A DNA stretch of 64,000 nt. It comes from Candidatus Latescibacterota bacterium (GTDB taxonomy: Bacteria; Latescibacterota; UBA2968; UBA8231). Shown here one piece after another: positions 1 through 64,000 of the stretch. A model generated the notes under the pieces. The model did not search any database, was not told where the DNA came from, and saw only the letters and a list, made by a program, of their open reading frames with translations. Positions within the stretch are counted from its first letter, which is position 1, and each line of letters opens with the position of its first letter. The stretch is taken from NCBI GenBank assembly GCA_965219385.1, contig CBDCNM010000001.1, positions 918,631-982,630 of the forward strand. Reading direction: 5' to 3'. The translations under genes were made by a program, and so were the position numbers.

Positions 1-642
1 CGCGTCGTCGCCTATCACGAGGCGGGTCACGCCATCGTCGGCGAAATATTGCCTCATTCCCATCCAATACAGAAAATCTCTATTGTCTCCCGTGGAAGGG
101 CCCTGGGTTATGTGCTGAATCTGCCTACCGAAGACCGCTATACCATGAGCAAAGACGAATTGCTGGACGATATCTGCATGTCGCTGGGCGGGCGGGCGGC
201 CGAGGAGATCGTGTTCAACGAGACCTGGACCGGGGCTGAAAACGACCTGCAAAAGGCCACGGAAATGGCCGAAAAAATGGTCAAGGAATACGGCATGAGC
301 AAGCGTGCCGGCCTGGTAGCGCACACCGAAGATCGCAGCCAGCAGTACCTGGGTATGCCCGGACACAACAGGAACTACAGCGAGAAGACCGCCCAGCTGA
401 TCGACGAGGAGATAGCCCAGATAATCAGCCACAATTTTGGCCGCGCCAAGCAGATCCTCACCGATAGAAGGGAAGTCCTGGAAACGCTGGTCGAGACGCT
501 CCTCGAAAAAGAGGTTCTGGACGGCGATGAATTGCGGATGTTGTTGGGCGAGCCGGACGGGGCCGTGGAGGCGACCGGGGAAGAAGAGCCCCAGGGTTCA
601 TCCGAGGAGGCCTCCGAAGATGCCACCCAGGCAGTGAAATAA
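1..642 (+). CDS. ftsH: ATP-dependent zinc metalloprotease FtsH, C-terminal peptidase M41 part (5' end outside window)
   Basis: Frame 1 reads RVVAYHEAGHA (HExxH), followed by LGGRAAEE and TGAENDL motifs. Confidence 0.95.
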   Translation, partial: RVVAYHEAGHAIVGEILPHSHPIQKISIVSRGRALGYVLNLPTEDRYTMSKDELLDDICMSLGGRAAEEIVFNETWTGAENDLQKATEMAEKMVKEYGMSKRAGLVAHTEDRSQQYLGMPGHNRNYSEKTAQLIDEEIAQIISHNFGRAKQILTDRREVLETLVETLLEKEVLDGDELRMLLGEPDGAVEATGEEEPQGSSEEASEDATQAVK

Positions 643-652
643 GCCCGAGGCC

Positions 653-1031
653 TCAACAAACTTCGGTGATAACTTCGAGTTCGACCGTAGCCCCGAGGGG
701 GAGTTCGAGGACCCCGATGGTCATGCGGTTTACCACCTGTGGTTGAGCGGTAAACCCTTCTGCCGAACAGACGAATCCCGTCGACGCACCAACTGCCGAG
801 GTTGTCGAGGGGGCCAATCTCGGCTTTGAGGATGCTCAGCGCATTGAGCGCACAAAGCCTGGTCGCCTCGTAGCCTTCCTCCACACCGAGGTCTTTCCCC
901 ACTCTGCCGGTGAATTCTATCTTCCCTGCTTTGAGAGGCAATTGGCCGGCAACGAAGATCAGATTGCCGCTGCGCACCGCGCGAGTGTAGGATCCGGCGG
1001 GTTGGGGAGGGGGGGGTAGTTCCAGCCCTAA
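653..1031 (-). pseudogene. RidA/YjgF family protein, main 3' part; interrupted by IS stack and further decayed
   Basis: LGLELPPPPQPAGSYTRAVRSGNLIFVAGQLP...; frameshift near 780-800; the other frame gives TGFVCSAEGFTAQPQVVN then RMTIGVLELPLGATVELEVI, with the usual GASxLL...GRHA segment missing. Confidence 0.88.
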
Positions 1032-1360
1032 GAAGCTGTTGAGTTATTCAGATGCATTTAGCGACCGTAATCTTTATCATGGCAATACGAATCATGTTCT
1101 CTGCGGATTGGGTGAGGATTTCGAAGTCTTTGGCCAAGCGTCGAAATCCACCCAACCAAGCCAAGGTTCGTTCGATGATCCAGCGTTTGGGCACCACTTG
1201 GAACCCTTGGGTTGGTTTATCCGCTATATCGAGTCGCAACCCCAACAGGTTTTCAACGAATGCAACGGTGGTACCGCGATAGCCTTGGTCGCCGCAGAAG
1301 GCTTCGACCACCGAATCATACTTTTCCGCGACCCGATCACATACGTCCCATCCTTGGCTA

Positions 1361-2314
1361 GGCTGTGTACGATAATTGCTTGAAATAGTATTGGGACGTG
1401 GTATACTCTCTTTCAACCATTGAATCGAAGGAGGGGATACCGATGGCCCGCTACGACTTAACCGATGAAGAATTTGCCCTGCTAAAGCCGTTGTTACCTG
1501 CCGAACGGTCGGGCAAACCGGGCTGCCCTTATCGGAGTCATCGCCAAGTGCTCAACGGCATTTTCTGGATTTTACGCACCGGCGCGCCTTGGCGCGATTT
1601 GCCCCCCCGGTACGGCCCTTGGAGCACGGGGGCCGACCGGTTTCGTCGTTGGGAACAAAAAGGCTTATGGCAACAGATCCTGGATGCGTTAGAAGCCCAA
1701 GCGCGCCATATGGATCAGATCGATTTTACGTTCGCCGCCCTCGATGGGAGCATCGTTCGGGCGCATAAAGCAGCCGCCGGGGCAAAAAAAACATAAATGG
1801 TGTTTCCATAAGCCGTGAAGAAAGCCTTCAAAAACAGGGGCTTGGGCAAAGCCGTGGCGGCTATACCACCAAAATTCATGTCCTTTGTGAAGGGGCGGGC
1901 AAGCCCATCACGGTTACCATAACCCCGGGTCAGCAGCATGAATCCACCCAGGTAGACGCCTTGCTCGATTCAGTGGCCATTGGAGGCAAACCCGGTCCCA
2001 AGCGCACCCGGTTTGAAGCCCTGGCCGGTGATAAAGCCTATGATAGTCAATCCATCCGCGAGAAACTGCGCCAACGGCGAACCAAGCCCGTGATCGCCCA
2101 TCGAAAAAATCGGCAGGGGGAGTATCCCCCTGAGGCCATCGGATTCGACAAGGACTTATATCGGCAGCGCAATGTGGTGGAACGACTCATCGGACGGCTC
2201 AAAGAAAACCGACGCATTGCCACCCGATATGAAAAACACGCCGACAGGTATCAGGCGATGATCATACTCGCTTTCATCCGTATTTGGCTCAAAAACCTTT
2301 TATCGTACACAGCC
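1361..2314 (+). mobile_element. IS5-family (IS427-like) element nested in element A
   Basis: IRs GGCTGTGTACGATAA / TTATCGTACACAGCC, TA duplicated on each side; removing it restores HAAKVADTSQG in the element A transposase. Confidence 0.9.
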
Positions 2315-2317
2315 TAG
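1443..2317 (+). CDS. IS5/IS427-type transposase, orfA+orfB probably joined by -1 frameshift
   Basis: orfA MARYDLTDEE...LRTGAPWRDLP ends at an A8 run (1784-1791); the -1 frame continues GQSRGGYTTKIH...GDKAYD...RNVVER...RIATRYEK. Confidence 0.85.
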
Positions 2318-2580
2318 TATCGGCCACCTTGGCGGCATGTACTTGGACGGTCAGCATATTACCCAGCGTATCGGGGGCGAGGTGGCGTTTACGGCCTTTG
2401 ATCTTTTCCCCCCCCATCCACGCCTCGATCCTGACTGGCCTATTGGGTTTTAACCGATTGCGAATCGATCAAGGCATAGGTCGGATGCTCGTTTTTGCCC
2501 TGCTTGTGACGGGCGCGCTCATGCAGCGCGTCCAGGGCTTGTTCCCACACGCCACGCTGATTCCAGCGTCGGTAATGGTC

Positions 2581-3999
2581 CTAGCAGGCCGTTGAAAAAC
2601 CAGGGTTTTTGCACAATGCACTGTGGGATAGGACGGCACCGATCTTGAACCTCCATTTGCAAGCAAAGGTCTCGAAAGCACCCAGACCTTTGCTAATGCG
2701 ATCCCAAGCCCGTTTGAGCCGGTTAGTAACGACGAAAAAGCCCGATATCAGGCCATGGAGACCCCTCGGAGTCCCCTTCCCGGTGATTTTGCGCATCACC
2801 AACCCCAGATTAAAAGCGCCGCCATGAATACACCGGCGTTTATAGATCTTGTCCTGACTGCGCAGGTGCGTGCGTCGCAGGCCCCCCGTTTCATAAGCGT
2901 GGGCGAAACTGCGTTCCGCGTACTCAGCGCGAAGCCGTTGCAGGGCGTGGCCACGGACCCCTCGTATGCGACGCCGATTGGCATACACGGCCGCCTTGGC
3001 CTGGGGATCATTCTTCCACTGGCGGCGCCCGCGACCGGGTTCGGAAAGGTAGCTGCGGATCTGAGCGCGCTTCAACGTCTTGGCGGTGTAATTGCTGTGA
3101 TAGCCCTTGTCCGTTACCACTTCGGTGAGCACGGGCGGCGGCGGCCGTCCTTTGTGAGCCGCCTCGGCGACCAGGCTCGCCTCCAGATTCATGGAGGCCT
3201 GCAGCAGACTCCAGGGCAGAGACGCCGTATCGCCCTCGTCAGCGCCGCACACCTGAATCGCTACCAGGGCCTGGGTGTCCAGATCGATCGTATGCTCCGC
3301 CTTGTGCGCCAAGTGGGTACGCCCGTCTTTCATCTTGGTAATGCGCGCCTCCGGGTCATGGGGGTGTTGCCAGTCCTGGTTGGAGCCTTTGTGCGCACGC
3401 TTCTGGTCGAGCTGGGCCAGATCCTGCCGCGTCGGCGTCTCGATGCCTTCGGCCTGGGCCAGCCCCTCCAGATAGGTGTGGTAGCTTTCCCCACTGTCGC
3501 GCCGCACGATGCGGCGCAGGGCGGCGTTGGCCTCCAGCGTGGTGGCGTCCACCGCCACTGTCTTCCCCTTGAGCAGGCCTTCCTGGGCCAGCACCTTCAG
3601 CACCCAGTTGAAGACCTCCTGATGCACCTCCAGCGGCAGGCGCTGACGAATGCGCGACCGGCTCGAATGGTCCGGTGTGGTCTCGGTCAAGGCGTAGCCC
3701 AGAAAGTGGCGCAAGGCCAGCGAATCGGCGACCCGCCCGTCCATGCCGCGCTCCGAGCCCAAGCCCTCGAAATAGCCGATCATGAGCATGCGGAAATAGA
3801 CCCCGGGGGCAATACTGGGTCGTCCCAAGGTCTCCGCATAATAGGGGGCGCAGCGCGCTTCCACGAAGGCATCAAATCCATGCGATGCCAGCAGCTTATT
3901 GAGTTGGGCATAAAACGGATGCCCCGGCGCCTCGGGCAGGTCATGGGTCTGTACCCACATCTCCTGCTGCTGACTTTCTCGACGCTTGCTCATCGACAT
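2581..3999 (-). CDS. IS1182-like DDE transposase
   Basis: GRPSIAP, PDHS, VDATTLEANA, DPEAR, DKGYH and ERSFAH motifs; GGAGG upstream; the stop codon is supplied by the CTAG target. Confidence 0.85.
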   Translation of the reverse strand: MSMSKRRESQQQEMWVQTHDLPEAPGHPFYAQLNKLLASHGFDAFVEARCAPYYAETLGRPSIAPGVYFRMLMIGYFEGLGSERGMDGRVADSLALRHFLGYALTETTPDHSSRSRIRQRLPLEVHQEVFNWVLKVLAQEGLLKGKTVAVDATTLEANAALRRIVRRDSGESYHTYLEGLAQAEGIETPTRQDLAQLDQKRAHKGSNQDWQHPHDPEARITKMKDGRTHLAHKAEHTIDLDTQALVAIQVCGADEGDTASLPWSLLQASMNLEASLVAEAAHKGRPPPPVLTEVVTDKGYHSNYTAKTLKRAQIRSYLSEPGRGRRQWKNDPQAKAAVYANRRRIRGVRGHALQRLRAEYAERSFAHAYETGGLRRTHLRSQDKIYKRRCIHGGAFNLGLVMRKITGKGTPRGLHGLISGFFVVTNRLKRAWDRISKGLGAFETFACKWRFKIGAVLSHSALCKNPGFSTAC

Positions 4000-4108
4000 A
4001 CAACAACCTCCTTCAGCTATTACTAATCTAGAATAGAAAGAATAGACTTGTATGCCAAGTCGCCTATTTTTGATATAGCAGAACTTTTCAGCCTTTTTCA
4101 ACGGCCTG
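2585..4108 (-). mobile_element. IS1182-like element nested in element A
   Basis: IRs CAGGCCGTTGAAAAA at both ends; CTAG duplicated at 2581-2584 and 4109-4112. Confidence 0.85.
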
Positions 4109-4391
4109 CTAGACGGTATCCCAAGGGGGAAAATCAAGCGGCAGCATCCGCCACGGAATACCCCCTTTGACGACCTATAAAATGGCATTGACCACCTCGC
4201 GTTTGGCATACTTGCCGGGGTTGCCCCGGGGATCAGGACGGTCGAAAAACCCCGCGATCAGGGCCCATTCTGGATCCGTCAAGTCACTTGGATACCCGCC
4301 CATACTAAAAGCCTCCCTGCGCAAAAAAGACAGCAAGCAATACATTATACATACAATACATACAGAGCTTTTTTAACTCAACAGCTTCTTA

Positions 4392-5840
4392 GCTCGACTT
4401 TATCCATTTATGTAGCGTACGAGACGGTGTGTATCAAGCGGTTGAGTAGGCTTCGAGGGATTTTTATCAGGTCGTGTTGGTTGGGCAGGTTGGAAAAAGC
4501 CTGCCAGAGCCGTTGTCGGACCCAGGCCACGGCATCGGAAAAGGTGGGTTTTCGTTTGCCATACCAGGCCGTGGCATGGCAGGGGGAGGCGCTTTTGGGG
4601 GCCAGCCGATTGGCGATGAGGGCGACCAGACTAAACAAGGCCAAGATGACCGGCGTGGTCCGGGCAATGGCCCGCTCATTCCATTGGCGTTGGGTTTCCA
4701 TGCCCAGATGGGCGCGGGCTTCCTCAAAGGTAGTTTCTACCGACCAGCGTTGGAGAAAATAGGTCAGCATTTGCCGAGGGGACAGACGCACATCGGTCGA
4801 GAGCAAGGCTTGGGGCGCGAAGCGGCCGGCCGGGTCTCGGATCAGCAGCCAGCGGAGGGGCACGGCGGGCAAGCCAGTGTGATACCACAGCGCCGTTTGG
4901 CTGTAGGTTTCCACTGTATAGGGGCCGGCGGCATACCACCGGTCCAGGGTGAGGGGGTGCCAAGGGGTAGTCGGATCGTCCAGGTGCTGCTGGAGGGTGG
5001 GCTGCCGGGCGCCTTTGCCGCGGGGGCGTCCCCGCGTGTGCGGCGTGCGGGTTGGTGGTGGGTCATACAGGGCCGCATCCAACCGCAAGCGGGTAATCAG
5101 CCCCACGTGGGGCCGAACCGCGTCGAGAAAGGCCAAGGCGGAGAAGGTGCTATCGGCGACCACGACCAGCCGGCGGGTGGGCAGCCAGCGCGCTACCAGC
5201 TTGAGCATAGTCTGCCCCCGTTGCAACAGGGTGAGGGGGGTGCGCTGGCGCTGAGTATAGTAGCGGGCCGACGGACACAGCACACTCATAAAGGGTAAGG
5301 CCCAACTTCGATCCGCCCAAGGGATAGGCGCTACCAGCATCAACGACAGCCAGCGCAAGCCGCTAGCCTTGACCAGGTGGGGCCCACTCGAGCGGACGGG
5401 ATCCCGGTAGATGCCTCGGGCCCCAATCTGGGCGCCCCGGCGCCGCTCGATGGTCTCATCCAGGCCCAGGACCAGGGGCCCGTGGGGGGCAAAGGCGGCC
5501 ACCAACGCCTGGAGGAGTAGCTTACTGCCGGCCAGGGGCGACCACACACAGCGGTTGAGGATCCGGTGGTAGGTTTGAAAGGTAGGCTGTTGGCTCAAGC
5601 CCAACACCTCCAACACGGCGCTGACCGTGCGTTTACCCGGGGCTAACAGCGCCCCGACCAACAGCGTCTGAGCCTGCGGCCAAACGCGGCTCGAAAAAAG
5701 GGGGGCAAAGGGCGACAAAATCGTTATTATATCTTTCGGCAGGGGGCTCATCGGTTTCTCCTGGGCTGTCGATGCTTGGATACCATCAACAGTACGGAGG
5801 ATACCGGCCTCCTGCCATGCGCGTTTGGATAAAATCGAGC
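4392..5840 (-). mobile_element. IS701-family element between IS5 elements A and B
   Basis: IRs GCTCGACTTTATCCA / TGGATAAAATCGAGC, flanked by TTA(G) on both sides. Confidence 0.82.
4408..5751 (-). CDS. IS701-like DDE transposase
   Basis: LDETIERRRG, VVADS, RLRLDAALY, RWSVETTFEEARAHLG. Confidence 0.85.
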   Translation of the reverse strand: MSPLPKDIITILSPFAPLFSSRVWPQAQTLLVGALLAPGKRTVSAVLEVLGLSQQPTFQTYHRILNRCVWSPLAGSKLLLQALVAAFAPHGPLVLGLDETIERRRGAQIGARGIYRDPVRSSGPHLVKASGLRWLSLMLVAPIPWADRSWALPFMSVLCPSARYYTQRQRTPLTLLQRGQTMLKLVARWLPTRRLVVVADSTFSALAFLDAVRPHVGLITRLRLDAALYDPPPTRTPHTRGRPRGKGARQPTLQQHLDDPTTPWHPLTLDRWYAAGPYTVETYSQTALWYHTGLPAVPLRWLLIRDPAGRFAPQALLSTDVRLSPRQMLTYFLQRWSVETTFEEARAHLGMETQRQWNERAIARTTPVILALFSLVALIANRLAPKSASPCHATAWYGKRKPTFSDAVAWVRQRLWQAFSNLPNQHDLIKIPRSLLNRLIHTVSYAT

Positions 5841-5843
5841 TTA

Positions 5844-6775
5844 GAGGCCGTCTGAAAACCATGTTTATTCTAAGCGAGTCGTTTGAGTAGCAAGTAAATC
5901 ATGGCGATCTGAATCAACGCTTCGCTGTGGCGGGTCAACACTTCATAATCTCGGGCATGCCGACGAAAGTTCATCAACCACGCAAAGGTTCGTTCGACCA
6001 CCCACCGTCGTTTGAGCGGTGTAAATCCATTTCCTTGTTTAGCGACGACTTCCAAGTCGATCTTATGCGTCTTTTTTAAGTCGGCTACCCACCCTTTGAG
6101 ATCGGCTCCCACATAGCCGCCATCGACCCACAGCTTACGTAGCCTAGGTACGCCGGGCGCAACATAGCGGGTCAACACCCACTTCAAGCCGTCCCGATCG
6201 CCCACATCGGCGGCGGTGACTTCCACCGGCCGGATCCATCCCAAGGTATCTACCACCAGGTGACGTTTGCGTCCTTTGATCTTTTTGCCGGCGTCATAAC
6301 CGATTGTTTCTCCTTGGGTTGCCGTCTTGATGGTCTGGCTATCGACCCCGCCGGCCGACGGGGTCGATAGCCGACCCTGCCGGCGGCGTTCCCGCTGGGT
6401 GAGTCGATCCAATATCGGCGGCCAGACCCCTTGTAGGCTCCAGCGGCGAAAGTAGTCATACACCGTTTTCCACGGCCCCAAACTCGCGGGTAACAAAGCC
6501 CAAGGACAGCCGGTCTTGGTCAGATACAAAAGACCATTGATGATCTGGCGTGGATCCCGCCGCGGGCGGCCCGGCCCGCCAGGAGGCCACGTCGAGGCGG
6601 GTAGTAACGGCTTGATTAGACGCCATTGCGCATCGGTTAGATCGGTGGCATATTCGTCGGCAGGCGTACTCATCATCGGGGCCTTTCTATTCAGATTTTG
6701 TGGTGAAACCTGAATATGGCCCGATGAGTACGCCGATTCAAATACGGGCTACATCAAGAGTTTTCAGACGGCCTC
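5844..6775 (-). mobile_element. IS5-family (IS1031-like) element B, apparently intact
   Basis: 16-bp IRs GAGGCCGTCTGAAAAC / GTTTTCAGACGGCCTC. Confidence 0.9.
5870..6676 (-). CDS. IS5-family transposase
   Basis: YATDLTDAQW, DSQTIK, KGRKRH, DGGY, RWVVERTFAW. Confidence 0.92.
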   Translation of the reverse strand: MMSTPADEYATDLTDAQWRLIKPLLPASTWPPGGPGRPRRDPRQIINGLLYLTKTGCPWALLPASLGPWKTVYDYFRRWSLQGVWPPILDRLTQRERRRQGRLSTPSAGGVDSQTIKTATQGETIGYDAGKKIKGRKRHLVVDTLGWIRPVEVTAADVGDRDGLKWVLTRYVAPGVPRLRKLWVDGGYVGADLKGWVADLKKTHKIDLEVVAKQGNGFTPLKRRWVVERTFAWLMNFRRHARDYEVLTRHSEALIQIAMIYLLLKRLA

Positions 6776-6805
6776 TAAGGCTTTGAGCTTTTCTTCAGCC
6801 GACAT
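6776..6805 (-). pseudogene. 5' stub of the interrupted RidA-family gene
   Basis: MSAEEKLKA(L) joins in frame to LGLELPPPP at 1031 across the duplicated TAA target. Confidence 0.88.
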
Positions 6806-6892
6806 GTTGGATCTCTTGGATTGGGAGGGATAAACCCTTGCGAAAAGGTGAAATATACTACGATCGGCAATCCGGGCAAGGGAGTTGGGGGC

Positions 6893-8206
6893 ATGGGGAT
6901 TAGATCCAGATTCACTTCTTACCTGGACCGCAAATGGGACTCCCGGATTCTTCTCCAGAACCGGGATTTTTTCCGTTTGTGGCTGGCCTCTGGCCTGTGG
7001 GGGCAGGCCATGTGGATGGAGCAACTGGTGCTGGGCTGGGTGGCACTGGAGCTGACCAATTCGGCCTGGTGGGTAGCCCTGATCGGTTTTTACCGCTATT
7101 GCCCTCTGCTCCTGATCGGCCCCTTCAGCGCTGCCATCACCGATCGCTTCAAAAGGCGCTCGTTGATCGTGGTGCTCCAACTGTCCAATGGGATGGGGAT
7201 AGGGTTGTTGGCCGCGTTGATGGGACTCGGGGTGCTGGAGTACTGGCATATCGCCCTGGTCTCCCTGATCCTTGGGGCCTGCTGGGCTTTGGACTGGCCG
7301 ACTCGGAGGGCGCTGATCCCCGACCTGGTAGGCAAGGAGAGAGTGGTGGATGCCATGGTGCTGGAGAACTTATTCCAGGGCCTGACGCGGTTCACCGGTC
7401 CACTGGGAGCAGGGACTCTCCTGGCTCTTGTGGGCATGCTCGGAGCGCTGGTTGTCCTCGCCGTCCTAGGCATGGCCTCGACCTTGATCCTGCTGGGAAT
7501 GAAAACCGATGCCCGCGCCCCCTCGGCACCCAGGGGCATGCTGGATTTCTGGCAAAGCGCGAGAGCAGGTCTGGGGTACGTGCGCCGCCAGCCCCGGATC
7601 CTGGGAGCTGTGTTGACCACGGTGCTGATGAATGTCTGGGTCTTTCCTTATATGACCCTTCTGCCTGTATTCGCCCGCGACGTACTGCACCAGGGGCCCT
7701 TCGGACTGGGGCTCCTTGGGGCAGTACACGGGATCGGAACCTTTGTAGGTCTGGTGGTCGTCAATTCCGCCAGGAACTTCTGGAGTAAAGAGTGGCTCTT
7801 TGCGGGGGGGGCGGTTTTGACCTGTCTGGGCATAGCGGGGTTTGCATCTTCCACCTCATTTTTATTCTCTCTACTTCTCCTGATGGTAGCGGGGCTGGGA
7901 CACGCCAGTTTCAGTTCAATGCAAAGTTCGATCATTTTGCTGGAAGCCAGCGACGAAATGCGGGGCCGGGCCATGGGGGCCCTGGTACTTGCCATTGGCC
8001 TGGGCCCACTGGGGCGTTTACAGAGCGGAGCCATGGCCGCGGCCTGGGGAGCCCCTCTGGCAGTGGGTAGCATGGCGGCCTTAGCTGTACTGGGGATTCT
8101 GGTTGTTGTATTCATGGTGCCGGATTTTATTGGTGGTCTAAAGCCTGCAGAAGGTGGGGAACAGCGACTGGCCGCGCTATTGCGGGGACGGCGCAGCAGG
8201 GCCTAA
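6893..8206 (+). CDS. MFS transporter (MFS_3 / H+ antiporter-like)
   Basis: About 12 hydrophobic segments; DRFKRR, PTRRALIPDLV and DEMRGR motifs; start codon uncertain. Confidence 0.85.
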   Translation: MGIRSRFTSYLDRKWDSRILLQNRDFFRLWLASGLWGQAMWMEQLVLGWVALELTNSAWWVALIGFYRYCPLLLIGPFSAAITDRFKRRSLIVVLQLSNGMGIGLLAALMGLGVLEYWHIALVSLILGACWALDWPTRRALIPDLVGKERVVDAMVLENLFQGLTRFTGPLGAGTLLALVGMLGALVVLAVLGMASTLILLGMKTDARAPSAPRGMLDFWQSARAGLGYVRRQPRILGAVLTTVLMNVWVFPYMTLLPVFARDVLHQGPFGLGLLGAVHGIGTFVGLVVVNSARNFWSKEWLFAGGAVLTCLGIAGFASSTSFLFSLLLLMVAGLGHASFSSMQSSIILLEASDEMRGRAMGALVLAIGLGPLGRLQSGAMAAAWGAPLAVGSMAALAVLGILVVVFMVPDFIGGLKPAEGGEQRLAALLRGRRSRA

Positions 8207-8223
8207 CGCGGCTCCTGAAACCA

Positions 8224-8252
8224 TTGACGCTGAGCTTGCTCTCGTCTATATT
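8224..8252 (+). promoter_or_regulatory. sigma70-type promoter candidate
   Basis: TTGACG-N17-TATATT upstream of 8287. Confidence 0.5.
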
Positions 8253-8286
8253 GAAAAATTGACGAACCAGGCAGGGAGCTAGAGAC

Positions 8287-9051
8287 ATGGCCGATTCTGT
8301 AATTGCCGCACAATTATTCACCCTACGCGAGCACCTCAAAACCCCGGATGAGATTCGCCACAGTTTGAAAAAAGTGAGGGATCTGGGCTACGAAGCGGTC
8401 CAGATTTCGGGTCTTGGACCCATAAGCCCCGAAGAACTCCGGGCGCTAGTAGACGAGGTAGATTTGAAGATAATCTCCACCCACACCTCCTACGAGCGCA
8501 TCGTGAATGAACCACAGGCCGTCATCGCCGAACACCGGCTGTGGAATTGCAGGCACGTGGGGATTGGCGGCCTGCCTGCCGAGTACCGGAGCGAAGTGGG
8601 TTTTGGAGACTTTGCCAGGGAAGCTTCCCAAAAGGCGCGGCCCTTGATCGAGGCAGGGCTGACGTTCAACTACCACAACCACAGCTTTGAATTGGAGAAA
8701 TTCGCCGGAAGGACCGGGCTGGATATCCTTTGCGAGGAGAGCGAGCCCCAGGTGTTCTCGATGGAAATAGATACCTACTGGCTCCAGCACGGTGGTGGCA
8801 ATCCTGTCACCTGGCTGCGCAAGTTGAAGGATCGGCTGCGGGTCGTCCATCTGAAGGACATGGCCATGAAGGGCTCCGCCCAAGTATTCGCCGAGGTCGG
8901 AGAGGGCAATCTGGAGTGGCCGGAAATTCTGCAAGCCTGCAGGGAAGCGGGCATCGAATGGTATGTCGTCGAGCAGGATACCTGCCCGGGCGATCCCTTC
9001 GCCAGCCTGGGGCTGAGTCTGCGCAACCTGCGGCAGATGGGCCTGTATTAA
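8287..9051 (+). CDS. Sugar phosphate isomerase/epimerase (xylose isomerase-like TIM barrel)
   Basis: YHNH, EIDTYW, HLKD, VGEG and VEQD motifs. Confidence 0.9.
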   Translation: MADSVIAAQLFTLREHLKTPDEIRHSLKKVRDLGYEAVQISGLGPISPEELRALVDEVDLKIISTHTSYERIVNEPQAVIAEHRLWNCRHVGIGGLPAEYRSEVGFGDFAREASQKARPLIEAGLTFNYHNHSFELEKFAGRTGLDILCEESEPQVFSMEIDTYWLQHGGGNPVTWLRKLKDRLRVVHLKDMAMKGSAQVFAEVGEGNLEWPEILQACREAGIEWYVVEQDTCPGDPFASLGLSLRNLRQMGLY

Positions 9052-9075
9052 CCTCCCGCATTCAGGAGTATAAAC

Positions 9076-9849
9076 ATGGCACCACTAGCTCGTTTTGGTC
9101 TGGAAGACAAGGTGGTCATCGTGACCGGCGCAGGGCGCGGCATTGGCCGGACCATCGCCCTGGATGCGGCGCGTTCAGGCGCCAGGGTAGCGGCCGGCAG
9201 CCGGACGGTTGACGAACTGAGGAGCCTGGCTGAGGAAATAGAGGCCATGGGCGGTGCCTGCTTTTTTCACCACCTCGATGTAGTGGATGTGGCCTCCATC
9301 CAGGGATTTTTCGACGCGGTGGTCGGACACTTCGGCCGCATCGACGTGCTGGTGAACAACGCCGGGTACAACAAACTGGGGGCGGCCCTGGACTACGATG
9401 AGGAACTCTTCGATACAATAGTAGACGCCAACCTCAAGAATGTGTTCTTCTGCAGCCAGATCGCCGCCCGCCAGATGATAGCTCAGGGAGGAGGCAGTAT
9501 TGTCAATATTTCCTCCCAGGCCGGAGTGGTCGGAGCCCCGGAAAGAGGTCCATACAGTGGGGCCAAGGGCGGGGTCAACAACCTTACCCGCACCCTGGCG
9601 GCTGAATGGGCACCGCACCAGATTCGCGTCAATGCCGTGGCTCCGACCGTGACCCGTTCTCCCCTGGCCGAGCAGGCCATGCAGGATAGTCAGGTCTTTG
9701 CCGAGGCCGTGAAGACTAAGAACCTGCTGCGTGGGGACCTGGCCGAGCCCGAGGAGATGTCCGGGCCCGTGGTTTTTCTGGCTTCCGATGCGGCCGGCAT
9801 GATCACCGGTCATACCCTGGTTGTGGATGGGGGCTGGACGATTGTTTAG
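9076..9849 (+). CDS. SDR family NAD(P)-dependent oxidoreductase
   Basis: TGAGRGIG, NNAG, YxxxK (YSGAK). Confidence 0.93.
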   Translation: MAPLARFGLEDKVVIVTGAGRGIGRTIALDAARSGARVAAGSRTVDELRSLAEEIEAMGGACFFHHLDVVDVASIQGFFDAVVGHFGRIDVLVNNAGYNKLGAALDYDEELFDTIVDANLKNVFFCSQIAARQMIAQGGGSIVNISSQAGVVGAPERGPYSGAKGGVNNLTRTLAAEWAPHQIRVNAVAPTVTRSPLAEQAMQDSQVFAEAVKTKNLLRGDLAEPEEMSGPVVFLASDAAGMITGHTLVVDGGWTIV

Positions 9850-10077
9850 AAGCCTTTTTAAAATTCCTGGTGCGCCCCGAGCCCGCGCTGGCCGTGGCCG
9901 GCGTTGCCCCCGGGTTCAACAGCATGTTTGCAATATGGCAAAAGAGTTGTATTTTCCGTGCCTTGTACAATGAGATTATTCATTACTTAACGAAATACCT
10001 GTACCTATTTGGACCTCAAGGCCCGCACGGCCGCCCGCCGATTCCGTGAAGTACTGAATATTACGCGAAAATAGGGT

Positions 10078-13000
10078 ATGAAACCAAAGATTTTAACACT
10101 CGTGGTTCTAGGCGCCTGGTGCTCCCTGGCCCATGGGGATACAGAGCGCATTCGCGCAACCATAGAATTCATGGCCTCTGTGGGGTCCAGGATCAGTGGG
10201 TATCCGGGCAGTGCCCGGGTTGCCGAGTTCGTGATGCGGGAATTTCAGGAGATCGGCTTGCAGGACCTCACCCGGGAGAGGTTTCAGGTAACGGTGCCCA
10301 TGGATCGCGGCGCCGAGTTGATCCTGGAAGAAACCGGAGAGCGTTTTGGGCTCAAAGGGCTGTGGCCCAACCACGTGCGCACCACGACCTTGCCACCCGA
10401 AGGAGTGAGAGCCTCCATGATTTACGGTGGATGGGGTCATTTTGCCGAATTCAATGGCAAAGAGATGGATGGCAGCGTGGTCCTCATGGAGTTCAACAGC
10501 AGCAACCACTGGCTGCACGCCGCCTCTTTGGGGGCCAGGGCCATTGTCTTCATCGCCCCTGAAGCTTCCAGCTGGAGGCAGGCCAACACCAAGTTCGTCG
10601 AGGTCCCCCTGGATGTGCCGCGTTTCTGGATAGACCGGGAGGCCGGGGAGTACCTCCGCCAGATTCTCTCCGAAAAGGAGAAGCAGGTGGGGTTAAAAAG
10701 CCGCATGACCTGGGAGCAGCACCCTGCCTGGAATATCTGGGGGGTTGTTCCCGGGCGGGATCCCCAGTTCAAAGGGGAGACCGTCATCGTGGAAGCTTAT
10801 TACGATGGCATCTCGGTGGTTCCGGCTCTGGCCCCCTCGGCCGAAACGGCCAGCAGTATAACGGCCCTGCTCGAACTGGCCCGGCATTTGCGAAACCACC
10901 CTCCGAAACGCACCATCGTACTGGTGGCTACGGGGGCCCATTTCCTGGCCCGGAGGGGAATTGTCGACTTTTTGGATCGGCACGCCCGCACCCATGAGGA
11001 ATACGAAAAACTCATGGAAAAGCCGCTCTACCCCAAACTTTTCATCAGCCTGGATTTGTCCAGCCAGACCGACCAGTTGGGGATATGGAACAACACCTAC
11101 AGCTATGATCTGAAGCGCTTTTTCGTGCCGTTCGGACGCAGGTTTACCGCCTACGCCCAGGAGATAGGCCCTTTGTTGGGCCGGGAGGCCCAAAAGTGCC
11201 TGGTCAATGGCATCAGCCCGATCAAGGGACTGGACTGGTCCACTTATGTGCCCGGTGGGGTGAGCGTAAACAGCCAGATTGCCCTGAAGGCAGGACTGGT
11301 TTCCCTGGCTTTTGTAACCGTAAACGATGCCCGCTTGGGGGTGGACACCCCGCTGGATCTACCCGAACAGGTCAAATATGATAATCTGGAGCGGCAGATC
11401 GCCTTCCTCAACGGTATTTTTTCCAGGGCCTTTCGCGACCCCGAATTGTTCGCCGACCTGGAAGATTTCGAACCGGTATTGAAGGACGAACTGCGCTCTT
11501 TCATCGTGAACGTGCGGGCTTTTCCGCGCCGCAGCCAGGTTCCGGACCGGGTGGTGCCCGGGGCCATCGTCGCCCTGGGGGCGGGAGCCAACCGCGAGGT
11601 AGGGGTAGGGATCAAACCGCACAAAGGAGTAAGGGGAAGCCATTATTACCTGGCCGATGAAAAGGCCGGTGTACAGATTCCGGGACTACCTCTTGGAGGA
11701 GTTCCGGTAACGGCCTATGTGCTCGTACCGGAAACCGGGGAGATCATCTATGCACCGGATATGAGTGAGCGGGCCCAGAAACACCATGGGAAGAAATTGG
11801 TCCAGGCCATCCGCTTCAAAGGCGAGCACAAAACCCTGGTGGTTTTTCCTTGCAGCTCGAGGCCGTTTTACAGCCTGATCGATCCAAGGGCCCTCAGCTG
11901 GATATCGGAGATCAAGGTCTTCGACAGCAATGGCGTGGCCCCCAAGCAGTTCGGCCTGGCCCTGGGAGCCGGGGTCCTCGAACCGGTAGCTGTAGTTTTT
12001 GCCGCTGCGGACGACAGCCTGATGTTTTTGATGGGCTCGAGCATGCTCCTGACCAACAGCACGAGAGATCCCCGGGGCACCGGGTACGTGGTGGGGCGCG
12101 ACAAGCTGGAGCGGACCGGTTTCCTGGCCGTTCAGGACATGTGGCGTCTCAACGATGAGCGGCTGAAGACCATGAAGATCCATTCCATTGAAAATCCACG
12201 TCTTTCGCGCTTGCACCAATACAGCAAAGAACTCATCGACCGGGCCGCTGCCGCCGAGCAGAACAAGGAATGGGACAAATTTATCGCTTATGTGCGGGCG
12301 GCGATGGGGGTGACGGCGCGGGCTTACCCCGATGTTATGGCGACCCTCAACGACGTCATTCAAGGCATGGTTTTTTTCCTGGCCCTGCTCATCCCCGCGG
12401 CGTTTTTCGGTGAGCGCCTGGTCTTTGGCTCATCGGATATCCGCTGGCAATTGTCGGGCTTCGGGTTCTTGCTGTTGATCGTGTGGATCGTAATCTCTCA
12501 GGTTCATCCAGCCTTTGCCATTGCCCATCCCCTGGTGATATTGCTGGCCTTTGCCATCATGGCCATGGCGGTTTTTGTGTTTGCCATGATTACCAGCCGC
12601 TTCAATCGGCACATGAGGGAGTATCAGGCGCGGGCCGCTCACATCCACGAGGTCGATATAAGCCGGGTGAGCGCTTCCTATGCGGCCTTCATGCTGGGAA
12701 TTTCCAATATGCGGCGCCGCAAATTGCGCACCGGTCTCACCATGGCCACCCTTACCTTGTTGACCTTCACCGTATTATCCTTCACCTCGTTCAGACAGCA
12801 AATCAGCTTCATGGCCTTCCCCGCGGCCCACGAGGGGCGCTACGAAGGTACCTTGATCCGCCACAGGGGATGGAGCCAGTTGAGCCTCCCCACCTATAGC
12901 TTTGTTCTTTCCCACTTCGGTAGAGAGGGCATCGTCAGTCCGCGGAACTGGTACATAACCATGGACAAGGAGCAGAAAAAGTACATCGAAATCCGCTATG

Positions 13001-14475
13001 GAAATAGCTCGGTAAAGGCCACGGGGCTGCTGGGGCTGGCTCCTCAGGAAGCCCAGATCACCGGTATTGATAAGGCCCTGAAAGCCGGCACCTTTTTCGA
13101 GGATATCGGTGAGTCCACCTGCCTGATTTCGGATAAAATGGCCCAGAGGCTGGGTATTGAAGCCCGGGATTTAGGTCGGGCAGAGGTCCAGGTTTTCGGT
13201 AAGGATCTGGTGGTGCGGGGCATAGTGGACTCCGAGGCATTTGCCGAGATCCGCGATCTGGACAACGAAACCTTGACTCCGGCCGATTTCCAGTTGTCCA
13301 GCATGCAGGCCATGGGGCCGAGTACCAGGATCAAAATGACCGTAGAAGAAGAAAGTAAGACTCCAGAGATCCGGCCTTTTGTCCACCTGGCGCCACAAAA
13401 TGTGCTGATTTTGCCCTACGAGACCCTGTGGGCCGCGGGAGGAGATCTCAGATCCGTTGCCGTGAAGTTCCACGAGGGAGCCGGCGGCCAGGCCCTGCTG
13501 GAGGATTTTCTGTTGCGCCTGGCAATCACCCTTTTTGCCGGTTTGCGGGATCCGGGCGATCCCGAGATCCACGTTTCCTCCTATACCTCGCTGGGTTTGA
13601 CCGCGGTGGAAGGCCTGGGAGCTCTGGTGATCCCCATGTTCATCGCGGCCTTGATTGTCTTGAATACCATGCTGGGCGCAGTCTACGAACGCTTTCGGGA
13701 GATCGCCGTGTACTCCTCCGTGGGCCTGGCGCCCATGCACATTGCCTTGTTGTTCATAGCCGAGGCCTGCGTGTACGCGGTGGTCGGGGTTACGCTGGGT
13801 TATATCATAGGGCAGGGTCTCGGCAAGATCCTGATCGAGCTGAACTTGGTTCAGGGCATGGATTTGAACTATTCTTCCATGTCGGCCATCACCTCGGCGC
13901 TCCTGGTCATGGGGGTGGTTTTGCTGTCCACCGTCTATCCTGCGCGCCTGGCTGCCCGCGCCTCGGTACCGGACCTGGTGCGGCGCTGGGTTCCCCCGCC
14001 GCCGGATGGGGATCGCTGGGAATTTGATTTTCCCTTTATGGTAAGCGAAGGGGAGGTGCTGGGTTTGGCCGGATTCCTGGGCAATTATTTCAAGGCTTAC
14101 AGCGAGGAGTCCATTGGGGAATTCTATGCGGAAAAAGTCCGCATCGTTCAGACCGAAGATACCGACCGGAAAGAGTACGCCGTGCAAATGCTGCTCTGGC
14201 TGGCTCCCTTCGATATGGGCGTTAGTCAGTACATGCAGCTGGAGTTTGTGCCAACCGGTAAATCCACGATCTATACCATTGAAGTGTTTATTCAGCGGAT
14301 CAGCGGGCAGGACACCTCCTGGCAGCGGGTCAACCAGCGTTTTATGAACGGTCTGCGCAAGGAGTTCCTGATCTGGCATACCTTCGGCGAAGAGGCCCGT
14401 GAACACCATCGTCAAGCAGCCCTGCAGATGCTGGCCGAAAGCGCCCGGGAGCGTCTGGAGGAGAGCACTTCTTGA
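10078..14475 (+). CDS. Large membrane protein: PA + degenerate M28-like ectodomain fused to FtsX/MacB-like permease domains
   Basis: Signal peptide; EAYYDG...APSAETASSITALLELAR; a TM block; NMRRRKLRTGLT (MacB/FtsX-type TM1 entry); periplasmic domain; VYERFREIAVYSSVG FtsX-type motif. Confidence 0.75.
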   Translation: MKPKILTLVVLGAWCSLAHGDTERIRATIEFMASVGSRISGYPGSARVAEFVMREFQEIGLQDLTRERFQVTVPMDRGAELILEETGERFGLKGLWPNHVRTTTLPPEGVRASMIYGGWGHFAEFNGKEMDGSVVLMEFNSSNHWLHAASLGARAIVFIAPEASSWRQANTKFVEVPLDVPRFWIDREAGEYLRQILSEKEKQVGLKSRMTWEQHPAWNIWGVVPGRDPQFKGETVIVEAYYDGISVVPALAPSAETASSITALLELARHLRNHPPKRTIVLVATGAHFLARRGIVDFLDRHARTHEEYEKLMEKPLYPKLFISLDLSSQTDQLGIWNNTYSYDLKRFFVPFGRRFTAYAQEIGPLLGREAQKCLVNGISPIKGLDWSTYVPGGVSVNSQIALKAGLVSLAFVTVNDARLGVDTPLDLPEQVKYDNLERQIAFLNGIFSRAFRDPELFADLEDFEPVLKDELRSFIVNVRAFPRRSQVPDRVVPGAIVALGAGANREVGVGIKPHKGVRGSHYYLADEKAGVQIPGLPLGGVPVTAYVLVPETGEIIYAPDMSERAQKHHGKKLVQAIRFKGEHKTLVVFPCSSRPFYSLIDPRALSWISEIKVFDSNGVAPKQFGLALGAGVLEPVAVVFAAADDSLMFLMGSSMLLTNSTRDPRGTGYVVGRDKLERTGFLAVQDMWRLNDERLKTMKIHSIENPRLSRLHQYSKELIDRAAAAEQNKEWDKFIAYVRAAMGVTARAYPDVMATLNDVIQGMVFFLALLIPAAFFGERLVFGSSDIRWQLSGFGFLLLIVWIVISQVHPAFAIAHPLVILLAFAIMAMAVFVFAMITSRFNRHMREYQARAAHIHEVDISRVSASYAAFMLGISNMRRRKLRTGLTMATLTLLTFTVLSFTSFRQQISFMAFPAAHEGRYEGTLIRHRGWSQLSLPTYSFVLSHFGREGIVSPRNWYITMDKEQKKYIEIRYGNSSVKATGLLGLAPQEAQITGIDKALKAGTFFEDIGESTCLISDKMAQRLGIEARDLGRAEVQVFGKDLVVRGIVDSEAFAEIRDLDNETLTPADFQLSSMQAMGPSTRIKMTVEEESKTPEIRPFVHLAPQNVLILPYETLWAAGGDLRSVAVKFHEGAGGQALLEDFLLRLAITLFAGLRDPGDPEIHVSSYTSLGLTAVEGLGALVIPMFIAALIVLNTMLGAVYERFREIAVYSSVGLAPMHIALLFIAEACVYAVVGVTLGYIIGQGLGKILIELNLVQGMDLNYSSMSAITSALLVMGVVLLSTVYPARLAARASVPDLVRRWVPPPPDGDRWEFDFPFMVSEGEVLGLAGFLGNYFKAYSEESIGEFYAEKVRIVQTEDTDRKEYAVQMLLWLAPFDMGVSQYMQLEFVPTGKSTIYTIEVFIQRISGQDTSWQRVNQRFMNGLRKEFLIWHTFGEEAREHHRQAALQMLAESARERLEESTS

Positions 14476-14507
14476 AATAAGGATTATAGCGTGCAAGGAG
14501 CTTCTTA

Positions 14508-17207
14508 GTGGCTCAGCAGCTTACGGACAAAGAAAGAGCCAAACTGGAAAGGGAATGGGAGGAGGTCAAGGACTATCGCGATCTCCTCGAGGCCCCGAAC
14601 CGCTTTGACGAAGGTTTTACCATGCGGACCGTCATCGGGGTTCTGTTCATTTCCCTGATCATGACCCCGGGGGAGATGTACCTGGGATTGGTCACGGGCG
14701 GGGGCATCGGGGCGGCCGCCCAGTGGGTGACGGTCATCCTCTTCCTGGAGGTGGCGAAACGTTCGTTCACTTCCTTGAAGCGGCAGGAGATCTACCTGCT
14801 GGTCTACGTGGCCGGGGCCCTGGTCGCCCGGGAAGAAGGCGCCTTCCTCGATTTTCTCTGGCGCCAGTACTTTGTGCGCTCGCCCGAAGCCGAACAATTC
14901 GGGGTTGCCGAGATCCTGCCCTTCTGGTGGGCCCCGCACCCGGATTCCCCGGCCCTGGCCCAGCGCTCCTTCATCCACCCCGACTGGGCCTGGCCCATCG
15001 GATTGATGGTCCTGGGCACCATCATCGGGCGGATTTCCTGGTTCACCTCGGGGTATTTGCTCTTCCGCCTCACCTCGGATCGGGAGCAGCTGCCCTTTCC
15101 AACCGCACCCATGTCGGCCCTGGGCTCCATGGCCCTGGCCGAAGAAAGCGGAGACGAACGCGAGACCTGGAAATGGCCCGTTTTCAGTATTGGTTCCGTG
15201 ATTGGAGGCGTCTTTGGCGTCCTCTACGTGGGCATCCCTACGGTGACCAGTCTAATGGGCAGCAGGATAGAGCTGATCCCCATACCTTTTGCCGATTTCA
15301 CCCCCTATTTCGGCAACATCCTCAAGGCGACCCCACTGGGGATTACCCTGCATTTAGGGCCCATCTTCGGTGGTTTGCTGATGCCTTTCTGGTCGGTCAT
15401 AGGCTCCTTTTCAGGAGTCATGGTCCACACCTTTGTCAGCCCTATCCTGCACGCCTATGGACTCATGCCGCGCTGGGTGGTGGGCATGGATACCATCAAT
15501 ACCCAGATCGCTACCGGAATCGACTTCTGGCGGGCTTTTTCGATCGGCATCACCCTGGCGGTAACCCTGATCAGTTTTTACCAGTTATGGTCTACCCTGG
15601 GACGGCAGCGGACCCAGATTCAGGAGTACTTCGGCGGGGGAGATAAGGCGCAATACCCCACGACCTGCCAGCACGAGGGCTGCAACCAGTCCTCCGAAGT
15701 GCGGGGTTATTGCATCAAGCACCTGGGGCGAGGGGACTTCAATATATGGGTCTGCCTGGCCTTGTTCAGCGTGTCGGCCATATATCCGATCCTCCTGGCC
15801 AAGACCCTTTTCCCCACCCTGGTAGGGGTGGGCTTGCTGGTGACCTTTGCCCTGATCGCCTTTGTGTACGCCCCGATCATGTCCTTTGTGAGTGCCCGTC
15901 TGGACGGCCTGATCGGCCGGGAGGTGTCCATACCCTATATCAACGAGGCCATCATTTTCCTGACCGGGTACCGGGGGGTGGATGTCTGGTTCGTTCCCTT
16001 TCCGAACCGCAACTACGGAGGGCATGCAGAAGGATTCAGGGTGGTGGAACTGGTCGGGATGCGGTTTACCAGTCTGCTCAAGGCCGAAGTCTTCATGCTG
16101 CCCATCGTACTCGGGGTCAGCATGATGTACTGGACCTTCCTGTGGCGTCTGGCACCGATTCCCTCCGAGAGTTATCCCTACGCCCAGTTGATGTGGCCCC
16201 TGCGAGCCTTCGACCAGGCTTTATTCCTCTCCAGCACCATGTACAACAAGACCTGGCGAGCCGGTGAGGAGGTGGAGAACGAGATCGTAGCCCACGGGCA
16301 GGTGGTGTGGAGTCCAAGCAATCTACAGGACCGCAACTGGTGGTACTGGCGGGTCCGCGCTACCCGGGAAATCCACATCCCCGACGAGCTCAAGAGGGCG
16401 TACGGCCCATGGTCCGAGACCGGATATTTCTACACGGATTTCAAGGCTAAGGGGCCACCGGACAAGAGGCCGGATCTCGAGGCGCTGACAACCCATGTTG
16501 CAGCACTCGACCCCAGTGGTGTTTCGGGAGGCGGACTCAGTGGTAGGTTCGAACTGCCCGCTACGCCCCGCCTGTTATGGCCCGACAAAGGCGCTGTGCT
16601 GTCAGGGGAGGGGGCAACCAATCCCAATTTCCGCGCGGCTCTGGATCTGGCTCTGGAAGACTCGGTGGAGTTCTATATCGAAGTGGACCGCCTGCCCACC
16701 TTTGACGGCACCTTTCTGCAGCGTTCCTCGGACGTTCCCATGATGTACGAAGTGCTCTGGAACGATGTCAAGTACACCGGGGATATGAAAGACAACGATG
16801 GGGATGGGCTGGAAGACGAGGAGGTGAAAAACGGCGAAGACGACGACGGCGACGGAAAGATTGACGAGGATATCCACCATCCCCTGGGCGGGAAAAAGTG
16901 GAAAATCATCCTCATCGGCACCTCTTTCGGACTGGTAGCCTATTTCACCCTGGCGGCCTTTGGCATGCCCATCTTCCTTATCTGGGGTTATGTCCAGAGC
17001 GTCAACGGGATTCCGCACGCCCTGCTTCCCCAGATCTTCGGGGCCCTGCTGGCGCGCTACTATTTTTGGAAGAAATACGGCAAGCAACAGTGGCGCCGGT
17101 ATGCCATGGTGCTGTCCGTGGGTTTCGGGGTGGGCATGTCCTTGATCGGAATGTTCTGCGCGGCCCTGGCCATGATCAGCAAGGCGGTTTCTTCGTTGAC
17201 GTATTGA
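14508..17207 (+). CDS. OPT/YSL-like polytopic membrane protein with inserted soluble domains
   Basis: Many TM segments; FTMRTVIGV, MYLGLVTG, EQLPFPTA and APIPS motifs of the OPT-like type; GTG start 32 bp after the upstream gene. Confidence 0.65.
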   Translation: MAQQLTDKERAKLEREWEEVKDYRDLLEAPNRFDEGFTMRTVIGVLFISLIMTPGEMYLGLVTGGGIGAAAQWVTVILFLEVAKRSFTSLKRQEIYLLVYVAGALVAREEGAFLDFLWRQYFVRSPEAEQFGVAEILPFWWAPHPDSPALAQRSFIHPDWAWPIGLMVLGTIIGRISWFTSGYLLFRLTSDREQLPFPTAPMSALGSMALAEESGDERETWKWPVFSIGSVIGGVFGVLYVGIPTVTSLMGSRIELIPIPFADFTPYFGNILKATPLGITLHLGPIFGGLLMPFWSVIGSFSGVMVHTFVSPILHAYGLMPRWVVGMDTINTQIATGIDFWRAFSIGITLAVTLISFYQLWSTLGRQRTQIQEYFGGGDKAQYPTTCQHEGCNQSSEVRGYCIKHLGRGDFNIWVCLALFSVSAIYPILLAKTLFPTLVGVGLLVTFALIAFVYAPIMSFVSARLDGLIGREVSIPYINEAIIFLTGYRGVDVWFVPFPNRNYGGHAEGFRVVELVGMRFTSLLKAEVFMLPIVLGVSMMYWTFLWRLAPIPSESYPYAQLMWPLRAFDQALFLSSTMYNKTWRAGEEVENEIVAHGQVVWSPSNLQDRNWWYWRVRATREIHIPDELKRAYGPWSETGYFYTDFKAKGPPDKRPDLEALTTHVAALDPSGVSGGGLSGRFELPATPRLLWPDKGAVLSGEGATNPNFRAALDLALEDSVEFYIEVDRLPTFDGTFLQRSSDVPMMYEVLWNDVKYTGDMKDNDGDGLEDEEVKNGEDDDGDGKIDEDIHHPLGGKKWKIILIGTSFGLVAYFTLAAFGMPIFLIWGYVQSVNGIPHALLPQIFGALLARYYFWKKYGKQQWRRYAMVLSVGFGVGMSLIGMFCAALAMISKAVSSLTY

Positions 17208-17329
17208 CGAGGTGGAGTCACCCGCTGGACTAGGAGCACCTTTATTGGTATATTCTCACTGATTCCGAGACCGAGGTCCAGTTTCAGTCCCCGGGAACAT
17301 CCACCCCATTCCCGCGCCTCCAGCCGCAT

Positions 17330-17677
17330 ATGGATGTATTTGAGCGGTTATACCATATTCTACAAGCCAACCTGGCAACGGGTGCCAGGCCCGCATTCGA
17401 AGAACAGGTGCCCGGGTACCAGGCCGGGTCGCGGCAAAGGGAAACTCCCGTTGAAGTAGATCCTCGGCTGGCAGGCTACTACGCCAATCTGGAAATTCCC
17501 TATGGTGCCGATCTGGCAGAGGCGCGCAGGGCCTGGAAACGTCTTTTAAAGCACTACCATCCAGATCTCTACGCCAGCGATCCCGATAAGCGGAGGCTGG
17601 CTTCCCAATTGACCACTGAACTGACCGTGGCTTTCCAGGAAATCGAAGCAGCACTCACCAACAAGGAGAAGCCCTAA
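17330..17677 (+). CDS. J-domain (DnaJ-like) protein
   Basis: YYANLEIP...WKRLLKHYHPD (HPD motif). Confidence 0.85.
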   Translation: MDVFERLYHILQANLATGARPAFEEQVPGYQAGSRQRETPVEVDPRLAGYYANLEIPYGADLAEARRAWKRLLKHYHPDLYASDPDKRRLASQLTTELTVAFQEIEAALTNKEKP

Positions 17678-17681
17678 GATC

Positions 17682-18080
17682 ATGTCCGCGCACTTCGACA
17701 AGGTCAAGGATTATGTTCTGGAGCTTGGGTTCCAGATCGACGAGGAAATTCCCGCGGAGGAAATAGTCATCATCCACGACGAAGAGAGGGGTATCCGCAA
17801 TCTGGTCATCGACTGCGAAGAGGATGTTCTGGTTCTGGAGCAACTCATCATGCCGCTGGATTGGGGAACCGCCGCCGAGGTCTACAGAAGGATTCTGCAG
17901 ATGAACCGGGAGCTGGTCTTTGGTGCCTTTGTGCTCAACGAGGAGGGGGATAACTTGCTCTTTCGCAATACTCTGGCACTGGCAAACCTGGATCTGAACG
18001 AACTGGAGAGCACCATCAACGCCCTGAGTCTGGGGCTGGCTGAAAACGGCGAAGAGTTCCTCTCGTTCGCCCAGAGATAA
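17682..18080 (+). CDS. YbjN/CesT-like chaperone-fold protein
   Basis: Acidic 132 aa, LQMNRELVFGAFVL motif, immediately upstream of pspA. Confidence 0.75.
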   Translation: MSAHFDKVKDYVLELGFQIDEEIPAEEIVIIHDEERGIRNLVIDCEEDVLVLEQLIMPLDWGTAAEVYRRILQMNRELVFGAFVLNEEGDNLLFRNTLALANLDLNELESTINALSLGLAENGEEFLSFAQR

Positions 18081-18090
18081 GGAGGAAAAA

Positions 18091-18813
18091 ATGGCAGGTA
18101 TTTTCCAGCGCTTATTCAAAACAGGGGAGGCCGAGGCCCACGCCCTGATCGACAAATTTGAAGATCCCATTAAAACGAGTGAGCAGGCCATCCGCGACCT
18201 GAGAAAGGATTTGCAGGAAAGCGTCAAGGCCCTGGCCGAGGTAAAGGCCCTGGCCATTCGCAAGACCAAAGAAGGCGAGGAGAAAAAGAGCCTGGCCGCC
18301 GATTGCGAGCGCAAAGCCATGCGGTTGCTTCAAGAAGCTCAATCCGGGAATATGGAGGAGGCCGAGGCCGAACGCCTTGCCCGGGACGCCCTGGTGCGCA
18401 AGGAAGGGGCCGCCACCCAGGCCCTAGAGGCCACCCAGCAAGCCCAGGCCCAGCAGGCCACGGTGGCCAAACTGCAGAACAACGTCAATGAACTCAAGTC
18501 CAAGATTTCTTCCTTCGAGAACGATCTGGTCACCCTTAAAGCGCGCACCAAAACCGCCAATGCCACCCGCAAGATCAACCAGCATCTGGCGAACGTGGAT
18601 TCAAAGGGCACCGTGGCTTTGCTCGAGCGCATGAAAGAGAAGGCCTCCGAACAGGAGGCCCTGGCCCAGGCCTATGGGGATATGGCCGACGCTTCCAGGT
18701 CCGTGGACGATGAAATCGACAAGGCCCTGGCCGGCACCACGGCCCCCAAGGCGGAGGATTCCCTGGCCGCTTTAAAGGCCAAGATGGGTTTGCAAAAGGA
18801 GAATCCGCAATAG
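18091..18813 (+). CDS. pspA: PspA/IM30 (bacterial ESCRT-III-like) family protein
   Basis: MAGIFQRL amphipathic N-terminus, EDP motif, long coiled coil, LKAR, ERMKEK, LAALKAKMG. Confidence 0.9.
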   Translation: MAGIFQRLFKTGEAEAHALIDKFEDPIKTSEQAIRDLRKDLQESVKALAEVKALAIRKTKEGEEKKSLAADCERKAMRLLQEAQSGNMEEAEAERLARDALVRKEGAATQALEATQQAQAQQATVAKLQNNVNELKSKISSFENDLVTLKARTKTANATRKINQHLANVDSKGTVALLERMKEKASEQEALAQAYGDMADASRSVDDEIDKALAGTTAPKAEDSLAALKAKMGLQKENPQ

Positions 18814-18835
18814 AAGGGGCGTCGAAGGACCTGGC

Positions 18836-20518
18836 ATGTCTTCCCTGACCCGCCGTCAATTCCTCCGTTTGATCGCAGCCGGCAGCAGTATCCCCTGTCT
18901 GCCGGCTTGTTTTAAGCAGACCGATGTTCCGCGGCATTTTGACATCCCGGGCCAGATCGTCAATCCATCCCCCATTCCGGGCCACCTAGTGCGCGCCCGG
19001 TACCAGGCGCGGGATTTTCCCGCCCCCTCCGGCCCTCTCTACGACGCCGTGGTGGTGGGGGGGGGGATTTCCGGCTTGGCCGCTGCATGGAAGCTGCGGA
19101 AGACCGGTGTGGACAAGATCCTCCTTCTGGAACTGGGAGAGCAAGTGGGAGGAACCAGCATCGCCGGATTTGCCAAGGGCACGGCGTTTCCATGGGGGGC
19201 TCACTACATCAATATCCCACCTGCCGAAGCGGATTGCATCCACGAGATCCTGACGGATATCGGGGTCATCCAGGGGTACGACCAGGGCGGGCGGCCCCGG
19301 ATTAAAGACGAGCACCTCCTGCGCTGGCCGCACGAGCGGCTGTATGTCGACCGAGCCTGGGTAGAAGACCTGGATCCCTTTGTCAATGCTGCTGAAGACA
19401 ATGTGGAAGTCCTGCGCCAGTTTGAGGATGATATGCTGCGCTGGACCCTCTACCGGGACCGCGAGGGTAGGAGGGCTTTTGCCATGCCCTTGCTCTACAG
19501 CAGCCGGGATGAAGCGGTTCGAGCCCTGGACGAGATTACCATGGAGGCGTATGTGCGCTCCAGGGGCTGGTATTCAGAGGAACTGGATTGGCTGCTTGAC
19601 TACGCCTGTCGCGACGACTACGGCAGTGGCTTTGACCAGGTGTCGGCCTGGGCCGGCATTCACTACTTTTCCTGCCGTTTTTACGATCAGAGGGTCGGCG
19701 ACGAATACCCGGCGGATACCCTGACCTGGCCAGAAGGCAATGCCTATCTGGTCAGAGGTTTGTTGGACCATCTCGGCCCGGAACACCACCGGACCCGACA
19801 TCTGGTCCTCTACCTGGCTTGCGCTGAGGATGGGGTGCACCTTGGTTTTACCGATCTGGCCAGTGGAGTATTCCATGCCCTCAGGAGCCGGACCGTTATT
19901 TACGCCGGCAAGCTGCACGCCGCCCCTCATGTTATTGCGGGCCTGCCGGCATCCCAGGCCCGGGCCATGTCTTCTCTAATCTACAGCCCCTGGCTGGTAG
20001 CTGCCATCCAGTTGGAACGCCGTCTCGAGAATGCTCCAGTCCCCCCGGCCTGGGACAATATCATGCTCAACAGCCCTTCGACCGGGTACGTGGTCGCGGA
20101 TCACCAAAATCCCCCGGGCGATCCGCAAGCCCCGGGGGTACTGGTCTATTATCTGCCCTTTGTTCAGGATGTGGGCAGATCCCGACACGAGCTGCTCGAA
20201 CGGGACCATGGATTCTGGGTCGACCGCATCATGAATGACCTGAGCCGGGCGCATCCGGGCCTGGAGGACCAGGTCGAACGGATTGACCTTTATCGCTGGG
20301 GACACGCTATGGTCCGGCCTTCTCCCGGGGTCCTGTGGGGCGGGCAAAGCCGGTGGCGGCGCACTCCTTTTGGGTCTATTTTCTTCGCTGGTTGCGATGT
20401 GACCGGTCTACCCTTGTTCGAGGAAGCCTGCTTTGCCGGAATTCACGCCGCTGAGCAGGTCCTGGAGTACCTGGGGGTGGGGTTCGAGACTTCATTGAAA
20501 GGGTTGCGGAATGTCTGA
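18836..20518 (+). CDS. FAD-dependent amine oxidase-like protein, probably Tat-exported
   Basis: TRRQFL signal followed by Cys; VVGGGISG; WGAHY; YACRDDYG; RWGHAM. Confidence 0.8.
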   Translation: MSSLTRRQFLRLIAAGSSIPCLPACFKQTDVPRHFDIPGQIVNPSPIPGHLVRARYQARDFPAPSGPLYDAVVVGGGISGLAAAWKLRKTGVDKILLLELGEQVGGTSIAGFAKGTAFPWGAHYINIPPAEADCIHEILTDIGVIQGYDQGGRPRIKDEHLLRWPHERLYVDRAWVEDLDPFVNAAEDNVEVLRQFEDDMLRWTLYRDREGRRAFAMPLLYSSRDEAVRALDEITMEAYVRSRGWYSEELDWLLDYACRDDYGSGFDQVSAWAGIHYFSCRFYDQRVGDEYPADTLTWPEGNAYLVRGLLDHLGPEHHRTRHLVLYLACAEDGVHLGFTDLASGVFHALRSRTVIYAGKLHAAPHVIAGLPASQARAMSSLIYSPWLVAAIQLERRLENAPVPPAWDNIMLNSPSTGYVVADHQNPPGDPQAPGVLVYYLPFVQDVGRSRHELLERDHGFWVDRIMNDLSRAHPGLEDQVERIDLYRWGHAMVRPSPGVLWGGQSRWRRTPFGSIFFAGCDVTGLPLFEEACFAGIHAAEQVLEYLGVGFETSLKGLRNV

Positions 20519-22049
20519 GGAAACAGCACCGTCGGACATTTCCCGCCTGGGGTTGTTCTTGTTGCTGGGGTCCATTTTGGTGGCGGCGGCCTGTGCCATC
20601 GTCTACGAGTTGTTGATCGGGAGTATTTCCTCCTACTTCATGGGCAACAGCGTGGAACAGTTCTCCCTGACCATTGGTTTTTTCCTCTTCGCCATGGGGG
20701 TGGGTTCCTGGATTTCGCGTCTGGTCCAGCAGAATCTTCTTGCGCGCTTCATAGCCCTGGAGGTTTGGCTGGGACTGGTAGGAGGAAGCGCAGTGCCTCT
20801 TCTCTACCTGGCCTATACCTGGTCGGACCACTATCGCTACTGGATGCTGGTGCTGATCGTGGTGATCGGTTTGTTGATCGGTCTGGAAGTGCCGCTCCTG
20901 ACCCGGATTCTGCGGGGCTACGGTCCATTGCGCACCACCCTGTCCAACGTGTTGTCGCTGGATTATTTGGGGGCCCTGGTCGCGGCGTTGATTTTTCCCT
21001 ATTTGTTGATGCCCGTGCTGGGCGGGCTGCACACTTCTCTGCTTACCGGGTTGGTCAATCTCCTGGTGGGGGTAGGGGTTCTGTTCAGTTTCAGGCGGCA
21101 GTTGCCCCGACGTTCCTTTGCCTACCTTTGCTTTCAGGGCGTCCTGGTAGGGGGGATCCTGCTGGGGTCGCTCAGCCTGGCCAATCCTCTACTTGAGCGC
21201 TGGGAGAGCACCCTTTACGAAGATCGCATCATTCACAGCGAACAGTCGCCCTACCAGAAGATTGTCCTGACCCGCTGGCGCGACGAGCTGAGATTGTTTC
21301 TAAATGGACATTTGCAGTTTGCCTCGGTGGACCAGCACCGCTACCACGAATCCCTGGTGCATCCGGCCATGAGCCTGGCCCCAGACCGGGAAAGGGTGTT
21401 GATTATCGGGGGGGGAGACGGCCTGACCGCGGCCGAAATTCTCAAATACCCTGATGTTGTACGGATTGATTTGGTGGATATCGACCGGGCCGTGACCAAT
21501 CTGGCCAGGCGCAATCTCCACCTGACTCGTTTGAATAAAAATTCCCTGAACCACCCCAAAGTGCATATCTTTAACCAGGACGGTTTCATTTTTTTGCAGC
21601 GCGAGCAGTTGGCCTATGGGGTGATTATCCTGGATCTGCCGGATCCGCGCGAGGAAGCCCTGGCCAAACTCTACTCTGTGTCGTCTTATGAATTGTGCAA
21701 GCGGCATCTGGCGCCGGGCGGCTTGCTGGTCACCCAGGCCTCCAGTCCCTATTATGCCAGGGCGGCTTTCTGGAGCGTGGCGGCGACTCTGGAAAAAGCC
21801 GGTTTCCAGCTTACCTCCTATCACGCCTATGTGCCTTCTTTTGGAGAATGGGGCTTCCATCTGGCCAGCAGGGGGATACTGGACCTGAGCGCAGTTGAGT
21901 TTGCAGTGCCGCGGCGTTTCCTCGAGGCCAGTCTTTTTCGCAGTATGCTGCGCTTCGATGCCGACATGGCCCGGCTTGAGGTGGAGCCCAATCGACTTGA
22001 TAAACCGCTTCTGGCGCGTTATTATCGTCAGGGATGGAGTCAATGGTAG
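20511..22049 (+). CDS. speE: Membrane-bound polyamine aminopropyltransferase (spermidine synthase-like)
   Basis: N-terminal TM domain plus QSPYQKI, YHESLVHP, IIGGGDG, LDLPDP, VPSFGEWGF. Confidence 0.9.
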   Translation: MSEETAPSDISRLGLFLLLGSILVAAACAIVYELLIGSISSYFMGNSVEQFSLTIGFFLFAMGVGSWISRLVQQNLLARFIALEVWLGLVGGSAVPLLYLAYTWSDHYRYWMLVLIVVIGLLIGLEVPLLTRILRGYGPLRTTLSNVLSLDYLGALVAALIFPYLLMPVLGGLHTSLLTGLVNLLVGVGVLFSFRRQLPRRSFAYLCFQGVLVGGILLGSLSLANPLLERWESTLYEDRIIHSEQSPYQKIVLTRWRDELRLFLNGHLQFASVDQHRYHESLVHPAMSLAPDRERVLIIGGGDGLTAAEILKYPDVVRIDLVDIDRAVTNLARRNLHLTRLNKNSLNHPKVHIFNQDGFIFLQREQLAYGVIILDLPDPREEALAKLYSVSSYELCKRHLAPGGLLVTQASSPYYARAAFWSVAATLEKAGFQLTSYHAYVPSFGEWGFHLASRGILDLSAVEFAVPRRFLEASLFRSMLRFDADMARLEVEPNRLDKPLLARYYRQGWSQW

Positions 22050-22073
22050 CATGATCGCCAGGGGAGGACGAGC

Positions 22074-22613
22074 ATGATAAAGAAATGGTTCGGCAAAGAC
22101 GAGGAGAACGGCGAAGTCTATCGGGAATATACCCTGGATACCATGAGGCAAGGGTACCTTGTGGACTACGATCTGAAAACCTGGGAAGTCACCGGATTCA
22201 ATACCTATGACTACGAGGGCTATACAACCCGGGAATGGGAGCTGCGCTGCGGTGGGGAACTGCGATTTTTGGAACGAGCCGAAGAGGATGGACAGGTCGA
22301 ATGGACCCTGACCCGGAGAATCCAGATCAACCAGATAGAAGAAAAGGTAATCGATATTATCCTGGAGCATGACGACCCGCCGGAAGATATCCACTTCGAG
22401 GGCAGATCCTATGCGGCCGTGGAAAGCAGTGCAGGCCTGATGCGCCGAGGGGGTGAGGGAGAGGGCCGCGAGTTCGTCAGCTGGAGTTACGAAGCAGGAG
22501 AGGATCGGGTGCTCTTTATCGTCCAGTGGGGCGAGCGAGACTTTGTCGCCTACGAAGGCGCCTATGCGGAAGACTACCAGTTCACCGACATTCTGCCGGG
22601 TAACCAGGAGTAA
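22074..22613 (+). CDS. DUF4178-like acidic protein
   Basis: W-x-E-W type motif, PPEDIHFEGRSY; operon context. Confidence 0.65.
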   Translation: MIKKWFGKDEENGEVYREYTLDTMRQGYLVDYDLKTWEVTGFNTYDYEGYTTREWELRCGGELRFLERAEEDGQVEWTLTRRIQINQIEEKVIDIILEHDDPPEDIHFEGRSYAAVESSAGLMRRGGEGEGREFVSWSYEAGEDRVLFIVQWGERDFVAYEGAYAEDYQFTDILPGNQE

Positions 22614-22641
22614 AAGGTCGGCGAGAGAGGAGAATTTCATT

Positions 22642-23409
22642 GTGAACCTGACATCCTGTCTAAGAAGGCTTCTAAGAAGGCGGCAGAGTCGAAGGATAAG
22701 CCTGGGTATCCTCATGGGTGTGCTGGCGTTGGTGGGATGCGGGGGGGAGAGGGATCCTGTCGAGAAACTCCGGAGGGATTTGAATCGCTACCCCGAATTC
22801 TCTTTGATGGTAGACGACTTGCGGATTGAGGAAGGCTTTTTCCCCGACTATTTTCTGCGTTTCAAGGTGCTCACCGCTTCCGGTCAGCGCACGGCCGGCC
22901 AGGACACGGTGATTTACCAGGAGCGGATCACGCCGTGGGAAGAAGTGAGCGAGGAGGTCTTTGCCCGCTACGAAAACTACGTGGGGATGGTGGTGGCTTC
23001 CAAAAGCATGGACGGTCGCCAGACCGGTCCGCGTCAGGCCCATCCGGCCGGTTACCAGTACGTGGGGAACCCCCACTATGGGGTCTGGGGCGGAGGTGGT
23101 TTCTGGCAGTTCTACGGCCAGTACGCCTTGATGCGAGACTTGATGGGCGGATGGCGCGTGAGTCGAGGCGATTACGGGGATTACCGGCGCTACACCCAAC
23201 GGGGACAGCCCTATTATGGGCCGGAAAAAAACGGTCGCCAGACCTTTGGATCGCGGGGCACGGTGACGGAAAAGACCCGGCCCAATTTTTACCAGCGCAA
23301 CCGGCAGCGCTTGCAGTCCGGTCGCCAGGCGTTTGCGGGCAAGGCCCAGACTCGGATGGGACGAACCAGTTCGAGCTGGGGGAGAGGTTCCACTCGCTTT
23401 GGAAAGTAA
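22642..23409 (+). CDS. Lipoprotein with Gly/Arg/Tyr-rich C-terminus
   Basis: GAGGAG RBS + GTG start; lipobox LVGC; PAGYQYVGNPHYGVW...FWQFYGQY. Confidence 0.7.
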   Translation: MNLTSCLRRLLRRRQSRRISLGILMGVLALVGCGGERDPVEKLRRDLNRYPEFSLMVDDLRIEEGFFPDYFLRFKVLTASGQRTAGQDTVIYQERITPWEEVSEEVFARYENYVGMVVASKSMDGRQTGPRQAHPAGYQYVGNPHYGVWGGGGFWQFYGQYALMRDLMGGWRVSRGDYGDYRRYTQRGQPYYGPEKNGRQTFGSRGTVTEKTRPNFYQRNRQRLQSGRQAFAGKAQTRMGRTSSSWGRGSTRFGK

Positions 23410-23436
23410 GAAGGCTTCTAAGAGGGAGAAACAATC

Positions 23437-24285
23437 ATGGTTGATGAATTCCTGCTTCCCATGACCTGGTCCATGGTCTATATCCTGGAGGCCTTTGTCC
23501 TCCTCTGGATCGCCAAGGTAGCCTATACCCGGATCTACCGACGAGTGGATCTAAAGGCCGAGCTATTCGAACGCCACAATGACGCCCTGGCCATTTCTAT
23601 ATCGGGATACCTCCTGGGTATAATTATAGCCTTTGGCGGCGTCCTGGAAGGGACTTCGGCCGGCTGGAAAGCGGATCTGGCCGGAATAGCCACAAACGGT
23701 GTCCAGGCCATTCTCCTGATGTTGATCGCCAGCTTTCTGTGCGAAAAGATTTTGCTGCCGCATTTCAACAATACCAGAGAAGTGGTAGAAAACCACAACT
23801 TGGGCACGGCCTTCGTGGAAGCCGGGGTGCATATTGCCAACGGCCTCATCGTACTGGCTATCAGCCAGGGTGGGGGAGTTGCGTGGATTGGATTGGTCTT
23901 CTGGCTCCTGGCGCAGATTGTGTTGATTTTGTTCGGGTCGCTCTACGAATGGGTCACCCCCCACAAGATTCACGAGGAGCTGGGACGCGCCAATGCCGCG
24001 GTAGGCTTGGCCCTGGGGGGCGCCCTGATGGGGCTGGGCAATGTGGTTAGTATAGCGGTCACCGGAGATTTTGAGGGGTGGAAATCCAGCCTGATCTCCT
24101 TTGCCGGTTATGCCCTGTTCGGCTTTGTGGTTCTGCTCATCATCAAAAAACTGACCGATGTACTGCTGGCTCCAGGGGTGAAACTAAGCGACGAACAGAC
24201 CGAATCCTCTCCCAATGTTGGGGCTGGATTACTCGAAGCATTCGGCTATATCGGGGGGTCAATGCTGATCGTCTGGGTGCTTTAG
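23437..24285 (+). CDS. DUF350 domain membrane protein (internally repeated)
   Basis: Repeated E-L/V-x-x-x-N-x-A/G units (ELFERHNDA, EVVENHNLG, ELGRANAAVG, NVGAG). Confidence 0.8.
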   Translation: MVDEFLLPMTWSMVYILEAFVLLWIAKVAYTRIYRRVDLKAELFERHNDALAISISGYLLGIIIAFGGVLEGTSAGWKADLAGIATNGVQAILLMLIASFLCEKILLPHFNNTREVVENHNLGTAFVEAGVHIANGLIVLAISQGGGVAWIGLVFWLLAQIVLILFGSLYEWVTPHKIHEELGRANAAVGLALGGALMGLGNVVSIAVTGDFEGWKSSLISFAGYALFGFVVLLIIKKLTDVLLAPGVKLSDEQTESSPNVGAGLLEAFGYIGGSMLIVWVL

Positions 24286-24381
24286 AAGCCGGCCGCCAGG
24301 CGCTGCTCCGACAGGGTGTGGGTCATATTCTGGGCTTCTTCGCCGGGAGTTTGGGTTGCGACCTGAACACAGGACAGGTGC

Positions 24382-25413
24382 TCAACGGGCAAGCTTCTCC
24401 CCAAGGTTTCCGCGTTTTTTCTTGTAGGTCCGCCATTGCAGGTACAAGGCCGGACCACCTATTCCCAGATAGGTCAAAGTGGCGATAGCATGGACCGCTG
24501 TGGCGCAGGCTAGGGCCGGGACCTGGGGGATGGAATAGAGAGACATTAGACCCCCTCCGAAGAACAGGTGGTATGAACCGGTACCTCCAGGGGTGGGAAA
24601 GATCATGCCGATTGAGGAAATAGCCATTATGACCAGGGCGGCTGCCAATCCCGTGTCGTGGGTCCGAGTAAAACCAAAACCCAGAAATGATTCGTAGATG
24701 ATCAGGATGTATCCAAGGTTCAACATAAGGGAACTTACAAAGATCTCAAGATACGCCGAAGGGGTGTGGAGGGCCGTCAGACCGTGGACAAAGGTTTCGA
24801 AGATGCGAACCAAGGCCTTGGCCAGGCGCAGCGAAATTTTTCCTGCTAGGCGTTCTATGTAGCTCAGGGCTCGTTCCCGGTAGATCGACACCAGGACCAG
24901 GAAGACGAGGGCAAAGATACAGAGAGCCAGCCCCAGCAAGCTGAAGAATTCCAGCCATGGATAGAATTGGTTGATGCGTTCCCGCAACAAGAAAATCGAG
25001 ATACCCACGAAGAAGATGAGCCATACCAGATCGAGGATGCGCTCGACGATCACAGTAGCCAGCACCGAGCCGAAGCGGGCACCCTGGGTCCAGTTAAGGC
25101 TGAGGGCGCGCAGGACTTCGCCCGAACGCAGAATGAAGATATTGCTGGAATAGCCTATGGAAAGGGCAATGGTGGCATCCCGGAGGGTGATATTGGATGC
25201 AAAAGGACGCATCAGCACGATCCAGCGCCAGGAGCGCAGGACCAGGGTAAGCAGGGTGGTGAGGACGAGCAAGCAGATCCAGGTAAGAGAGAGGTTGCGG
25301 AGGGAGCTCCACAGCTCATCGAAGTCGATTCCCTTGAAGGCCCAGTAGAGAAAAAGGCCCATCAACACCAGGCTGACCAGGTATTGAAGTGTTTTTTTCA
25401 GGCGACTTAGCAA
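24382..25413 (-). CDS. Lysylphosphatidylglycerol synthase TM / flippase-like (UPF0104) protein
   Basis: LRSWRW, RSGEVLR, ERILD, PTPGGTG. Confidence 0.85.
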   Translation of the reverse strand: MLSRLKKTLQYLVSLVLMGLFLYWAFKGIDFDELWSSLRNLSLTWICLLVLTTLLTLVLRSWRWIVLMRPFASNITLRDATIALSIGYSSNIFILRSGEVLRALSLNWTQGARFGSVLATVIVERILDLVWLIFFVGISIFLLRERINQFYPWLEFFSLLGLALCIFALVFLVLVSIYRERALSYIERLAGKISLRLAKALVRIFETFVHGLTALHTPSAYLEIFVSSLMLNLGYILIIYESFLGFGFTRTHDTGLAAALVIMAISSIGMIFPTPGGTGSYHLFFGGGLMSLYSIPQVPALACATAVHAIATLTYLGIGGPALYLQWRTYKKKRGNLGEKLAR

Positions 25414-25458
25414 GGCAAAGCAGGAGCCCTTGGTTTATCCGGACGCTCCTGATCGTCT

Positions 25459-26088
25459 TTATTCTGGTTGCGCATTCAAGGCCGAGATCTTGTTGTGATC
25501 TTCCAGGAGGCGGAGGATTTGCAGGGCGGCATCTTGAGGGGTACAGGCTACGGTTTCAATGGTAAGTTCAGGATTTTCAGGAGGTTCATAAGGGTCGGAA
25601 ATTCCGGTGAAATTGGCAATTTCTCCCTTGCGGGCTTTTTGATAGAGTCCTTTGGGATCGCGCTCCTCGCACAACTCGAGCGGTGTGTTGATGAAGACCT
25701 CGAGGAATTCTCCCTCGGGCATGAGGGAACGTACGGCGTCGCGGTCGGTCCGGTAGGGACTGACAAAGCTGGTGAGGGCGATGAGGCCGGCGTCGACAAA
25801 GAGTTTGCCTACCTCGCCGATGCGGCGGATGTTCTCGGCCCGGTCCTCGGCCGAGAAGCCCAGATTCTTGTTGAGTCCATGGCGGATGTTGTCGCCGTCC
25901 AGGACATAGGATAAATGCCCGCGCTCGACCAGTGCGTGTTCCACGGTAAAGGCAATGGTGCTCTTGCCGGAACTGGGCAGGCCGGTGAGCCAGACCAGGA
26001 CGCCCTTCTGTTCGAGTAAATTTTCGCGTTGTTCACGGCCGACGCGCCCCTCGTGCCAGACGATGTTGGTCGCTTTGATCTGAGTCAA
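25459..26088 (-). CDS. cysC: Adenylyl-sulfate kinase
   Basis: WLTGLPSSGKST, LDGDNIRHGL, RDPKGLY, FTGISDPYE. Confidence 0.96.
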   Translation of the reverse strand: MTQIKATNIVWHEGRVGREQRENLLEQKGVLVWLTGLPSSGKSTIAFTVEHALVERGHLSYVLDGDNIRHGLNKNLGFSAEDRAENIRRIGEVGKLFVDAGLIALTSFVSPYRTDRDAVRSLMPEGEFLEVFINTPLELCEERDPKGLYQKARKGEIANFTGISDPYEPPENPELTIETVACTPQDAALQILRLLEDHNKISALNAQPE

Positions 26089-26304
26089 AATAACATCCTT
26101 TTGTCGCTGGGGTTTGAAGTATAGATCCCATCAAAAAGCAAGAAGTTAGGGGGAAACGCGAATTCGTCAAGGGGGGGGAGACCGAGAAAATAAAAAAAGT
26201 TCTTTCTTTTTTTGGATATTTGTTATTATATATATATAGGACTTTAAAAAGAGCCCAGTTCAATGCTGGTCAACAGCAATTCAGTCTGAAGGAGGCGATT
26301 TGCA

Positions 26305-27384
26305 ATGAGGCTAAGGAACAAACTTGTGCTGGCGGCCTTTATGGCAACCCTTTGGGGGGTGTTTTCCATGGCCGAGGCAGTAGTAAACATCCAGAATGTG
26401 GGGGCCGGGGCCCGCTCCCAGGCCCTGGGCAACAGCTTTGTGGCCGTGGCCGACAACCCGGATGCCGTGTTCGAAAATCCGGCCGGGGTGGGGCGGCTCC
26501 CGCGCAAACAGCTGGCCTATACCAATGTGTCGCTGTTTTTTAGCGGCATGGACGACGGCAACAACCTGGGGCAACACGTCGTCTCCTATGTGCAGCCGTT
26601 GGGGGCCAAACTGGGGTTGGGACTGGGCTTCGAGCGGATCGGCTCGGACCTGATGAGCGAGAACGGGGCGTTTTTGTCGGTGGGGGTGAACCTGAGCCAA
26701 AAGTTGAGCCTGGGGCTCAACGCCAAGTATCTATTCTGGAGCGTGGGCGATTTTGACCCGGCCGATCCGCTCTCGGGGCAGGGGGCCGGGGGCGTGGGGG
26801 TGGACGTGGGGGTGTTGTGGCACACCCCGGTGGCCGGGGCCCAGTTGGGGGTGTTGCTCAAGAATGTGAATGAGCCGGGGATATCCAAGGGCAAGGGGAT
26901 GCGCGGGGTGCGCCGGGATACCAATGACAATGGGGTGCTCGACCCGGGGGATGCGCTGGTGGCCGAGGAGGATGTGGACGCGGGCAAGTTGCCGGCGGAT
27001 TTGCACGTAGGGGTGTCCTATCAGGTCAATCCCTCGTCGCTGCTGTCGGTGCAGTGGGTGGTGCGGGATGTGATGGCCGCGTCGGCGTTGGTGGAGGCGG
27101 GCACGGAGTTTGACGAGGCGTTGGGGGTGGACAAGTATGTCCTGGAGGAGCGGTCGAGCCGCATGAGCAAGCTGGTGCTCGGGGGAGAGACGCGGTTGCG
27201 GGAAGGGTTGATGTTGCGGGCGGGGGGCAGTCGGCCTTTCGAGGAGGAGGCTCAGGGGGCTTTGAATGCGGGGTTGGGCTATCGGTGGAACACCAACCTG
27301 CTGTTCGACTACAGCTATCACCTGCCTCTGGATCTGGTCGAGACCAACGGGGCCCATCGCTTCTCCTTTGGATACGAGTTTTAA
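26305..27384 (+). CDS. Outer-membrane beta-barrel, PorV/PorQ-like
   Basis: Signal peptide; GARSQALGNSFVAVADNPDAVFENPAG; C-terminal HRFSFGYEF. Confidence 0.7.
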   Translation: MRLRNKLVLAAFMATLWGVFSMAEAVVNIQNVGAGARSQALGNSFVAVADNPDAVFENPAGVGRLPRKQLAYTNVSLFFSGMDDGNNLGQHVVSYVQPLGAKLGLGLGFERIGSDLMSENGAFLSVGVNLSQKLSLGLNAKYLFWSVGDFDPADPLSGQGAGGVGVDVGVLWHTPVAGAQLGVLLKNVNEPGISKGKGMRGVRRDTNDNGVLDPGDALVAEEDVDAGKLPADLHVGVSYQVNPSSLLSVQWVVRDVMAASALVEAGTEFDEALGVDKYVLEERSSRMSKLVLGGETRLREGLMLRAGGSRPFEEEAQGALNAGLGYRWNTNLLFDYSYHLPLDLVETNGAHRFSFGYEF

Positions 27385-27411
27385 ATCAACCCTCGATTTT
27401 TTTGCAGATCT

Positions 27412-27443
27412 AAAAGGACCGCCCTGAAAAAGGCGGTCCTTTT
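27412..27443. terminator. Bidirectional intrinsic terminator between convergent genes
   Basis: AAAAGGACCGCC-8 nt-GGCGGTCCTTTT. Confidence 0.85.
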
Positions 27444-28183
27444 TATTTGAGCACGTCCTCTCCGACCTCGGCTACCAAGGTGCCGAGGTCTTCCCCTTCG
27501 CAGATTCGCTGTATGGTACCCTTCTCGGTAAAATCGAACACGTGGATCCGCAGCCTGTGATCCCGTGCCAGAATGACGGAGGTTTGATCGATCACGGTCA
27601 GATTTTCCCTGAGGATGGTATTGTAGTGCATCTGGTTGTAGAGGCGGGCCCGTGGATCTATCTGTGGATCTGAGGTGAATATTCCTCTGGTGCGGTTTTT
27701 GGCAAAGAGCAGGGCATCGGAACGGGTCTCGATAGCGCGCTGGGCCGCGGTGTAATCCGTGGTTACATAGGGGTTTCCCGTGCCGGCGGCAAAAATGACG
27801 ATATAATTTTTTTCCAGATGGTGAATGGACCGCAGGCGGATGAAGGGTTCGGCAACGTGGTTGATAGGGATGGCGCTCATCACCCGGACTTCCACCAGAG
27901 CTTGAGACTTGGAAGTCAGGACCCCGCGCAGCATCAGGCTGTTGATGATTGTCCCCATCATGCCGATATTGTCGGCTTCTGCCCTTTCAATGCCCCACTG
28001 GGCGCTCAGGTTGCCACGGAAGATATTGCCCCCTCCGATCACAATGGAAACCTGCACACCCGCAGCGTGCAGCTGTAAGACCTCTTCGCCGATGTGCTCA
28101 AGAGCTTCGGGAGAAAATCCTATATCCTGGTCTCCGGAAACAGCCTGACCACTTAGTTTGAGCAGGACGCGTCGGTATCGCAT
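27443..28183 (-). CDS. pyrH: UMP kinase (divergent PyrH paralog type)
   Basis: VLLKLSG, GGGNIFRG, ADNIGMMGT, GTGNPYVTTD. Confidence 0.88.
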   Translation of the reverse strand: MRYRRVLLKLSGQAVSGDQDIGFSPEALEHIGEEVLQLHAAGVQVSIVIGGGNIFRGNLSAQWGIERAEADNIGMMGTIINSLMLRGVLTSKSQALVEVRVMSAIPINHVAEPFIRLRSIHHLEKNYIVIFAAGTGNPYVTTDYTAAQRAIETRSDALLFAKNRTRGIFTSDPQIDPRARLYNQMHYNTILRENLTVIDQTSVILARDHRLRIHVFDFTEKGTIQRICEGEDLGTLVAEVGEDVLK

Positions 28184-28216
28184 GGGCGGTGAGGCTCCTC
28201 TTTTGCTAGAGCGGAA

Positions 28217-29644
28217 TTAGAGCAGGCGGCTTTTTTCCAGCTGGCGGGCATCGGGATAGGCCCTAGACAGGTCGGCGACCGTCCGGACAAATTGATCGAC
28301 CTGTTGACCGGCCATTCCTACCAAGGCTTCGCTTTTCTCGAAGACTTCTCTGATTTTTTTGCCACAAAAGGGGATGCGTTCGTCCGCCCCCAGACGCTCG
28401 GCCAGGTCGTTTCTCGCCAGGCCCTGCTCGCGCATGTCCAGGGCCACGGCCACGGCGTGTTCCTTGATGGCCTGGTGTGCCAGCTCTCTACCGGCGCCTT
28501 GTTGTACCGACTCCATCAATAAGGTCGTAGTGGCCAGAAAGGGCATATAGCGCTCCAATTCGTTGCGGATAACCGCTTCGTACGCACCCATATCATCCAC
28601 TACGTGAAGCGCGGTTTCCAGCATGCCGTCAAAGGCAAAGAGGCTGTCGGGCAGGGCCACCCGCCTGACCACCGAACAGGAGACATCCCCTTCAAACCAC
28701 TGATCGCCGGCCAAACCTCCGACCATGTGGAGAAATCCCCCCAGGACCACCTGGAAGCCGTTGATGCGTTCGGCGCTGCGGGTATTCATTTTGTGGGGCA
28801 TGGCCGAGGAACCGACCTGGCCCTGGGCAAAGCCTTCGGTAAGGGTCTCATTGCCGGCCATCAGGCGTATGGTGCGGGCAAGATCGGCAATGCCGGCACC
28901 AAGCTGGTACAGGCAGCTGAGTACCTCGAAGTCGAGACTGCGAGGGTAGATCTGGCCCACGGCATTCAACTCGCGCTGGAAGCCCAGGTAGGAGCGCACT
29001 TTTTCCTGGAGCTGCTCGAGTTTAAGGCGGTCTCCATCAAGGAGGGTCAGCTGATCCAGGGCCGTGCCCACGGCTCCCTTGAGGCCGCGCAGAGGATAGG
29101 TGGCCACCAAGTGCTCGAGCCGGCGGACGGCCTGTAGCATCTCTTCTCCAAACATGGCCAGCCGCTTGCCCAGGGTGGTGGGCTGGGCGGCAGCATAGTG
29201 GGTACGGCCCACAACCACCAGCTCTTTCCACTGGGAGGCGCGCTGGCTCAAGCGCAGCAACAAGGCCACGTATTTTAGCTGCAGGTATTGCAAAGACCGC
29301 AGGATCTGAAACTGCTCCACATTGTCGGTCAGGTCGCGGCTGGTCAGCCCCTTGTGGATGTGTTCGTGCCCTGCCAGGGCGCAGAATTCTTCGATCCGGG
29401 CCTTGACATCGTGGCGCAGGATTGTCTCGCGCCGGCGGATCGAATCCAGATCCACCTGGTTGACGACCCGTTCATAGTCTCGAAGGGCCTGGGGCGGAAT
29501 ATCGAGCCCCATCTCCCGCTGGGCTTTCATCACTGCGATCCAGAATTCGCGTTCCAGCACAACACGGCCTTGCTCTGACCAGATTTCTTTGATGGGAGGG
29601 CTGGCGTAGCGACTGGCAAGTAGATCTGGAATATACTCGGACAT
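28217..29644 (-). CDS. purB: Adenylosuccinate lyase
   Basis: SRYAS, RHDV, TSRD, GRTH, GSSAMPHKMN. Confidence 0.95.
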   Translation of the reverse strand: MSEYIPDLLASRYASPPIKEIWSEQGRVVLEREFWIAVMKAQREMGLDIPPQALRDYERVVNQVDLDSIRRRETILRHDVKARIEEFCALAGHEHIHKGLTSRDLTDNVEQFQILRSLQYLQLKYVALLLRLSQRASQWKELVVVGRTHYAAAQPTTLGKRLAMFGEEMLQAVRRLEHLVATYPLRGLKGAVGTALDQLTLLDGDRLKLEQLQEKVRSYLGFQRELNAVGQIYPRSLDFEVLSCLYQLGAGIADLARTIRLMAGNETLTEGFAQGQVGSSAMPHKMNTRSAERINGFQVVLGGFLHMVGGLAGDQWFEGDVSCSVVRRVALPDSLFAFDGMLETALHVVDDMGAYEAVIRNELERYMPFLATTTLLMESVQQGAGRELAHQAIKEHAVAVALDMREQGLARNDLAERLGADERIPFCGKKIREVFEKSEALVGMAGQQVDQFVRTVADLSRAYPDARQLEKSRLL

Positions 29645-29650
29645 GGGGGC

Positions 29651-30625
29651 CTAGTTTTCTTTGCATTCCGGATTGACCAGGTTTACAGGATCCCTGCCCT
29701 CGAGTACACGACGGACTTCCCAGGCGGTCCGACGCTGCAGTTCCTCGAGGGACTCGGTGGAATAAAAGGCGGCGTGCGGCGAGTGCAGGGCCTGGTCCAT
29801 TTGCAGGAGCCGATCGCCCGTCTCCGGGGGTTCCTGGCGGCGGACATCCAGGCCCACACCGGCGATTTCTCCCTGCTCCAGAGCCTGGTAGAGCGCGTCC
29901 TCATCGATGAGTCCTCCGCGGGCAGTATTGATCAAGAAAGCAGTAGGTTTCATCCGTTGCAACTCAGCGGTGCTGATCAGGCCCTGGGTCGAAGGCATGA
30001 GGGGAACGTGGAGGCAGATATAGTCAGAGATTTCGAGGAGTTCCTCCATGGACAGGAGCCGGACACCCGCTTCAAGGGCCTTTTCCTCTGTCAGGATAGG
30101 ATCGAAGACGCAAATCTCCATGCCAAAGGCGCTGGCGCGCATGGCGACCTCGCGGCCGATATTGCCAAACCCGAGGAGGCCCAGCTGCTTGCCCTTTAAA
30201 CGGCGGATCGGCATGCCCTCCTTTAGATTCCATACCCCCTCGCGGGTTCTGCGATTGAACAAAGAGGTTTTGCGGGCCAGGGTCAGGATATAGGCCAGGG
30301 TGTGCTCGGCCACCTCATCGACGCAATAAGTCGGGACATAACCTACCGGGATGCCCTCCTGGGTGGCATAGGCCAGGTCGATATTGTCCAGTCCGATACC
30401 ATAGCGGGCAATGACTTTCAAGTCGGGCAGGGCTGCTTCGATGACTCGACGAGTAGTCTGGGCCCAGCAAGTCATGATCCCGCTACAGCCCCGGGCAAGC
30501 TCCACCAGGGTTTCTTCCTCGCCATCCGGGGCGACGACCAGTTCGGCATCTACCTCTTTGAGGATCTTTCTTTCGATTTCCAGATCCGGCCATTGATAGT
30601 CGGTCACGAGTATCTTAAGCGCCAT
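29651..30625 (-). CDS. D-2-hydroxyacid dehydrogenase (CtBP/SerA-like)
   Basis: GIGLDNID, GFGNIG, INTARG, SPHAAF. Confidence 0.9.
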   Translation of the reverse strand: MALKILVTDYQWPDLEIERKILKEVDAELVVAPDGEEETLVELARGCSGIMTCWAQTTRRVIEAALPDLKVIARYGIGLDNIDLAYATQEGIPVGYVPTYCVDEVAEHTLAYILTLARKTSLFNRRTREGVWNLKEGMPIRRLKGKQLGLLGFGNIGREVAMRASAFGMEICVFDPILTEEKALEAGVRLLSMEELLEISDYICLHVPLMPSTQGLISTAELQRMKPTAFLINTARGGLIDEDALYQALEQGEIAGVGLDVRRQEPPETGDRLLQMDQALHSPHAAFYSTESLEELQRRTAWEVRRVLEGRDPVNLVNPECKEN

Positions 30626-30812
30626 GATGTTCTCCCTGTAGGGTTTGCCGCTGGGCCAGGATCAGGCCGGCCGGATGGGACATGGTCCGTACTTGAACAA
30701 TCCTCTCCGGGCCTCCGGCCTGGCAGGTCCGTTCTGTTTCGCACATGGTAGCGATGAACCGAGTCGGTAGAAAATATATACAAACCCGAATTGGCGGAAA
30801 AGGCCATGGAGA

Positions 30813-32195
30813 TCAGACCAGACCAAGCCAGTGCCAATAGAGCAGATTCAAAGGGCAGAGTAGGAAAAGAGAGAGCAGGGAAACACACATCATTACCAGT
30901 ACCAGCTGGGCCATGCTGAAGCGACGGAAGCTGTAAGCCACCATGAACGGGGCGGCCTGGTAGGGCAGGAATACCAGTGAGGTGGCCATGGCCACACTCA
31001 TGGCTACGGGCAAGGTCTCCAGATTATGGGTTCTGCCCAGTTCGAGCATGGTCGGCGTAATCACTCCGGCCACGGCCGCTACATCCATCAGGAAGTCGAA
31101 GGGCACAGCGATGAAGGTGATGGCCAGGTATCCGTCCATCCAATCGTAGTGGTCCAGATGGATGAAACCTGTGACAAAGGAGATAAAGCGGGGATTGAAA
31201 CCGGAGACCTCCAGGGCCGTACCCAGGGAGAACAAAGCGGCGATATAGAACAAAAAAGAAAAGTTGACCTTGCGGATTTCACTAAAGGGAACAGGGCCCC
31301 ATCCCGGCAGGTTGTAGAGCAGGACCAGAGCCAGGGCAACGTAGGCCGGGGCCATCTGGTGAAAAATATCGGTCGACCACAAACCCACTCCGAGGAGGAG
31401 GATGGCCAACACCCGGCGCTGGGTGGAATTAAGGCCTGCCGTCGAACCCAGGAGTGCAGAGGGCCGCAGGGAGTCGTGAGAGAGTCTTCTGCCCAGGAAA
31501 ATCCAGATTACCGCAAAGCACAATCCGGTGCGCAGCAAACCGATGACAGGGAACATCCACTGGAGCCACTCACCCCAGTAGATCACCCTAGCGTCGACCT
31601 GTTCCAGTTGGCCGGCGACAACGAGATTGGGGACCGATCCAGTCAGCACTCCGCAGCCCCCGTAGTAGGTGCTACAAAGCAAGGAGAGCAGGACCGCGGC
31701 GTTGAGGCAGCGGTCATGGCGCCCCCCGAGCCGATCGACGATGGAAATGCCGATGGGCATGAGCAAAAGGACCCGCACCAGCCCCGAGGGCACGAGAAAA
31801 GAGGTGAGCAGTCCTATCAGGTGGAGATTGATGAGCAAACGAACAGGGGTTCTGCCCAGGTATTGCAGGCTGTAGCCGGCCAGGCGGTCTCCCAAACCCG
31901 TCTCGGTAATACCCAGGCTGAGGACCATTCCAGCGAAGAGCAACCATATGGTTTTGCCCGCAAAGGGCGAGAAACTCTCTTGGAAAGAAAGCAGGCCGGA
32001 GGCGGGAAAGAGCAGCAAAATGCAAAGTGAGCTGAGTTCTATCGGGATTGGTTCGAAGGTCCAGAAAAGCACGGCAAATACCACCAGGCCAAGAGCCTGC
32101 TGGACATTGGCTTCGAGTCCTTCGAAAGGAGCCCAGAAACCCAACAGGAGGGCCGCAAATCCCAGGAGAGTAGCGAAGAGTTGTTTGCCTGACAA
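30813..32195 (-). CDS. SLC13/DASS family permease
   Basis: FEPIP, ETGLGDRLA, LTGSVPN, LPYQAAP; hydrophobic. Confidence 0.8.
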   Translation of the reverse strand: MSGKQLFATLLGFAALLLGFWAPFEGLEANVQQALGLVVFAVLFWTFEPIPIELSSLCILLLFPASGLLSFQESFSPFAGKTIWLLFAGMVLSLGITETGLGDRLAGYSLQYLGRTPVRLLINLHLIGLLTSFLVPSGLVRVLLLMPIGISIVDRLGGRHDRCLNAAVLLSLLCSTYYGGCGVLTGSVPNLVVAGQLEQVDARVIYWGEWLQWMFPVIGLLRTGLCFAVIWIFLGRRLSHDSLRPSALLGSTAGLNSTQRRVLAILLLGVGLWSTDIFHQMAPAYVALALVLLYNLPGWGPVPFSEIRKVNFSFLFYIAALFSLGTALEVSGFNPRFISFVTGFIHLDHYDWMDGYLAITFIAVPFDFLMDVAAVAGVITPTMLELGRTHNLETLPVAMSVAMATSLVFLPYQAAPFMVAYSFRRFSMAQLVLVMMCVSLLSLFLLCPLNLLYWHWLGLV

Positions 32196-32301
32196 GCCGG
32201 GTTGGACTTAATTCTTATAGGGTGAAGGGATAAGCTTGAAAGAGCATAAATTGCCGAAACCCCTCCTGTCAAGCCCGTTTTTGCAGAAGCTTGGTAAACT
32301 C

Positions 32302-33858
32302 ATGGACAAATCCGAACTTGCAGCCAGGGTTGAACTGCTCAGGCCAGTAGGTTTGCGCCTGGAAGTGCCGCTGGAGGGTCCCTATACCCGGCTTCTGAGG
32401 CGCCCGACTCCCGAAGTGGCGGCCCTGGCCCAGGGGAGAACCATTGCCATTGTGCGGGCGACGAGGGTGTGCCAGGCCATTCCCCTGTACCCGGCAGCTG
32501 TATCGTGTTATTATACCCGCAAGGGCCAGGCCAGAAGGTTATCCCCGGAAGATTTCCAGGATCCGGATTGGGCCCGCCCGTTCCTGGCTGTCAAAGAAGA
32601 CGCCGAATGGGTCAATCTGCACTACTTGCTGGTCCCGGTCGGCCATGTCCGCTTGCCGTCCGAAAAGTGGGTAAGTGGCCTGACCGCTCGCCTTACCCCC
32701 TGGTGTGATAAGACCGTGGAAGATTGGCGCCGACAGGTCCACCGTAGTATATGGTTGAGCGCAGTGCGGTTGTATAGATTCGATACAATCGCCTTGAAGT
32801 CCATGCCACCAAGCAAGCTACAAACCCGGATCGAACCCATCCGACCCTGTGGTTTACAGCCTGTGCTTGATGATGAGAGCTTTGAAATGAGCTTGAACAG
32901 GATAGTAGAGGAGCTGGAACACTGCCGAAAGCAACGGCCTTCCGCGTACAGCGGCACAGTGGAAAGCCCGACTCAAAAGGTCATGGGCCACCCCCATGGG
33001 GAAGTGCAGCCACCCTATACCCTGGAAGATTTCGTCGTGGACACTGGATTCGGGGTCCAACAACTACAGGAGTGGGAACAGCGCCTGGCGCGGAAAAAGC
33101 AGGTCATTCTATTCGGCCCCCCGGGGACCGGCAAGACCTATATTGCCGAGCGCCTGGCGCGCCGGCTCACCGCCGAAAACAGGGGGTGCTGGGAATTGGT
33201 TCAGTTTCATCCATCCTATGCCTACGAGGACTTTATCCAGGGAATCCGGCCAATCACCAAAGCGGGCCAGGTGGTCTACGAACGGACCGAAGGGCGGTTC
33301 CTCGAATTGTGTCACCGGGCTCAAGAGGTGGGCCCGGACAGCCCGTGCGTGTTGATCATTGACGAAATCAACAGGGCCCATCTTGCCAGGGTCCTGGGCG
33401 AATTGATGTACCTGCTGGAATACCGCGACCGATCCATTCCGCTTGCCGGCGGGGGAGCTCCCTTCCTGATTCCCTCTAATGTCTACCTCATCGGCACCAT
33501 GAACACCGCCGACCGCTCGATTGCCTTGGTCGATCAGGCCCTGCGGCGGCGCTTTGCCTTCATTCGCTTGAAACCCGATTGGAAGATACTCGATAAATAT
33601 CTTAAAAAGCAGGGCTATCCATCTGAAAGCCTTATCGAGGTATTGGAGGAAATCAACCGTCTTATCGCCGATCCTGATTGCGAACTCGGGCTATCTTTTT
33701 TTATGCAAGATCCCGAGAATTTGCAGCAGGTTCTGCCGCAGATTTGGAGGGGAGAGATCGAGCCTTATCTGGAAGAGGTATTCTACGATCAACCCGATAA
33801 AATAGCGGCCTTTCGCTGGAGCATCCTGGCGCGAGATCGCCTCCGAGAATGGGCTTGA
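32302..33858 (+). CDS. mcrB: McrB-like AAA+ GTPase with an atypical N-terminal domain
   Basis: GPPGTGKT, QFHPSYAYEDF, IIDEINR, MNTADRS (NxxD), ALRRRF. Confidence 0.9.
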   Translation: MDKSELAARVELLRPVGLRLEVPLEGPYTRLLRRPTPEVAALAQGRTIAIVRATRVCQAIPLYPAAVSCYYTRKGQARRLSPEDFQDPDWARPFLAVKEDAEWVNLHYLLVPVGHVRLPSEKWVSGLTARLTPWCDKTVEDWRRQVHRSIWLSAVRLYRFDTIALKSMPPSKLQTRIEPIRPCGLQPVLDDESFEMSLNRIVEELEHCRKQRPSAYSGTVESPTQKVMGHPHGEVQPPYTLEDFVVDTGFGVQQLQEWEQRLARKKQVILFGPPGTGKTYIAERLARRLTAENRGCWELVQFHPSYAYEDFIQGIRPITKAGQVVYERTEGRFLELCHRAQEVGPDSPCVLIIDEINRAHLARVLGELMYLLEYRDRSIPLAGGGAPFLIPSNVYLIGTMNTADRSIALVDQALRRRFAFIRLKPDWKILDKYLKKQGYPSESLIEVLEEINRLIADPDCELGLSFFMQDPENLQQVLPQIWRGEIEPYLEEVFYDQPDKIAAFRWSILARDRLREWA

Positions 33859-33859
33859 T

Positions 33860-35065
33860 ATGCACACCGTAGAACTGGTGGAAGAGGAGGCGACCCAGAT
33901 TCCAGAAAACGCGATGGACAAAAGGGCCGTCCTCAGACTCCACCAAGAATACAATAAGCAGATCCACATCCAGTTTCCCAGCTTGCCGACTCCCGATCAT
34001 TACATCCTGCGCTCCAGAGGTTATATTGGCCAGATCGCAATGGCGGCTGAATGCGTGCTGCACATTCGGCCCAAGGTGGGTTTGCGCAATCTCTTCGGCA
34101 TGGTGGAATACGCCTATCAACTCAGCTCTTTCCAACTTTTTGACCAGGCCACCTCCTGCGGGACCCTGGGAGAGTTCATTGAGCACCTGATTGCCGTACT
34201 GCTAGGAAAAGTAAGGGTACGGGCCCACAGGGGGTTGTTCAGGGACTATGTTGAAAAAGAGGAGGATCTGGCGTATCTGCGTGGACGATTTATTGCCGAT
34301 TTCTCCCAAACCACTACCAGGGCCCACCGATTGGGTCTAAGGTGCAGATTCCAGGAACAAACCACAAATTTGCCCGATAATCAGATCCTGGCCTGGACCC
34401 TCCACTGCTTGCGACGCTTTCCCCTGCAACGCCCGGATTTAAAACACATGATTTATCAGGTTTTCCGTCAGCTGTCAGGGGCGGTAGACCTGAGGTATAT
34501 CCGCCCTGAAGATTGCCTGGACCGTAGCTATCACCGCCTGAATCAGGACTACGAGCCCATGCACGCCCTGTGCCGCTTCTTCCTGGAGCACTCAGGACCA
34601 TCATTGGCGATGGGAGACCGAAAATTCATGGCTTTTCTGGTGTACATGCCGGCTCTCTTCGAGTCTTTTATCGCCGAGTGGCTCAGGGCTCATCTGGGGG
34701 GGGCATTGGCCCTGAGTTCCCAGTACCGAGTTCCGCTGGATGGGAGCGAAAGGCTGGAATTTCGAATTGACCTGGTGCTGAACGAGGCTTCGAGCGGCAA
34801 GGTTCTGGCCGTGATGGATACAAAGTACAAGCGGGTGGAGGTGCCGGACGAGGCTGATATTCAACAGGTTGTGGCCTATGCCGTGCGCATGGGAACCTCC
34901 AGGGCCATTTTGATTTACCCCTCCACTTTTACCCGAATGCTTACCCTGCAAGTTGGAAATGTCAGGGTCCAGACCCTCGTATTTGATCTCGATGGGGATT
35001 TGAATGAATCGGGGGAATTATTTAAAAAACAGCTTCTGCAAGGTATAGATCAAGAAGATAAATGA
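33860..35065 (+). CDS. mcrC: McrC-like PD-(D/E)xK endonuclease
   Basis: IRPKV, YHRLNQDY, MPALFE, RIDLV...MDTKYK, DIQQVVAY; 1 bp after mcrB. Confidence 0.9.
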   Translation: MHTVELVEEEATQIPENAMDKRAVLRLHQEYNKQIHIQFPSLPTPDHYILRSRGYIGQIAMAAECVLHIRPKVGLRNLFGMVEYAYQLSSFQLFDQATSCGTLGEFIEHLIAVLLGKVRVRAHRGLFRDYVEKEEDLAYLRGRFIADFSQTTTRAHRLGLRCRFQEQTTNLPDNQILAWTLHCLRRFPLQRPDLKHMIYQVFRQLSGAVDLRYIRPEDCLDRSYHRLNQDYEPMHALCRFFLEHSGPSLAMGDRKFMAFLVYMPALFESFIAEWLRAHLGGALALSSQYRVPLDGSERLEFRIDLVLNEASSGKVLAVMDTKYKRVEVPDEADIQQVVAYAVRMGTSRAILIYPSTFTRMLTLQVGNVRVQTLVFDLDGDLNESGELFKKQLLQGIDQEDK

Positions 35066-35089
35066 CGTATAAAGTAAGTTATGTAAACA
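35062..35089 (+). other. dif-like (XerC/D-type) site 1
   Basis: ATGACGTATAA-AGTAAG-TTATGTAAACA. Confidence 0.6.
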
Positions 35090-35096
35090 AAAAATT

Positions 35097-36356
35097 CTAC
35101 CTAACCAAGAACAAACTCAATTCAGGTACATAAGTAACAAGGAACAATATGGCCAGAAGGATGAGCAAGAAAGGTAAAGAGGCCCAGTAGAGCTTGAGCA
35201 CCGGCTTTTCAAAACGGATACTGGCGATGAACAGGTTGAGTCCTACCGGAGGAGTGGAGTAGCCGATTTCAAGATTGGTCAAGAAAATGATCCCCAGGTG
35301 GATAGGGTGAATATCATAGGCCAGGGCAATGGGCAGGATGAGAGGAACCACCACCAGGAGGGCCGAAAACATGTCGATCATGCAACCCACGGCCAGGAGA
35401 AAGAGGTTGAGCAGGATCAGAAATACCACCCGGTTGCTGATATGCTGCTCGATAAAGCCGAGGAGCTGGTTGGGAATCTCGGCATCGATCATGTAGTTGG
35501 TATAGGCCAGGGCCGCGGCCATAACCACGATGATGCCACCCACCAGAACCATGGTTTCGCGGATGATGCCAGGGAGTTGCCTCCAACGAATTTCGCGGTG
35601 GATCGCCATCTCCACCACCAGAATATAGAGGGCGCTGAGAGCAGCGGCTTCGCTCACGGCGATGGTACCGCTGAAAATACCCCCCATGACGACAAAGGGA
35701 AGCAACAGCTCCCACATGCTTTCCCGCATTATCGCCAACAGGTCGACTGGTTTTACCGGGATGTCCGGGGCGTGTTTGCTGCCTTTGTAGAAACTGTAAA
35801 GAGAGAGAGCCCCTACCATGACCAGTCCGGGAATAATGCCGGCTAGAAAGAGCTGGTCGATCGGGGTTTCAGCAACGGTCCCCGCAACGATGCCGTAAAT
35901 GATCAAAGGGATGCTGGGAGGAAAGAGCAAGCCTAGACTTCCCGAAGTCGTAATCAGCCCCAGGGTGAAGTTTTCCGGGTAGCCATTCTTGCGTAGGGCG
36001 GGATATAAAAGCCCTCCAAGAGCAACGATGGTCATCCCAGATGCCCCGGTAAAGGCGGTGAACAGGGCACAGACCACAATAGCCATGATGGCCAGCCCAC
36101 CAGGGAGCCAGCCCAGAAGAGCTTGGGAGAGTTTGACCAGGCGGCTGGCGGCATTGCTTTCGGCCAGTAAAAAACCGGTAAAGGCAAATAGGGGAATAGC
36201 GGTGAGGGTAGGGGTTTCGGCGATTCGGTACATCTCTATGAAAATCACCGTGAGATCGATATCGCTGCGGTAGAAATTGAGCAGGGACAGAGCCGCAATA
36301 ATGACAAAGAGGGGGGTGCCGACCAAGGCGAGCAAGGACAAGAAAAAGGTGCTCAT
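35097..36356 (-). CDS. dctM: TRAP transporter large permease DctM
   Basis: AIPLF, LFPPSIP, EIGYSTPPVGLNLF. Confidence 0.92.
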   Translation of the reverse strand: MSTFFLSLLALVGTPLFVIIAALSLLNFYRSDIDLTVIFIEMYRIAETPTLTAIPLFAFTGFLLAESNAASRLVKLSQALLGWLPGGLAIMAIVVCALFTAFTGASGMTIVALGGLLYPALRKNGYPENFTLGLITTSGSLGLLFPPSIPLIIYGIVAGTVAETPIDQLFLAGIIPGLVMVGALSLYSFYKGSKHAPDIPVKPVDLLAIMRESMWELLLPFVVMGGIFSGTIAVSEAAALSALYILVVEMAIHREIRWRQLPGIIRETMVLVGGIIVVMAAALAYTNYMIDAEIPNQLLGFIEQHISNRVVFLILLNLFLLAVGCMIDMFSALLVVVPLILPIALAYDIHPIHLGIIFLTNLEIGYSTPPVGLNLFIASIRFEKPVLKLYWASLPFLLILLAILFLVTYVPELSLFLVR

Positions 36357-36853
36357 GGGCCCCCTCTCCGGCGAAAATTGCCGCGGTTACGCACGACCTG
36401 GAAGAGGAATTTCAGGCCCATCAGGCTGAAACTGATAGGAAAGATCAGCTGTAGTTTCCAGGTGGGAATTTCCCCCAATGCGTGGGTTAAATGCTCTTTC
36501 TCATCCCCTATAAATTGCAGGGAAATCCAGGTTAGGAGGCCACACACAAGGGCTGAAAAGATTCCGCTTAACCCTTCCAGTAAAGCGCGGTTTCGAGGGG
36601 GAAAAAAACGGAGGAGGGCATCTATTTTGATGTGTTTGCACTTGTGGGTGGCAATGGAGGCCCCGAGAAAACTGGTCCATAAGACGAGGTGGCGGACCAG
36701 GGGATCGCCCCATAGCAAGGTAAGAGAAAAAAAATTCCGCAGGATGATCTGGGCGAAGGCCAGCAGAATCATGGCGCCCACCAAAAGGACCAGGGTTGCT
36801 TCTTCCAGGTGCTTGAAAAAGCGACAGAGGGAATAGCGTTCCTCAGGAGCCAT
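36353..36853 (-). CDS. dctQ: TRAP transporter small permease DctQ
   Basis: QIILRN, LWTSFLGA, HIKID; 4 TM segments. Confidence 0.88.
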   Translation of the reverse strand: MAPEERYSLCRFFKHLEEATLVLLVGAMILLAFAQIILRNFFSLTLLWGDPLVRHLVLWTSFLGASIATHKCKHIKIDALLRFFPPRNRALLEGLSGIFSALVCGLLTWISLQFIGDEKEHLTHALGEIPTWKLQLIFPISFSLMGLKFLFQVVRNRGNFRRRGGP

Positions 36854-37856
36854 CGGTGGCGGTTTGCCGCTGGCGAAAAGCATCGAGGTGAAGATGGACC
36901 AAGTCAAAGGCCTCCTGGGAGAAAGCCTTGCCCACCAGTTCGGGAATGGATTCTCGCACCAGTTCCCTGAAGCTTTGAATTTCTTCCTGCGGAGGGATTA
37001 CCAGTTCCACGCCCTGGTCTTGCATGATTTGAAAGGCTTCCCGATTGTCCTGGCGGCTCTGGAGCACCTGCTGACGCACGCGCCTTCTGGAAACCTCGCG
37101 CAGGATGGTTTGCTGCTCTGAGGATAGCCGGTCAAATTTCCGCTTGGCAACAAGTAGGACGCCAAGGGTGTAGTTGATGGGCAGTTGGGTGATGTATTTT
37201 ACGCGGGTAAACCATTGCATAACTATTGCGGCAGAGGGAGGGGCGTAAACCACTTCGACAAGGTTGGTCTGTAGCCCCAGCAATACATCGGGAATAATGA
37301 GGGGGACCGAGGTTACCTCCGCTTTGCGAAAGAGAACCTCGGTGATAGGCTCTCCTTCGAGGCGCCAAACCTTAAGTCCTTTAATAGCGTCGCGGCTGTA
37401 CACCGGACTTTTGGAGAGGATGTGGACAAAACCTATATCGGTCCACCCCAACAAGATAAATCCATTCTCCTCGTAGCCTTTCTGGTAATAGGCATCCATC
37501 TGTTCGAGCACGTAGTCGATTTCTTCATAATTGTCAAAGAGAAAAGGCATCTCCAGAGCCAGTAAATCGCGGAAAATATCGCTGGCGCCCTGCCCTCCAA
37601 AGCCGCCGGCGTGTAGCTGGCCCACCCGGATTTTGCGCAACATGACGTCCTCGTCGCCCTGGACGCCCCCTGGATAGATTTTAAAACCCACATTGCCGCC
37701 CGTTTTCTGGCGCACTTCGGTATCAATGGTTCGCAGGAGTGTGATCCAACTACTGCCCTCGGGTGCGAGGGTGGCCAGTTTGATGAGGTGTTTCTGGCCC
37801 ATTGTAGCCCCGGGCAGGAAGAAAAAGAGGATCAGGCCAAAACTAAAAATACGCAT
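36843..37856 (-). CDS. dctP: TRAP substrate-binding protein DctP (TatP type)
   Basis: IKLATLAPEGSSW, YPGGVQGDE. Confidence 0.9.
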   Translation of the reverse strand: MRIFSFGLILFFFLPGATMGQKHLIKLATLAPEGSSWITLLRTIDTEVRQKTGGNVGFKIYPGGVQGDEDVMLRKIRVGQLHAGGFGGQGASDIFRDLLALEMPFLFDNYEEIDYVLEQMDAYYQKGYEENGFILLGWTDIGFVHILSKSPVYSRDAIKGLKVWRLEGEPITEVLFRKAEVTSVPLIIPDVLLGLQTNLVEVVYAPPSAAIVMQWFTRVKYITQLPINYTLGVLLVAKRKFDRLSSEQQTILREVSRRRVRQQVLQSRQDNREAFQIMQDQGVELVIPPQEEIQSFRELVRESIPELVGKAFSQEAFDLVHLHLDAFRQRQTATDGS

Positions 37857-38721
37857 CTGTTTCCTCTAAATATTTAATTGCCATCTTCTGAGCCGTTGCG
37901 TTTTGCAAGGTGAGTGCGGGATTCTGGTCGATGGGCATTTTCAGGACTTTTTGCAGCAGGGATTCGTATAGCTGGCGGTCGAAAATCCGACGTGCATAAA
38001 ATCTGGCCATTTGCACGTAGACCATCAAGGATTGATCCTGGTTGATCTCCAGGGCTTTGTTGAAATGCTCAAGAGATTTTTCGGGATTGCCGCCCAGGGA
38101 TTGGGGCAGAGCTGCATGGTATATACCCAGAAAGACATGCGGGCTGCCGTAGTAGAAGGTCTCATCGGTGGCCAAAACCCATTCCATCAAGAGTATGACC
38201 TTGGGTAGATCGGCGAGAGTGGCCATCGAACCGGTGTTTGCACTGATCCAGGCGCCCCAGCTGCTGGCAGCCCAGAATACCAGCGGCACATCACTGGCTT
38301 TGAGGTGGTAGATGAGCTGGCTAAAATCGCTGTAGGGGGCGTTGAGATGGGGACGAATTTTATGGTTTTGGGCCAGGGCTTTGAGGCTATAGGTCTTGGC
38401 CCTGTGGTAAATGCGGCGAGCCCGTTCGGGGTCATCGGCTTCGATCAGACTTCCATAGGCAGTATACAGTTCGGCGGCTTGCAGCAGGCGTTGAGGGTCG
38501 TTGGGACTGCTTTCGAGCAGGCCTTCCACAAGCAAAAGAAAGGTCGGCAGCGCTTGAGTTACCAAGGCAATATCATCGTGTTTGCCGGTGGCAGCGGCCA
38601 CAGCGCTCACCAAGGAACCGGTAGCTGCGTTCTTAAGTCTTGCGGCACAACCAGTAAGACTGCCAGCCAGGGTAAACTGTAGAACCACAAATGCCAGGCT
38701 ACTGAACTTCAGGAAATGCAT
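37843..38721 (-). CDS. TRAP-associated TPR lipoprotein TatT (TPAT system)
   Basis: Lipobox LTGC, helical/TPR-like, LGGNPEKS; directly upstream of dctPQM. Confidence 0.8.
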   Translation of the reverse strand: MHFLKFSSLAFVVLQFTLAGSLTGCAARLKNAATGSLVSAVAAATGKHDDIALVTQALPTFLLLVEGLLESSPNDPQRLLQAAELYTAYGSLIEADDPERARRIYHRAKTYSLKALAQNHKIRPHLNAPYSDFSQLIYHLKASDVPLVFWAASSWGAWISANTGSMATLADLPKVILLMEWVLATDETFYYGSPHVFLGIYHAALPQSLGGNPEKSLEHFNKALEINQDQSLMVYVQMARFYARRIFDRQLYESLLQKVLKMPIDQNPALTLQNATAQKMAIKYLEETDAYF

Positions 38722-38994
38722 AAAAGACTGGAACCAGTGGAGAATGGAAAAGCCGTATGGGAGCGGTAAGTAAATATCTCAACCGGAAAATTGAAAGTCA
38801 AGCAAGGTAAAAGCCCGCCCCCAGGTGAGGCGTGCAGGACCTATATCGAGGTCTTTGACGCCCAGAGTCGGGTGGGGTTCCGCTCAGTCGACCTGCTGGG
38901 TGCTTATTCAATACTGGGGACACTTTTTATAAGTGATTGATTTTCAATAAGTTATGCAATATGGCACTCAAATCCATAACTTGTTGTTTCTACG

Positions 38995-40107
38995 TCACTT
39001 ATGAATTTGAGATCGCTCAAATTGGCCGTTTTGCTCAAAAAGTGTCCGAACCATTGTTATTGAATCCTGCAGACAGGTCCAGGGATCCGTGGCGTCTTCG
39101 CAGGTTTTGATGGTGGCAAGGGTCAGGTCCATGCGCTTGTTTTTCAAACTATAAAGGGTTGCGAAACGATCCAGATTCCGGTGGTAACGCCGATAGGAAA
39201 GCAGCCGAGCATTGTTGACTTTCCAATCGAGAAAACCATCGTAATTGTGGATCGTGAACTCGCTGCGGATGGCTTTGAAATGATCCTGGGCTCGGCGAAA
39301 GACCTCCTGTCGCTTTTTTATTACGGCTTCTCTGGACAACCCCAGCGAGTACAGACTGTCCAGCGATCCGACCACACCTTTCATGAAAGCCCGGAAGCGG
39401 CCCTGGTCTTTTCGGCCCTGAATGGTCTGTTGAATGAGAGGGGCATCTGGGCCATGGGTTGCGGCCAGGAAAGTCAAGGAACCTGTTTGGCCCACAAAGG
39501 TGGCAAGGCTTTCGTTGAAGTCCGCGTGCCCCTTGACATATATAGTCCCGTGGGTAAGTTCGTGCAAAATCAAATCCGCCAGACTCTCCTCGGGGTAGTC
39601 GATCATGGTGCTGAGAACGGGATCGGAAAAAAAGCCCAGCGTGCTGTAGGCCGATACCGGGCGCAGCATCACGTCCAAATTCCGTGCCCGGAGATTATCG
39701 CGTTCCCGCAGGCCCAATTCCCTGGTAAAGAAGCCTTTGTAGGGCACTTTGCCCACGATTGGAAATTCCCACAAATAAGGCTCAAAGCGGTCGGGGGGCG
39801 AAGCGCTGATATTCCAGCTGACGGGATGGCCCTCTGTATCAAAAAAACAGGTGTAATTAGAGGACTCCTCCAGGCCGAAATAGTCTGTGGCGAATTCCTT
39901 TATCTTTTTAATAAAAATAAGTTTATTGAGGATGTGGGGGGACAGATCCGGGTCGGCCAGAAGCCCATCAATAGGCTCGCAGCTCAGGATAATGCGGGCC
40001 TGGCCGCGGAACAGGTGCCAGTAGTAGTTGATCTGGCAGCCGTTCAGCAAAAAGAAAAAGGCCAATCCCAGGAGGAAGCGGCCATAATCAGACCAGCTTC
40101 TCCCCAT
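38995..40107 (-). CDS. Putative aminopeptidase lipoprotein
   Basis: LNGC lipobox, FPIVGKVPYKGFF, AYSTLG, HELTH...FNES zincin motif. Confidence 0.85.
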   Translation of the reverse strand: MGRSWSDYGRFLLGLAFFFLLNGCQINYYWHLFRGQARIILSCEPIDGLLADPDLSPHILNKLIFIKKIKEFATDYFGLEESSNYTCFFDTEGHPVSWNISASPPDRFEPYLWEFPIVGKVPYKGFFTRELGLRERDNLRARNLDVMLRPVSAYSTLGFFSDPVLSTMIDYPEESLADLILHELTHGTIYVKGHADFNESLATFVGQTGSLTFLAATHGPDAPLIQQTIQGRKDQGRFRAFMKGVVGSLDSLYSLGLSREAVIKKRQEVFRRAQDHFKAIRSEFTIHNYDGFLDWKVNNARLLSYRRYHRNLDRFATLYSLKNKRMDLTLATIKTCEDATDPWTCLQDSITMVRTLFEQNGQFERSQIHK

Positions 40108-40558
40108 CGAAGATAACCTTGCCGTCTTTATCGAGGACTTTGCCGTCCTCGGTGAAATCGTACTTCATGGACTGGCCGAGGCTCAGGTGTTTTTTGACCT
40201 CTTCGAGGTCCTTGTATTTCTCGATTAGCTTTTCGATGGGGCCTTCAAAAATGCTGGGATTCCAATTGGGCCGATCTTTATCCCTCTCCTTGCGTTCTTC
40301 CGCGGTCATGATGGGCAGACGGTCCGCAGCCGGGGTAAAGCGCCCGGCCATGGCCTGCTGGCGTCTGTACTTTTCGTGGCGCTTTTCCGATTCGCTCAAC
40401 ATTTCTTCCGGGACGGAATCGAGGGGATCTCCATCGACTTTGGATCCCGTCGGCCGTTCTTTTTCCCGGACTTCGCGTTCAATCCTCTGCTGCCTTTCGT
40501 TGTCCAAATTCTGGTCGTTGCCCAGCTTGCGCAGAACGGAACGGGCTGCCTGGTTCAT
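40088..40558 (-). CDS. Hypothetical charged protein
   Basis: GGAGG RBS, open frame overlapping the downstream start; no recognisable motif. Confidence 0.55.
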   Translation of the reverse strand: MNQAARSVLRKLGNDQNLDNERQQRIEREVREKERPTGSKVDGDPLDSVPEEMLSESEKRHEKYRRQQAMAGRFTPAADRLPIMTAEERKERDKDRPNWNPSIFEGPIEKLIEKYKDLEEVKKHLSLGQSMKYDFTEDGKVLDKDGKVIFDGEKLV

Positions 40559-40765
40559 GGTACTGACGCCTCCAGTCTGATTTTGCCATTGATCCAATGC
40601 GAAACCATTTAGAATATAAGGGCGGTAGGGGATTTGGCAAATTGAAATTCAATTGATTATCTTAGTGATCAGTTCAATTGTCAGCGGTGACTCGCAACGA
40701 GGGGCAGCGGACAGGAAACCCGTTCCCAGGGTGATCTGATCACGCCCAAAGAAGAAGGAAAATCG

Positions 40766-41797
40766 ATGGAGAAGACTAGGGGGTTTTTTTCGTGGTTTTA
40801 CTCAAACGATATCGGCATTGATCTGGGTACGGCCAATACCCTGGTTTATGTCAAGGGCGATGGGATCGTCCTCAACGAGCCTTCTATCGTTGCCCGCCAT
40901 ATAATGACCAAGAAACCGATTGCCATCGGCGTTGAAGCAAAGGAGATGATGGGCCGGACCAATGCCGAACTCGAAACCATCCGACCATTGAAGGATGGGG
41001 TTATCGCCGACTTCGAGGTTACCGAGGAGATGATCCGCTATTTCATCCGCAAGGTGCAGCGGAGCAAACTTTTTATTCGACCTCGGATCGTGGTGTCGGT
41101 TCCCTCGGGGAGCACCGAAGTGGAGAAGCGAGCAGTACGGGATTCCTGCGAACGCGTCGGAGCCCGCGAAGTGCATCTGGTCAGCGAGCCGATGGCGGCC
41201 GCCATCGGCATGGGCCTGCCGGTAGAACAGGCCGTAGGTTCGATGGTCATCGATATTGGCGGGGGCACCACCGAAATCGCCGTGATTGCGCTCTCCGGTC
41301 TGGTGACCCAAGAGTCGATCCGGGTTGCAGGGGATGTAATGGATATGGTCATTATCGAATGGATGCGCAAGAAATACAATTTGCTCATCGGCACCCCCAA
41401 CGCAGAACAACTTAAACACCAGATTGGTTCGGCCATAGCGCTCGACCCAGAGGAAGAGGCCCAGGTCAGAGGACGCGATCTGGTAGAAGGTATTCCCAAG
41501 ACGCTCACGGTCAATTCCAGTGAAATCCGCGAAGCTTTGACTGAACCTGTAGATCAGATCGTTTCCGGCGTCCGGCGCGCTCTGGAAAGGATTCCTCCCG
41601 AACTGGCGGCGGATATACTGGATCGGGGCATGATTCTTTGCGGAGGGGGAAGCAAATTGAAAGGATTAAAAGAGCGCTTGATCGCGGGTACGAGTTTGCC
41701 GACCTACGTCGACGATGAAGATCCGCTCGCCGCCGTGGTTCGGGGCAGTCGAAGGATCCTCGAGGATTTCGACCGCTATAAAAAGGTACTTTACTGA
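40766..41797 (+). CDS. mreB: Rod shape-determining protein MreB
   Basis: DLGTANT, RPLKDGVIADF, EPMAAAIG, DIGGGTTE. Confidence 0.97.
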   Translation: MEKTRGFFSWFYSNDIGIDLGTANTLVYVKGDGIVLNEPSIVARHIMTKKPIAIGVEAKEMMGRTNAELETIRPLKDGVIADFEVTEEMIRYFIRKVQRSKLFIRPRIVVSVPSGSTEVEKRAVRDSCERVGAREVHLVSEPMAAAIGMGLPVEQAVGSMVIDIGGGTTEIAVIALSGLVTQESIRVAGDVMDMVIIEWMRKKYNLLIGTPNAEQLKHQIGSAIALDPEEEAQVRGRDLVEGIPKTLTVNSSEIREALTEPVDQIVSGVRRALERIPPELAADILDRGMILCGGGSKLKGLKERLIAGTSLPTYVDDEDPLAAVVRGSRRILEDFDRYKKVLY

Positions 41798-41814
41798 AAG
41801 AGGACAGGTCTATT

Positions 41815-42597
41815 ATGCCTGTCAACCGGAATTACCTGGCCATTGGCCTTGCTATAGTTTTTGCCTTGAGTCTCAAGGGGATACCCACGCTGTATCAGTA
41901 TAAAATAGCCGAACATTGTCGTTTTGCTATACTCACGACGGGCCAGTGGCTATTTGCCAAGGCGATCAGCTGGGCTAGAAATGAAGAAAAAAGCCGGTTT
42001 TTGCTCGCCCGCAACGTGGAATTGGCCCTGGACAACCTGCAGCGCCGCGAGGACCAGCTGGAGAATCGCCGTTTGCGTCAGGCACTCGGGTTTAAAGAAA
42101 GAAAAAGGCCGCAAAGAATAATTCCTGCGGAAGTGGTTGGCAGAGACGCGGATCTGATTTTTGACACCATTATAATCAACGCTGGTCTCGACCGTGGCGT
42201 GGAGAAGAATTGGACGGTAGTAACGGCTGAGGGACTCCTCGTCGGGCATGTTGCCCAGGTGGATGAGCGCAGCGCCGTGGTCCAGTTGATCATGCGTTCC
42301 CGGGTAAGTTCATTAGTACAGGAGAGCAGGGCCAAGGGGATTGTCTCATGGGTGCACGGCAAGCGATTCAGGCTGCAGTATGTCGAAGCCAATAAAGCCA
42401 ATAGTGCTATTCGCAAGGGAGATCGCGTGGTATCCTCGGGCCTGGGAGGGCGGTTTCCCAAGGGCATTCTGATCGGGCACATCGTCGAGGTCCGCGATCA
42501 GAGGCGCGATCCCCTTTTCAAGGAAGTATTTTTGGAATCGAGCGTTGACTTTTCAAGAGTCGAGGAGGTCTTTGTCATTCGTGCAGGGGCGAACTGA
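41815..42597 (+). CDS. mreC: Rod shape-determining protein MreC
   Basis: ENRRLR coiled coil, SSGLGGRFPKGILIG. Confidence 0.92.
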   Translation: MPVNRNYLAIGLAIVFALSLKGIPTLYQYKIAEHCRFAILTTGQWLFAKAISWARNEEKSRFLLARNVELALDNLQRREDQLENRRLRQALGFKERKRPQRIIPAEVVGRDADLIFDTIIINAGLDRGVEKNWTVVTAEGLLVGHVAQVDERSAVVQLIMRSRVSSLVQESRAKGIVSWVHGKRFRLQYVEANKANSAIRKGDRVVSSGLGGRFPKGILIGHIVEVRDQRRDPLFKEVFLESSVDFSRVEEVFVIRAGAN

Positions 42598-42648
42598 TAT
42601 GACCAGGTTCAGGACTGTAAAATAGTGCCCGAGTGGAGCTTCCTGCTC

Positions 42649-42677
42649 TTGACAACTATACCGACATTACATATTCT
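42649..42677 (+). promoter_or_regulatory. sigma70-type promoter for HU/tRNA cluster
   Basis: TTGACA-N17-TATTCT. Confidence 0.55.
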
Positions 42678-42750
42678 TAGAAGGCCTTCAAGGCCGGAAG
42701 GCAAGTTATTTCAAGTCGTGTTTTCACTTTTTAAGTAGGGAGAGACAGCC

Positions 42751-43029
42751 TTGACTAAGGCTGATATTGTGCGTCAGATCGCCCAGGGAATCGGGCTGCC
42801 CAAGACAGATGTCGCAGCTGTCGTTGATGGGGTTATCGAGTCGGTGATCGAAGCATTGGAACGAGGGGAACACATTGAGATTCGGGGTTTTGGCACTTTT
42901 AAAGCCGTTACTCGCGCTCCCCGGACGGGGCGCAACCCACGGACTGGCTCCGAGGTGAAGATCTCGAGCCGTCAGGCCCCGGTATTCAAGCCCTCTAAAG
43001 AGCTTAGAGGCCGAGTAACAGGACAATAA
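42751..43029 (+). CDS. HU/IHF family DNA-binding protein
   Basis: IEIRGFGTF, GRNPRTG, FKPSKELR. Confidence 0.95.
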   Translation: MTKADIVRQIAQGIGLPKTDVAAVVDGVIESVIEALERGEHIEIRGFGTFKAVTRAPRTGRNPRTGSEVKISSRQAPVFKPSKELRGRVTGQ

Positions 43030-43046
43030 ATCAGGAGATAAGAAAG

Positions 43047-43142
43047 ATGCCGTGTGGCAGGAAGAGAAAGCGGCATAAAATCGCTACCCACAAACGCAAG
43101 AAAAGACTGAGAAAAAATCGCCACAAGAAGAGGGTGATTTGA
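43047..43142 (+). CDS. Small basic ribosomal protein bS22-like (AURKAIP1/COX24 domain), missed by the ORF track
   Basis: AGGAG upstream; MPCGRKRKRHKIATHKRKKRLRKNRHKKRVI. Confidence 0.85.
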   Translation: MPCGRKRKRHKIATHKRKKRLRKNRHKKRVI

Positions 43143-43155
43143 TTTAATGGCTTGT

Positions 43156-43232
43156 GGCCTATTAGCTCAGCTGGATAGAGCGCTAGTCTCCGGAACTAGA
43201 GGTCGCAGGTTCGAATCCTGCATAGGTCACCA
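43156..43232 (+). tRNA. tRNA-Arg(CCG)
   Basis: Cloverleaf; anticodon arm CTAGT-CTCCGGA-ACTAG; GTTCGAATC; encoded CCA. Confidence 0.95.
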
Positions 43233-43252
43233 TATATCTTCGCCTGACCGGT

Positions 43253-43329
<77 letters not shown>

Positions 43330-43390
43330 TTAAAAATCGAGTTAAAGGGCCGCGAGTATTCACTCGGGGCCCTTTCTTCCGTGAGTTGAT

Positions 43391-43468
43391 CGGGGTGTAG
43401 CGCAGCCCGGCTAGCGCACCTGCTTCGGGAGCAGGGGGTCGCCGGTTCGAATCCGGCCACCCCGACCA
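43391..43468 (+). tRNA. tRNA-Pro(CGG)
   Basis: CCTGC-TTCGGGA-GCAGG; GTTCGAATC; CCA. Confidence 0.95.
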
Positions 43469-43472
43469 TTGT

Positions 43473-43505
43473 AACCCCCTGCAAGACAATATCTTGCGGG
43501 GGGTT
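43473..43505 (+). terminator. Hairpin after the tRNA cluster
   Basis: AACCCCCTGCAAGA-CAATA-TCTTGCGGGGGGTT; weak U tract. Confidence 0.5.
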
Positions 43506-43626
43506 CCTTGCCGTCAACGACCTACGTCACGTTGCTGTAACATTGGGCTTTATCCACTCGGTGTGTCCGCCCTCGCGGCGTCGGCCGCTGGGAAACCTCC
43601 GCAGCACAACCACATCTGAAAAATCC

Positions 43627-43780
43627 ATGATGCTCCCGGCCGAAATCCCGATGGTCCTTGGGTTCCTGCTGGCACCGTACTCGGTCGTTTCCAACGATTC
43701 CATCCAGACGCTGGGGACATTCCTGTCGTCGAACTCCTTCCGGCCCTGGTGGGTCCTGTGGCTGTTTTCGTCCAGTGTGT
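43627..43780 (+). pseudogene. N-terminal fragment of a membrane protein fused to unrelated sequence
   Basis: VLGFLLAPYSVVSNDSIQTLGTFLSSN...PWWVLWLF, then the hydrophobic character is abruptly lost. Confidence 0.5.
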
Positions 43781-43927
43781 GGGATCTGGAGGATGACCGG
43801 CCGAATACCGGGATGTGTGGCCGCGGTTCCGGCCCATGCCGCCGACCTGGCCGCCGTGCGCCACCAACTGCTGGCCCAGGAGCGTCCCCTGCCCCGGACC
43901 TGGACCTACTAATCCAAAGGAGATCCC

Positions 43928-44729
43928 ATGTCCACCCAGACCCTCACCCCTATCCAGAAGCAGTACCAGAGCGACGGTTTTTATATACCCGAAGACCCTA
44001 TTTTGCCCCCCGAAGTAGTCGAGCAGGCTGTCGCCGGCATGGATGCGGTGCGGGAAGGCCGCTACGATTCTGGCCAGCCGCCCCAGCCCTCGCGCTGGAA
44101 TCCGGGCGACGATCCCGGCCAACTGTGCAAAATAGAATTGCCCCAACAGGCCGATCTGGGCATTCGCGCCCTGATCAGCCATGCCGATTTGGGCCAGTGG
44201 CCCGCCCGCGTCACCGGGGCCCGCATAGTGCAGGTGTGGTGGACGCAATTGCTGTACAAACCGCCCCAGCCCGAGGATCGGGCCGTAGATCTCAACATCG
44301 GTTGGCACCAGGACCGTTACTACTGGCAGGTCTGGGAAGAAGGCAGCGAACTATTCACTGCCTGGGTGGCCCTCAGCGATGTGGGCGTTGATACGGGTCC
44401 CATGCGCTTTGTCCGGGGCTCGCACCAATGGGGCCTGTTGGACGAAGGCGGTTTCTACCGCCAGGATCTCGACGACCAGCGCGCTGCCATTCCGGTCCCG
44501 GAGGGCTGCATTTGGCGGGAGCAACCCGCTCTGCTGCCGTTGGGCGGCGCCAGTTTCCACCACTGCCTCACTTTTCACGGCAGCGGCCCCAACCGCTCCT
44601 CTGGTCCCCGGCGTAGCCTGGCCACTCAACATGCGCACGGAAAAGTCGCGCCCCGTCGACGACCGCCGCGCTGGCCTCACCACGTTTATCGACGACTTCG
44701 AGCGCAACCCCGTCATCTACCGGGAATAG
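43928..44729 (+). pseudogene. PhyH-family Fe/2OG dioxygenase with a 3' frameshift
   Basis: GWHQD, TAWVAL, FHGSGPN; the native-looking tail (LNMRTEKSRP...IYRE*) is in another frame after about 44624 and ends 3 bp before the next start. Confidence 0.75.
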
Positions 44730-44732
44730 ACC

Positions 44733-45482
44733 GTGGATCCCATCCTGCAAAAGCTGGGTCTGGAGCCCTGTACTCTGAGTCAGCGCCATTTCGATGAATT
44801 GGACCGACAGGGTTTCACCATTTTACCCGATATTATCGAGCCAGCCTGGCGTGCCGAGCTGGCCCGGGCCTTTGACCAGTTATCCGCCGAGGAAGGGGGC
44901 GACCGGGCTGGTGCCGAAGTGGGCCTGGTGCCCGGTGTGCGCCGCCTGGCCGACCTGGTCAACAAGGGGGAGGTCTTCGATCCGGTCTACCTGCACGCCA
45001 ATCTCCTGCACGCTGTATGGCGCGTTTTGCAGCGCCCCTTCAAGTTGCACTCGCTCAACGGGCACGACCCTCTGCCCGGCCATGGCCAGCAGCACTTGCA
45101 CACCGACTGGGGCGGCGACCGGACGGCCTTTCACGTGGTCAATTCCATGTGGATGCTCGACGAGTTCACCGCGGATAACGGTGCCACCCGCGTGGTGCCC
45201 GGAACGCACCTGCTGCCCCAAAAGCTGGATGAGTACGTCGAGGATCGGCTGGCTCCTCGCGACGACCAAGTCCAATTGCTCGCTCCGGCCGGCTCGATGG
45301 GCATCTTCAACGGCAGCTTGTGGCACAGCTGCAGCAACAACAATACGCGGGCCAAGCGGCGCACCCTGCACTGCGCTTTTATCGCCCGCGAGCATCCCCA
45401 GCAAACCGACCAGCGCCAGTACCTGCGGCCCGAGACCGACCGGCGGCTCAGCCCCCTGGCCCGCTATATTCTGGATGTGTGA
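44733..45482 (+). CDS. PhyH-family Fe/2OG dioxygenase
   Basis: LHTD, NGATRVVPGTH, LWH. Confidence 0.88.
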   Translation: MDPILQKLGLEPCTLSQRHFDELDRQGFTILPDIIEPAWRAELARAFDQLSAEEGGDRAGAEVGLVPGVRRLADLVNKGEVFDPVYLHANLLHAVWRVLQRPFKLHSLNGHDPLPGHGQQHLHTDWGGDRTAFHVVNSMWMLDEFTADNGATRVVPGTHLLPQKLDEYVEDRLAPRDDQVQLLAPAGSMGIFNGSLWHSCSNNNTRAKRRTLHCAFIAREHPQQTDQRQYLRPETDRRLSPLARYILDV

Positions 45483-45496
45483 GAGGAGATTTTCCC

Positions 45497-46872
45497 ATGA
45501 CCCCGCTTTCCACCCGCGTCACCACCACGCTAACCAATGCGTTGGAACGGCGCAGTATCGCCTTCGAGTACCAGCAAACGCCCATCTACCATAAGCCCGT
45601 TACCATCGAAGCTCCCCTCGACGAAAAGGGCGGCCTCGCGGTAGAACTGCCGTTTACTGAGGCGCAAATAGTTTCGGTCCGCCTCGACGATGAGGTCAAG
45701 CTCTTCTTGGAACCGGGCGACCAGTTGCACATTGACGCGGACTTGCTCGACCTGCCCCGGTCCCTCCGCTTTTCCGGCCGGGGCGCGGCTAACAACCAGT
45801 TCCTCGCCGCCCTGCGGGCCTGCGGGCCCGCTTCCCCGACTCCCTGCGCATCGACTACAAAGACCTGGAGGCCGACGCCTTTCGCAAAATGGTCGACCAG
45901 CGGCGCTTAGAGTTGGAGTCCTTTTTGGACGAGGGTTGCAGCCAGTATCAACTCACCCCGGGTTTTATTGCTTACTACCGTGCCGAAATCACCTATGAAT
46001 GGGCCGAACAACTGGTTTCTTATCCGATCGGTTACTACATGCAACAAAACGGACGGGAGCACAAAGTCCTCCCCGCAGACTATTACGACGTCCTCAATCA
46101 AGTCAAACTGGTTGACGAAGCGGCTATCGGCATCACCCATTACCAAAACTTTCTGGAGTACAATTTCGATCGTATAGAAGACGAAGCCTATGAACGAGCC
46201 CAACTGGAGCAACTATCCGAGGAGCAATCCCGAGACCTGCTTGAAACCTACACCCGCTACAATCAGGCCAAGCGGGCCTTGCACGGCAAAGTCCTGTACT
46301 TCTTTCTCGCCGGTGAAATCGTCTCCGACTTTCAATTCGGCCGGTTTGACCAAGGTGAACAACGCCTAGCCGAATTCCTCCAGGACAACCCCCATCCCGA
46401 ATACACCGAGGCCGTAGAGGAGGTCGTGCGGGAAACCGCCAAGCTCAAACCCGGCCAGCCCGCCCCGGACTTCACCCTCGACGATCTCCAGGGCCAAAGC
46501 GTCTCCCTGAGCGATTTCAGAGGCCAAGCGGTTTTCCTTGACTTTTGGTCGAATGGGTGCAGTCTGTGCATCGAAGATTTGCCCTCTATAGAAAAGATCA
46601 AACAGCAGACCAGAGACCAAAGGGTCGTCTTCCTGAGTATCTCCCTGGACCGCAGCGCCGACGAGTGGCGCCAAGCGGTGGATGAGCACGGCCTGACCGG
46701 CGTCCACGTCCACTCCCCGGGCGGCTGGCAGGCGGCGATGGCTCAATTGTACCAGGTCCGGGGCATACCTTCCTATTTCCTGGTGGATCCGGCCGGCCGC
46801 ATCGCTGGCCGCGTCGACCATGTCTTCGATGTCCCGGCCGTGGTCGGCCGCATTGGGGAGGTGCTGTCCTGA
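45497..46872 (+). pseudogene. TlpA/redoxin-family protein frameshifted by an 8-bp tandem duplication
   Basis: CCTGCGGG x2 at 45811-45826; removing one copy joins the frames (ALRARFPDSL...KMVDQRR); C-terminal APDFTL...FWSNGCSLC. Confidence 0.8.
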
Positions 46873-47232
46873 GCGCGATGACGGTACCTATTTCATTAGG
46901 AAGTGAGGTGATACCCCGCGGACGAGCGCCCATGAGTCCAGCCATGCGTCAGTCTCAGGCTTCCCGCTGGACTATTCGCTTGCCCCGCAAGCGCTCCCGC
47001 AACTCGACCGCCGCGGCCCCGCCCCCGCCCCGAGCGTCGCCGATCCAACACCAGGCGTACAACCCGTCGAATTCAAGTAAATTACCAGCCCAGCGACCCC
47101 ATGGAGTGCGTGGCCCGGGGCGATGCCCAGCGGCTTGCCAGGAAAGTAGAATAGGGTTTTTTTATAGGCGTTATTGACCTGCCTGGTGGTCCTCGGCGGG
47201 GATAACTTTACCAACCAAGGGGAGATTAATCC

Positions 47233-48135
47233 ATGCCAACCAAGGAACAGATAGATCAGTACTGGGACCAGGGCTATTTCATAGCCGACGATGCCGTGGA
47301 ACCCGACATGCTGGACGAGCTGGAGGCGGCCACCCGGCGCGTGCGGGACAAAACCCGATCCGATGAGGTGGACCTCCGGTCCAACCGGGGGGAGGGCCGC
47401 GAGCCCACGGTCATCTGGGGGCTCTTTGCGCCCGAGTACGGCGAGCCCGTCTTTGCCGAATACATGATATCCAAACCCATCGAATCCTATGTCCATGCCT
47501 TCATAGGAGCCGATCTGCGCCTGGGGTTCGAGATCATTTTCTGCACGGGCAACCATGCCCCCTACGATACCGGCTGGCACCGGGACTTTGGGGCCACGGA
47601 GGTGCAGGACGGCACCGAAGAAGAGGAGATGGAGGTCCTCAACCGACCCATAACCAGACTCAAGTGGCACCTGGCCCTGGTGGACGATCCATGCCTGTGG
47701 GTCGTGCCGGGCAGCCAGCGGCGCTATCGCACGGATGAGGAACGGGAGTGCTTGCACAATACTCGCAGGGCGAGTATATCGGGGGAGAAGTCGATCGAGG
47801 TGAAGAGGGGGCAGACCCTTTTCTGGAGCGGCAACCTGATCCACCGGGGACGGGTTCCAGAGGGCTGCGAGGAACGTCTGACCCTGGCGGCAGGTCTGAC
47901 CAAGCACTATGACACCGAGCCGATCCGAGACCCTTATCCAACGAACGAGGACGAGGTGGACGAGCGCTACAGGTGGCGGATGGCCAATAATATACGCGAA
48001 ATCCTGCCCGGGAAGATGCAGTTTTACTACGATCGGTGGCGCGCACTGCAAAAAGGCAGCGGCAAGATCGACGCTATCAATGACGAAGTCAGAAAAATAG
48101 GCTACACTCGCTGGCAGGAGCAGCAGAAGGACTGA
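47233..48135 (+). CDS. PhyH-family Fe/2OG dioxygenase
   Basis: YWDQGYFI, GWHRD, LWVVPGSQ, LIHRG. Confidence 0.8.
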   Translation: MPTKEQIDQYWDQGYFIADDAVEPDMLDELEAATRRVRDKTRSDEVDLRSNRGEGREPTVIWGLFAPEYGEPVFAEYMISKPIESYVHAFIGADLRLGFEIIFCTGNHAPYDTGWHRDFGATEVQDGTEEEEMEVLNRPITRLKWHLALVDDPCLWVVPGSQRRYRTDEERECLHNTRRASISGEKSIEVKRGQTLFWSGNLIHRGRVPEGCEERLTLAAGLTKHYDTEPIRDPYPTNEDEVDERYRWRMANNIREILPGKMQFYYDRWRALQKGSGKIDAINDEVRKIGYTRWQEQQKD

Positions 48136-48178
48136 ACAGTCCCATCCGCCCGCCGTTACTCCTTGAGTTACAACAAAT

Positions 48179-48206
48179 ATGTCATATAATATATGTTACG
48201 TAAACA
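48179..48206 (+). other. dif-like site 2 (contains the predicted miaA start codon)
   Basis: ATGTCATATAA-TATATG-TTACGTAAACA. Confidence 0.6.
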
Positions 48207-49131
48207 AATCATCATCATAATCGCTGGGCCTACCGCATTAGGAAAAACCTGCCTGGGCATCCAGGTGGCCCTTAAACTGGGCGGCGAGATTATATCGGCT
48301 GATTCCAGGCAAATCTACCGATATATGGATATAGGGACTGCAAAACCCGAACCCGGCGACCTGGAACGGGTCAAGCACTACTTCATAGATATCAAAAACC
48401 CGGATGAGTACTACAGTGCCGGGCGCTTTGGCAGGGAGGTGCGTGCGTGTATTAAACAGCTGGGAGAGAGAGGAATACCACCTATCTTAGTAGGTGGATC
48501 CGGCCTTTATCTACAGGCGGTACTGGACGGTTTTTTCGAGGATGAGACCGACTATTCTGAAATTAGAGCCCATTTTAAGCAGCGCCTGGAACGACAAGGC
48601 CTTGCTGTCTTGTACCAGGAGTTGGGCCGGTGTGATCCCCAGGCTCAGACCAGGATATCTCCCCGCGACAGCCAGCGGATCCTGCGGGCCCTGGAAATAG
48701 CTCATGCAAGGGGGGAAGTTCAGCACGCCCGCTGGGCAAAAGGGGCGGAGGCCGCACTCGACTGTTCGCCCCTGGGGTTTTGTCTCGAAATGAACCGTGA
48801 ATCCCTTTATCAGCGCATTGACCACAGGGTAGATGCAATGCTTGAAAAAGGCCTGCTCGGCGAAGTCGAGTCGCTGGTGGCCATGGGGTATGGCAGAGGA
48901 AGTTACGCCATGGAAACCTTCGGTTACCAGGAAGTCCTGGATTACCTGGAGGGCAAGTTGTCCCTGGACGATGCGATTGCCACCATCAAATGCAGATCCA
49001 GGCACTACGCCAAACGCCAGTTGACCTGGTTTCGCAGGGACCGTCGGCTGCGCTGGATGGATTTAGACGCGTGGGGTATCCAGGGGGTACAGGAAAGAAT
49101 TGCAACCCAATACAGGTCAAGAGAACCGTAG
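48193..49131 (+). CDS. miaA: tRNA dimethylallyltransferase
   Basis: GPTALGKT, SADSRQIYRYMDIGTAKP, VGGSGLY, YAKRQLTWFR. Confidence 0.96.
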   Translation: MLRKQIIIIIAGPTALGKTCLGIQVALKLGGEIISADSRQIYRYMDIGTAKPEPGDLERVKHYFIDIKNPDEYYSAGRFGREVRACIKQLGERGIPPILVGGSGLYLQAVLDGFFEDETDYSEIRAHFKQRLERQGLAVLYQELGRCDPQAQTRISPRDSQRILRALEIAHARGEVQHARWAKGAEAALDCSPLGFCLEMNRESLYQRIDHRVDAMLEKGLLGEVESLVAMGYGRGSYAMETFGYQEVLDYLEGKLSLDDAIATIKCRSRHYAKRQLTWFRRDRRLRWMDLDAWGIQGVQERIATQYRSREP

Positions 49132-49172
49132 TTGCTCCATATTTTGACTTCAGGCTTTTCAGGCTTTTACGG

Positions 49173-49201
49173 TTGACAGTGAAAGATAGCACATTTATCT
49201 T
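49173..49201 (+). promoter_or_regulatory. sigma70-type promoter for tRNA-Gly
   Basis: TTGACA-N17-TATCTT. Confidence 0.55.
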
Positions 49202-49259
49202 AAAATACTACCTTAAGTAAAAAACTGGTCGGACGACAACATTGTTTCTCCTTTTCGGA

Positions 49260-49334
49260 GCGGGAGTAGTTCAGGGGTAGAACGCAAGCTTCCCAAGCTT
49301 GATGTCGCGGGTTCGACTCCCGTCTCCCGCTCCA
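49260..49334 (+). tRNA. tRNA-Gly(CCC)
   Basis: GCGGGAG acceptor; CAAGC-TTCCCAA-GCTTG; GTTCGACTC; CCA. Confidence 0.95.
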
Positions 49335-49504
49335 TTTTATATTTGTGCCTTCCTAGGGCTCGCTACTGTTTATTCTTCCTTTTTTGAGATGGTCGACCAG
49401 GGCCCGTTGACGAGTATACCTACCAGGCCGTGGTTGACGCCCAGGTCAGCCTGGGCGATTCGTACCAGCTCGCAATACTGACCGATCGAGAAAACATTGA
49501 ATAA

Positions 49505-50860
49505 ATGGTTGTAATAAAAGAAATTGAGCCAGATAGTCTGGGACACAGAGCAGGCTTTCAAGTCGGCGATGGCATACGCGCCATCAACGGACAGGAGGTC
49601 AGGGATTTGATTGATTTCCAGGTCCACAGTGCCGAAGAGATCCTCTGTGTCGAGGTGGAGCGGGACCGGGAGCTGTACAAGGTGGAACTCAGCCGCGCCC
49701 CCGGCGACTCCTTCGGGCTCAGCTTTGAGGCCCTCAAACTCAGGAGTTGCAATAACAAGTGTGTTTTTTGCTTTATCCATCAAATGCCCAAGGGGATGCG
49801 CCGCGGTCTGTATTTTGAAGATGATGACTACCGGCTCTCTTTCCTGCACGGTTCCTATGTCACCCTGACCAACGTGAAAGAGAAGGATATCGAGCGGATC
49901 ATCGCCCAGAGACTCTCGCCGCAATACATATCAGTGCATGCCACGGATCCATCCCTGCGCCAGAAAATGCTGGGTCGTCAACTGCCGGTGGACATTCTGG
50001 CGCGGATTGAAAGGCTGGCAGACAACAACATTCAGATGCATGCCCAGGTGGTGGTGTGTCCTGGCTGGAACGACGGGGACCACCTGCATAAAACCGTGCA
50101 CGATCTGAGCACATTCTACCCAGTCCTGCGTTCGGTCGCACTGGTACCTGTGGGCCTCACGAAATTTCGCCAGAACCTGCCCCACCTCGAAAAGGTGACC
50201 CCCGAGAAGGCACTGGAATACGTGACCCAGGCGCGGGCCTGGGGGCAGGCTTTTCAACAGGCCTTGGGAGAGCGGGTGGTGTACGCAGCCGATGAACTGT
50301 TTCTGTTGCTGGACGAATACCCGCCCGAAGCTTCTTATTACGATGCATTTCCCCAAATGGAAAACGGCATTGGTATGGTGCGCTCTTTTCTGGATTTTTG
50401 GGAGCGGGACAAAGGCCTGCTGCCTCCAAAGATCCCCCAAAGGATGTACCTGGCCTTGGTTACGGGCAAGTTAGGGCGCAAATTCATGGAGCCGATTAAA
50501 GCCGAACTCAATCAGGTAGACAATTTGCGGGTGGATCTGTTGACGGTTGAAAACTATTTTTTTGGACAAGATATCAGTGTCTCGGGTTTGTTGACCGGAG
50601 AGGACATATTGAAACGGATTGAGAATGGTCCCTGGGACAAGGTCTGCCTGCCTCCCAATTGTATCAATGGCGAGGGACTCACCCTAGATGACATGACCGT
50701 ACAAGAGCTGCAGGACAAGGCCGGTGTGCCATTGAGTGTAGGGGACTACGATCTGGTTTCTTGCCTCCTCGGTATCCTGTCCAGATCCGCCGCGGCTCAG
50801 CAAGGCCGTGGGCGGCAGCTGTCGGAACTGGGGTATATTGTAGGTCGCAAAAAGCCATGA
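49505..50860 (+). CDS. DUF512 protein (PDZ + Fe-S/radical-SAM-like)
   Basis: N-terminal PDZ-like region, CNNKCVFC (CxxxCxxC), DDDYRLSF, VPVGLT, ENGIG. Confidence 0.9.
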   Translation: MVVIKEIEPDSLGHRAGFQVGDGIRAINGQEVRDLIDFQVHSAEEILCVEVERDRELYKVELSRAPGDSFGLSFEALKLRSCNNKCVFCFIHQMPKGMRRGLYFEDDDYRLSFLHGSYVTLTNVKEKDIERIIAQRLSPQYISVHATDPSLRQKMLGRQLPVDILARIERLADNNIQMHAQVVVCPGWNDGDHLHKTVHDLSTFYPVLRSVALVPVGLTKFRQNLPHLEKVTPEKALEYVTQARAWGQAFQQALGERVVYAADELFLLLDEYPPEASYYDAFPQMENGIGMVRSFLDFWERDKGLLPPKIPQRMYLALVTGKLGRKFMEPIKAELNQVDNLRVDLLTVENYFFGQDISVSGLLTGEDILKRIENGPWDKVCLPPNCINGEGLTLDDMTVQELQDKAGVPLSVGDYDLVSCLLGILSRSAAAQQGRGRQLSELGYIVGRKKP

Positions 50861-52224
50861 AGGTTTCCGGCACACCGCTAGCCGGCGTACGGGCCGTGGG
50901 GCCTCTCCGACCTGTAGTGGCCATAGTGGGGCGGCCCAACGTGGGAAAGTCCACGCTTTTCAACCGTCTGTTGGGGGGCAGATGGGCGATTATCGACGAT
51001 CAACCCGGAGTGACCAGGGATCTCATTCAGGCTCAAATGGAGTGGGGAGGACACAGGTTTACTCTGGTAGACACTGGGGGTTATGTCCCGCGCAGCAAGG
51101 ACGCTATCGCTGCAGCGGTATGCGCTCAGGCCGAACAGGCCATCGAGGAAGCCGATGTCGTGATCCTGCTTGGTGATGCAACCACCGGGACCACGGATAT
51201 AGACCGCGAAGTGGCCCAATTGCTATTGCAGAGAAAATGCCCCTGTATGGTTGTGGTCAATAAGGTCGACCAACCAGACCAAATTGCCGTCCTGGACGAT
51301 TTTTACAGGTTGGGATTGGGGGAGCCGGTGGCGGTGTCCGCGGCTACTGGTCGACGTTCGGGGGCTTTTCTCGAACAATTCATCCAGCGTTTCGAAGACT
51401 GCTTTGTCATAGAGCAAGAGGAGGAAGATCCGGCTATAAAGGTGGTCCTGGTAGGGCGTCCCAATGTTGGCAAGTCCACTCTGATCAACCGTCTTGCGGG
51501 GCAGCGCGTTTCCCTTGTGCACAAGCGCCCGGGAACCACGCGGGACACCACCCACATCAGGTTGGACTGGAAGGGTCAGGAGTTTGTTCTCATGGACACG
51601 GCAGGGTTGCGCCGGCGCTCACGCGTCGGGGATCCCATTGAGTACTACAGCAGTTTGCGGGCCTCAAGCAGTATAGATAGCGCCGATATTGCGCTTGCCT
51701 TGATAGATGCGGTCGAGGGGTGTACATTGCAAGATATCCGGATCATAAACCAGGTCATTGAGGCAGGTTGCGGCCTGGTCATTGCGGTAAATAAATGGGA
51801 TCTGATCGACACCCGAGCCAAAAGCGGCCGGGAATTTTTGCAAGATTTTCACCACAAGTATCCTTTTCTGGAGGACTACCCACTTTTGTTCGTTTCGGCA
51901 CTTACCGGCAAAAAGCTACTGGAGTGTTTAGAGAGCGTCTCCCGGGCCTATGGCAATTATTCTTCCAGGGTGGGAACCGCCCACTTGAACCGGCTCGTCG
52001 AGAAACTGAGTCGGGACATGCCCCCGGCACAGGGTGGCCGAGAGGTCAAACTGCTTTATGCGACACAGCATGGAGTGACGCCTCCCACCTTTGTCGTATT
52101 TTCCAATCGGCCCGAATTGGTCAACCATTCGTATAAGCGATTCTTCGAAAAGCAGTTAAGAGCCCACTTCGGCCTTACAGGAACCCCTATTCGCATGGTT
52201 TGGCGCAAGCGGCGGACCCGTTGA
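50857..52224 (+). CDS. der: Ribosome biogenesis GTPase Der
   Basis: Two GRPNVGKS domains, DTGG/DTAG, PPTF C-terminal domain. Confidence 0.96.
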   Translation: MKVSGTPLAGVRAVGPLRPVVAIVGRPNVGKSTLFNRLLGGRWAIIDDQPGVTRDLIQAQMEWGGHRFTLVDTGGYVPRSKDAIAAAVCAQAEQAIEEADVVILLGDATTGTTDIDREVAQLLLQRKCPCMVVVNKVDQPDQIAVLDDFYRLGLGEPVAVSAATGRRSGAFLEQFIQRFEDCFVIEQEEEDPAIKVVLVGRPNVGKSTLINRLAGQRVSLVHKRPGTTRDTTHIRLDWKGQEFVLMDTAGLRRRSRVGDPIEYYSSLRASSSIDSADIALALIDAVEGCTLQDIRIINQVIEAGCGLVIAVNKWDLIDTRAKSGREFLQDFHHKYPFLEDYPLLFVSALTGKKLLECLESVSRAYGNYSSRVGTAHLNRLVEKLSRDMPPAQGGREVKLLYATQHGVTPPTFVVFSNRPELVNHSYKRFFEKQLRAHFGLTGTPIRMVWRKRRTR

Positions 52225-52254
52225 AAGTGGCTCACTGAATACAGGAGTCTGTTC

Positions 52255-52791
52255 GTGAAAAATTCACTGAAGCGCAAGCTTTACTACAGCATCAGCGAAG
52301 TTGCCGAACTCACCAGTATGCAACCTTATACCTTGAGGGCGTGGGAAAGAGAATTTTCGTGCCTCAGGCCACGCCGCATCCACGGCAAAAACCGGTCTTA
52401 TCGAGAGCGGGATATTGGTATTATCCTGTTGATCAAGCGTCTTTTGTACGAAGAGCGCTATACAACGCAAGGAGCCAACCAAAAACTCAAAAACGAGCCC
52501 GAATTGGTCTGCCAGGCCGCCGATGACATCAACATAACTCAACTGGTGGACCCCAAGGTAGAGCTTGAAGCTTGGGAAGGGGACACTTTAACGGCCCCGG
52601 TTGCTTCTTCTGGCGAAAAAGACTGGGACCTGTTGGAAAGGGAAGGAGAGTCGACGCAAGAATATGGGGGATCGGCAAACAGCCAGCCCGAATTGGCAGA
52701 CAAGACCCCGGTTGAAGAACCAAGGTCGCTGAAAACCTTTGTCGAGAATACCCGCAAGGAATTGAATGAGATCCTGCAGATTTTAGGGTAA
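52255..52791 (+). CDS. MerR-family HTH protein with acidic tail
   Basis: KLYYSISEVA...LRAWEREF...RSY...LLYEERYT. Confidence 0.85.
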   Translation: MKNSLKRKLYYSISEVAELTSMQPYTLRAWEREFSCLRPRRIHGKNRSYRERDIGIILLIKRLLYEERYTTQGANQKLKNEPELVCQAADDINITQLVDPKVELEAWEGDTLTAPVASSGEKDWDLLEREGESTQEYGGSANSQPELADKTPVEEPRSLKTFVENTRKELNEILQILG

Positions 52792-52921
52792 TTTGTTGGG
52801 CACTAATGGGTTGGGCCTGTCATTTAGGAAAAGCTATAAATCGATCTTGCCTAAAACCATATATTGGGCTATTTTTTAGTGTAAGTGGGCGTGCGAGCCC
52901 GCTTTTTGCTTAGAAGCGGTC

Positions 52922-53398
52922 TTGAAGGGAGATATTGCCATTTCCACGGTTGGCCAAATCGAATTAAAAGAAAGGCTCATAGAGCTTGTGGAGCCTGTGG
53001 TTCAGGACCATGGAGCTGTACTGGTCGATCTGGAATTAGGCGGTGGGGCCAACAACCAGATCCTGCGTGTTCTCGTACACACGGACTCAGGTATCACTCT
53101 CGCTCAATGCGAGGGTATAAGCCGCGAGGTTGCGGATATGCTGGATGTTGAGGATCCCATTCCAGGTCGTTATCGACTCGAAGTAACTTCTCCAGGCCTG
53201 GGTCGGCCGTTGCGGTCGGATCGAGATTTTAGTCGGGCCCACTCCCGGTTGTTGAAAGTGGTGTTGGCCTCGGGTGCGGCAAAGTACGGGCGCTTGTTGG
53301 AATGGCACGAGGATCGGATTACCCTGAAGCTCAAGGAGGGGGCAGAGGAGATAGAGCGCCGGGCGATCGTCAAGGCTACGATTGAAGCAGAATTTTAG
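52922..53398 (+). CDS. rimP: Ribosome maturation factor RimP
   Basis: YRLEVTSPGLGRPL; upstream of nusA. Confidence 0.93.
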   Translation: MKGDIAISTVGQIELKERLIELVEPVVQDHGAVLVDLELGGGANNQILRVLVHTDSGITLAQCEGISREVADMLDVEDPIPGRYRLEVTSPGLGRPLRSDRDFSRAHSRLLKVVLASGAAKYGRLLEWHEDRITLKLKEGAEEIERRAIVKATIEAEF

Positions 53399-53422
53399 TG
53401 TTTTTCTCTCTCAGGGGATTTT

Positions 53423-54808
53423 ATGAACAATCTCAGTATTGTCGAAGCATTGGGACAGATTGCTCGAGAAAAAAATATAGACCGTGAGTTGGTGGTTCAA
53501 ACCCTTGCCGACGCCCTTGTTTCCGCGGCTAAGAAGCGCTACGGAAATACAGATAATTTTGAGGCTAAAATCGATTCTACCACCGGCCAGATGGAGTTGA
53601 GCGCCCACAAGACCGTGGTGGTGGAGGTGGAAGAACCCGGTCTTGAGATTGAACTTGAGGACGCTCTGGCCATTGACGCCCAGGCGCAATTTGGGTCGGT
53701 TGTCGTCGAAAAATTGGATCTGGCTGACTTCGGCCGCAATGCCATTCAAACAGCCAAGCAGATTCTCATTCAGCGCGTGAGGGAAGCCGAACGGGAGCGC
53801 ATCCACGAGGAATTCGCCGGCCGGACAGGGCAGATTGAATCGGGCATAGTACAGCAGATAAGTCGCGGGGATATCATCTTAAACCTAGGGCGGGCAGAGG
53901 CGGCTGTTCCCCTGAAGGAACAAATTCGCCGGGAACGCTACCGCCAGGGCGATACCGTGAGGGGGCTTATTTACGAGATTTTGAAATCCAGCCGGGGCCC
54001 TCAGGTCTTGCTCTCGCGCACCCACCCGGATTTTCTCAGAAAGCTTTTTTCGATCGAAGTACCCGAAATCGCCGAAGGCATAGTCGAGATCCACGCCGTG
54101 GCAAGGGACCCTGGCGAGCGCGCTAAAATTGCGGTGAGTTCCAGCGATGAACGCGTGGATCCGGTCGGTGCCTGTGTCGGGGTCAAGGGTTCGCGGGTGC
54201 AGGCTATTGTGCGGGAACTGGGTGGAGAACGCATCGATATAGTGCCGTGGAGCGATGAACCTGAAATCTTTATTGCCAGAGCGCTCAGTCCGACCAATGT
54301 TTCTCGGGTTATTGTCGACCAACGTCGCCACCATGCTTCGATCCTGGTGGACGAAGATCAACTCTCCCTCGCCATCGGTAAGTCTGGACAGAATTCCAAA
54401 TTGGCGGCGCAGTTGACGGGGTGGGGGTTGGATATTATTACCGAAGAAGAATACCAGGAGCGTCGGGGCCAGATCGCTCAGAGTGAGCAGGAATTCCGCC
54501 GTTTGTCTGGCGTCAGTGAGCTTATTGCTCTCAGCCTGGCTACATCGGGATTTACCTCCATCAAAGAGATCGCCGAGTCCTCCGTAGATCTATTGAAGAC
54601 GGTGCCGGGCCTGGAAGAAAAAGAAACCATAGCAGAGCTGAAACTGATTGCCGAGGCGTTTGCCAAAGAGCATAAAGAGGAAGAAGAAAATGAACCGTCC
54701 GAGCAAGAAGACCCGGCTGCGGGTGCAGAGGAGGTTGGGGTAGCCGAACGTTGCGAAGTTTCCGCCGGCAATGAGACGGATTCCGAATCACCCCCAGGCC
54801 AATCCTAG
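53423..54808 (+). CDS. nusA: Transcription factor NusA
   Basis: FGRNAIQTAKQ, EVPEI, DPVGACVG, LAIGKSGQN. Confidence 0.97.
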   Translation: MNNLSIVEALGQIAREKNIDRELVVQTLADALVSAAKKRYGNTDNFEAKIDSTTGQMELSAHKTVVVEVEEPGLEIELEDALAIDAQAQFGSVVVEKLDLADFGRNAIQTAKQILIQRVREAERERIHEEFAGRTGQIESGIVQQISRGDIILNLGRAEAAVPLKEQIRRERYRQGDTVRGLIYEILKSSRGPQVLLSRTHPDFLRKLFSIEVPEIAEGIVEIHAVARDPGERAKIAVSSSDERVDPVGACVGVKGSRVQAIVRELGGERIDIVPWSDEPEIFIARALSPTNVSRVIVDQRRHHASILVDEDQLSLAIGKSGQNSKLAAQLTGWGLDIITEEEYQERRGQIAQSEQEFRRLSGVSELIALSLATSGFTSIKEIAESSVDLLKTVPGLEEKETIAELKLIAEAFAKEHKEEEENEPSEQEDPAAGAEEVGVAERCEVSAGNETDSESPPGQS

Positions 54809-54843
54809 CCCCGATTGGCTCTACTGACAAGGGAGAGAGCTTC

Positions 54844-57243
54844 TTGGAAAAACGCAGGGTATATCAAGTCGCCAAAGAAAGAAAGCTATCCAGCGATGCC
54901 TTGATTTCCATGCTCAAAGGCATGGGATATGAAATCAAGAGCCATATGAGTGTGGTTACCGCCGATATGCTTGAGGCGATTACCCGCAAATTCGAAGAAG
55001 AAAAAAAGAGCTCAATAGCAGAGGTGCAAAGGCAGAAGACCAAGGAAGAAATCCGCAAAAAATCCGAAGCTCAAACCTCAGTGGAAAGGCGGGAGGCCCC
55101 CCAAGCCGAAACTAAAACTGTCAGGACCCCTCCCCGGAGACGGACTTCGTCGACAGTGGCTCCGCTGGTTGCGCCGGAATCAAAAGGCCCACTACCGAAG
55201 GAGGGAGAAGAGAGGAAGCGCCCTAAGCGACGTGGTAAACGCGAAGAAATTGCAATTCCCGAGGATGGGGAAGGACGCTTGAAAAAGAAGGAGCTGACCT
55301 CAGTCTCTCAAAGCGGTGAAACAGGTGGACAAGGCCGGGGCAGTCGCGGCAAGCGAAAGCGAGCAAGCGATACCAAAGTCGTGCAGGAAAATGTACGCAA
55401 GACCCTTTCTCAGATAAATGAGGGGCAGCCCCGTCGTCGGTATGACAGGGCCGTCCGCAAAGACGAAGAAGCGGGTGCGGCCGAGGAAGACAAGACGCTG
55501 ACTGTGAGCGAATTCATCACCGTTGCCGAACTTGCCGAACACATGGAAGTAAGATCTACCGAGGTCATTGCAGCTTGTCTGCAATTGGGCATGATGGTCA
55601 CCATCAATCAACGCCTCGACATGGACACCATCATCACCGTTGCCGACGAATTTGGCTTTGACGTCCGGGCGCTCGAAGATCAGGAAGAGTTTTTGTTAGA
55701 CGAATTGGAGGAAGAGGAGACGGGGGAGCCCGAACCCAGGCCGCCGGTGGTTACGGTGATGGGTCATGTCGACCATGGCAAAACCTCGCTGTTAGACTAT
55801 CTGCGCGAAACCAATGTCGTCGCCGACGAGTCCGGCGGCATTACCCAGCACATCGGCGCCTATGTAGTCAGAACGCCCGACGGACGCACAATTACCTTCC
55901 TCGATACTCCGGGACATGCTGCTTTTACGGCCATGAGGGCTCGGGGTGCCCGCGTCACCGACTTGGTCATTCTGGTGGTTGCGGCCGACGATAATGTCAT
56001 GCCTCAGACCATTGAAGCGATCGATCACGCCAAGGCTGCCCGGGTGCCCATCGTAGTGGCCATCAACAAAATCGATCTCCCCACCGCCGATCCCGACCGG
56101 ATTAAGCGCCAGCTGGCCGAACGGGAGGTGTTGCTCGAAGAATGGGGCGGTAAAATACCCTGTGCCGAAATTTCGGCTAAGACGGGGGCGGGCATTGGCA
56201 AACTCCTCGAATTGGTCCTGATCGAGTCCGAACTGTTGGAGCTAAAAGCTACGTCACAAAAAAAGGCGCGGGGTACCATCATCGAGGCCCAACTGGACAA
56301 GGGACGAGGGGCCGTGGCTACGGTGCTGGTGCAGGAGGGGACTTTACAGCGGGGTGATCCTTTCATTACAGGTGTATTCAATGGTCGTGTGCGGGCATTG
56401 CTGGACGAACACGGACAGGCGGTCGAGGAGATCCTACCCTCTGAGCCCGTACAGGTTTTGGGACTGGCCGGCGTTCCTCAAGCAGGAGACAGTTTTGTGG
56501 TGACCACCTCTGAAAGGGAAGCCAAGTCTCTCAGTCAAAAGCGCCAGCAAATGAAACGCGAACAAGAACACCGCACCCTGGGTGCTGTTACTCTGAGCGA
56601 TCTGCACTATCAGATCCAGCAGGGAAAAGTAAAAGACCTTAAAGTGATCGTAAAAGGCGACGCAGACGGATCGGTTGAGGCGATCAACCAGGAGCTGGGG
56701 GCCATCACGCATGAAGAGGTGCGCGTCTATGTCATCCACAGCGGGGTGGGGGCCATTTCCGAGTCCGACGTGTTGCTGGCCTCGGCCTCCAGTGCTATTA
56801 TTATCGGCTTTGGGGTACAACCCGATCCTTCTGCGCGCGCAGTGGCCAGCCGCGACAAGATCGAGATTCGTCTTTACAAGGTCATTTACGAGGTCGTTGA
56901 AGACATCAAAGCTGGTCTGTCAGGGTTACTGGCGCCCGGTTCTGAGGAGCGGGTGCTCGGGACCGCTCAGGTTCGTCAAGTTTTCAGCTCTTCCAAGGCA
57001 GGCAGCATTGCCGGGTGCATGATCCAGCAGGGCAAAATTTCGCGCAATAATCGCGTTCGGTTATTGCGCGGAGGGACCGCCCTTTTCGAGGGGGAAATCG
57101 CGTCCCTGCGACGCTTTAAAGACGATGTGCGCGAGGTCCTCGAAGGATACGAATGTGGGATTGGGCTCGAAGGTTTCAACGATGTCCAAGAAGAGGATAT
57201 CATCGAAGCTCTGGAGGTCGTTGAGACCGCCCGGACTCTTTAG
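54844..57243 (+). CDS. infB: Translation initiation factor IF-2
   Basis: [26 protein letters not shown]. Confidence 0.98.
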
Positions 57244-57269
57244 GGGCCCGATGACAGGATATTGACACA

Positions 57270-57551
57270 TTGGTAGTAATGGTCTGCGAGGTGCAGATAT
57301 TCCTGCCGGAGGGCAGGTCGCTCAAAAATAAACGGCAGGTTCTCAATAGTTTGAAGGAACGCATACACAATCGTTTTGGTGTTTCCGTCGCCGAGGTTGC
57401 GCACAATGATTTGTGGCAACGTGCTACTCTTGGAGTCGCCGTGGTTAGTTCTTCTACAGGACATGCCAATGAAGTCCTTTCAAAAACAGTAAATTTCATC
57501 GAGCAGGACATGCGGGTGCAAATGCTCGGTTACTCCATGGAATCCCGCTGA
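57270..57551 (+). CDS. DUF503 (YlxP-like) protein
   Basis: SLKNKR...FGVSVAEV...DLWQR; lies between infB and rbfA. Confidence 0.9.
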   Translation: MVVMVCEVQIFLPEGRSLKNKRQVLNSLKERIHNRFGVSVAEVAHNDLWQRATLGVAVVSSSTGHANEVLSKTVNFIEQDMRVQMLGYSMESR

Positions 57552-57557
57552 ATACCA

Positions 57558-57917
57558 ATGGCCTCTCCTTATAGAATTAACCGTGTCCGCGAACTTCTTC
57601 TGCGCGAGTTCAGCGCTATTATCACGCGCCTGAAGGATCCCCGGATTGGCCATGTGACTGTGGTAGATACCGAAGTTTCGCAGGATATGCGCTACGCTAC
57701 GATTTTTGTCAGCTTGATGGGTAGTCAAATCGAGCAGCAGGAAGCCAAAGAAGCGCTCCAAAGCGCCCGGGGGTTTATTCGGCGGGAAGTCGCCCATCGA
57801 GTTCCTTTCAGGTACACCCCTGAAATAAGGATCCTATACGATGATACGGCCGAAAGGGCGGCCCATCTCACGGCTTTGATCAACAGCCTTGATGAAACGG
57901 GGGATGGCGGAGCATAA
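57558..57917 (+). CDS. rbfA: Ribosome-binding factor A
   Basis: LKDPRI, RYTPEI. Confidence 0.93.
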   Translation: MASPYRINRVRELLLREFSAIITRLKDPRIGHVTVVDTEVSQDMRYATIFVSLMGSQIEQQEAKEALQSARGFIRREVAHRVPFRYTPEIRILYDDTAERAAHLTALINSLDETGDGGA

Positions 57918-58848
57918 CTTCGAAGGCATTCTGGTTTTAGATAAAAAAAAGGGGCCTACCTCTCACGATGTGGTCGCAGATTTGCGCTCGATTACAGGCG
58001 TGCGACGCCTAGGCCATTGCGGCACCTTGGATCCGCTTGCCAGTGGGGTCCTGGTGGTTTGTCTGGGGAGGTTCACGCGGCTGAATGAGTGGTTGAGCGC
58101 GGGAGAGAAAACCTACGAAGCGACCTTTCATTTAGGGGCGACGAGCGATACTTATGATGCCCAGGGCTGTATCACTCCGACTTCCCGTATAAAGCTGCCC
58201 TCTGCGGATGATGTAGTCCAACATGTGCAGAGTTTCACCGGAACCATAGAGCAGATCCCACCCGCTTTCTCCGCGGTGAAAGTCCGGGGAGTACCCAGTT
58301 ACAAGCTGGCGCGGCGCAATCAGGCTGCACCTTTGCAAGCACGAAGGGTACACATCGCGGAGATCGAGGTCCGCGAATACGACTTTCCTTTGCTCAAGCT
58401 GCGGATTGTTTGTTCCAGGGGGACGTATATTCGGTCGCTGGCAGCGGATCTGGGGGAGCGGCTGGGCTGCGGAGGGTATGTCCAGGAGTTGAAACGGTGC
58501 CGGGTTGGCACACTGGGCCTGGACATTGCTTTTTCATTGCAACAAATCCGGGAGGCCGTAGCTAGGGGCCAACTGGAGCAATGCTTCGTTGCCCCTCATG
58601 CGGCATTGGATGGTTTGCGGCCAATCACCCTCGGAGCCCATGGACTCCAGCGCTTTGCGCATGGCAATCCAGTACAACTGGAACAACCATGCAGCGCTCG
58701 AGACAACCTGGTCTGTGCGGTGTACGATAGAGATTTGACTCTGTATGGAATAGCCCAGTGGGACGTTGCGGATCAAAGTTTGCGGCCCCTGAAGGTATTG
58801 CGCCAGTCAAAGACGGGCGGGTACAAGGTTGCGAAGCCTCGGTTGTGA
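57904..58848 (+). CDS. truB: tRNA pseudouridine(55) synthase
   Basis: GHCGTLDPLASG, QIPPAFSA, CSRGTYIRSL. Confidence 0.96.
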   Translation: MAEHNFEGILVLDKKKGPTSHDVVADLRSITGVRRLGHCGTLDPLASGVLVVCLGRFTRLNEWLSAGEKTYEATFHLGATSDTYDAQGCITPTSRIKLPSADDVVQHVQSFTGTIEQIPPAFSAVKVRGVPSYKLARRNQAAPLQARRVHIAEIEVREYDFPLLKLRIVCSRGTYIRSLAADLGERLGCGGYVQELKRCRVGTLGLDIAFSLQQIREAVARGQLEQCFVAPHAALDGLRPITLGAHGLQRFAHGNPVQLEQPCSARDNLVCAVYDRDLTLYGIAQWDVADQSLRPLKVLRQSKTGGYKVAKPRL

Positions 58849-59224
58849 AGCCATTGCATTTCAGGGGGCGGGTAGAGCGCGGTCGGGCCCGGGGGCGGGA
58901 ACTGGATTTCCCACGGCTAACCTGGCCTTAGAGTCTCCTCCAAAAGACCTGGAACAAGGGGTCTACGTAGGACGGGTGCATTGGGATGAAGGTCCACTAT
59001 ACGGCGTGCTGGTAAATTGGGGCAATCGTCCTACGTTCGGGGGAGAAGATCGGGCGATGGAATTACACATCCTGGATTTTTCCGGTAATTTATATGGCAA
59101 GGTCCTGGATTTAACCATTTTTGAGCGCTTGCGCGATGAGCAGTACTTTGCGGCAAAAGAATTACTGATAAGACAAATCGAGATGGATCTTGAACAAGCG
59201 CGCAGGATCCTGGATAACACTTAA
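58845..59224 (+). CDS. Stand-alone riboflavin kinase domain (RibF C-terminal half) with an apparent 1-nt deletion near 58904
   Basis: GTG overlaps the truB TGA; MKPLHFRGRVERGRARGREL / GFPTANL, GNRPTF, ELHILDF, LRDE. Confidence 0.8.
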
Positions 59225-59247
59225 TAGTAAGGAGACGGAGGTGTAAC

Positions 59248-59517
59248 GTGTCGATTACCGCAGAAAAGAAAAAAGAGCTGGTAGAGGAGTACGGCAGGAA
59301 CGAAACAGATACAGGGTCCACAGCCGCCCAGATTGCCATTTTGACGGAACGGATTCGCCACCTGACCGTCCATCTGCAAACCCATGATAAGGATTTTGGG
59401 TCCCGCCGCGGCCTGTTAAGGTTGATAGGACAGCGCCGGCGCTTGCAGACGTATTTCCAGCGTTCCCATCCCGAAGAATACGCCCAGCTGATAAAGAGCC
59501 TTGATTTGCGGCGCTGA
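59248..59517 (+). CDS. rpsO: 30S ribosomal protein S15
   Basis: DTGSTAAQIAILT, SRRGLL. Confidence 0.97.
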   Translation: MSITAEKKKELVEEYGRNETDTGSTAAQIAILTERIRHLTVHLQTHDKDFGSRRGLLRLIGQRRRLQTYFQRSHPEEYAQLIKSLDLRR

Positions 59518-59565
59518 ATCTTTGGGCATACCCCCAATCAAAGCAAATTCCTACGAGAGCGAGAA

Positions 59566-61638
59566 ATGATCCATAAAATAGAGACAATCTTAGGAGGTCG
59601 CACCCTTTCGCTTGAAACCGGAAAGGTCGCAAAACAGGCCCATGGGGCCGTCTGGATTCAGTACGGTGAAACGGTGGTGCTGGTTACGGCCTGTAGAACT
59701 GATACAGATGAGGACCGTGGTTTTTTTCCATTGACGGTAGATTATCGCGAAAAAGCCTATGCTGGCGGGCGAATTCCCGGCAATATATTCAAGCGCGAGG
59801 GGCGGATGAGCGAAAAAGAAACCCTGAGTGCCCGCCTCACGGACCATCAAATCCGTCCCATGTTTCCCAAGGGGTTTTACCGCGAGGTGCAGGTGTACAT
59901 AAGCATATTGTCCTCAGATGGTGAAAACGAAGCCGATGTCCTGGGCATGTTGGGCGCCTCCGCGGCTTTGTGCATTTCGGACATTCCATTTTCCGGGCCC
60001 ATGGGTGCGGTGCGGGTGGGGCGGATCGAGGGCGAGTTTTTTATCAATCCCACCAATACCCAACTGGAAGAGAGCGACCTGGATATCATTGTATCCGGGA
60101 CCCGGGATTCCATTGCCAGTGTAGAAGGTGGGGCTCATGAGATTTCCGAAGCCGATTTGCTCGAAGCCCTCAAATTCGGGCATCTACACATCCAGGAACT
60201 GGTCGAGATACAGGATGCCCTGGTTGAACAGGTCGGCAAGGAAAAATTAGAACTTGCCCCGGTAGAGGTGGACGAGGCATTGCCCGCTGCCGTTGCCGAA
60301 CTGGCCATGGCACGCATAGCCGAAGCCAATCGCACGCCGGTTAAAGAGGACCGCCAAGGGCTGATCAGTGCCATTAAAGCCGAGGTCCAGGAAAATCTGG
60401 CAGAGGGGTTTCTCGACTCTGAAAAATACATAGCCGAGGCCCTGGACAACCTGATAAAGTCTGATATGCGCCGCATGATCCTGGATGAAAAACAGCGCAT
60501 CGATGGGCGTGGACTCAGAGAGGTCCGTCCTATAAGCTGTGAAACCGGGGTTTTGCCCCGGGTGCACGGCTCGGCCATTTTTACCCGGGGTCAGACCCAG
60601 GCCCTGTGCGTGGCCACTCTTGGGACCAAATTGGATGAACGCATGGTGGACGATCTGCGGGGAAAGAACTTCAAATCCTACTTCGTAGATTATAATTTCC
60701 CCGCCTTCAGTGTAGGGGAGGTGCGTTTCGAACGAGGCCCTGGCCGACGCGATATCGGCCATGGACATCTGGCCGAGCGGGCTATTGAGCCTGTTGTCCC
60801 TTCAATCGACTCCTTCCCCTATACCCTCCGGGTGGTCTCCGACATACTCGAATCCAACAGCTCCAGTTCAATGGCCACAGTCTGTGGTGGTTCCATGGCC
60901 CTCCTGGATGCGGGAGTTCCGCTAAAGACTCCGGTGTGCGGCGCCGGTGTAGGTTTGGTCAAGGAAGGCGATCAATGGGAGTTGTTGACCGATATTTTAG
61001 GGGCCGAAGACTTTTTGGGAGATATGGATTTTAAAGTCGCCGGTACCAAGGATGGAATTACCGCCATTCAGATGGATATTAAAATTCAAGGTGTCAGCTT
61101 CGAGATTATGCAAGAGGCCCTGGAACGGGCGCGAGAAGGTCGGTTGCACATCCTCGAAGTAATGAACCAGTGCATTGACACTCCACGGCCGGAGTTGTCC
61201 AAATATGCCCCGCGCATCGAGTTTTTAAAGATTGATCCGGCCAAGATCGGCGCTGTGATCGGCCCGGGCGGCAAGACCATCCGCGAGATCGAAAAGACCG
61301 GGGCGACCGTCAACGTAGAGGACGATGGGACCATCACCCTGGCTTCTGTGGAAGGAGGGCCCGCCGAAGAGGCCAGGCGGATGATCGAGTCGATCACAGC
61401 CGAAGCCGAGATCGGCAGGCAGTACAACGGCACGGTCAAACGCATCATGCCCTTTGGGGCCTTTGTCGAGATCCTGCCCGGTAAAGAGGGGCTGGTTCAC
61501 ATTTCCGAACTAGCTCATCGGCGGGTAGGTAAGGTCGAAGATGTAGTCGAAGAGGGGCAAGAAATCGATGTTAAGGTCCTCGATATTGACACGGGGGGCA
61601 AAATTCGCCTGAGCCACAAGGCCACCCTGAAAAAATAA
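59566..61638 (+). CDS. pnp: Polyribonucleotide nucleotidyltransferase
   Basis: [27 protein letters not shown] and S1 domains. Confidence 0.98.
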
Positions 61639-61736
61639 CCCGGTCAACGGCCTATTCGCCGCTGTTCACTGGTTGAGACTATCGAATATTCGCGCTTCGA
61701 TAGTCTTTTCAATTTCTGGATGGATTTGTACGAAGA

Positions 61737-63029
61737 ATGGATTCTACCTATATTGCGCAAATCAGCACCAAAGAAAATGAAGAAGTCGAATTGAGGGGCT
61801 GGCTCTACAATAAAAGGTCGAGCGGCAAGCTTCACTTTCTGCAGGTGCGCGATGGAACCGGGATCATTCAGTGTGTTGTGTTCGGGGGGGAGGTCTCTCC
61901 AGAGATCTTCCAACTTTGCGAGGAGTTAACCCAGGAGTCGGCTCTCATTGTCAGAGGGGTTGTGCGCCGTGACGAGCGCTCCCCTAGCGGTTATGAGATT
62001 GGAACTCGTGAGGTGGAGTGCCTCCACTGGAGCGAGGCTTATCCCATTACCCCGAAAGAACACGGGATGGCCTACCTGATGGACCATCGTCATTTATGGC
62101 TCCGGTCCACGCGGCCCCATGCCATTTTACGGGTCCGCAGCGAAGTGATCAAAGCCTGCAGGGACTTTATGGATGAGAGGGGGTTTACCTTGGCGGATGC
62201 GCCTATTTTTACCCCGGCTGCCTGTGAAGGGACCACCACACTTTTCGAAACCGATTACTTTGGCGAAAAAGCCTATTTGACTCAGAGCGGTCAACTGTAT
62301 ATGGAAGCGGCGGCTATGGCCTTTGGTAAGGTCTATTGTTTGGGTCCAACTTTCCGCTCGGAAAAGTCAAAGACCCGCAGACATCTGACCGAGTTCTGGA
62401 TGATCGAGCCGGAAATGGCTTATTGCGATCTGGCTGGAGATATGGATCTGGCCGAAGATATGGTGGCCTATATCGTGGAGCGGGCGCTGGAGAACAGACA
62501 GGAAGAATTAAAAACCCTGGAGCGGGATACCAGCAAGCTGGAAAGGATCCAAAAGCCTTTTCCCAGAATTTCTTATCAACAAGCTATTGGTATTTTGCAT
62601 GAGGAGGGGAGTGATATTCAGTGGGGTTGGGACCTTGGAGGTGACGACGAGACCATTGTTTCGCAGCAGTATGAATCTCCTGTTCTGGTGCACCGCTACC
62701 CCCTTGAGGTCAAGGCCTTTTACATGAAAGAAGATCCACAGGATCCAAGACTAGCACTTTGTATGGACATGCTCGCGCCCGAGGGGTATGGAGAGATCAT
62801 CGGGGGGGGGCAACGCGAGGACGATCTGGTGGTCCTGGAAAAGAAGATTCAGGCCCATGAACTTCCCCAAGAAGCCTTTGAGTGGTACCTTGATCTTCGG
62901 CGTTATGGGAGCGTGCCGCACGCCGGTTTTGGCATGGGTATTGAGAGGGTGGTGACCTGGATCTGTGGCCTCCACCACGTGCGTGAGACCATTCCATTCC
63001 CACGAACCTTACAGAGGTTGTATCCATGA
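61737..63029 (+). CDS. asnS: Asparagine--tRNA ligase
   Basis: [35 protein letters not shown]. Confidence 0.95.
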
Positions 63030-63063
63030 CAATTTTCCGTCAGATCGTCAGATTGAAGAAAAT

Positions 63064-63091
63064 ATGCCGTATAATATATTTTACGTAAATA
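63064..63091 (+). other. dif-like site 3
   Basis: ATGCCGTATAA-TATATT-TTACGTAAATA. Confidence 0.6.
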
Positions 63092-63477
63092 TCTAACACC
63101 TCAAGCAAAACGCTTCATTCCAGCCATCTGCCTAACCGCCAACGAATCAGCAAGCGAAATAACGACTGCGTCGGACTCCTGGCCGTTCAGCAATAGCTCC
63201 GTTTCCTGTACTCGCAGCCGCAGGATGGTACGAAGGCTGAGCGCGAATTTGGGACGGTCGGGCTCAGCCTGTTGCCACGTGCCTACCAGTTCGTCGGCGT
63301 GTGCGTTCGCGTTGGGTAGGAGTCCTCATCAGTGCGGGCTCCTTTCAAATTTGACTAATGATAATTACCCTTCTAGTTAGTTAAATCAATATCTTGTTGA
63401 TGACAAAATTACTGGTTATGGCTATATTTAAAGTCCCTGGCACAGACTCCTCTTTTTCAGCGTTGAGAATTTCTAGC

Positions 63478-64000
63478 ATGGAAAACTTGCCTGTTGCATC
63501 ATCGGATCGCACGACACTAATTCGCACCGGTCCACTCGAACAATTTCTCGCCGGACAATTGAGCGAAAGCACCAGACGGGCCTACTTGGCCGACCTTTGC
63601 CGTTTTTTTGGCACTGATGATATTCAGCTGGACGATATCCGCTCGGTAACCTTTCAAGATGTCATTGAGTTCCGCAACCAGCTGGCCAGCCAAGGTTACA
63701 AACGCACGACCATCAACCGCAAGTTGTCCAGCCTGAAAGCCTTTTTTAAAATGATGGTCGCAACCGGCCTCATTGACAAAAACCCAGCGGATTCCACTCT
63801 GGTTCGTGGTTACAAGGTCGAGGATGCCCTGACCGGAAAAGCCATAGCCAACCAAGCGCTCAAACAGATCCTCAAGACCATCTCAGAAGAAAAAAACAGA
63901 CTGGCGCAAGCCCGTGATACGGCGATTGTTCATTTTTTGACCTTTGGCGGTCTGCGCCGTTCGGAAGTTGCCAATATAGCCTGGGATGATATCCGACCAG
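63478..64000 (+). CDS. Tyrosine recombinase/integrase, XerC/D-like (3' end outside window)
   Basis: Manual translation: LSESTRRAYLADL...TINRKLSSLKAFF...NPA...RDTAIVHFLTFGGLRRSEV (catalytic Arg box I); may start at 63400 or 63418. Confidence 0.88.
   Translation, partial: MENLPVASSDRTTLIRTGPLEQFLAGQLSESTRRAYLADLCRFFGTDDIQLDDIRSVTFQDVIEFRNQLASQGYKRTTINRKLSSLKAFFKMMVATGLIDKNPADSTLVRGYKVEDALTGKAIANQALKQILKTISEEKNRLAQARDTAIVHFLTFGGLRRSEVANIAWDDIRP

Follow-up and report, generated by a model that had tools for sequence, protein, structure and literature searches.

Type VII ABC transporters (MacB, LolCDE, FtsEX-EnvC, YtrEF and YbbAP-TesA) share an FtsX domain of four helices in which a large periplasmic domain separates TM1 from TM2, and in the solved MacB and LolC structures the ATPase contacts the TM2-TM3 loop and the region after TM4. 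Among them, FtsEX-EnvC is associated with a periplasmic hydrolase-like partner. YbbAP-TesA is likewise associated with a periplasmic hydrolase (PMC12646458). The OPT/Yellow-Stripe transporters (PF03169) are represented by the structure of barley Yellow Stripe 1 (HvYS1; 7wsr/7wst). PA-domain M28 aminopeptidases, such as B. subtilis YwaD/BSAP (6hc6), the Aneurinibacillus enzyme (2ek8) and the Aeromonas enzyme (1rtq), combine the M28 fold with a PA insertion, and the Aeromonas enzyme binds its metals through five residues (His, Asp, Glu, Asp and His) and uses a Glu as general base. The canonical metal ligands are missing from the transferrin receptor, nicalin and nicastrin, where the fold is part of a membrane protein. 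The locus described here brings together the well-studied folds of M28 peptidases, type VII ABC permeases and OPT permeases, a combination absent from known systems.

The gene pair and its module in the phylum

The DNA analysed is a stretch of 64 kb (the window; C1:918631-982630), and all features below are on its forward strand. Gene 1 (G1, 10078..14475) encodes 1465 aa and gene 2 (G2, 14508..17207), which has a GTG start, encodes 899 aa; these reading frames and the 32-bp gap between them are exactly as originally predicted. Both are genuine genes, because 1016 relatives of G1 and 662 of G2 were found in the database at E<=0.001, among about 8000 scored candidates for each gene. Contigs from four metatranscriptome runs of one study lie inside both G1 and G2 with zero mismatches and one of them (14228-14547) spans the junction, but they are no more than a weak hint because DNA carry-over is possible, and they span parts of the two genes only, so that gaps in coverage carry no meaning. 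The promoter scan gave 6 promoter-like sites against 2.5 expected, all of them weak consensus matches, and the terminator scan found no convincing terminator between G1 and G2.

The original prediction regarded the pair as an orphan two-gene system, and this view had to be given up. In a gene-neighbourhood survey, none of the 71 related loci with a whole G1 lacked an OPT-superfamily gene in its cluster; 67 of them have a DUF6785/DUF6784 gene, which is fused to G1 in 10, and G2 is present in 43. Further relatives also carry the fusion. Moreover, the window genome has three paralogous modules, each with a G2-like gene immediately downstream or one gene away. The window pair, which has no DUF6785/84 gene beside it or elsewhere in the window, shows a minority arrangement of a module that spans the phylum and in most cases contains DUF6785/DUF6784. 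G1 was found in 155 and G2 in 154 of the 168 genomes sampled from the phylum, which are related and hence not independent samples; both genes are absent from all 13 genomes of family f10, and the single mismatch in their presence is a genome 57% complete. There are 3-5 G1 matches per genome, and the DUF6785/84 paralogues of the window genome number 24. G1 and G2 form one copy of an inner-membrane module that is conserved across the phylum. Literature searches found no description of the gene set in print, though the module, which is usually multi-copy in this widespread uncultured phylum, is probably a major route by which these bacteria deal with their surroundings.

The DUF6785/84 families (Pfam PF20581 and PF20580) matched OPT-positive relatives of G2 with a probability of 97% (E 9e-11), and by this profile comparison they are remote members of the OPT superfamily. 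They occur in the same clusters as G1 and are fused to it in some genomes, yet G2 stands outside DUF6785/84. Its membership was considered and rejected, with no Pfam match, nothing significant in BLASTP and 44.7% in hhalign; because the direct comparison fails, the tie between G2 and DUF6785/84 runs only via the OPT-positive relatives of G2. The module gives DUF6785/DUF6784 a first testable functional context and the bacterial OPT relatives a defined partner.

Predicted architecture of G1 and G2

From the N- to the C-terminus, G1 comprises a signal peptide, a PA/M28-like ectodomain, a beta domain, a helical stalk, three TM helices, a MacB/FtsX module and a cytoplasmic C-terminal domain. The signal peptide, the ectodomain and the FtsX end had been named in the original prediction and were all recovered by sequence reading, profiles, modelling and Pfam FtsX. 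The putative Sec signal peptide (10078..10137, residues 1-20) was read from the sequence as a basic N-terminus and a hydrophobic core followed by AHG and then D, and this region has a pLDDT of about 50 in the model. For the ectodomain (10138..11487, residues ~21-470), the G1 family profile matched the aminopeptidases 2ek8 (E 1.2e-11) and 6hc6 (E 1e-9) in the PDB, and Foldseek with the ectodomain model (pLDDT 90.9, pTM 0.90) found 6hc6 at 2.9e-25 and the transferrin receptor at 5e-22. VIA-align superposed 258 residues on 1rtq (Z 27.7, rmsd 2.6) and gave Z 18.1 with the GPI-transamidase chain 7w72_A. Pfam M28 matched weakly in relatives and did not match G1 itself. By profile and by model, the head of G1 has the M28 alpha/beta fold, into which a PA domain is inserted. 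Nicastrin and nicalin, suggested originally, are analogies through the shared ligand-poor M28 fold and not the closest relatives, since the nearest structures by sequence and fold are active bacterial PA-M28 aminopeptidases and the transferrin receptor; nicalin profiles matched weakly (E 0.011 and 0.052, ~40 residues), and neither nicastrin nor nicalin was among the top fold matches listed, where later ranks are possible.

The metal site of the head (Y241, D243, E256, H288, F289, D326 and A418, within 10138..11487) differs from that of the active enzymes. The motifs AYYDG (240-244), APSAETAS (252-259) and TGAH (285-288), of which YYD, APSAETAS and TGAH had been read as degenerate ligand motifs from the start, are literally present and align in profile alignments with the H-x-D, D and E-E motifs of active enzymes. 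In this alignment Y241 takes the place of the first His, E256 of the bridging Asp, H288 of the general-base Glu and F289 of the ligand Glu that follows, which is Phe or His in the family; the retained D326, and A418 at the site of the last His, are presumed placements that follow the motif order and not an alignment. The M28 fold is present, and the canonical two-zinc ligand set and the general-base Glu are absent. Unlike in a decayed site, the substitutes are conserved across the family: among the 72 proteins nearest the window Y is kept in 69, E in 70, H in 70 and F in 68, and all 26 proteins of families f3 and f4 have Y, E and H, with H at position 289 in 24 of them. Because the substituted positions are almost invariant, the sequences suggest that the pocket has been remodelled and not decayed, and for the same reason the head may bind metal, or may even be catalytic, instead of serving as a passive receptor. 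The head resembles the transferrin receptor, nicalin and nicastrin in lacking the canonical ligands within a membrane protein, and is unlike the M28 aminopeptidases in being fused to a transporter-type module. Next, in the model secondary structure, comes a domain rich in beta strands (residues 472-660), from which three long helices (680-759) lead into the membrane (11491..12354); this region has no separate fold match, as the M28 part dominated the structure searches.

Three extra TM helices (12355..12591, residues 760-838; hydropathy peaks at 760-778, 797-815 and 820-838) lie ahead of the FtsX module, in a stretch with many nearly invariant alignment columns. The MacB/FtsX-type module itself (12655..13965, residues ~860-1296) contains TM1, a periplasmic core domain and TM2-TM4. 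Pfam FtsX matched residues 1183-1296 (13624-13965) with E 4.1e-13 and 49.9 bits against a cut-off of 25.5, NCBIfam gave partial matches to MacB, FtsX and LolC, and PDB profiles matched YtrF (1.1e-8), MacB (3.6e-8), LolC and LolF. MacB_PCD of Pfam was matched by the relative P0092 and by the paralogue of the same genome in L002, not by G1 itself. These matches assign to G1 the layout of a type VII ABC permease, namely TM1, a periplasmic domain and a C-terminal FtsX domain with TM2-TM4. In the family alignment the cytoplasmic TM2-TM3 loop shows hardly any variation, and neither does the stretch that follows TM4. After a proline-rich linker comes the C-terminal cytoplasmic domain (13966..14472, residues 1297-1465), which sits where an ATPase would dock; it has 17 invariant columns among 44 family proteins, no match in Pfam, NCBIfam or PDB profiles and no usable match in the ESM Atlas. 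As in FtsEX-EnvC and YbbAP-TesA, there is a link with a periplasmic hydrolase-like domain. However, unlike in type VII systems, this head is fused to the permease and is without a canonical catalytic site, three TM helices and a cytoplasmic C-terminal domain of a new kind are added, and most G1 loci have no ATPase in cis. The OPT-fold permeases as constant partners are also unlike any described type VII system, none such having been found in the literature searches.

G2 itself has no Pfam OPT match at E<=1, but 9 of the 17 distant relatives scanned have one (E<=0.01), 7 of them above the 25.8-bit cut-off, and the profile-profile comparison of G2 with these OPT-positive relatives runs over the full length (probability 100%, E 2e-115). 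Its model (pLDDT 81.4) found only HvYS1 (7wst/7wsr) at E<=0.001, with E 1e-7, probability 1.00 and a target TM-score of 0.55 over ~565 columns, which points to an OPT/YSL fold. The original reading of an OPT-like partner is borne out. Since G2 has no OPT Pfam match of its own, yet its relatives and the profile link do match, it is best placed as a divergent relative of the OPT superfamily and not as a member at the level of the Pfam model (PF03169, TC 2.A.67). A PDB sequence search with the G2 family profile found nothing, and the only ESM Atlas match was a Latescibacterota cluster (score 0.77). G2 differs from OPT/Yellow-Stripe transporters by a cysteine/histidine knuckle-like loop, by its genetic tie to a MacB/FtsX-fold protein and by an outer, non-membrane insert of ~215 residues (16245..16892, residues ~580-795), modelled as beta strands with an acidic D/G-rich loop. 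The insert is missing from ~630-aa relatives; in the insert region the ~1070-aa relatives P0142 and P0197 have PDZ domains (Pfam, residues ~750-900), and P0245 has a Reg_prop repeat (residues 677-699).

The ATPase question

There is no ABC_tran match in the window, the nearest ones being at C1:881266 and C1:1117866, so that the original observation of no ABC ATPase nearby was correct. In the window genome, 25 of the 29 FtsX matches have an ABC ATPase within 11 kb; for the three M28-FtsX paralogues the distance is 37-58 kb. An ABC ATPase within about 10 kb was seen at only 3 of the 76 loci closest to the window. These ATPases, near L025, L040 and L077, lie outside the type VII clade and so do not count as cognate.

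In family f3, an ATPase stands upstream on the same strand in all 10 sampled loci with the order DUF, G1, G2 (at ~0.7 kb in nine and 5.5 kb in one). An FtsE-like ATPase gene next to the module in this sister family is a further likeness to the type VII systems. One f4 locus has an ATPase 6 kb upstream, and three further f4 copies stand alone. Three ORFs next to the f3 ATPase (352, 129 and 107 aa) were dismissed as conserved partners, being of low complexity and looking like frame shadows; a 285-aa ORF on the opposite strand may be the real gene there. The window genome has an orphan LolD/MacB/FtsE-like ATPase (G000:C2:3976343-3977131) with no FtsX gene within 41.9 kb. In the tree, the f3/f4 operon-type ATPases, FtsE and this orphan form one clade (support 99/98), in which the associated ATPases are sister to FtsE; the tree itself does not place the orphan with the operon-type clade, but a grouping of the two is not rejected (p-AU 0.22). 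In f8, f13 and f14 genomes with G1, one ATPase of the clade was seen, which adjoins a small FtsX and is FtsE, and no ATPase dedicated to G1 was seen there. In genome G008, G1 is 4.6 kb from ftsX-ftsE. The G1-ATPase link is lineage-specific. As to the window, it would be unsafe to read the missing ATPase as a sign of an ATPase-free system, because in f3 an ATPase stands beside the same gene set and the window genome encodes an orphan member of that ATPase clade; the "no ATPase" of the original prediction holds for the window and does not extend to the system. The predicted complex of G1 residues 860-1465 with the orphan ATPase scored 0.15 and 0.22, with the mark at 0.32, and weighs neither way.

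Possible functions of the module

We tentatively favour a complex in which a receptor assists uptake, probably of peptides, and for which a type VII ABC-like module serves as the scaffold. G1, G2 and their partners would assemble into one complex, in which the peptidase-like head of G1 and the variable outer domain of G2 would capture a periplasmic substrate, most likely peptides or protein ends. The OPT-fold permease or permeases would bring the captured substrate into the cell, and the MacB/FtsX module would link capture and import through conformational change, probably powered by a separately encoded FtsE-like ATPase; in the window genome the orphan ATPase, outside the window, is the candidate. 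Uptake is suggested because the OPT-fold partners belong to a superfamily of proton-coupled importers, because the module and its partners occur in several copies, which is usual for nutrient systems, and because the insert region of G2 holds PDZ or Reg_prop in relatives. The import direction is drawn solely from the OPT superfamily membership. With regard to the substrate, stand-alone DUF6785/84 genes have mixed neighbours (SurA-like rotamases in 3 loci of the 15 regions examined, secreted proteins with type IX sorting domains, PhyH dioxygenases, TIM-barrel/enolase-type enzymes and S9 peptidases), and these neighbourhoods do not single out peptides. An ATPase acting in trans is argued for by the orphan ATPase without a permease, the cis ATPases of f3 and f4, their shared clade and the invariant cytoplasmic loops, but the C-terminal domain of G1, attached at the would-be dock, counts against ATP-driven uptake. 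If an ATPase serves the module, feeding a secondary importer would be a new job for mechanotransmission ABC systems.

The same C-terminal domain, a conserved unit of 170 residues tethered right after TM4, might instead replace the nucleotide-binding domain, in a machine whose MacB/FtsX fold has been rewired to be driven or gated by the proton-coupled OPT-fold partners, or is a mere scaffold. Such an ATPase-free machine, which we find rather doubtful, would account for the lack of an ABC ATPase in the window and near the two other paralogues of the genome, and in 73 of the 76 nearest loci within about 10 kb, as well as for the repeated fusion of G1 to an OPT-superfamily permease and for f8, f13 and f14, where G1 occurs and no dedicated ATPase was seen. 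It is hard to reconcile with the FtsE-like ATPase kept by the full gene set in all ten f3 loci, with the orphan ATPase of that clade, or with the nearly invariant cytoplasmic loops of the FtsX module, and no FtsX-fold system is known from experiment to work without an ATPase. A proton gradient instead of ATP could move the receptor head, or the head could gate the permease, with coupling via the C-terminal domain of G1 to one or two OPT-fold permeases; this we consider unlikely. If no ATPase serves the module, the MacB fold would have an undescribed energy source, and if the proton-driven version is true, energy would reach the MacB/FtsX fold in a new way, and receptor-dependent secondary transporters of a new class would exist.

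The uptake complex has also to be weighed against roles in the cell envelope. In a device for envelope remodelling or quality control like FtsEX-EnvC or YbbAP-TesA, the FtsX module would move or activate the head on cell-wall peptides, lipoproteins or misfolded periplasmic proteins, and the OPT-fold proteins would recycle the products or be structural. The several paralogues in each genome, and the DUF6785/84 copies that number as many as 24, do not fit this, as housekeeping machines are usually single-copy, and neither do the absence of the canonical catalytic residues from the head and of cell-wall or division genes near the pair within the 64-kb window. On the other hand, known type VII systems govern periplasmic hydrolases, as in YbbAP-TesA (PMC12646458), the associated ATPase clade is sister to FtsE, and G1 is close to ftsX-ftsE in G008. 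Moreover, SurA-like rotamases recur by DUF6785/84, a SurA_N-like gene is upstream of one G1 paralogue, and PDZ domains occur in G2 relatives. All in all this role seems quite improbable to us. Still further from what we expect, and very improbable, is a complex for membrane-protein biogenesis or intramembrane processing, with a dead M28 head in the role of nicalin or nicastrin, membrane-protein biogenesis having been the second option of the original prediction; nothing was found in its support beyond the M28 fold without canonical ligands, which is common to nicalin, nicastrin, the transferrin receptor and a GPI-transamidase subunit, together with the weak nicalin profile matches and the 7w72_A superposition already given. 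Its sequence and fold neighbours point instead to active bacterial aminopeptidases and the transferrin receptor, there is no presenilin-, TMEM147-, YidC- or Sec-like partner in the window or at the other paralogous loci of the genome, and the partners found are transporter-fold proteins.

The gene pair and its wider gene set

Gene 1 (G1, 10078-14475, + strand), which encodes a PA/M28-FtsX protein of 1465 aa, and gene 2 (G2, 14508-17207, + strand), which encodes an OPT-fold protein of 899 aa from a GTG start, are separated by 32 bp and are both genuine genes. Database searches with about 8000 scored candidates each retrieved, at E≤0.001, 1016 relatives for G1 and 662 for G2, most of them belonging to metagenome-assembled genomes with Latescibacterota or Gemmatimonadota in their titles. 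Contigs lying inside G1 and G2 without mismatches were found in four metatranscriptome runs of one study, and one of them (14228-14547) covers the G1 stop and the G2 start. Such libraries may contain DNA and a two-gene contig does not prove a single transcript, so that these contigs give a weak hint of expression.

The original prediction regarded the pair as an orphan two-gene system. Instead, in most related loci G1 is clustered with or fused to a second OPT-superfamily protein, DUF6785/DUF6784 (DUF in the gene orders below). We fetched 76 related genome loci, mapped G1, G2, DUF6785/84 and ABC ATPases by tblastn, and counted layouts in 71 of them, omitting five with G1 cut by a contig end. 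The order DUF>G1>G2 was found in 35 loci and DUF>G1 in 14, with three more showing DUF>G1 with the downstream side unseen. G1 was fused to DUF in 10 loci; G1>G2>DUF and DUF>G1>G2>DUF occurred in two each and G1>DUF in one. G1>G2 only, the window's own layout, was found in two loci, and G1>G2 with the upstream side unseen in another two. All 71 clusters contained an OPT-superfamily gene. Moreover, some G1 relatives of about 2100 aa carry the DUF6785+DUF6784 protein fused at the C-terminus. In profile comparison, DUF6785/84 matched the OPT-positive set of G2 relatives (probability 97%, E 9e-11) and G2 directly at 45% only, and the family is itself remotely related to OPT. Tandem DUF>G1>DUF>G1 was seen in two genomes of the sister family f3 (L099 in G061, L100 in G042).

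The genome of the window (G000) has three paralogous modules, including the window pair; the second (C2:3539576-3532421) is G1>G2-like and the third (C2:2545800-2537381) is G1>DUF>G2-like. In the second module (L001, G000:C2:3526000-3545000), an unassigned 336-aa ORF and a PqqD-like protein (5049-6414, - strand) follow the G2-like gene. The genome also encodes 24 DUF6785/84 paralogues (tblastn, >200 bits), five of which form an array within 12 kb (C2:3027466-3039313, locus L089). Genes that recur beside these paralogues encode SurA-like rotamases (3 loci), type IX secretion sorting-domain proteins, PhyH dioxygenases, TIM-barrel and enolase-type enzymes and S9 peptidases. We found no literature on DUF6785 or DUF6784. 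Similarly, no description of the G1/G2 family was found in literature on FtsX and M28 in Latescibacteria, on type VII ABC or orphan systems, on FtsX-like permeases with M28 and OPT, on OPT in these phyla or on bacterial nicalin/nicastrin homologues.

Domains of G1 and G2

The family profile of G1 (43 sequences) matched PA-domain aminopeptidases in PDB (2ek8, E 1.2e-11; 6hc6, 1e-9), with weak matches to nicalin (0.011) and the transferrin receptor (about 0.06), and its C-terminal part matched YtrF, MacB and LolC. Residues 1-760 were modelled by AlphaFold with high confidence (pLDDT 90.9, pTM 0.90), and the top Foldseek match of the model was 6hc6 (2.9e-25), followed by 2ek8, the transferrin receptor, a Pseudomonas aminopeptidase and glutamate carboxypeptidase II. 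By VIA-align, the model was superposed on the Aeromonas aminopeptidase 1rtq with Z 27.7 and rmsd 2.6 over 258 aligned residues, and on the GPI-transamidase chain 7w72_A with Z 18.1. Past the M28 part, the model continues with a beta-rich domain (472-660), then with three long helices (680-759) leading into the first TM helix.

The printed profile alignments bear out the original reading that three M28 motifs of G1 are degenerate. Y241 and D243 correspond to the first His and the Asp of H-x-D, E256 to the bridging Asp, H288 to the general-base Glu and F289 to the ligand Glu. Going by the order of the M28 motifs, D326 is presumably a retained Asp and A418 presumably replaces the last His. Among 72 G1 proteins (that of the window, two paralogues of the same genome and 69 of at least 1300 aa from related loci, leaving out seven shorter ones), these seven sites were Y in 69, D in 70, E in 70, H in 70, F in 68, D in 70 and A/G in 69. 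Families f3 and f4 provided 26 more distant proteins, in all of which the first four sites were Y, D, E and H; position 289 was H in 24 of them, and the last two sites were D in 25 and A in 24. The altered site is a family-wide trait, and the canonical two-zinc site is missing from the G1 head, with its replacement residues conserved. Because of this conservation, we interpret the pocket as remodelled, to take a ligand or perhaps one metal ion, and not as decayed.

In the membrane part of G1, Pfam detected FtsX alone (1183-1296, E 4.1e-13), and the same region gave partial matches to MacB, FtsX and LolC in NCBIfam. Hydropathy indicated three helices at 760-838, N-terminal to the FtsX module, and the helices of the module at 1177-1286. 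G1 relatives and one paralogue of the same genome passed the Pfam MacB periplasmic-core model in the TM1-TM2 interval. C-terminal to TM4, a proline-rich linker leads to a domain of about 170 residues. This domain has 17 invariant columns in 44 proteins, and Pfam, NCBIfam, the PDB profile search and Atlas gave no match for it. Also almost invariant are the loop between TM2 and TM3 and the residues that follow TM4, the parts that contact the ATPase in solved MacB and LolC structures.

For G2, Pfam gave nothing credible. An exhaustive phmmer search yielded 920 representatives, and many relatives of about 630 aa match G2 at about 30-580 and 800-899, without the middle insert. Pfam OPT was detected in nine of 17 such relatives scanned (E≤0.01), seven of them above the 25.8-bit cut-off. 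The G2 family aligned with these OPT-positive relatives at probability 100% (E 2e-115, 28-899 versus 12-631), and the G2 model (pLDDT 81.4, pTM 0.79) had two PDB matches only at E≤0.001, both to the barley Yellow Stripe 1 transporter. The OPT-positive relatives, the profile match and the fold match together identify G2 as a permease of the OPT/YSL fold, into which a domain is inserted at about 580-795. The insert region of two relatives, P0142 and P0197, contains PDZ domains, and that of a third, P0245, a Reg_prop repeat (residues 677-699). Two low-confidence parts of the model were also noted. Residues 387-405 (window 15666-15722) form a loop with Cys-x4-Cys ... Cys-x2-His, which has a weak Zf_WRKY19-like Pfam match under the cut-off (E 1.6e-4), as in three relatives, and may be a small zinc knuckle. 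Residues of about 750-795 (window about 16750-16890) are strongly acidic and Asp/Gly-rich with recurring D-x-D-G-D-G-like spacing, presumably resembling calcium-binding loops.

ATPase linkage, distribution and possible role

The absence of a nearby ABC ATPase holds for the window, which has no ABC_tran match, but need not mean an ATPase-free system, given the cis ATPases in f3 and an orphan ATPase in G000. In this genome, 25 of 29 FtsX matches have an ABC ATPase within 11 kb and one more at 16.5 kb; for the three G1 paralogues, the distance is 37-58 kb. Only three of the 76 nearest loci had an ABC ATPase in the fetched flanks, and these fell outside the type VII clade in a tree. The orphan ATPase (C2:3976343-3977131; L094:5343-6131, + strand; 262 aa) has LolD, MacB, DevA, YbbA and FtsE as best NCBIfam matches, all under cut-offs, and no FtsX gene within 41.9 kb. 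Its orthologues with 80-88% identity were listed in about 69 genomes of family f1.

Among 23 sampled loci of f3 and f4, all ten f3 loci with DUF>G1>G2 have an upstream same-strand ATPase (about 0.7 kb away in nine, 5.5 kb in L097), and none of the 13 loci without G2 has one. In one additional f4 locus the ATPase is found 6 kb upstream of DUF>G1>G2, and three f4 copies are solitary. A tree grouped the orphan f1 ATPase, FtsE and this operon-type ATPase (f3, f4, f6, f9) with support 99/98, and joined FtsE to the operon type weakly (89/75). Constraining the orphan with the operon type cost 1.77 log-likelihood units and was not rejected (p-AU 0.22), which is compatible with orthology of the two. 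FtsE adjoins a small FtsX gene in all lineages checked. On the other hand, genomes of f8, f13 and f14 possess G1 but showed a single ATPase of this clade, beside a small FtsX, which counts against a dedicated ATPase for G1. Five f10 genomes, which have no G1, gave no match above 52% identity; this fits co-absence of G1 and the ATPase, though f10 may just be the most distant lineage.

Within the phylum, G1 was found in 155 and G2 in 154 of 168 genomes, related genomes that are not independent samples, so that we make no statistical claim. Most have 3-5 G1 matches. Both genes are absent from all 13 f10 genomes (64-97% complete), and the single mismatch in presence is a genome 57% complete.

We suppose that G1, G2 and their partners would form a physical complex, in which the G1 head may be a receptor for uptake via the OPT-fold partners, the FtsX module would give conformational coupling and an FtsE-like ATPase encoded elsewhere would be the energy source. 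We prefer uptake to a housekeeping role, because multiple copies exist of both the module and its partners, and because the domain carried in the G2 outer-insert region varies among relatives. However, the genes next to stand-alone DUF6785/84 genes are of mixed kinds and do not point to peptides in particular.

In one f8 genome (G008:C2:333911-344227), ftsX-ftsE follows G1 at a distance of 4.6 kb and in the same orientation. In the window, a short-chain dehydrogenase, a TIM-barrel protein, an MFS transporter and three transposases are found upstream of G1; the transposases (DUF772-type, DDE_5 and IS4/5 with DUF4096) are consecutive at 2581-6676 (- strand), about 3.4 kb from the pair. Because of these transposases and the absence of DUF6785/84, which is directly upstream of G1 in most relatives, the locus may have been rearranged. 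Downstream (18091-24285, + strand), PspA/IM30, a flavin amine oxidase, a membrane spermidine-synthase-like protein, DUF4178, an unassigned ORF and DUF350 are encoded; the cluster resembles a gene set for membrane stress or polyamines, and no link of it with G1/G2 was seen.

Follow-up and report, generated by a model that had tools for sequence, protein, structure and literature searches.

The window, by which we mean the whole 64-kb stretch of DNA that was analysed, carries three 28-nt sequences with an 11-6-11 layout, at positions 35062-35089 (site 1), 48179-48206 (site 2) and 63064-63091 (site 3). All three lie on the + strand in one orientation within a span of 28 kb, 13 and 15 kb apart, and the DNA between them holds mostly essential core genes (mreBC, tRNAs, der, nusA, infB, pnp and asnS). 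Site 1 fills the gap between the convergent mcrC and dctM genes. The mcrC stop codon TGA (35063-35065) falls inside its left arm, dctM ends 7 nt past it, and the mcrB-like and mcrC-like restriction genes (32236..35065, + strand) abut its XerC arm. A cluster of tRNA-Arg(ccg), tRNA-Pro(ggg) and tRNA-Pro(cgg) genes (43156..43468, + strand) forms the left border of a high-GC island (43470..48178, + strand), which extends from tRNA-Pro(cgg) to site 2 and abuts the XerC arm there; a PhyH gene is followed by a 43-nt gap and then by the site. Site 3 starts 34 nt past the asnS stop codon and ends 386 nt before the ATG of an Xer-like tyrosine recombinase gene, whose 5' part (63478..64000, + strand, 174 codons) runs off the window. 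This arrangement agrees with the preliminary description, which had placed the sites at 35062, 48179 and 63064, the first over the mcrC stop, the second behind the PhyH island and the third between asnS and the recombinase gene.

Site 1 (ATGACGTATAAAGTAAGTTATGTAAACA) is made up of an XerC-like arm ATGACGTATAA, the centre AGTAAG and an XerD-like arm TTATGTAAACA. In site 2 (ATGTCATATAATATATGTTACGTAAACA) the left arm ATGTCATATAA and the right arm TTACGTAAACA enclose TATATG, and in site 3 (ATGCCGTATAATATATTTTACGTAAATA) the centre TATATT stands between ATGCCGTATAA and TTACGTAAATA. Pairwise identity is 22/28 for sites 1 and 2, 21/28 for sites 1 and 3 and 24/28 for sites 2 and 3. When the last pair is extended, 27 of 30 nucleotides are identical (48175-48204 against 63060-63089), in agreement with the 26 of 29 counted earlier. 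A search with the earlier consensus, allowing up to 3 mismatches, returned the three sites as the sole matches in the 64 kb and found none in 100 dinucleotide shuffles of the window. With a weight matrix made from 118 listed sites of other genomes, the sites scored 27.8, 36.2 and 23.5 bits, respectively, and nothing else in the window got to 5 bits. Since there are only these three matches in the window, and 200 block shuffles gave a top score of 6.4 bits compared to 23.5 to 36.2 bits for the sites, they are not there by chance.

The shared core of the sites was found in 118 stretches from 118 different assemblies, one in each among the matches listed. The consensus of these comparators reads ATGTCGTATAA, then TATATA or GATATG, then TTATGTAAA, followed by C or G and a final T, and the positions left unconstrained by the search pattern were strongly non-random. 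In 43 of the 57 comparator loci that extend 5 kb or more to both sides of the site, the GC skew changed from positive to negative across it, with the site oriented as in the window. Because the core marks a single site per listed assembly and lies at the skew switch in most loci tested, it is the core of chromosomal dif, which according to a review spans 28 bp and lies in the region of the terminus (PMC5357621). Judged by their sequence, sites 1-3 are genuine dif-type Xer recombination sites that would be bound by Xer proteins, so their earlier naming as dif-like was justified. The remark that extra copies are unusual was also borne out, as another dif-like site at a distance of up to about 10 kb was seen in only 2 of 78 comparator loci. 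A transcription-factor operator, a promoter box or an RNA element merely resembling dif could account for the TATAAT-like hexamer in the motif, for the weak match of a promoter scan overlapping site 3 and for the palindrome TTACGTAA in the right arm of sites 2 and 3. We consider this highly improbable: the positions relative to genes are inconsistent (between convergent stops, on a start codon and 386 nt upstream), no Rfam family matched at the sites, and such an element does not fit a core that marks single-copy sites at the skew switch of other genomes.

The three sites also share features that set them apart from the comparators. Adenine at position 28 is present in all of them but in only 2 of the 118 listed comparators, and cytosine at position 21, present in sites 2 and 3, occurs in none of the 118, which all have thymine there although the search pattern permitted cytosine. 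Site 1 has an exact match to the XerD-arm core TTATGTAAA that is present in all listed comparators. With A28 common to three sites and C21 to two, these shared derived states suggest one lineage-specific system.

Site 2 has a property that had been overlooked. The ATG at 48193 in its centre is the start codon of miaA, an essential tRNA-modification gene encoding a tRNA dimethylallyltransferase (48193..49131, + strand; TIGR00174, 287 bits, cut-off 149), and together with the right (XerD) arm it encodes MiaA residues 1-5, MLRKQ. A protein start M(K)L(C/R)K, which is the translation of ATG followed by TTA-YGT-AAA, was present in 20 of 119 non-self MiaA matches, including 16 of the best 32. Across 23 such MiaA proteins, with a median identity of 54%, leucine was kept in 96%, cysteine in 74% (otherwise mostly arginine) and lysine in 96%, and indels occurred directly after L-(C/R)-K. 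The arginine variants in relatives suggest that the C21 form recurs in the clade. Site 2 therefore appears to be kept in relatives, as judged from protein N-termini, which reflect the central ATG and the XerD arm, and the same N-termini suggest that it is ancient. The preliminary description had site 2 closing the PhyH island. Since the site is part of miaA and apparently conserved in relatives, it was not brought by the island.

These observations bear on whether the sites are still in use. At least one of them might be an inert pseudo-dif, a remnant of earlier IMEX integration and excision or of a terminus rearrangement, with site 2 surviving only as coding sequence. Such decay would fit the changes at the otherwise invariant positions 21, 27 and 28 (C21, T27, A28), the centres that are unlike one another, the location of sites 1 and 2 away from the skew switch and the negative scores of the free positions of the search pattern (-1.8 to -14.6 bits against the comparator matrix). 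Site 3, the weakest at 23.5 bits, is near the lowest comparator (22.4 bits). We nevertheless find inert relics unlikely, although this reading deserves serious attention. The arms are intact over 22 nt in all three copies, and the derived A28 common to them suggests a common constraint. Moreover, L-(C/R)-K is retained even though the MiaA proteins share only 44-54% identity and differ by indels immediately behind it. As the MiaA N-terminus is normally variable, this retention is hard to ascribe to protein function.

We compared the sites with the GC skew of the window. The two core segments have a skew of +0.095 and +0.096, regardless of the strand of the genes. On both sides of sites 1 and 2 the skew is positive, which places these two away from a switch. 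At site 3 it is +0.096 before the site and -0.079 in the 909 nt after it, where the window ends; none of 212 core-segment windows of the same size was below -0.002. This points to a terminus at or to the right of site 3, with the post-site skew resting on 909 nt only. The site count given here covers the 64-kb window, and a canonical dif could lie elsewhere in the chromosome.

The preliminary description had noted accessory DNA at the site junctions, and the segments to the left of sites 1 and 2 do look foreign by composition. The mcrBC segment has a GC content of 0.549 and a skew of +0.017 compared to +0.095 in the core DNA to its right. The island, which contains two PhyH dioxygenases, an AhpC/TSA-like protein and unknown ORFs, has a GC content of 0.609 and a skew of -0.055. 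A Pfam scan of mcrB, mcrC and five large island ORFs gave no integrase or transposase. As had been reported, neither mcrBC nor the island has a partner site at its left end; half sites are missing there as well, and the island contains no repeat of the tRNA end. The best relative of the island PhyH is 87% identical, and the PhyH and MiaA relatives have no mid-size contig of equal size in common, so the PhyH gene beside site 2 probably does not travel with miaA. Two general points apply here: tRNA clusters such as the one bordering the island are classical integration targets, and terminus regions gather foreign DNA anyway.

The recombinase encoded beside site 3 (P0122) is 314 aa in full length, with a 100% match, and contains the Pfam domains PF00589 and PF02899. 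Its motifs GLRRSE, HMFRH (HxxR), LRH and Y align with those of XerA. With a Phage_integrase catalytic domain that has the R, HxxR, H and Y motifs, P0122 is assigned by sequence to the tyrosine recombinase superfamily. It can be ruled out as an XerC or XerD equivalog, its scores being far under the curated NCBIfam cut-offs (128.3 bits against 335.15 for XerC and 121.9 against 329.6 for XerD), and it gave 42 bits against E. coli XerD (1a0p). The models of XerS (79.3 bits, cut-off 267), XerA (111.4 bits, cut-off 220) and integron integrase (51.5 bits, cut-off 265) also remained below cut-off. In the nearest relatives the recombinase is 80% identical, compared to 67% for MiaA. The matches of the two proteins have eight equal contig sizes in common (22238, 29385, 44960, 110832, 126607, 227865, 724129 and 1760904), from which the recombinase gene appears to be syntenic with miaA. 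P0122 thus looks like the product of a conserved, syntenic chromosomal gene and not like an island integrase, which lends no support to the earlier suggestion that the neighbouring recombinase might take part in cassette capture. Apart from one weak match, no P0122 homologue was found near dif in the 118 listed loci, and P0122 may be unrelated to sites 1-3.

Could the locus be an active chromosomal platform, with same-orientation landing pads at which integrase-less cassettes are still gained and lost through the host Xer proteins or the neighbouring recombinase? The XerC arms of sites 1 and 2 do adjoin foreign-looking, integrase-less DNA, with the mcrC stop within the arm of site 1; site 2 is apparently conserved, unlike its left neighbour; an Xer-like recombinase that is conserved lies nearby; and multiple sites are rare among the comparators (2/78 loci). 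Yet no cassette in the window is flanked by two sites, and the 13- and 15-kb intervals hold mostly essential genes. In addition, the one comparator locus in which two sites seemed to frame a cassette (L050) is actually a case of a 151-nt repeat family containing the dif-like stretch. Ongoing exchange of this kind is in our opinion improbable. Of the multi-site cassette capture proposed earlier, the multiple dif-type sites and their foreign-looking neighbours stand, but a two-site cassette is missing from the window and essential core genes make up most of what lies between the sites; cassette capture by the sites is only a possibility.

The explanation we prefer, to which as a whole we would give slightly less than an even chance, is that of lineage-specific dif-type sites near the terminus. 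The three sites would be a lineage-specific version of dif with the right arm TTAYGTAAAYA, situated towards the terminus of a chromosome of roughly 5.7 Mb. Going by the named homologues, the host would be a Latescibacterota-like member of the FCB group. Site 3 and the Xer-like recombinase gene 386 nt downstream would most likely form the chromosome-dimer-resolution module, adjacent to each other as in single-recombinase Xer systems. Site 2 would be a second, ancient site whose central ATG and XerD arm were turned into the first codons of miaA and retained in a sub-clade, and site 1 a third copy, canonical in its right arm and with a centre unlike the others. The mcrBC genes and the PhyH island would most likely have arrived as circular DNA lacking an integrase, which Xer recombination inserted into a resident site, an entry route modelled on IMEX elements, and the outer hybrid site would have later decayed. 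The differing centres AGTAAG, TATATG and TATATT would hamper complete strand exchange among the sites and in this way protect the essential genes in between from excision.

A bolder version, for this little-sampled FCB lineage, would join a divergent, highly conserved Xer-like recombinase and a same-orientation array of dif-type sites into a fixed recombination platform of the terminus. Throughout the sub-clade, the miaA start would retain site 2. Cassettes for defence and metabolism that lack an integrase would enter on the XerC-arm side of resident sites, and the mismatched centres would guard the essential genes. Such a platform, which we hold to be a long shot, would be the chromosomal equivalent of a pdif module or an integron.

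Sites 1-3 resemble the chromosomal dif of XerC/XerD dimer resolution in their 28-nt length, two 11-nt arms, 6-nt centre and arm cores. Kono et al. (PMC3025954) state that dif occurs uniquely and place 93.92% of dif sites in non-coding DNA. Here, in contrast, three direct copies lie within 28 kb instead of the usual one per replicon, two are off the skew switch, one is on a start codon, and changes are present at otherwise invariant positions. Extra dif-like copies in direct orientation are given as a hallmark of IMEX integration (PMC5357621; PMC9765430). As in IMEX (CTX and TLC phages, the gonococcal genetic island and Legionella LME-1), integrase-less DNA is directly at a dif-type site, but mcrBC and the PhyH island have no second flanking site, and the DNA between the three sites is core and not mobile. 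In the pdif (XerC/D-site) modules of Acinetobacter, short Xer sites are described as closely abutting accessory genes (PMC5790767, PMC7399989). The sites in the window abut accessory genes very closely too. The pdif modules are carried on plasmids and bounded by Xer sites of alternating (opposite) orientation, whereas sites 1-3 are all on the + strand, chromosomal and 13-15 kb apart with core genes between them. The xerS gene is reported to adjoin difSL directly (PMC5357621), and site 3 and the P0122 gene are neighbours in a similar way to XerS/difSL, XerH/difH and XerL/dif. P0122 is nevertheless outside those families, and unlike in the difSL layout, the sites have a two-arm core of the XerC/XerD type. 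With integrons the locus shares a tyrosine recombinase gene at a recombination site and same-orientation sites further along. The 13-15 kb spacing, the core-gene content and the low score with the integron-integrase model set it apart, and no attC-like structures were found.

Normally dif is single, non-coding and at the terminus, and here three well-preserved direct repeats lie around essential genes. Unrestrained recombination among them would be lethal, which raises the question of how Xer systems distinguish sites. If an Xer site also supplies the opening codons of a core gene and relatives keep it, two constraints acting on one piece of DNA could be seen with unusual clarity, and site 2 in miaA would offer a fixed landmark for tracing the evolution of the terminus. 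The recombinase belongs to no named Xer family and, among the nearest relatives, is better conserved than MiaA, which marks it as a candidate new system for dimer resolution or site-specific recombination. The phylum has, to our knowledge, almost no genetics. If the adjoining segments entered via the sites, Xer gene capture would reach well beyond Vibrio, Neisseria, Legionella and Acinetobacter.

Two of the comparator loci have gene neighbours in common with the window, in line with a terminus at or to the right of site 3. One is from Gemmatimonadota (L078): its der and merR-like genes are oriented towards dif, just as those of the window face site 3. In the other (L023) an asnS gene, 59.6% identical, lies about 3 kb from dif.

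Three AT-rich 28-nt stretches with an 11-6-11 layout, composed of a XerC-like left arm, a centre and a XerD-like right arm, lie at 35062 (site 1, ATGACGTATAAAGTAAGTTATGTAAACA), 48179 (site 2, ATGTCATATAATATATGTTACGTAAACA) and 63064 (site 3, ATGCCGTATAATATATTTTACGTAAATA), all on the + strand, which confirms the positions in the preliminary description. They are conspicuous because the G+C content of the window is about 55%. Over 28 positions, sites 1 and 2 share 22 bases, sites 1 and 3 share 21, and sites 2 and 3 share 24; with four upstream bases added, the latter two are identical at 27 of 30 positions. Random occurrence was checked with the consensus of the preliminary description: allowing up to three mismatches, it found only these three sites in 64 kb and did not match in any of 100 shuffles. 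A weight matrix built from 118 comparator sites listed from other genomes gave scores of 36.2 bits for site 2, 27.8 for site 1 and 23.5 for site 3. No further stretch of the window reached 5 bits with this matrix, and the maximum in 200 block shuffles was 6.4 bits.

The comparators come from a genome scan with the core shared by the three sites, in which variable positions were left free and TA was fixed in the centre. We found at least 118 matching stretches in 118 different assemblies, a single match in each. Those listed are mostly from Balneolaceae, Ignavibacteriota, Gemmatimonadota, Fibrobacterota, Delongbacteria and deltaproteobacterial or Syntrophales MAGs. Among the 118 comparators, the free positions were strongly non-random, with T at position 4 in 106 and T at position 28 in 106. 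The centre of the matches listed was mostly TATATA or GATATG, and position 21 was always T (118 of 118), even though C was permitted by the pattern. When the 57 loci flanked by 5 kb or more on both sides were turned to the orientation of the window sites, the GC skew was positive to the left and negative to the right of the site in 43, reversed in 4 and unchanged in sign in 10. Given one match per assembly, non-random free positions and the skew switch at 43 of 57 loci, the core shared by the three sites is the chromosomal dif core in the comparator genomes, and their dif-like nature, proposed from the sequence alone, is upheld. Two papers describe dif in matching terms, as a 28-bp site that is unique and lies where the skew shifts (PMC5357621, PMC3025954). 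In a blastn comparison of the window with all comparator loci, none proved closely related; the best match was 70.8% over 260 nt in asnS of locus L023. A plasmid collection searched with site 2 and its flanks yielded only matches that were short and hardly above chance, if at all. That the sites are instead a transcription-factor box or an RNA element is highly improbable in our judgement; Rfam found four tRNAs across the whole window and nothing else.

The window sites depart from ordinary dif in a shared way. They stand at the low end of the comparator scores (minimum 22.4, median 51.8 bits), and their scores at the pattern-free positions are all negative (-10.3, -1.8 and -14.6 bits). An A at position 28 is found in sites 1, 2 and 3 and in 2 of the 118 comparators listed, a C at position 21 in sites 2 and 3 and in none of the 118, and a T at position 27 in site 3 and again in none of the 118. 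Since derived states are common to the window sites, we argue that they probably represent one lineage-specific version of the site, rather than three unrelated imports. That they are inert relics is doubtful in our view, even with such low scores.

Several copies close together are unusual. Among the 78 comparator loci that span 5 kb or more (1.31 Mb in total), just two, L041 and L050, contain a second site scoring 15 bits or higher. In L050, from a Melioribacteraceae MAG, two direct dif-like sites, similar to site 1 in left arm and centre, lie 7.2 kb apart, with ferredoxin-oxidoreductase and CBM9/DUF5916 genes between them. We considered this locus as an analogue of a two-site cassette and dropped it, as the copies belong to a repeat family of 151 nt (2688-2838 and 9886-10036, 94% identical, with a partial third copy at about 9740-9797), each 151-nt repeat ends in the dif-like 28-mer, and the skew there makes no switch in the canonical direction. 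The L041 locus (2966-3094), from a Chlorobiaceae MAG, has an inverted pair of high-scoring dif sites, which reach 39.1 and 48.0 bits and are separated by about 100 nt. Of the 118 dif sites listed, about 15 lie within 500 nt of a contig end (for example in L023, L026, L036, L049, L051, L064 and L113-L115), and the L111 contig begins within the site. Assembly breaks seem to be commoner at dif than expected, and strain-variable insertions there may be the reason.

The GC skew is positive over nearly the entire window. It is +0.095 and +0.096 in two core segments, one with mostly minus-strand genes and the other with only plus-strand genes. Because it is equal whatever the gene strand, it reflects replication, and sites 1 and 2 are therefore away from the terminus. 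Over the 909 nt past site 3 the skew falls to -0.079, and none of 212 core-segment windows of the same size lies below -0.002. A comparison of the sites with the skew terminus, suggested in the preliminary description, may thus fit site 3, where the sign turns from positive to negative over this short stretch, and does not fit sites 1 and 2. In 24 of the comparator loci listed, mostly from Balneolaceae, the GTPase gene der (engA) is no more than 10 kb away from dif and oriented towards it. These include L078, where der and a merR-like gene are both directed at dif, as both are at site 3 in the window. The window der is 2.6 kb to the right of site 2 and 11 kb to the left of site 3, and the asnS gene of L023 is about 3 kb away from dif. 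By analogy, the gene order of these loci gives weak support to a terminus near site 3. Because the skew turns negative after it, and because of this gene order, site 3 is the best candidate for a working dimer-resolution site, judged on less than 1 kb beyond it. KOPS-like octamers, a motif known from E. coli, occur 12 times on the + strand and 5 times on the - strand with no change at any site, a weak test that is confounded by GC skew. About 30 kb to the left of site 1, three minus-strand transposase genes stand in a row as an IS cluster (2581-6676; DUF772, DDE_5 and IS4/IS5-type DDE_Tnp_1), which fits a terminus-proximal region.

Site 3 begins 34 nt past asnS, and 386 nt separate its end from the start codon (ATG) of a tyrosine recombinase gene (63478..64000, running off the window). 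A supposed antitoxin remnant between them (63104-63322, - strand) was dropped, as it has neither a start codon nor a credible Pfam match. The full-length 314-aa recombinase, P0122, contains the GLRRSE, HxxR, H and Y motifs and stays far below the family cut-offs of XerC (128 vs 335 bits), XerD (122 vs 330), XerA (111 vs 220), XerS (79 vs 267) and the integron integrase IntI (51.5 vs 265). Its similarity is only distant to the solved XerA, at 49 bits, and to XerD of E. coli, at 42 bits, and a protein atlas placed it only in generic tyrosine-recombinase or XerC-family clusters. Its nearest relatives are 80% identical, compared with 67% for MiaA, and many relatives at about 60% identity are named 'tyrosine-type recombinase/integrase [Candidatus Latescibacteria]'. 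The MiaA and recombinase matches agree in contig size in eight cases, some of only 22,238 and 29,385 bp. Judging from these common sizes, relatives seem to keep the two genes no more than a few tens of kb apart, among them relatives whose MiaA lacks the start described below. In the 118 comparator loci listed, no homologue of P0122 was found near dif, save for one weak match. The gene looks like a conserved chromosomal gene with a family of its own, rather than an island integrase.

Site 2 overlaps miaA, which was overlooked in the preliminary description. The miaA ATG at 48193 is formed by the last three bases of the site's centre, the right arm encodes L-R-K-Q, and no alternative start codon precedes the P-loop. 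An ATG joined to the comparator right-arm core translates to M-L-C-K, and the M-L-R-K of the window reflects the same T-to-C change as seen in the DNA. An M(K)L(C/R)K start is found in 20 of the 119 best non-self MiaA relatives. Of the 32 best, whose identity to the window MiaA is 55-67%, 16 have this start. In an alignment of 23 ML(C/R)K-type proteins, whose pairwise identity has a median of 54% and a minimum of 44%, L is conserved at 96%, C at 74% (the rest mostly R) and K at 96%, and the next positions are variable, with indels. Q follows in most of them, in agreement with the lineage-specific A at position 28. More distant MiaA relatives, including named Latescibacterota, KSB1 and Gemmatimonadota, do not have this start. 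As L-(C/R)-K is kept among the relatives, these protein N-termini are evidence that a dif-type right arm has probably long lain on the miaA start throughout the sub-clade. A literature search turned up neither a report of dif at miaA nor anything comparable, and such work may still exist.

Sites 1 and 2 adjoin segments that differ from the flanking core. Site 1 takes up the gap between the convergent mcrC and dctM genes, with the mcrC stop codon within its left arm, next to mcrBC (32236..35065; GC 0.549, skew +0.017). Directly to its right is a TRAP transporter operon of dctM, dctQ and dctP with a TAtT T-component (PF16811; 35097-38721). Site 2 starts 43 nt past a PhyH gene that closes a 4.7-kb island following tRNA-Pro(cgg) (43470..48178; GC 0.609, skew -0.055). 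The best relative of this PhyH is 87% identical, a figure that no relative of MiaA or the recombinase reaches. None of the mid-size contigs of PhyH relatives matches those of MiaA relatives in size, and on this comparison the island is not predicted to travel with miaA. In the protein search the window PhyH (47233-48135) had no 100% self-match, unlike MiaA and the recombinase; most of its relatives are about 30 residues shorter, and the annotated start may differ. The island had been called decayed, a term we do not retain: its genes look intact and PhyH has the same length as its 87% relative. No integrase was found in mcrB, mcrC or the five large island ORFs scanned, and such segments fit Xer-dependent elements. 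We likewise found no partner site to the left of either, as previously noted, a half-site scan for decayed partners was empty near the island borders, and the island's other end showed no repeat of the tRNA-Pro 3' end. We estimate that the active cassette platform put forward in the preliminary description is quite unlikely. Between sites 1 and 2 lie core genes, namely the TRAP transporter, an aminopeptidase-like gene, mreBC and a tRNA cluster; those between sites 2 and 3 are miaA, tRNA-Gly, der, rimP, nusA, infB, truB, pnp and asnS.

We tentatively favour a reading whose chances we put slightly short of even, in which all three would be Xer sites of a single lineage-specific type that function now or did so until recently. 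Site 3 would pair with the recombinase as a site-and-enzyme module, site 2 would be a conserved secondary site locked into miaA, and site 1 would be a third copy. The foreign DNA next to XerC arms would have entered as in IMEX, when circles that bore a dif mimic were integrated by Xer recombination, and the outer hybrid sites would then have decayed. Since tyrosine recombination generally needs homology of the centres, the unlike centres may act as insulation, preventing a completed exchange between sites, so that the essential genes between them are not lost. Among known systems, this one would work most like dif/Xer with IMEX-type acquisitions. However, dif is normally a single copy at the terminus, whereas here there are three copies with sites 1 and 2 off it. 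IMEX have two flanking sites, but neither mcrBC nor the island has a second one, and pdif sites alternate in orientation and are on plasmids, unlike the three window sites.

Elsewhere in the window, 10078-17207 encodes a 1465-aa protein, whose sole match is a C-terminal FtsX-like permease, followed by an 899-aa protein without a Pfam match. The named relatives of the recombinase and MiaA belong to Latescibacterota, KSB1, Calditrichota and Gemmatimonadota, and a PorV/PorQ-family outer-membrane protein at 26305-27384 points to an FCB-group organism.
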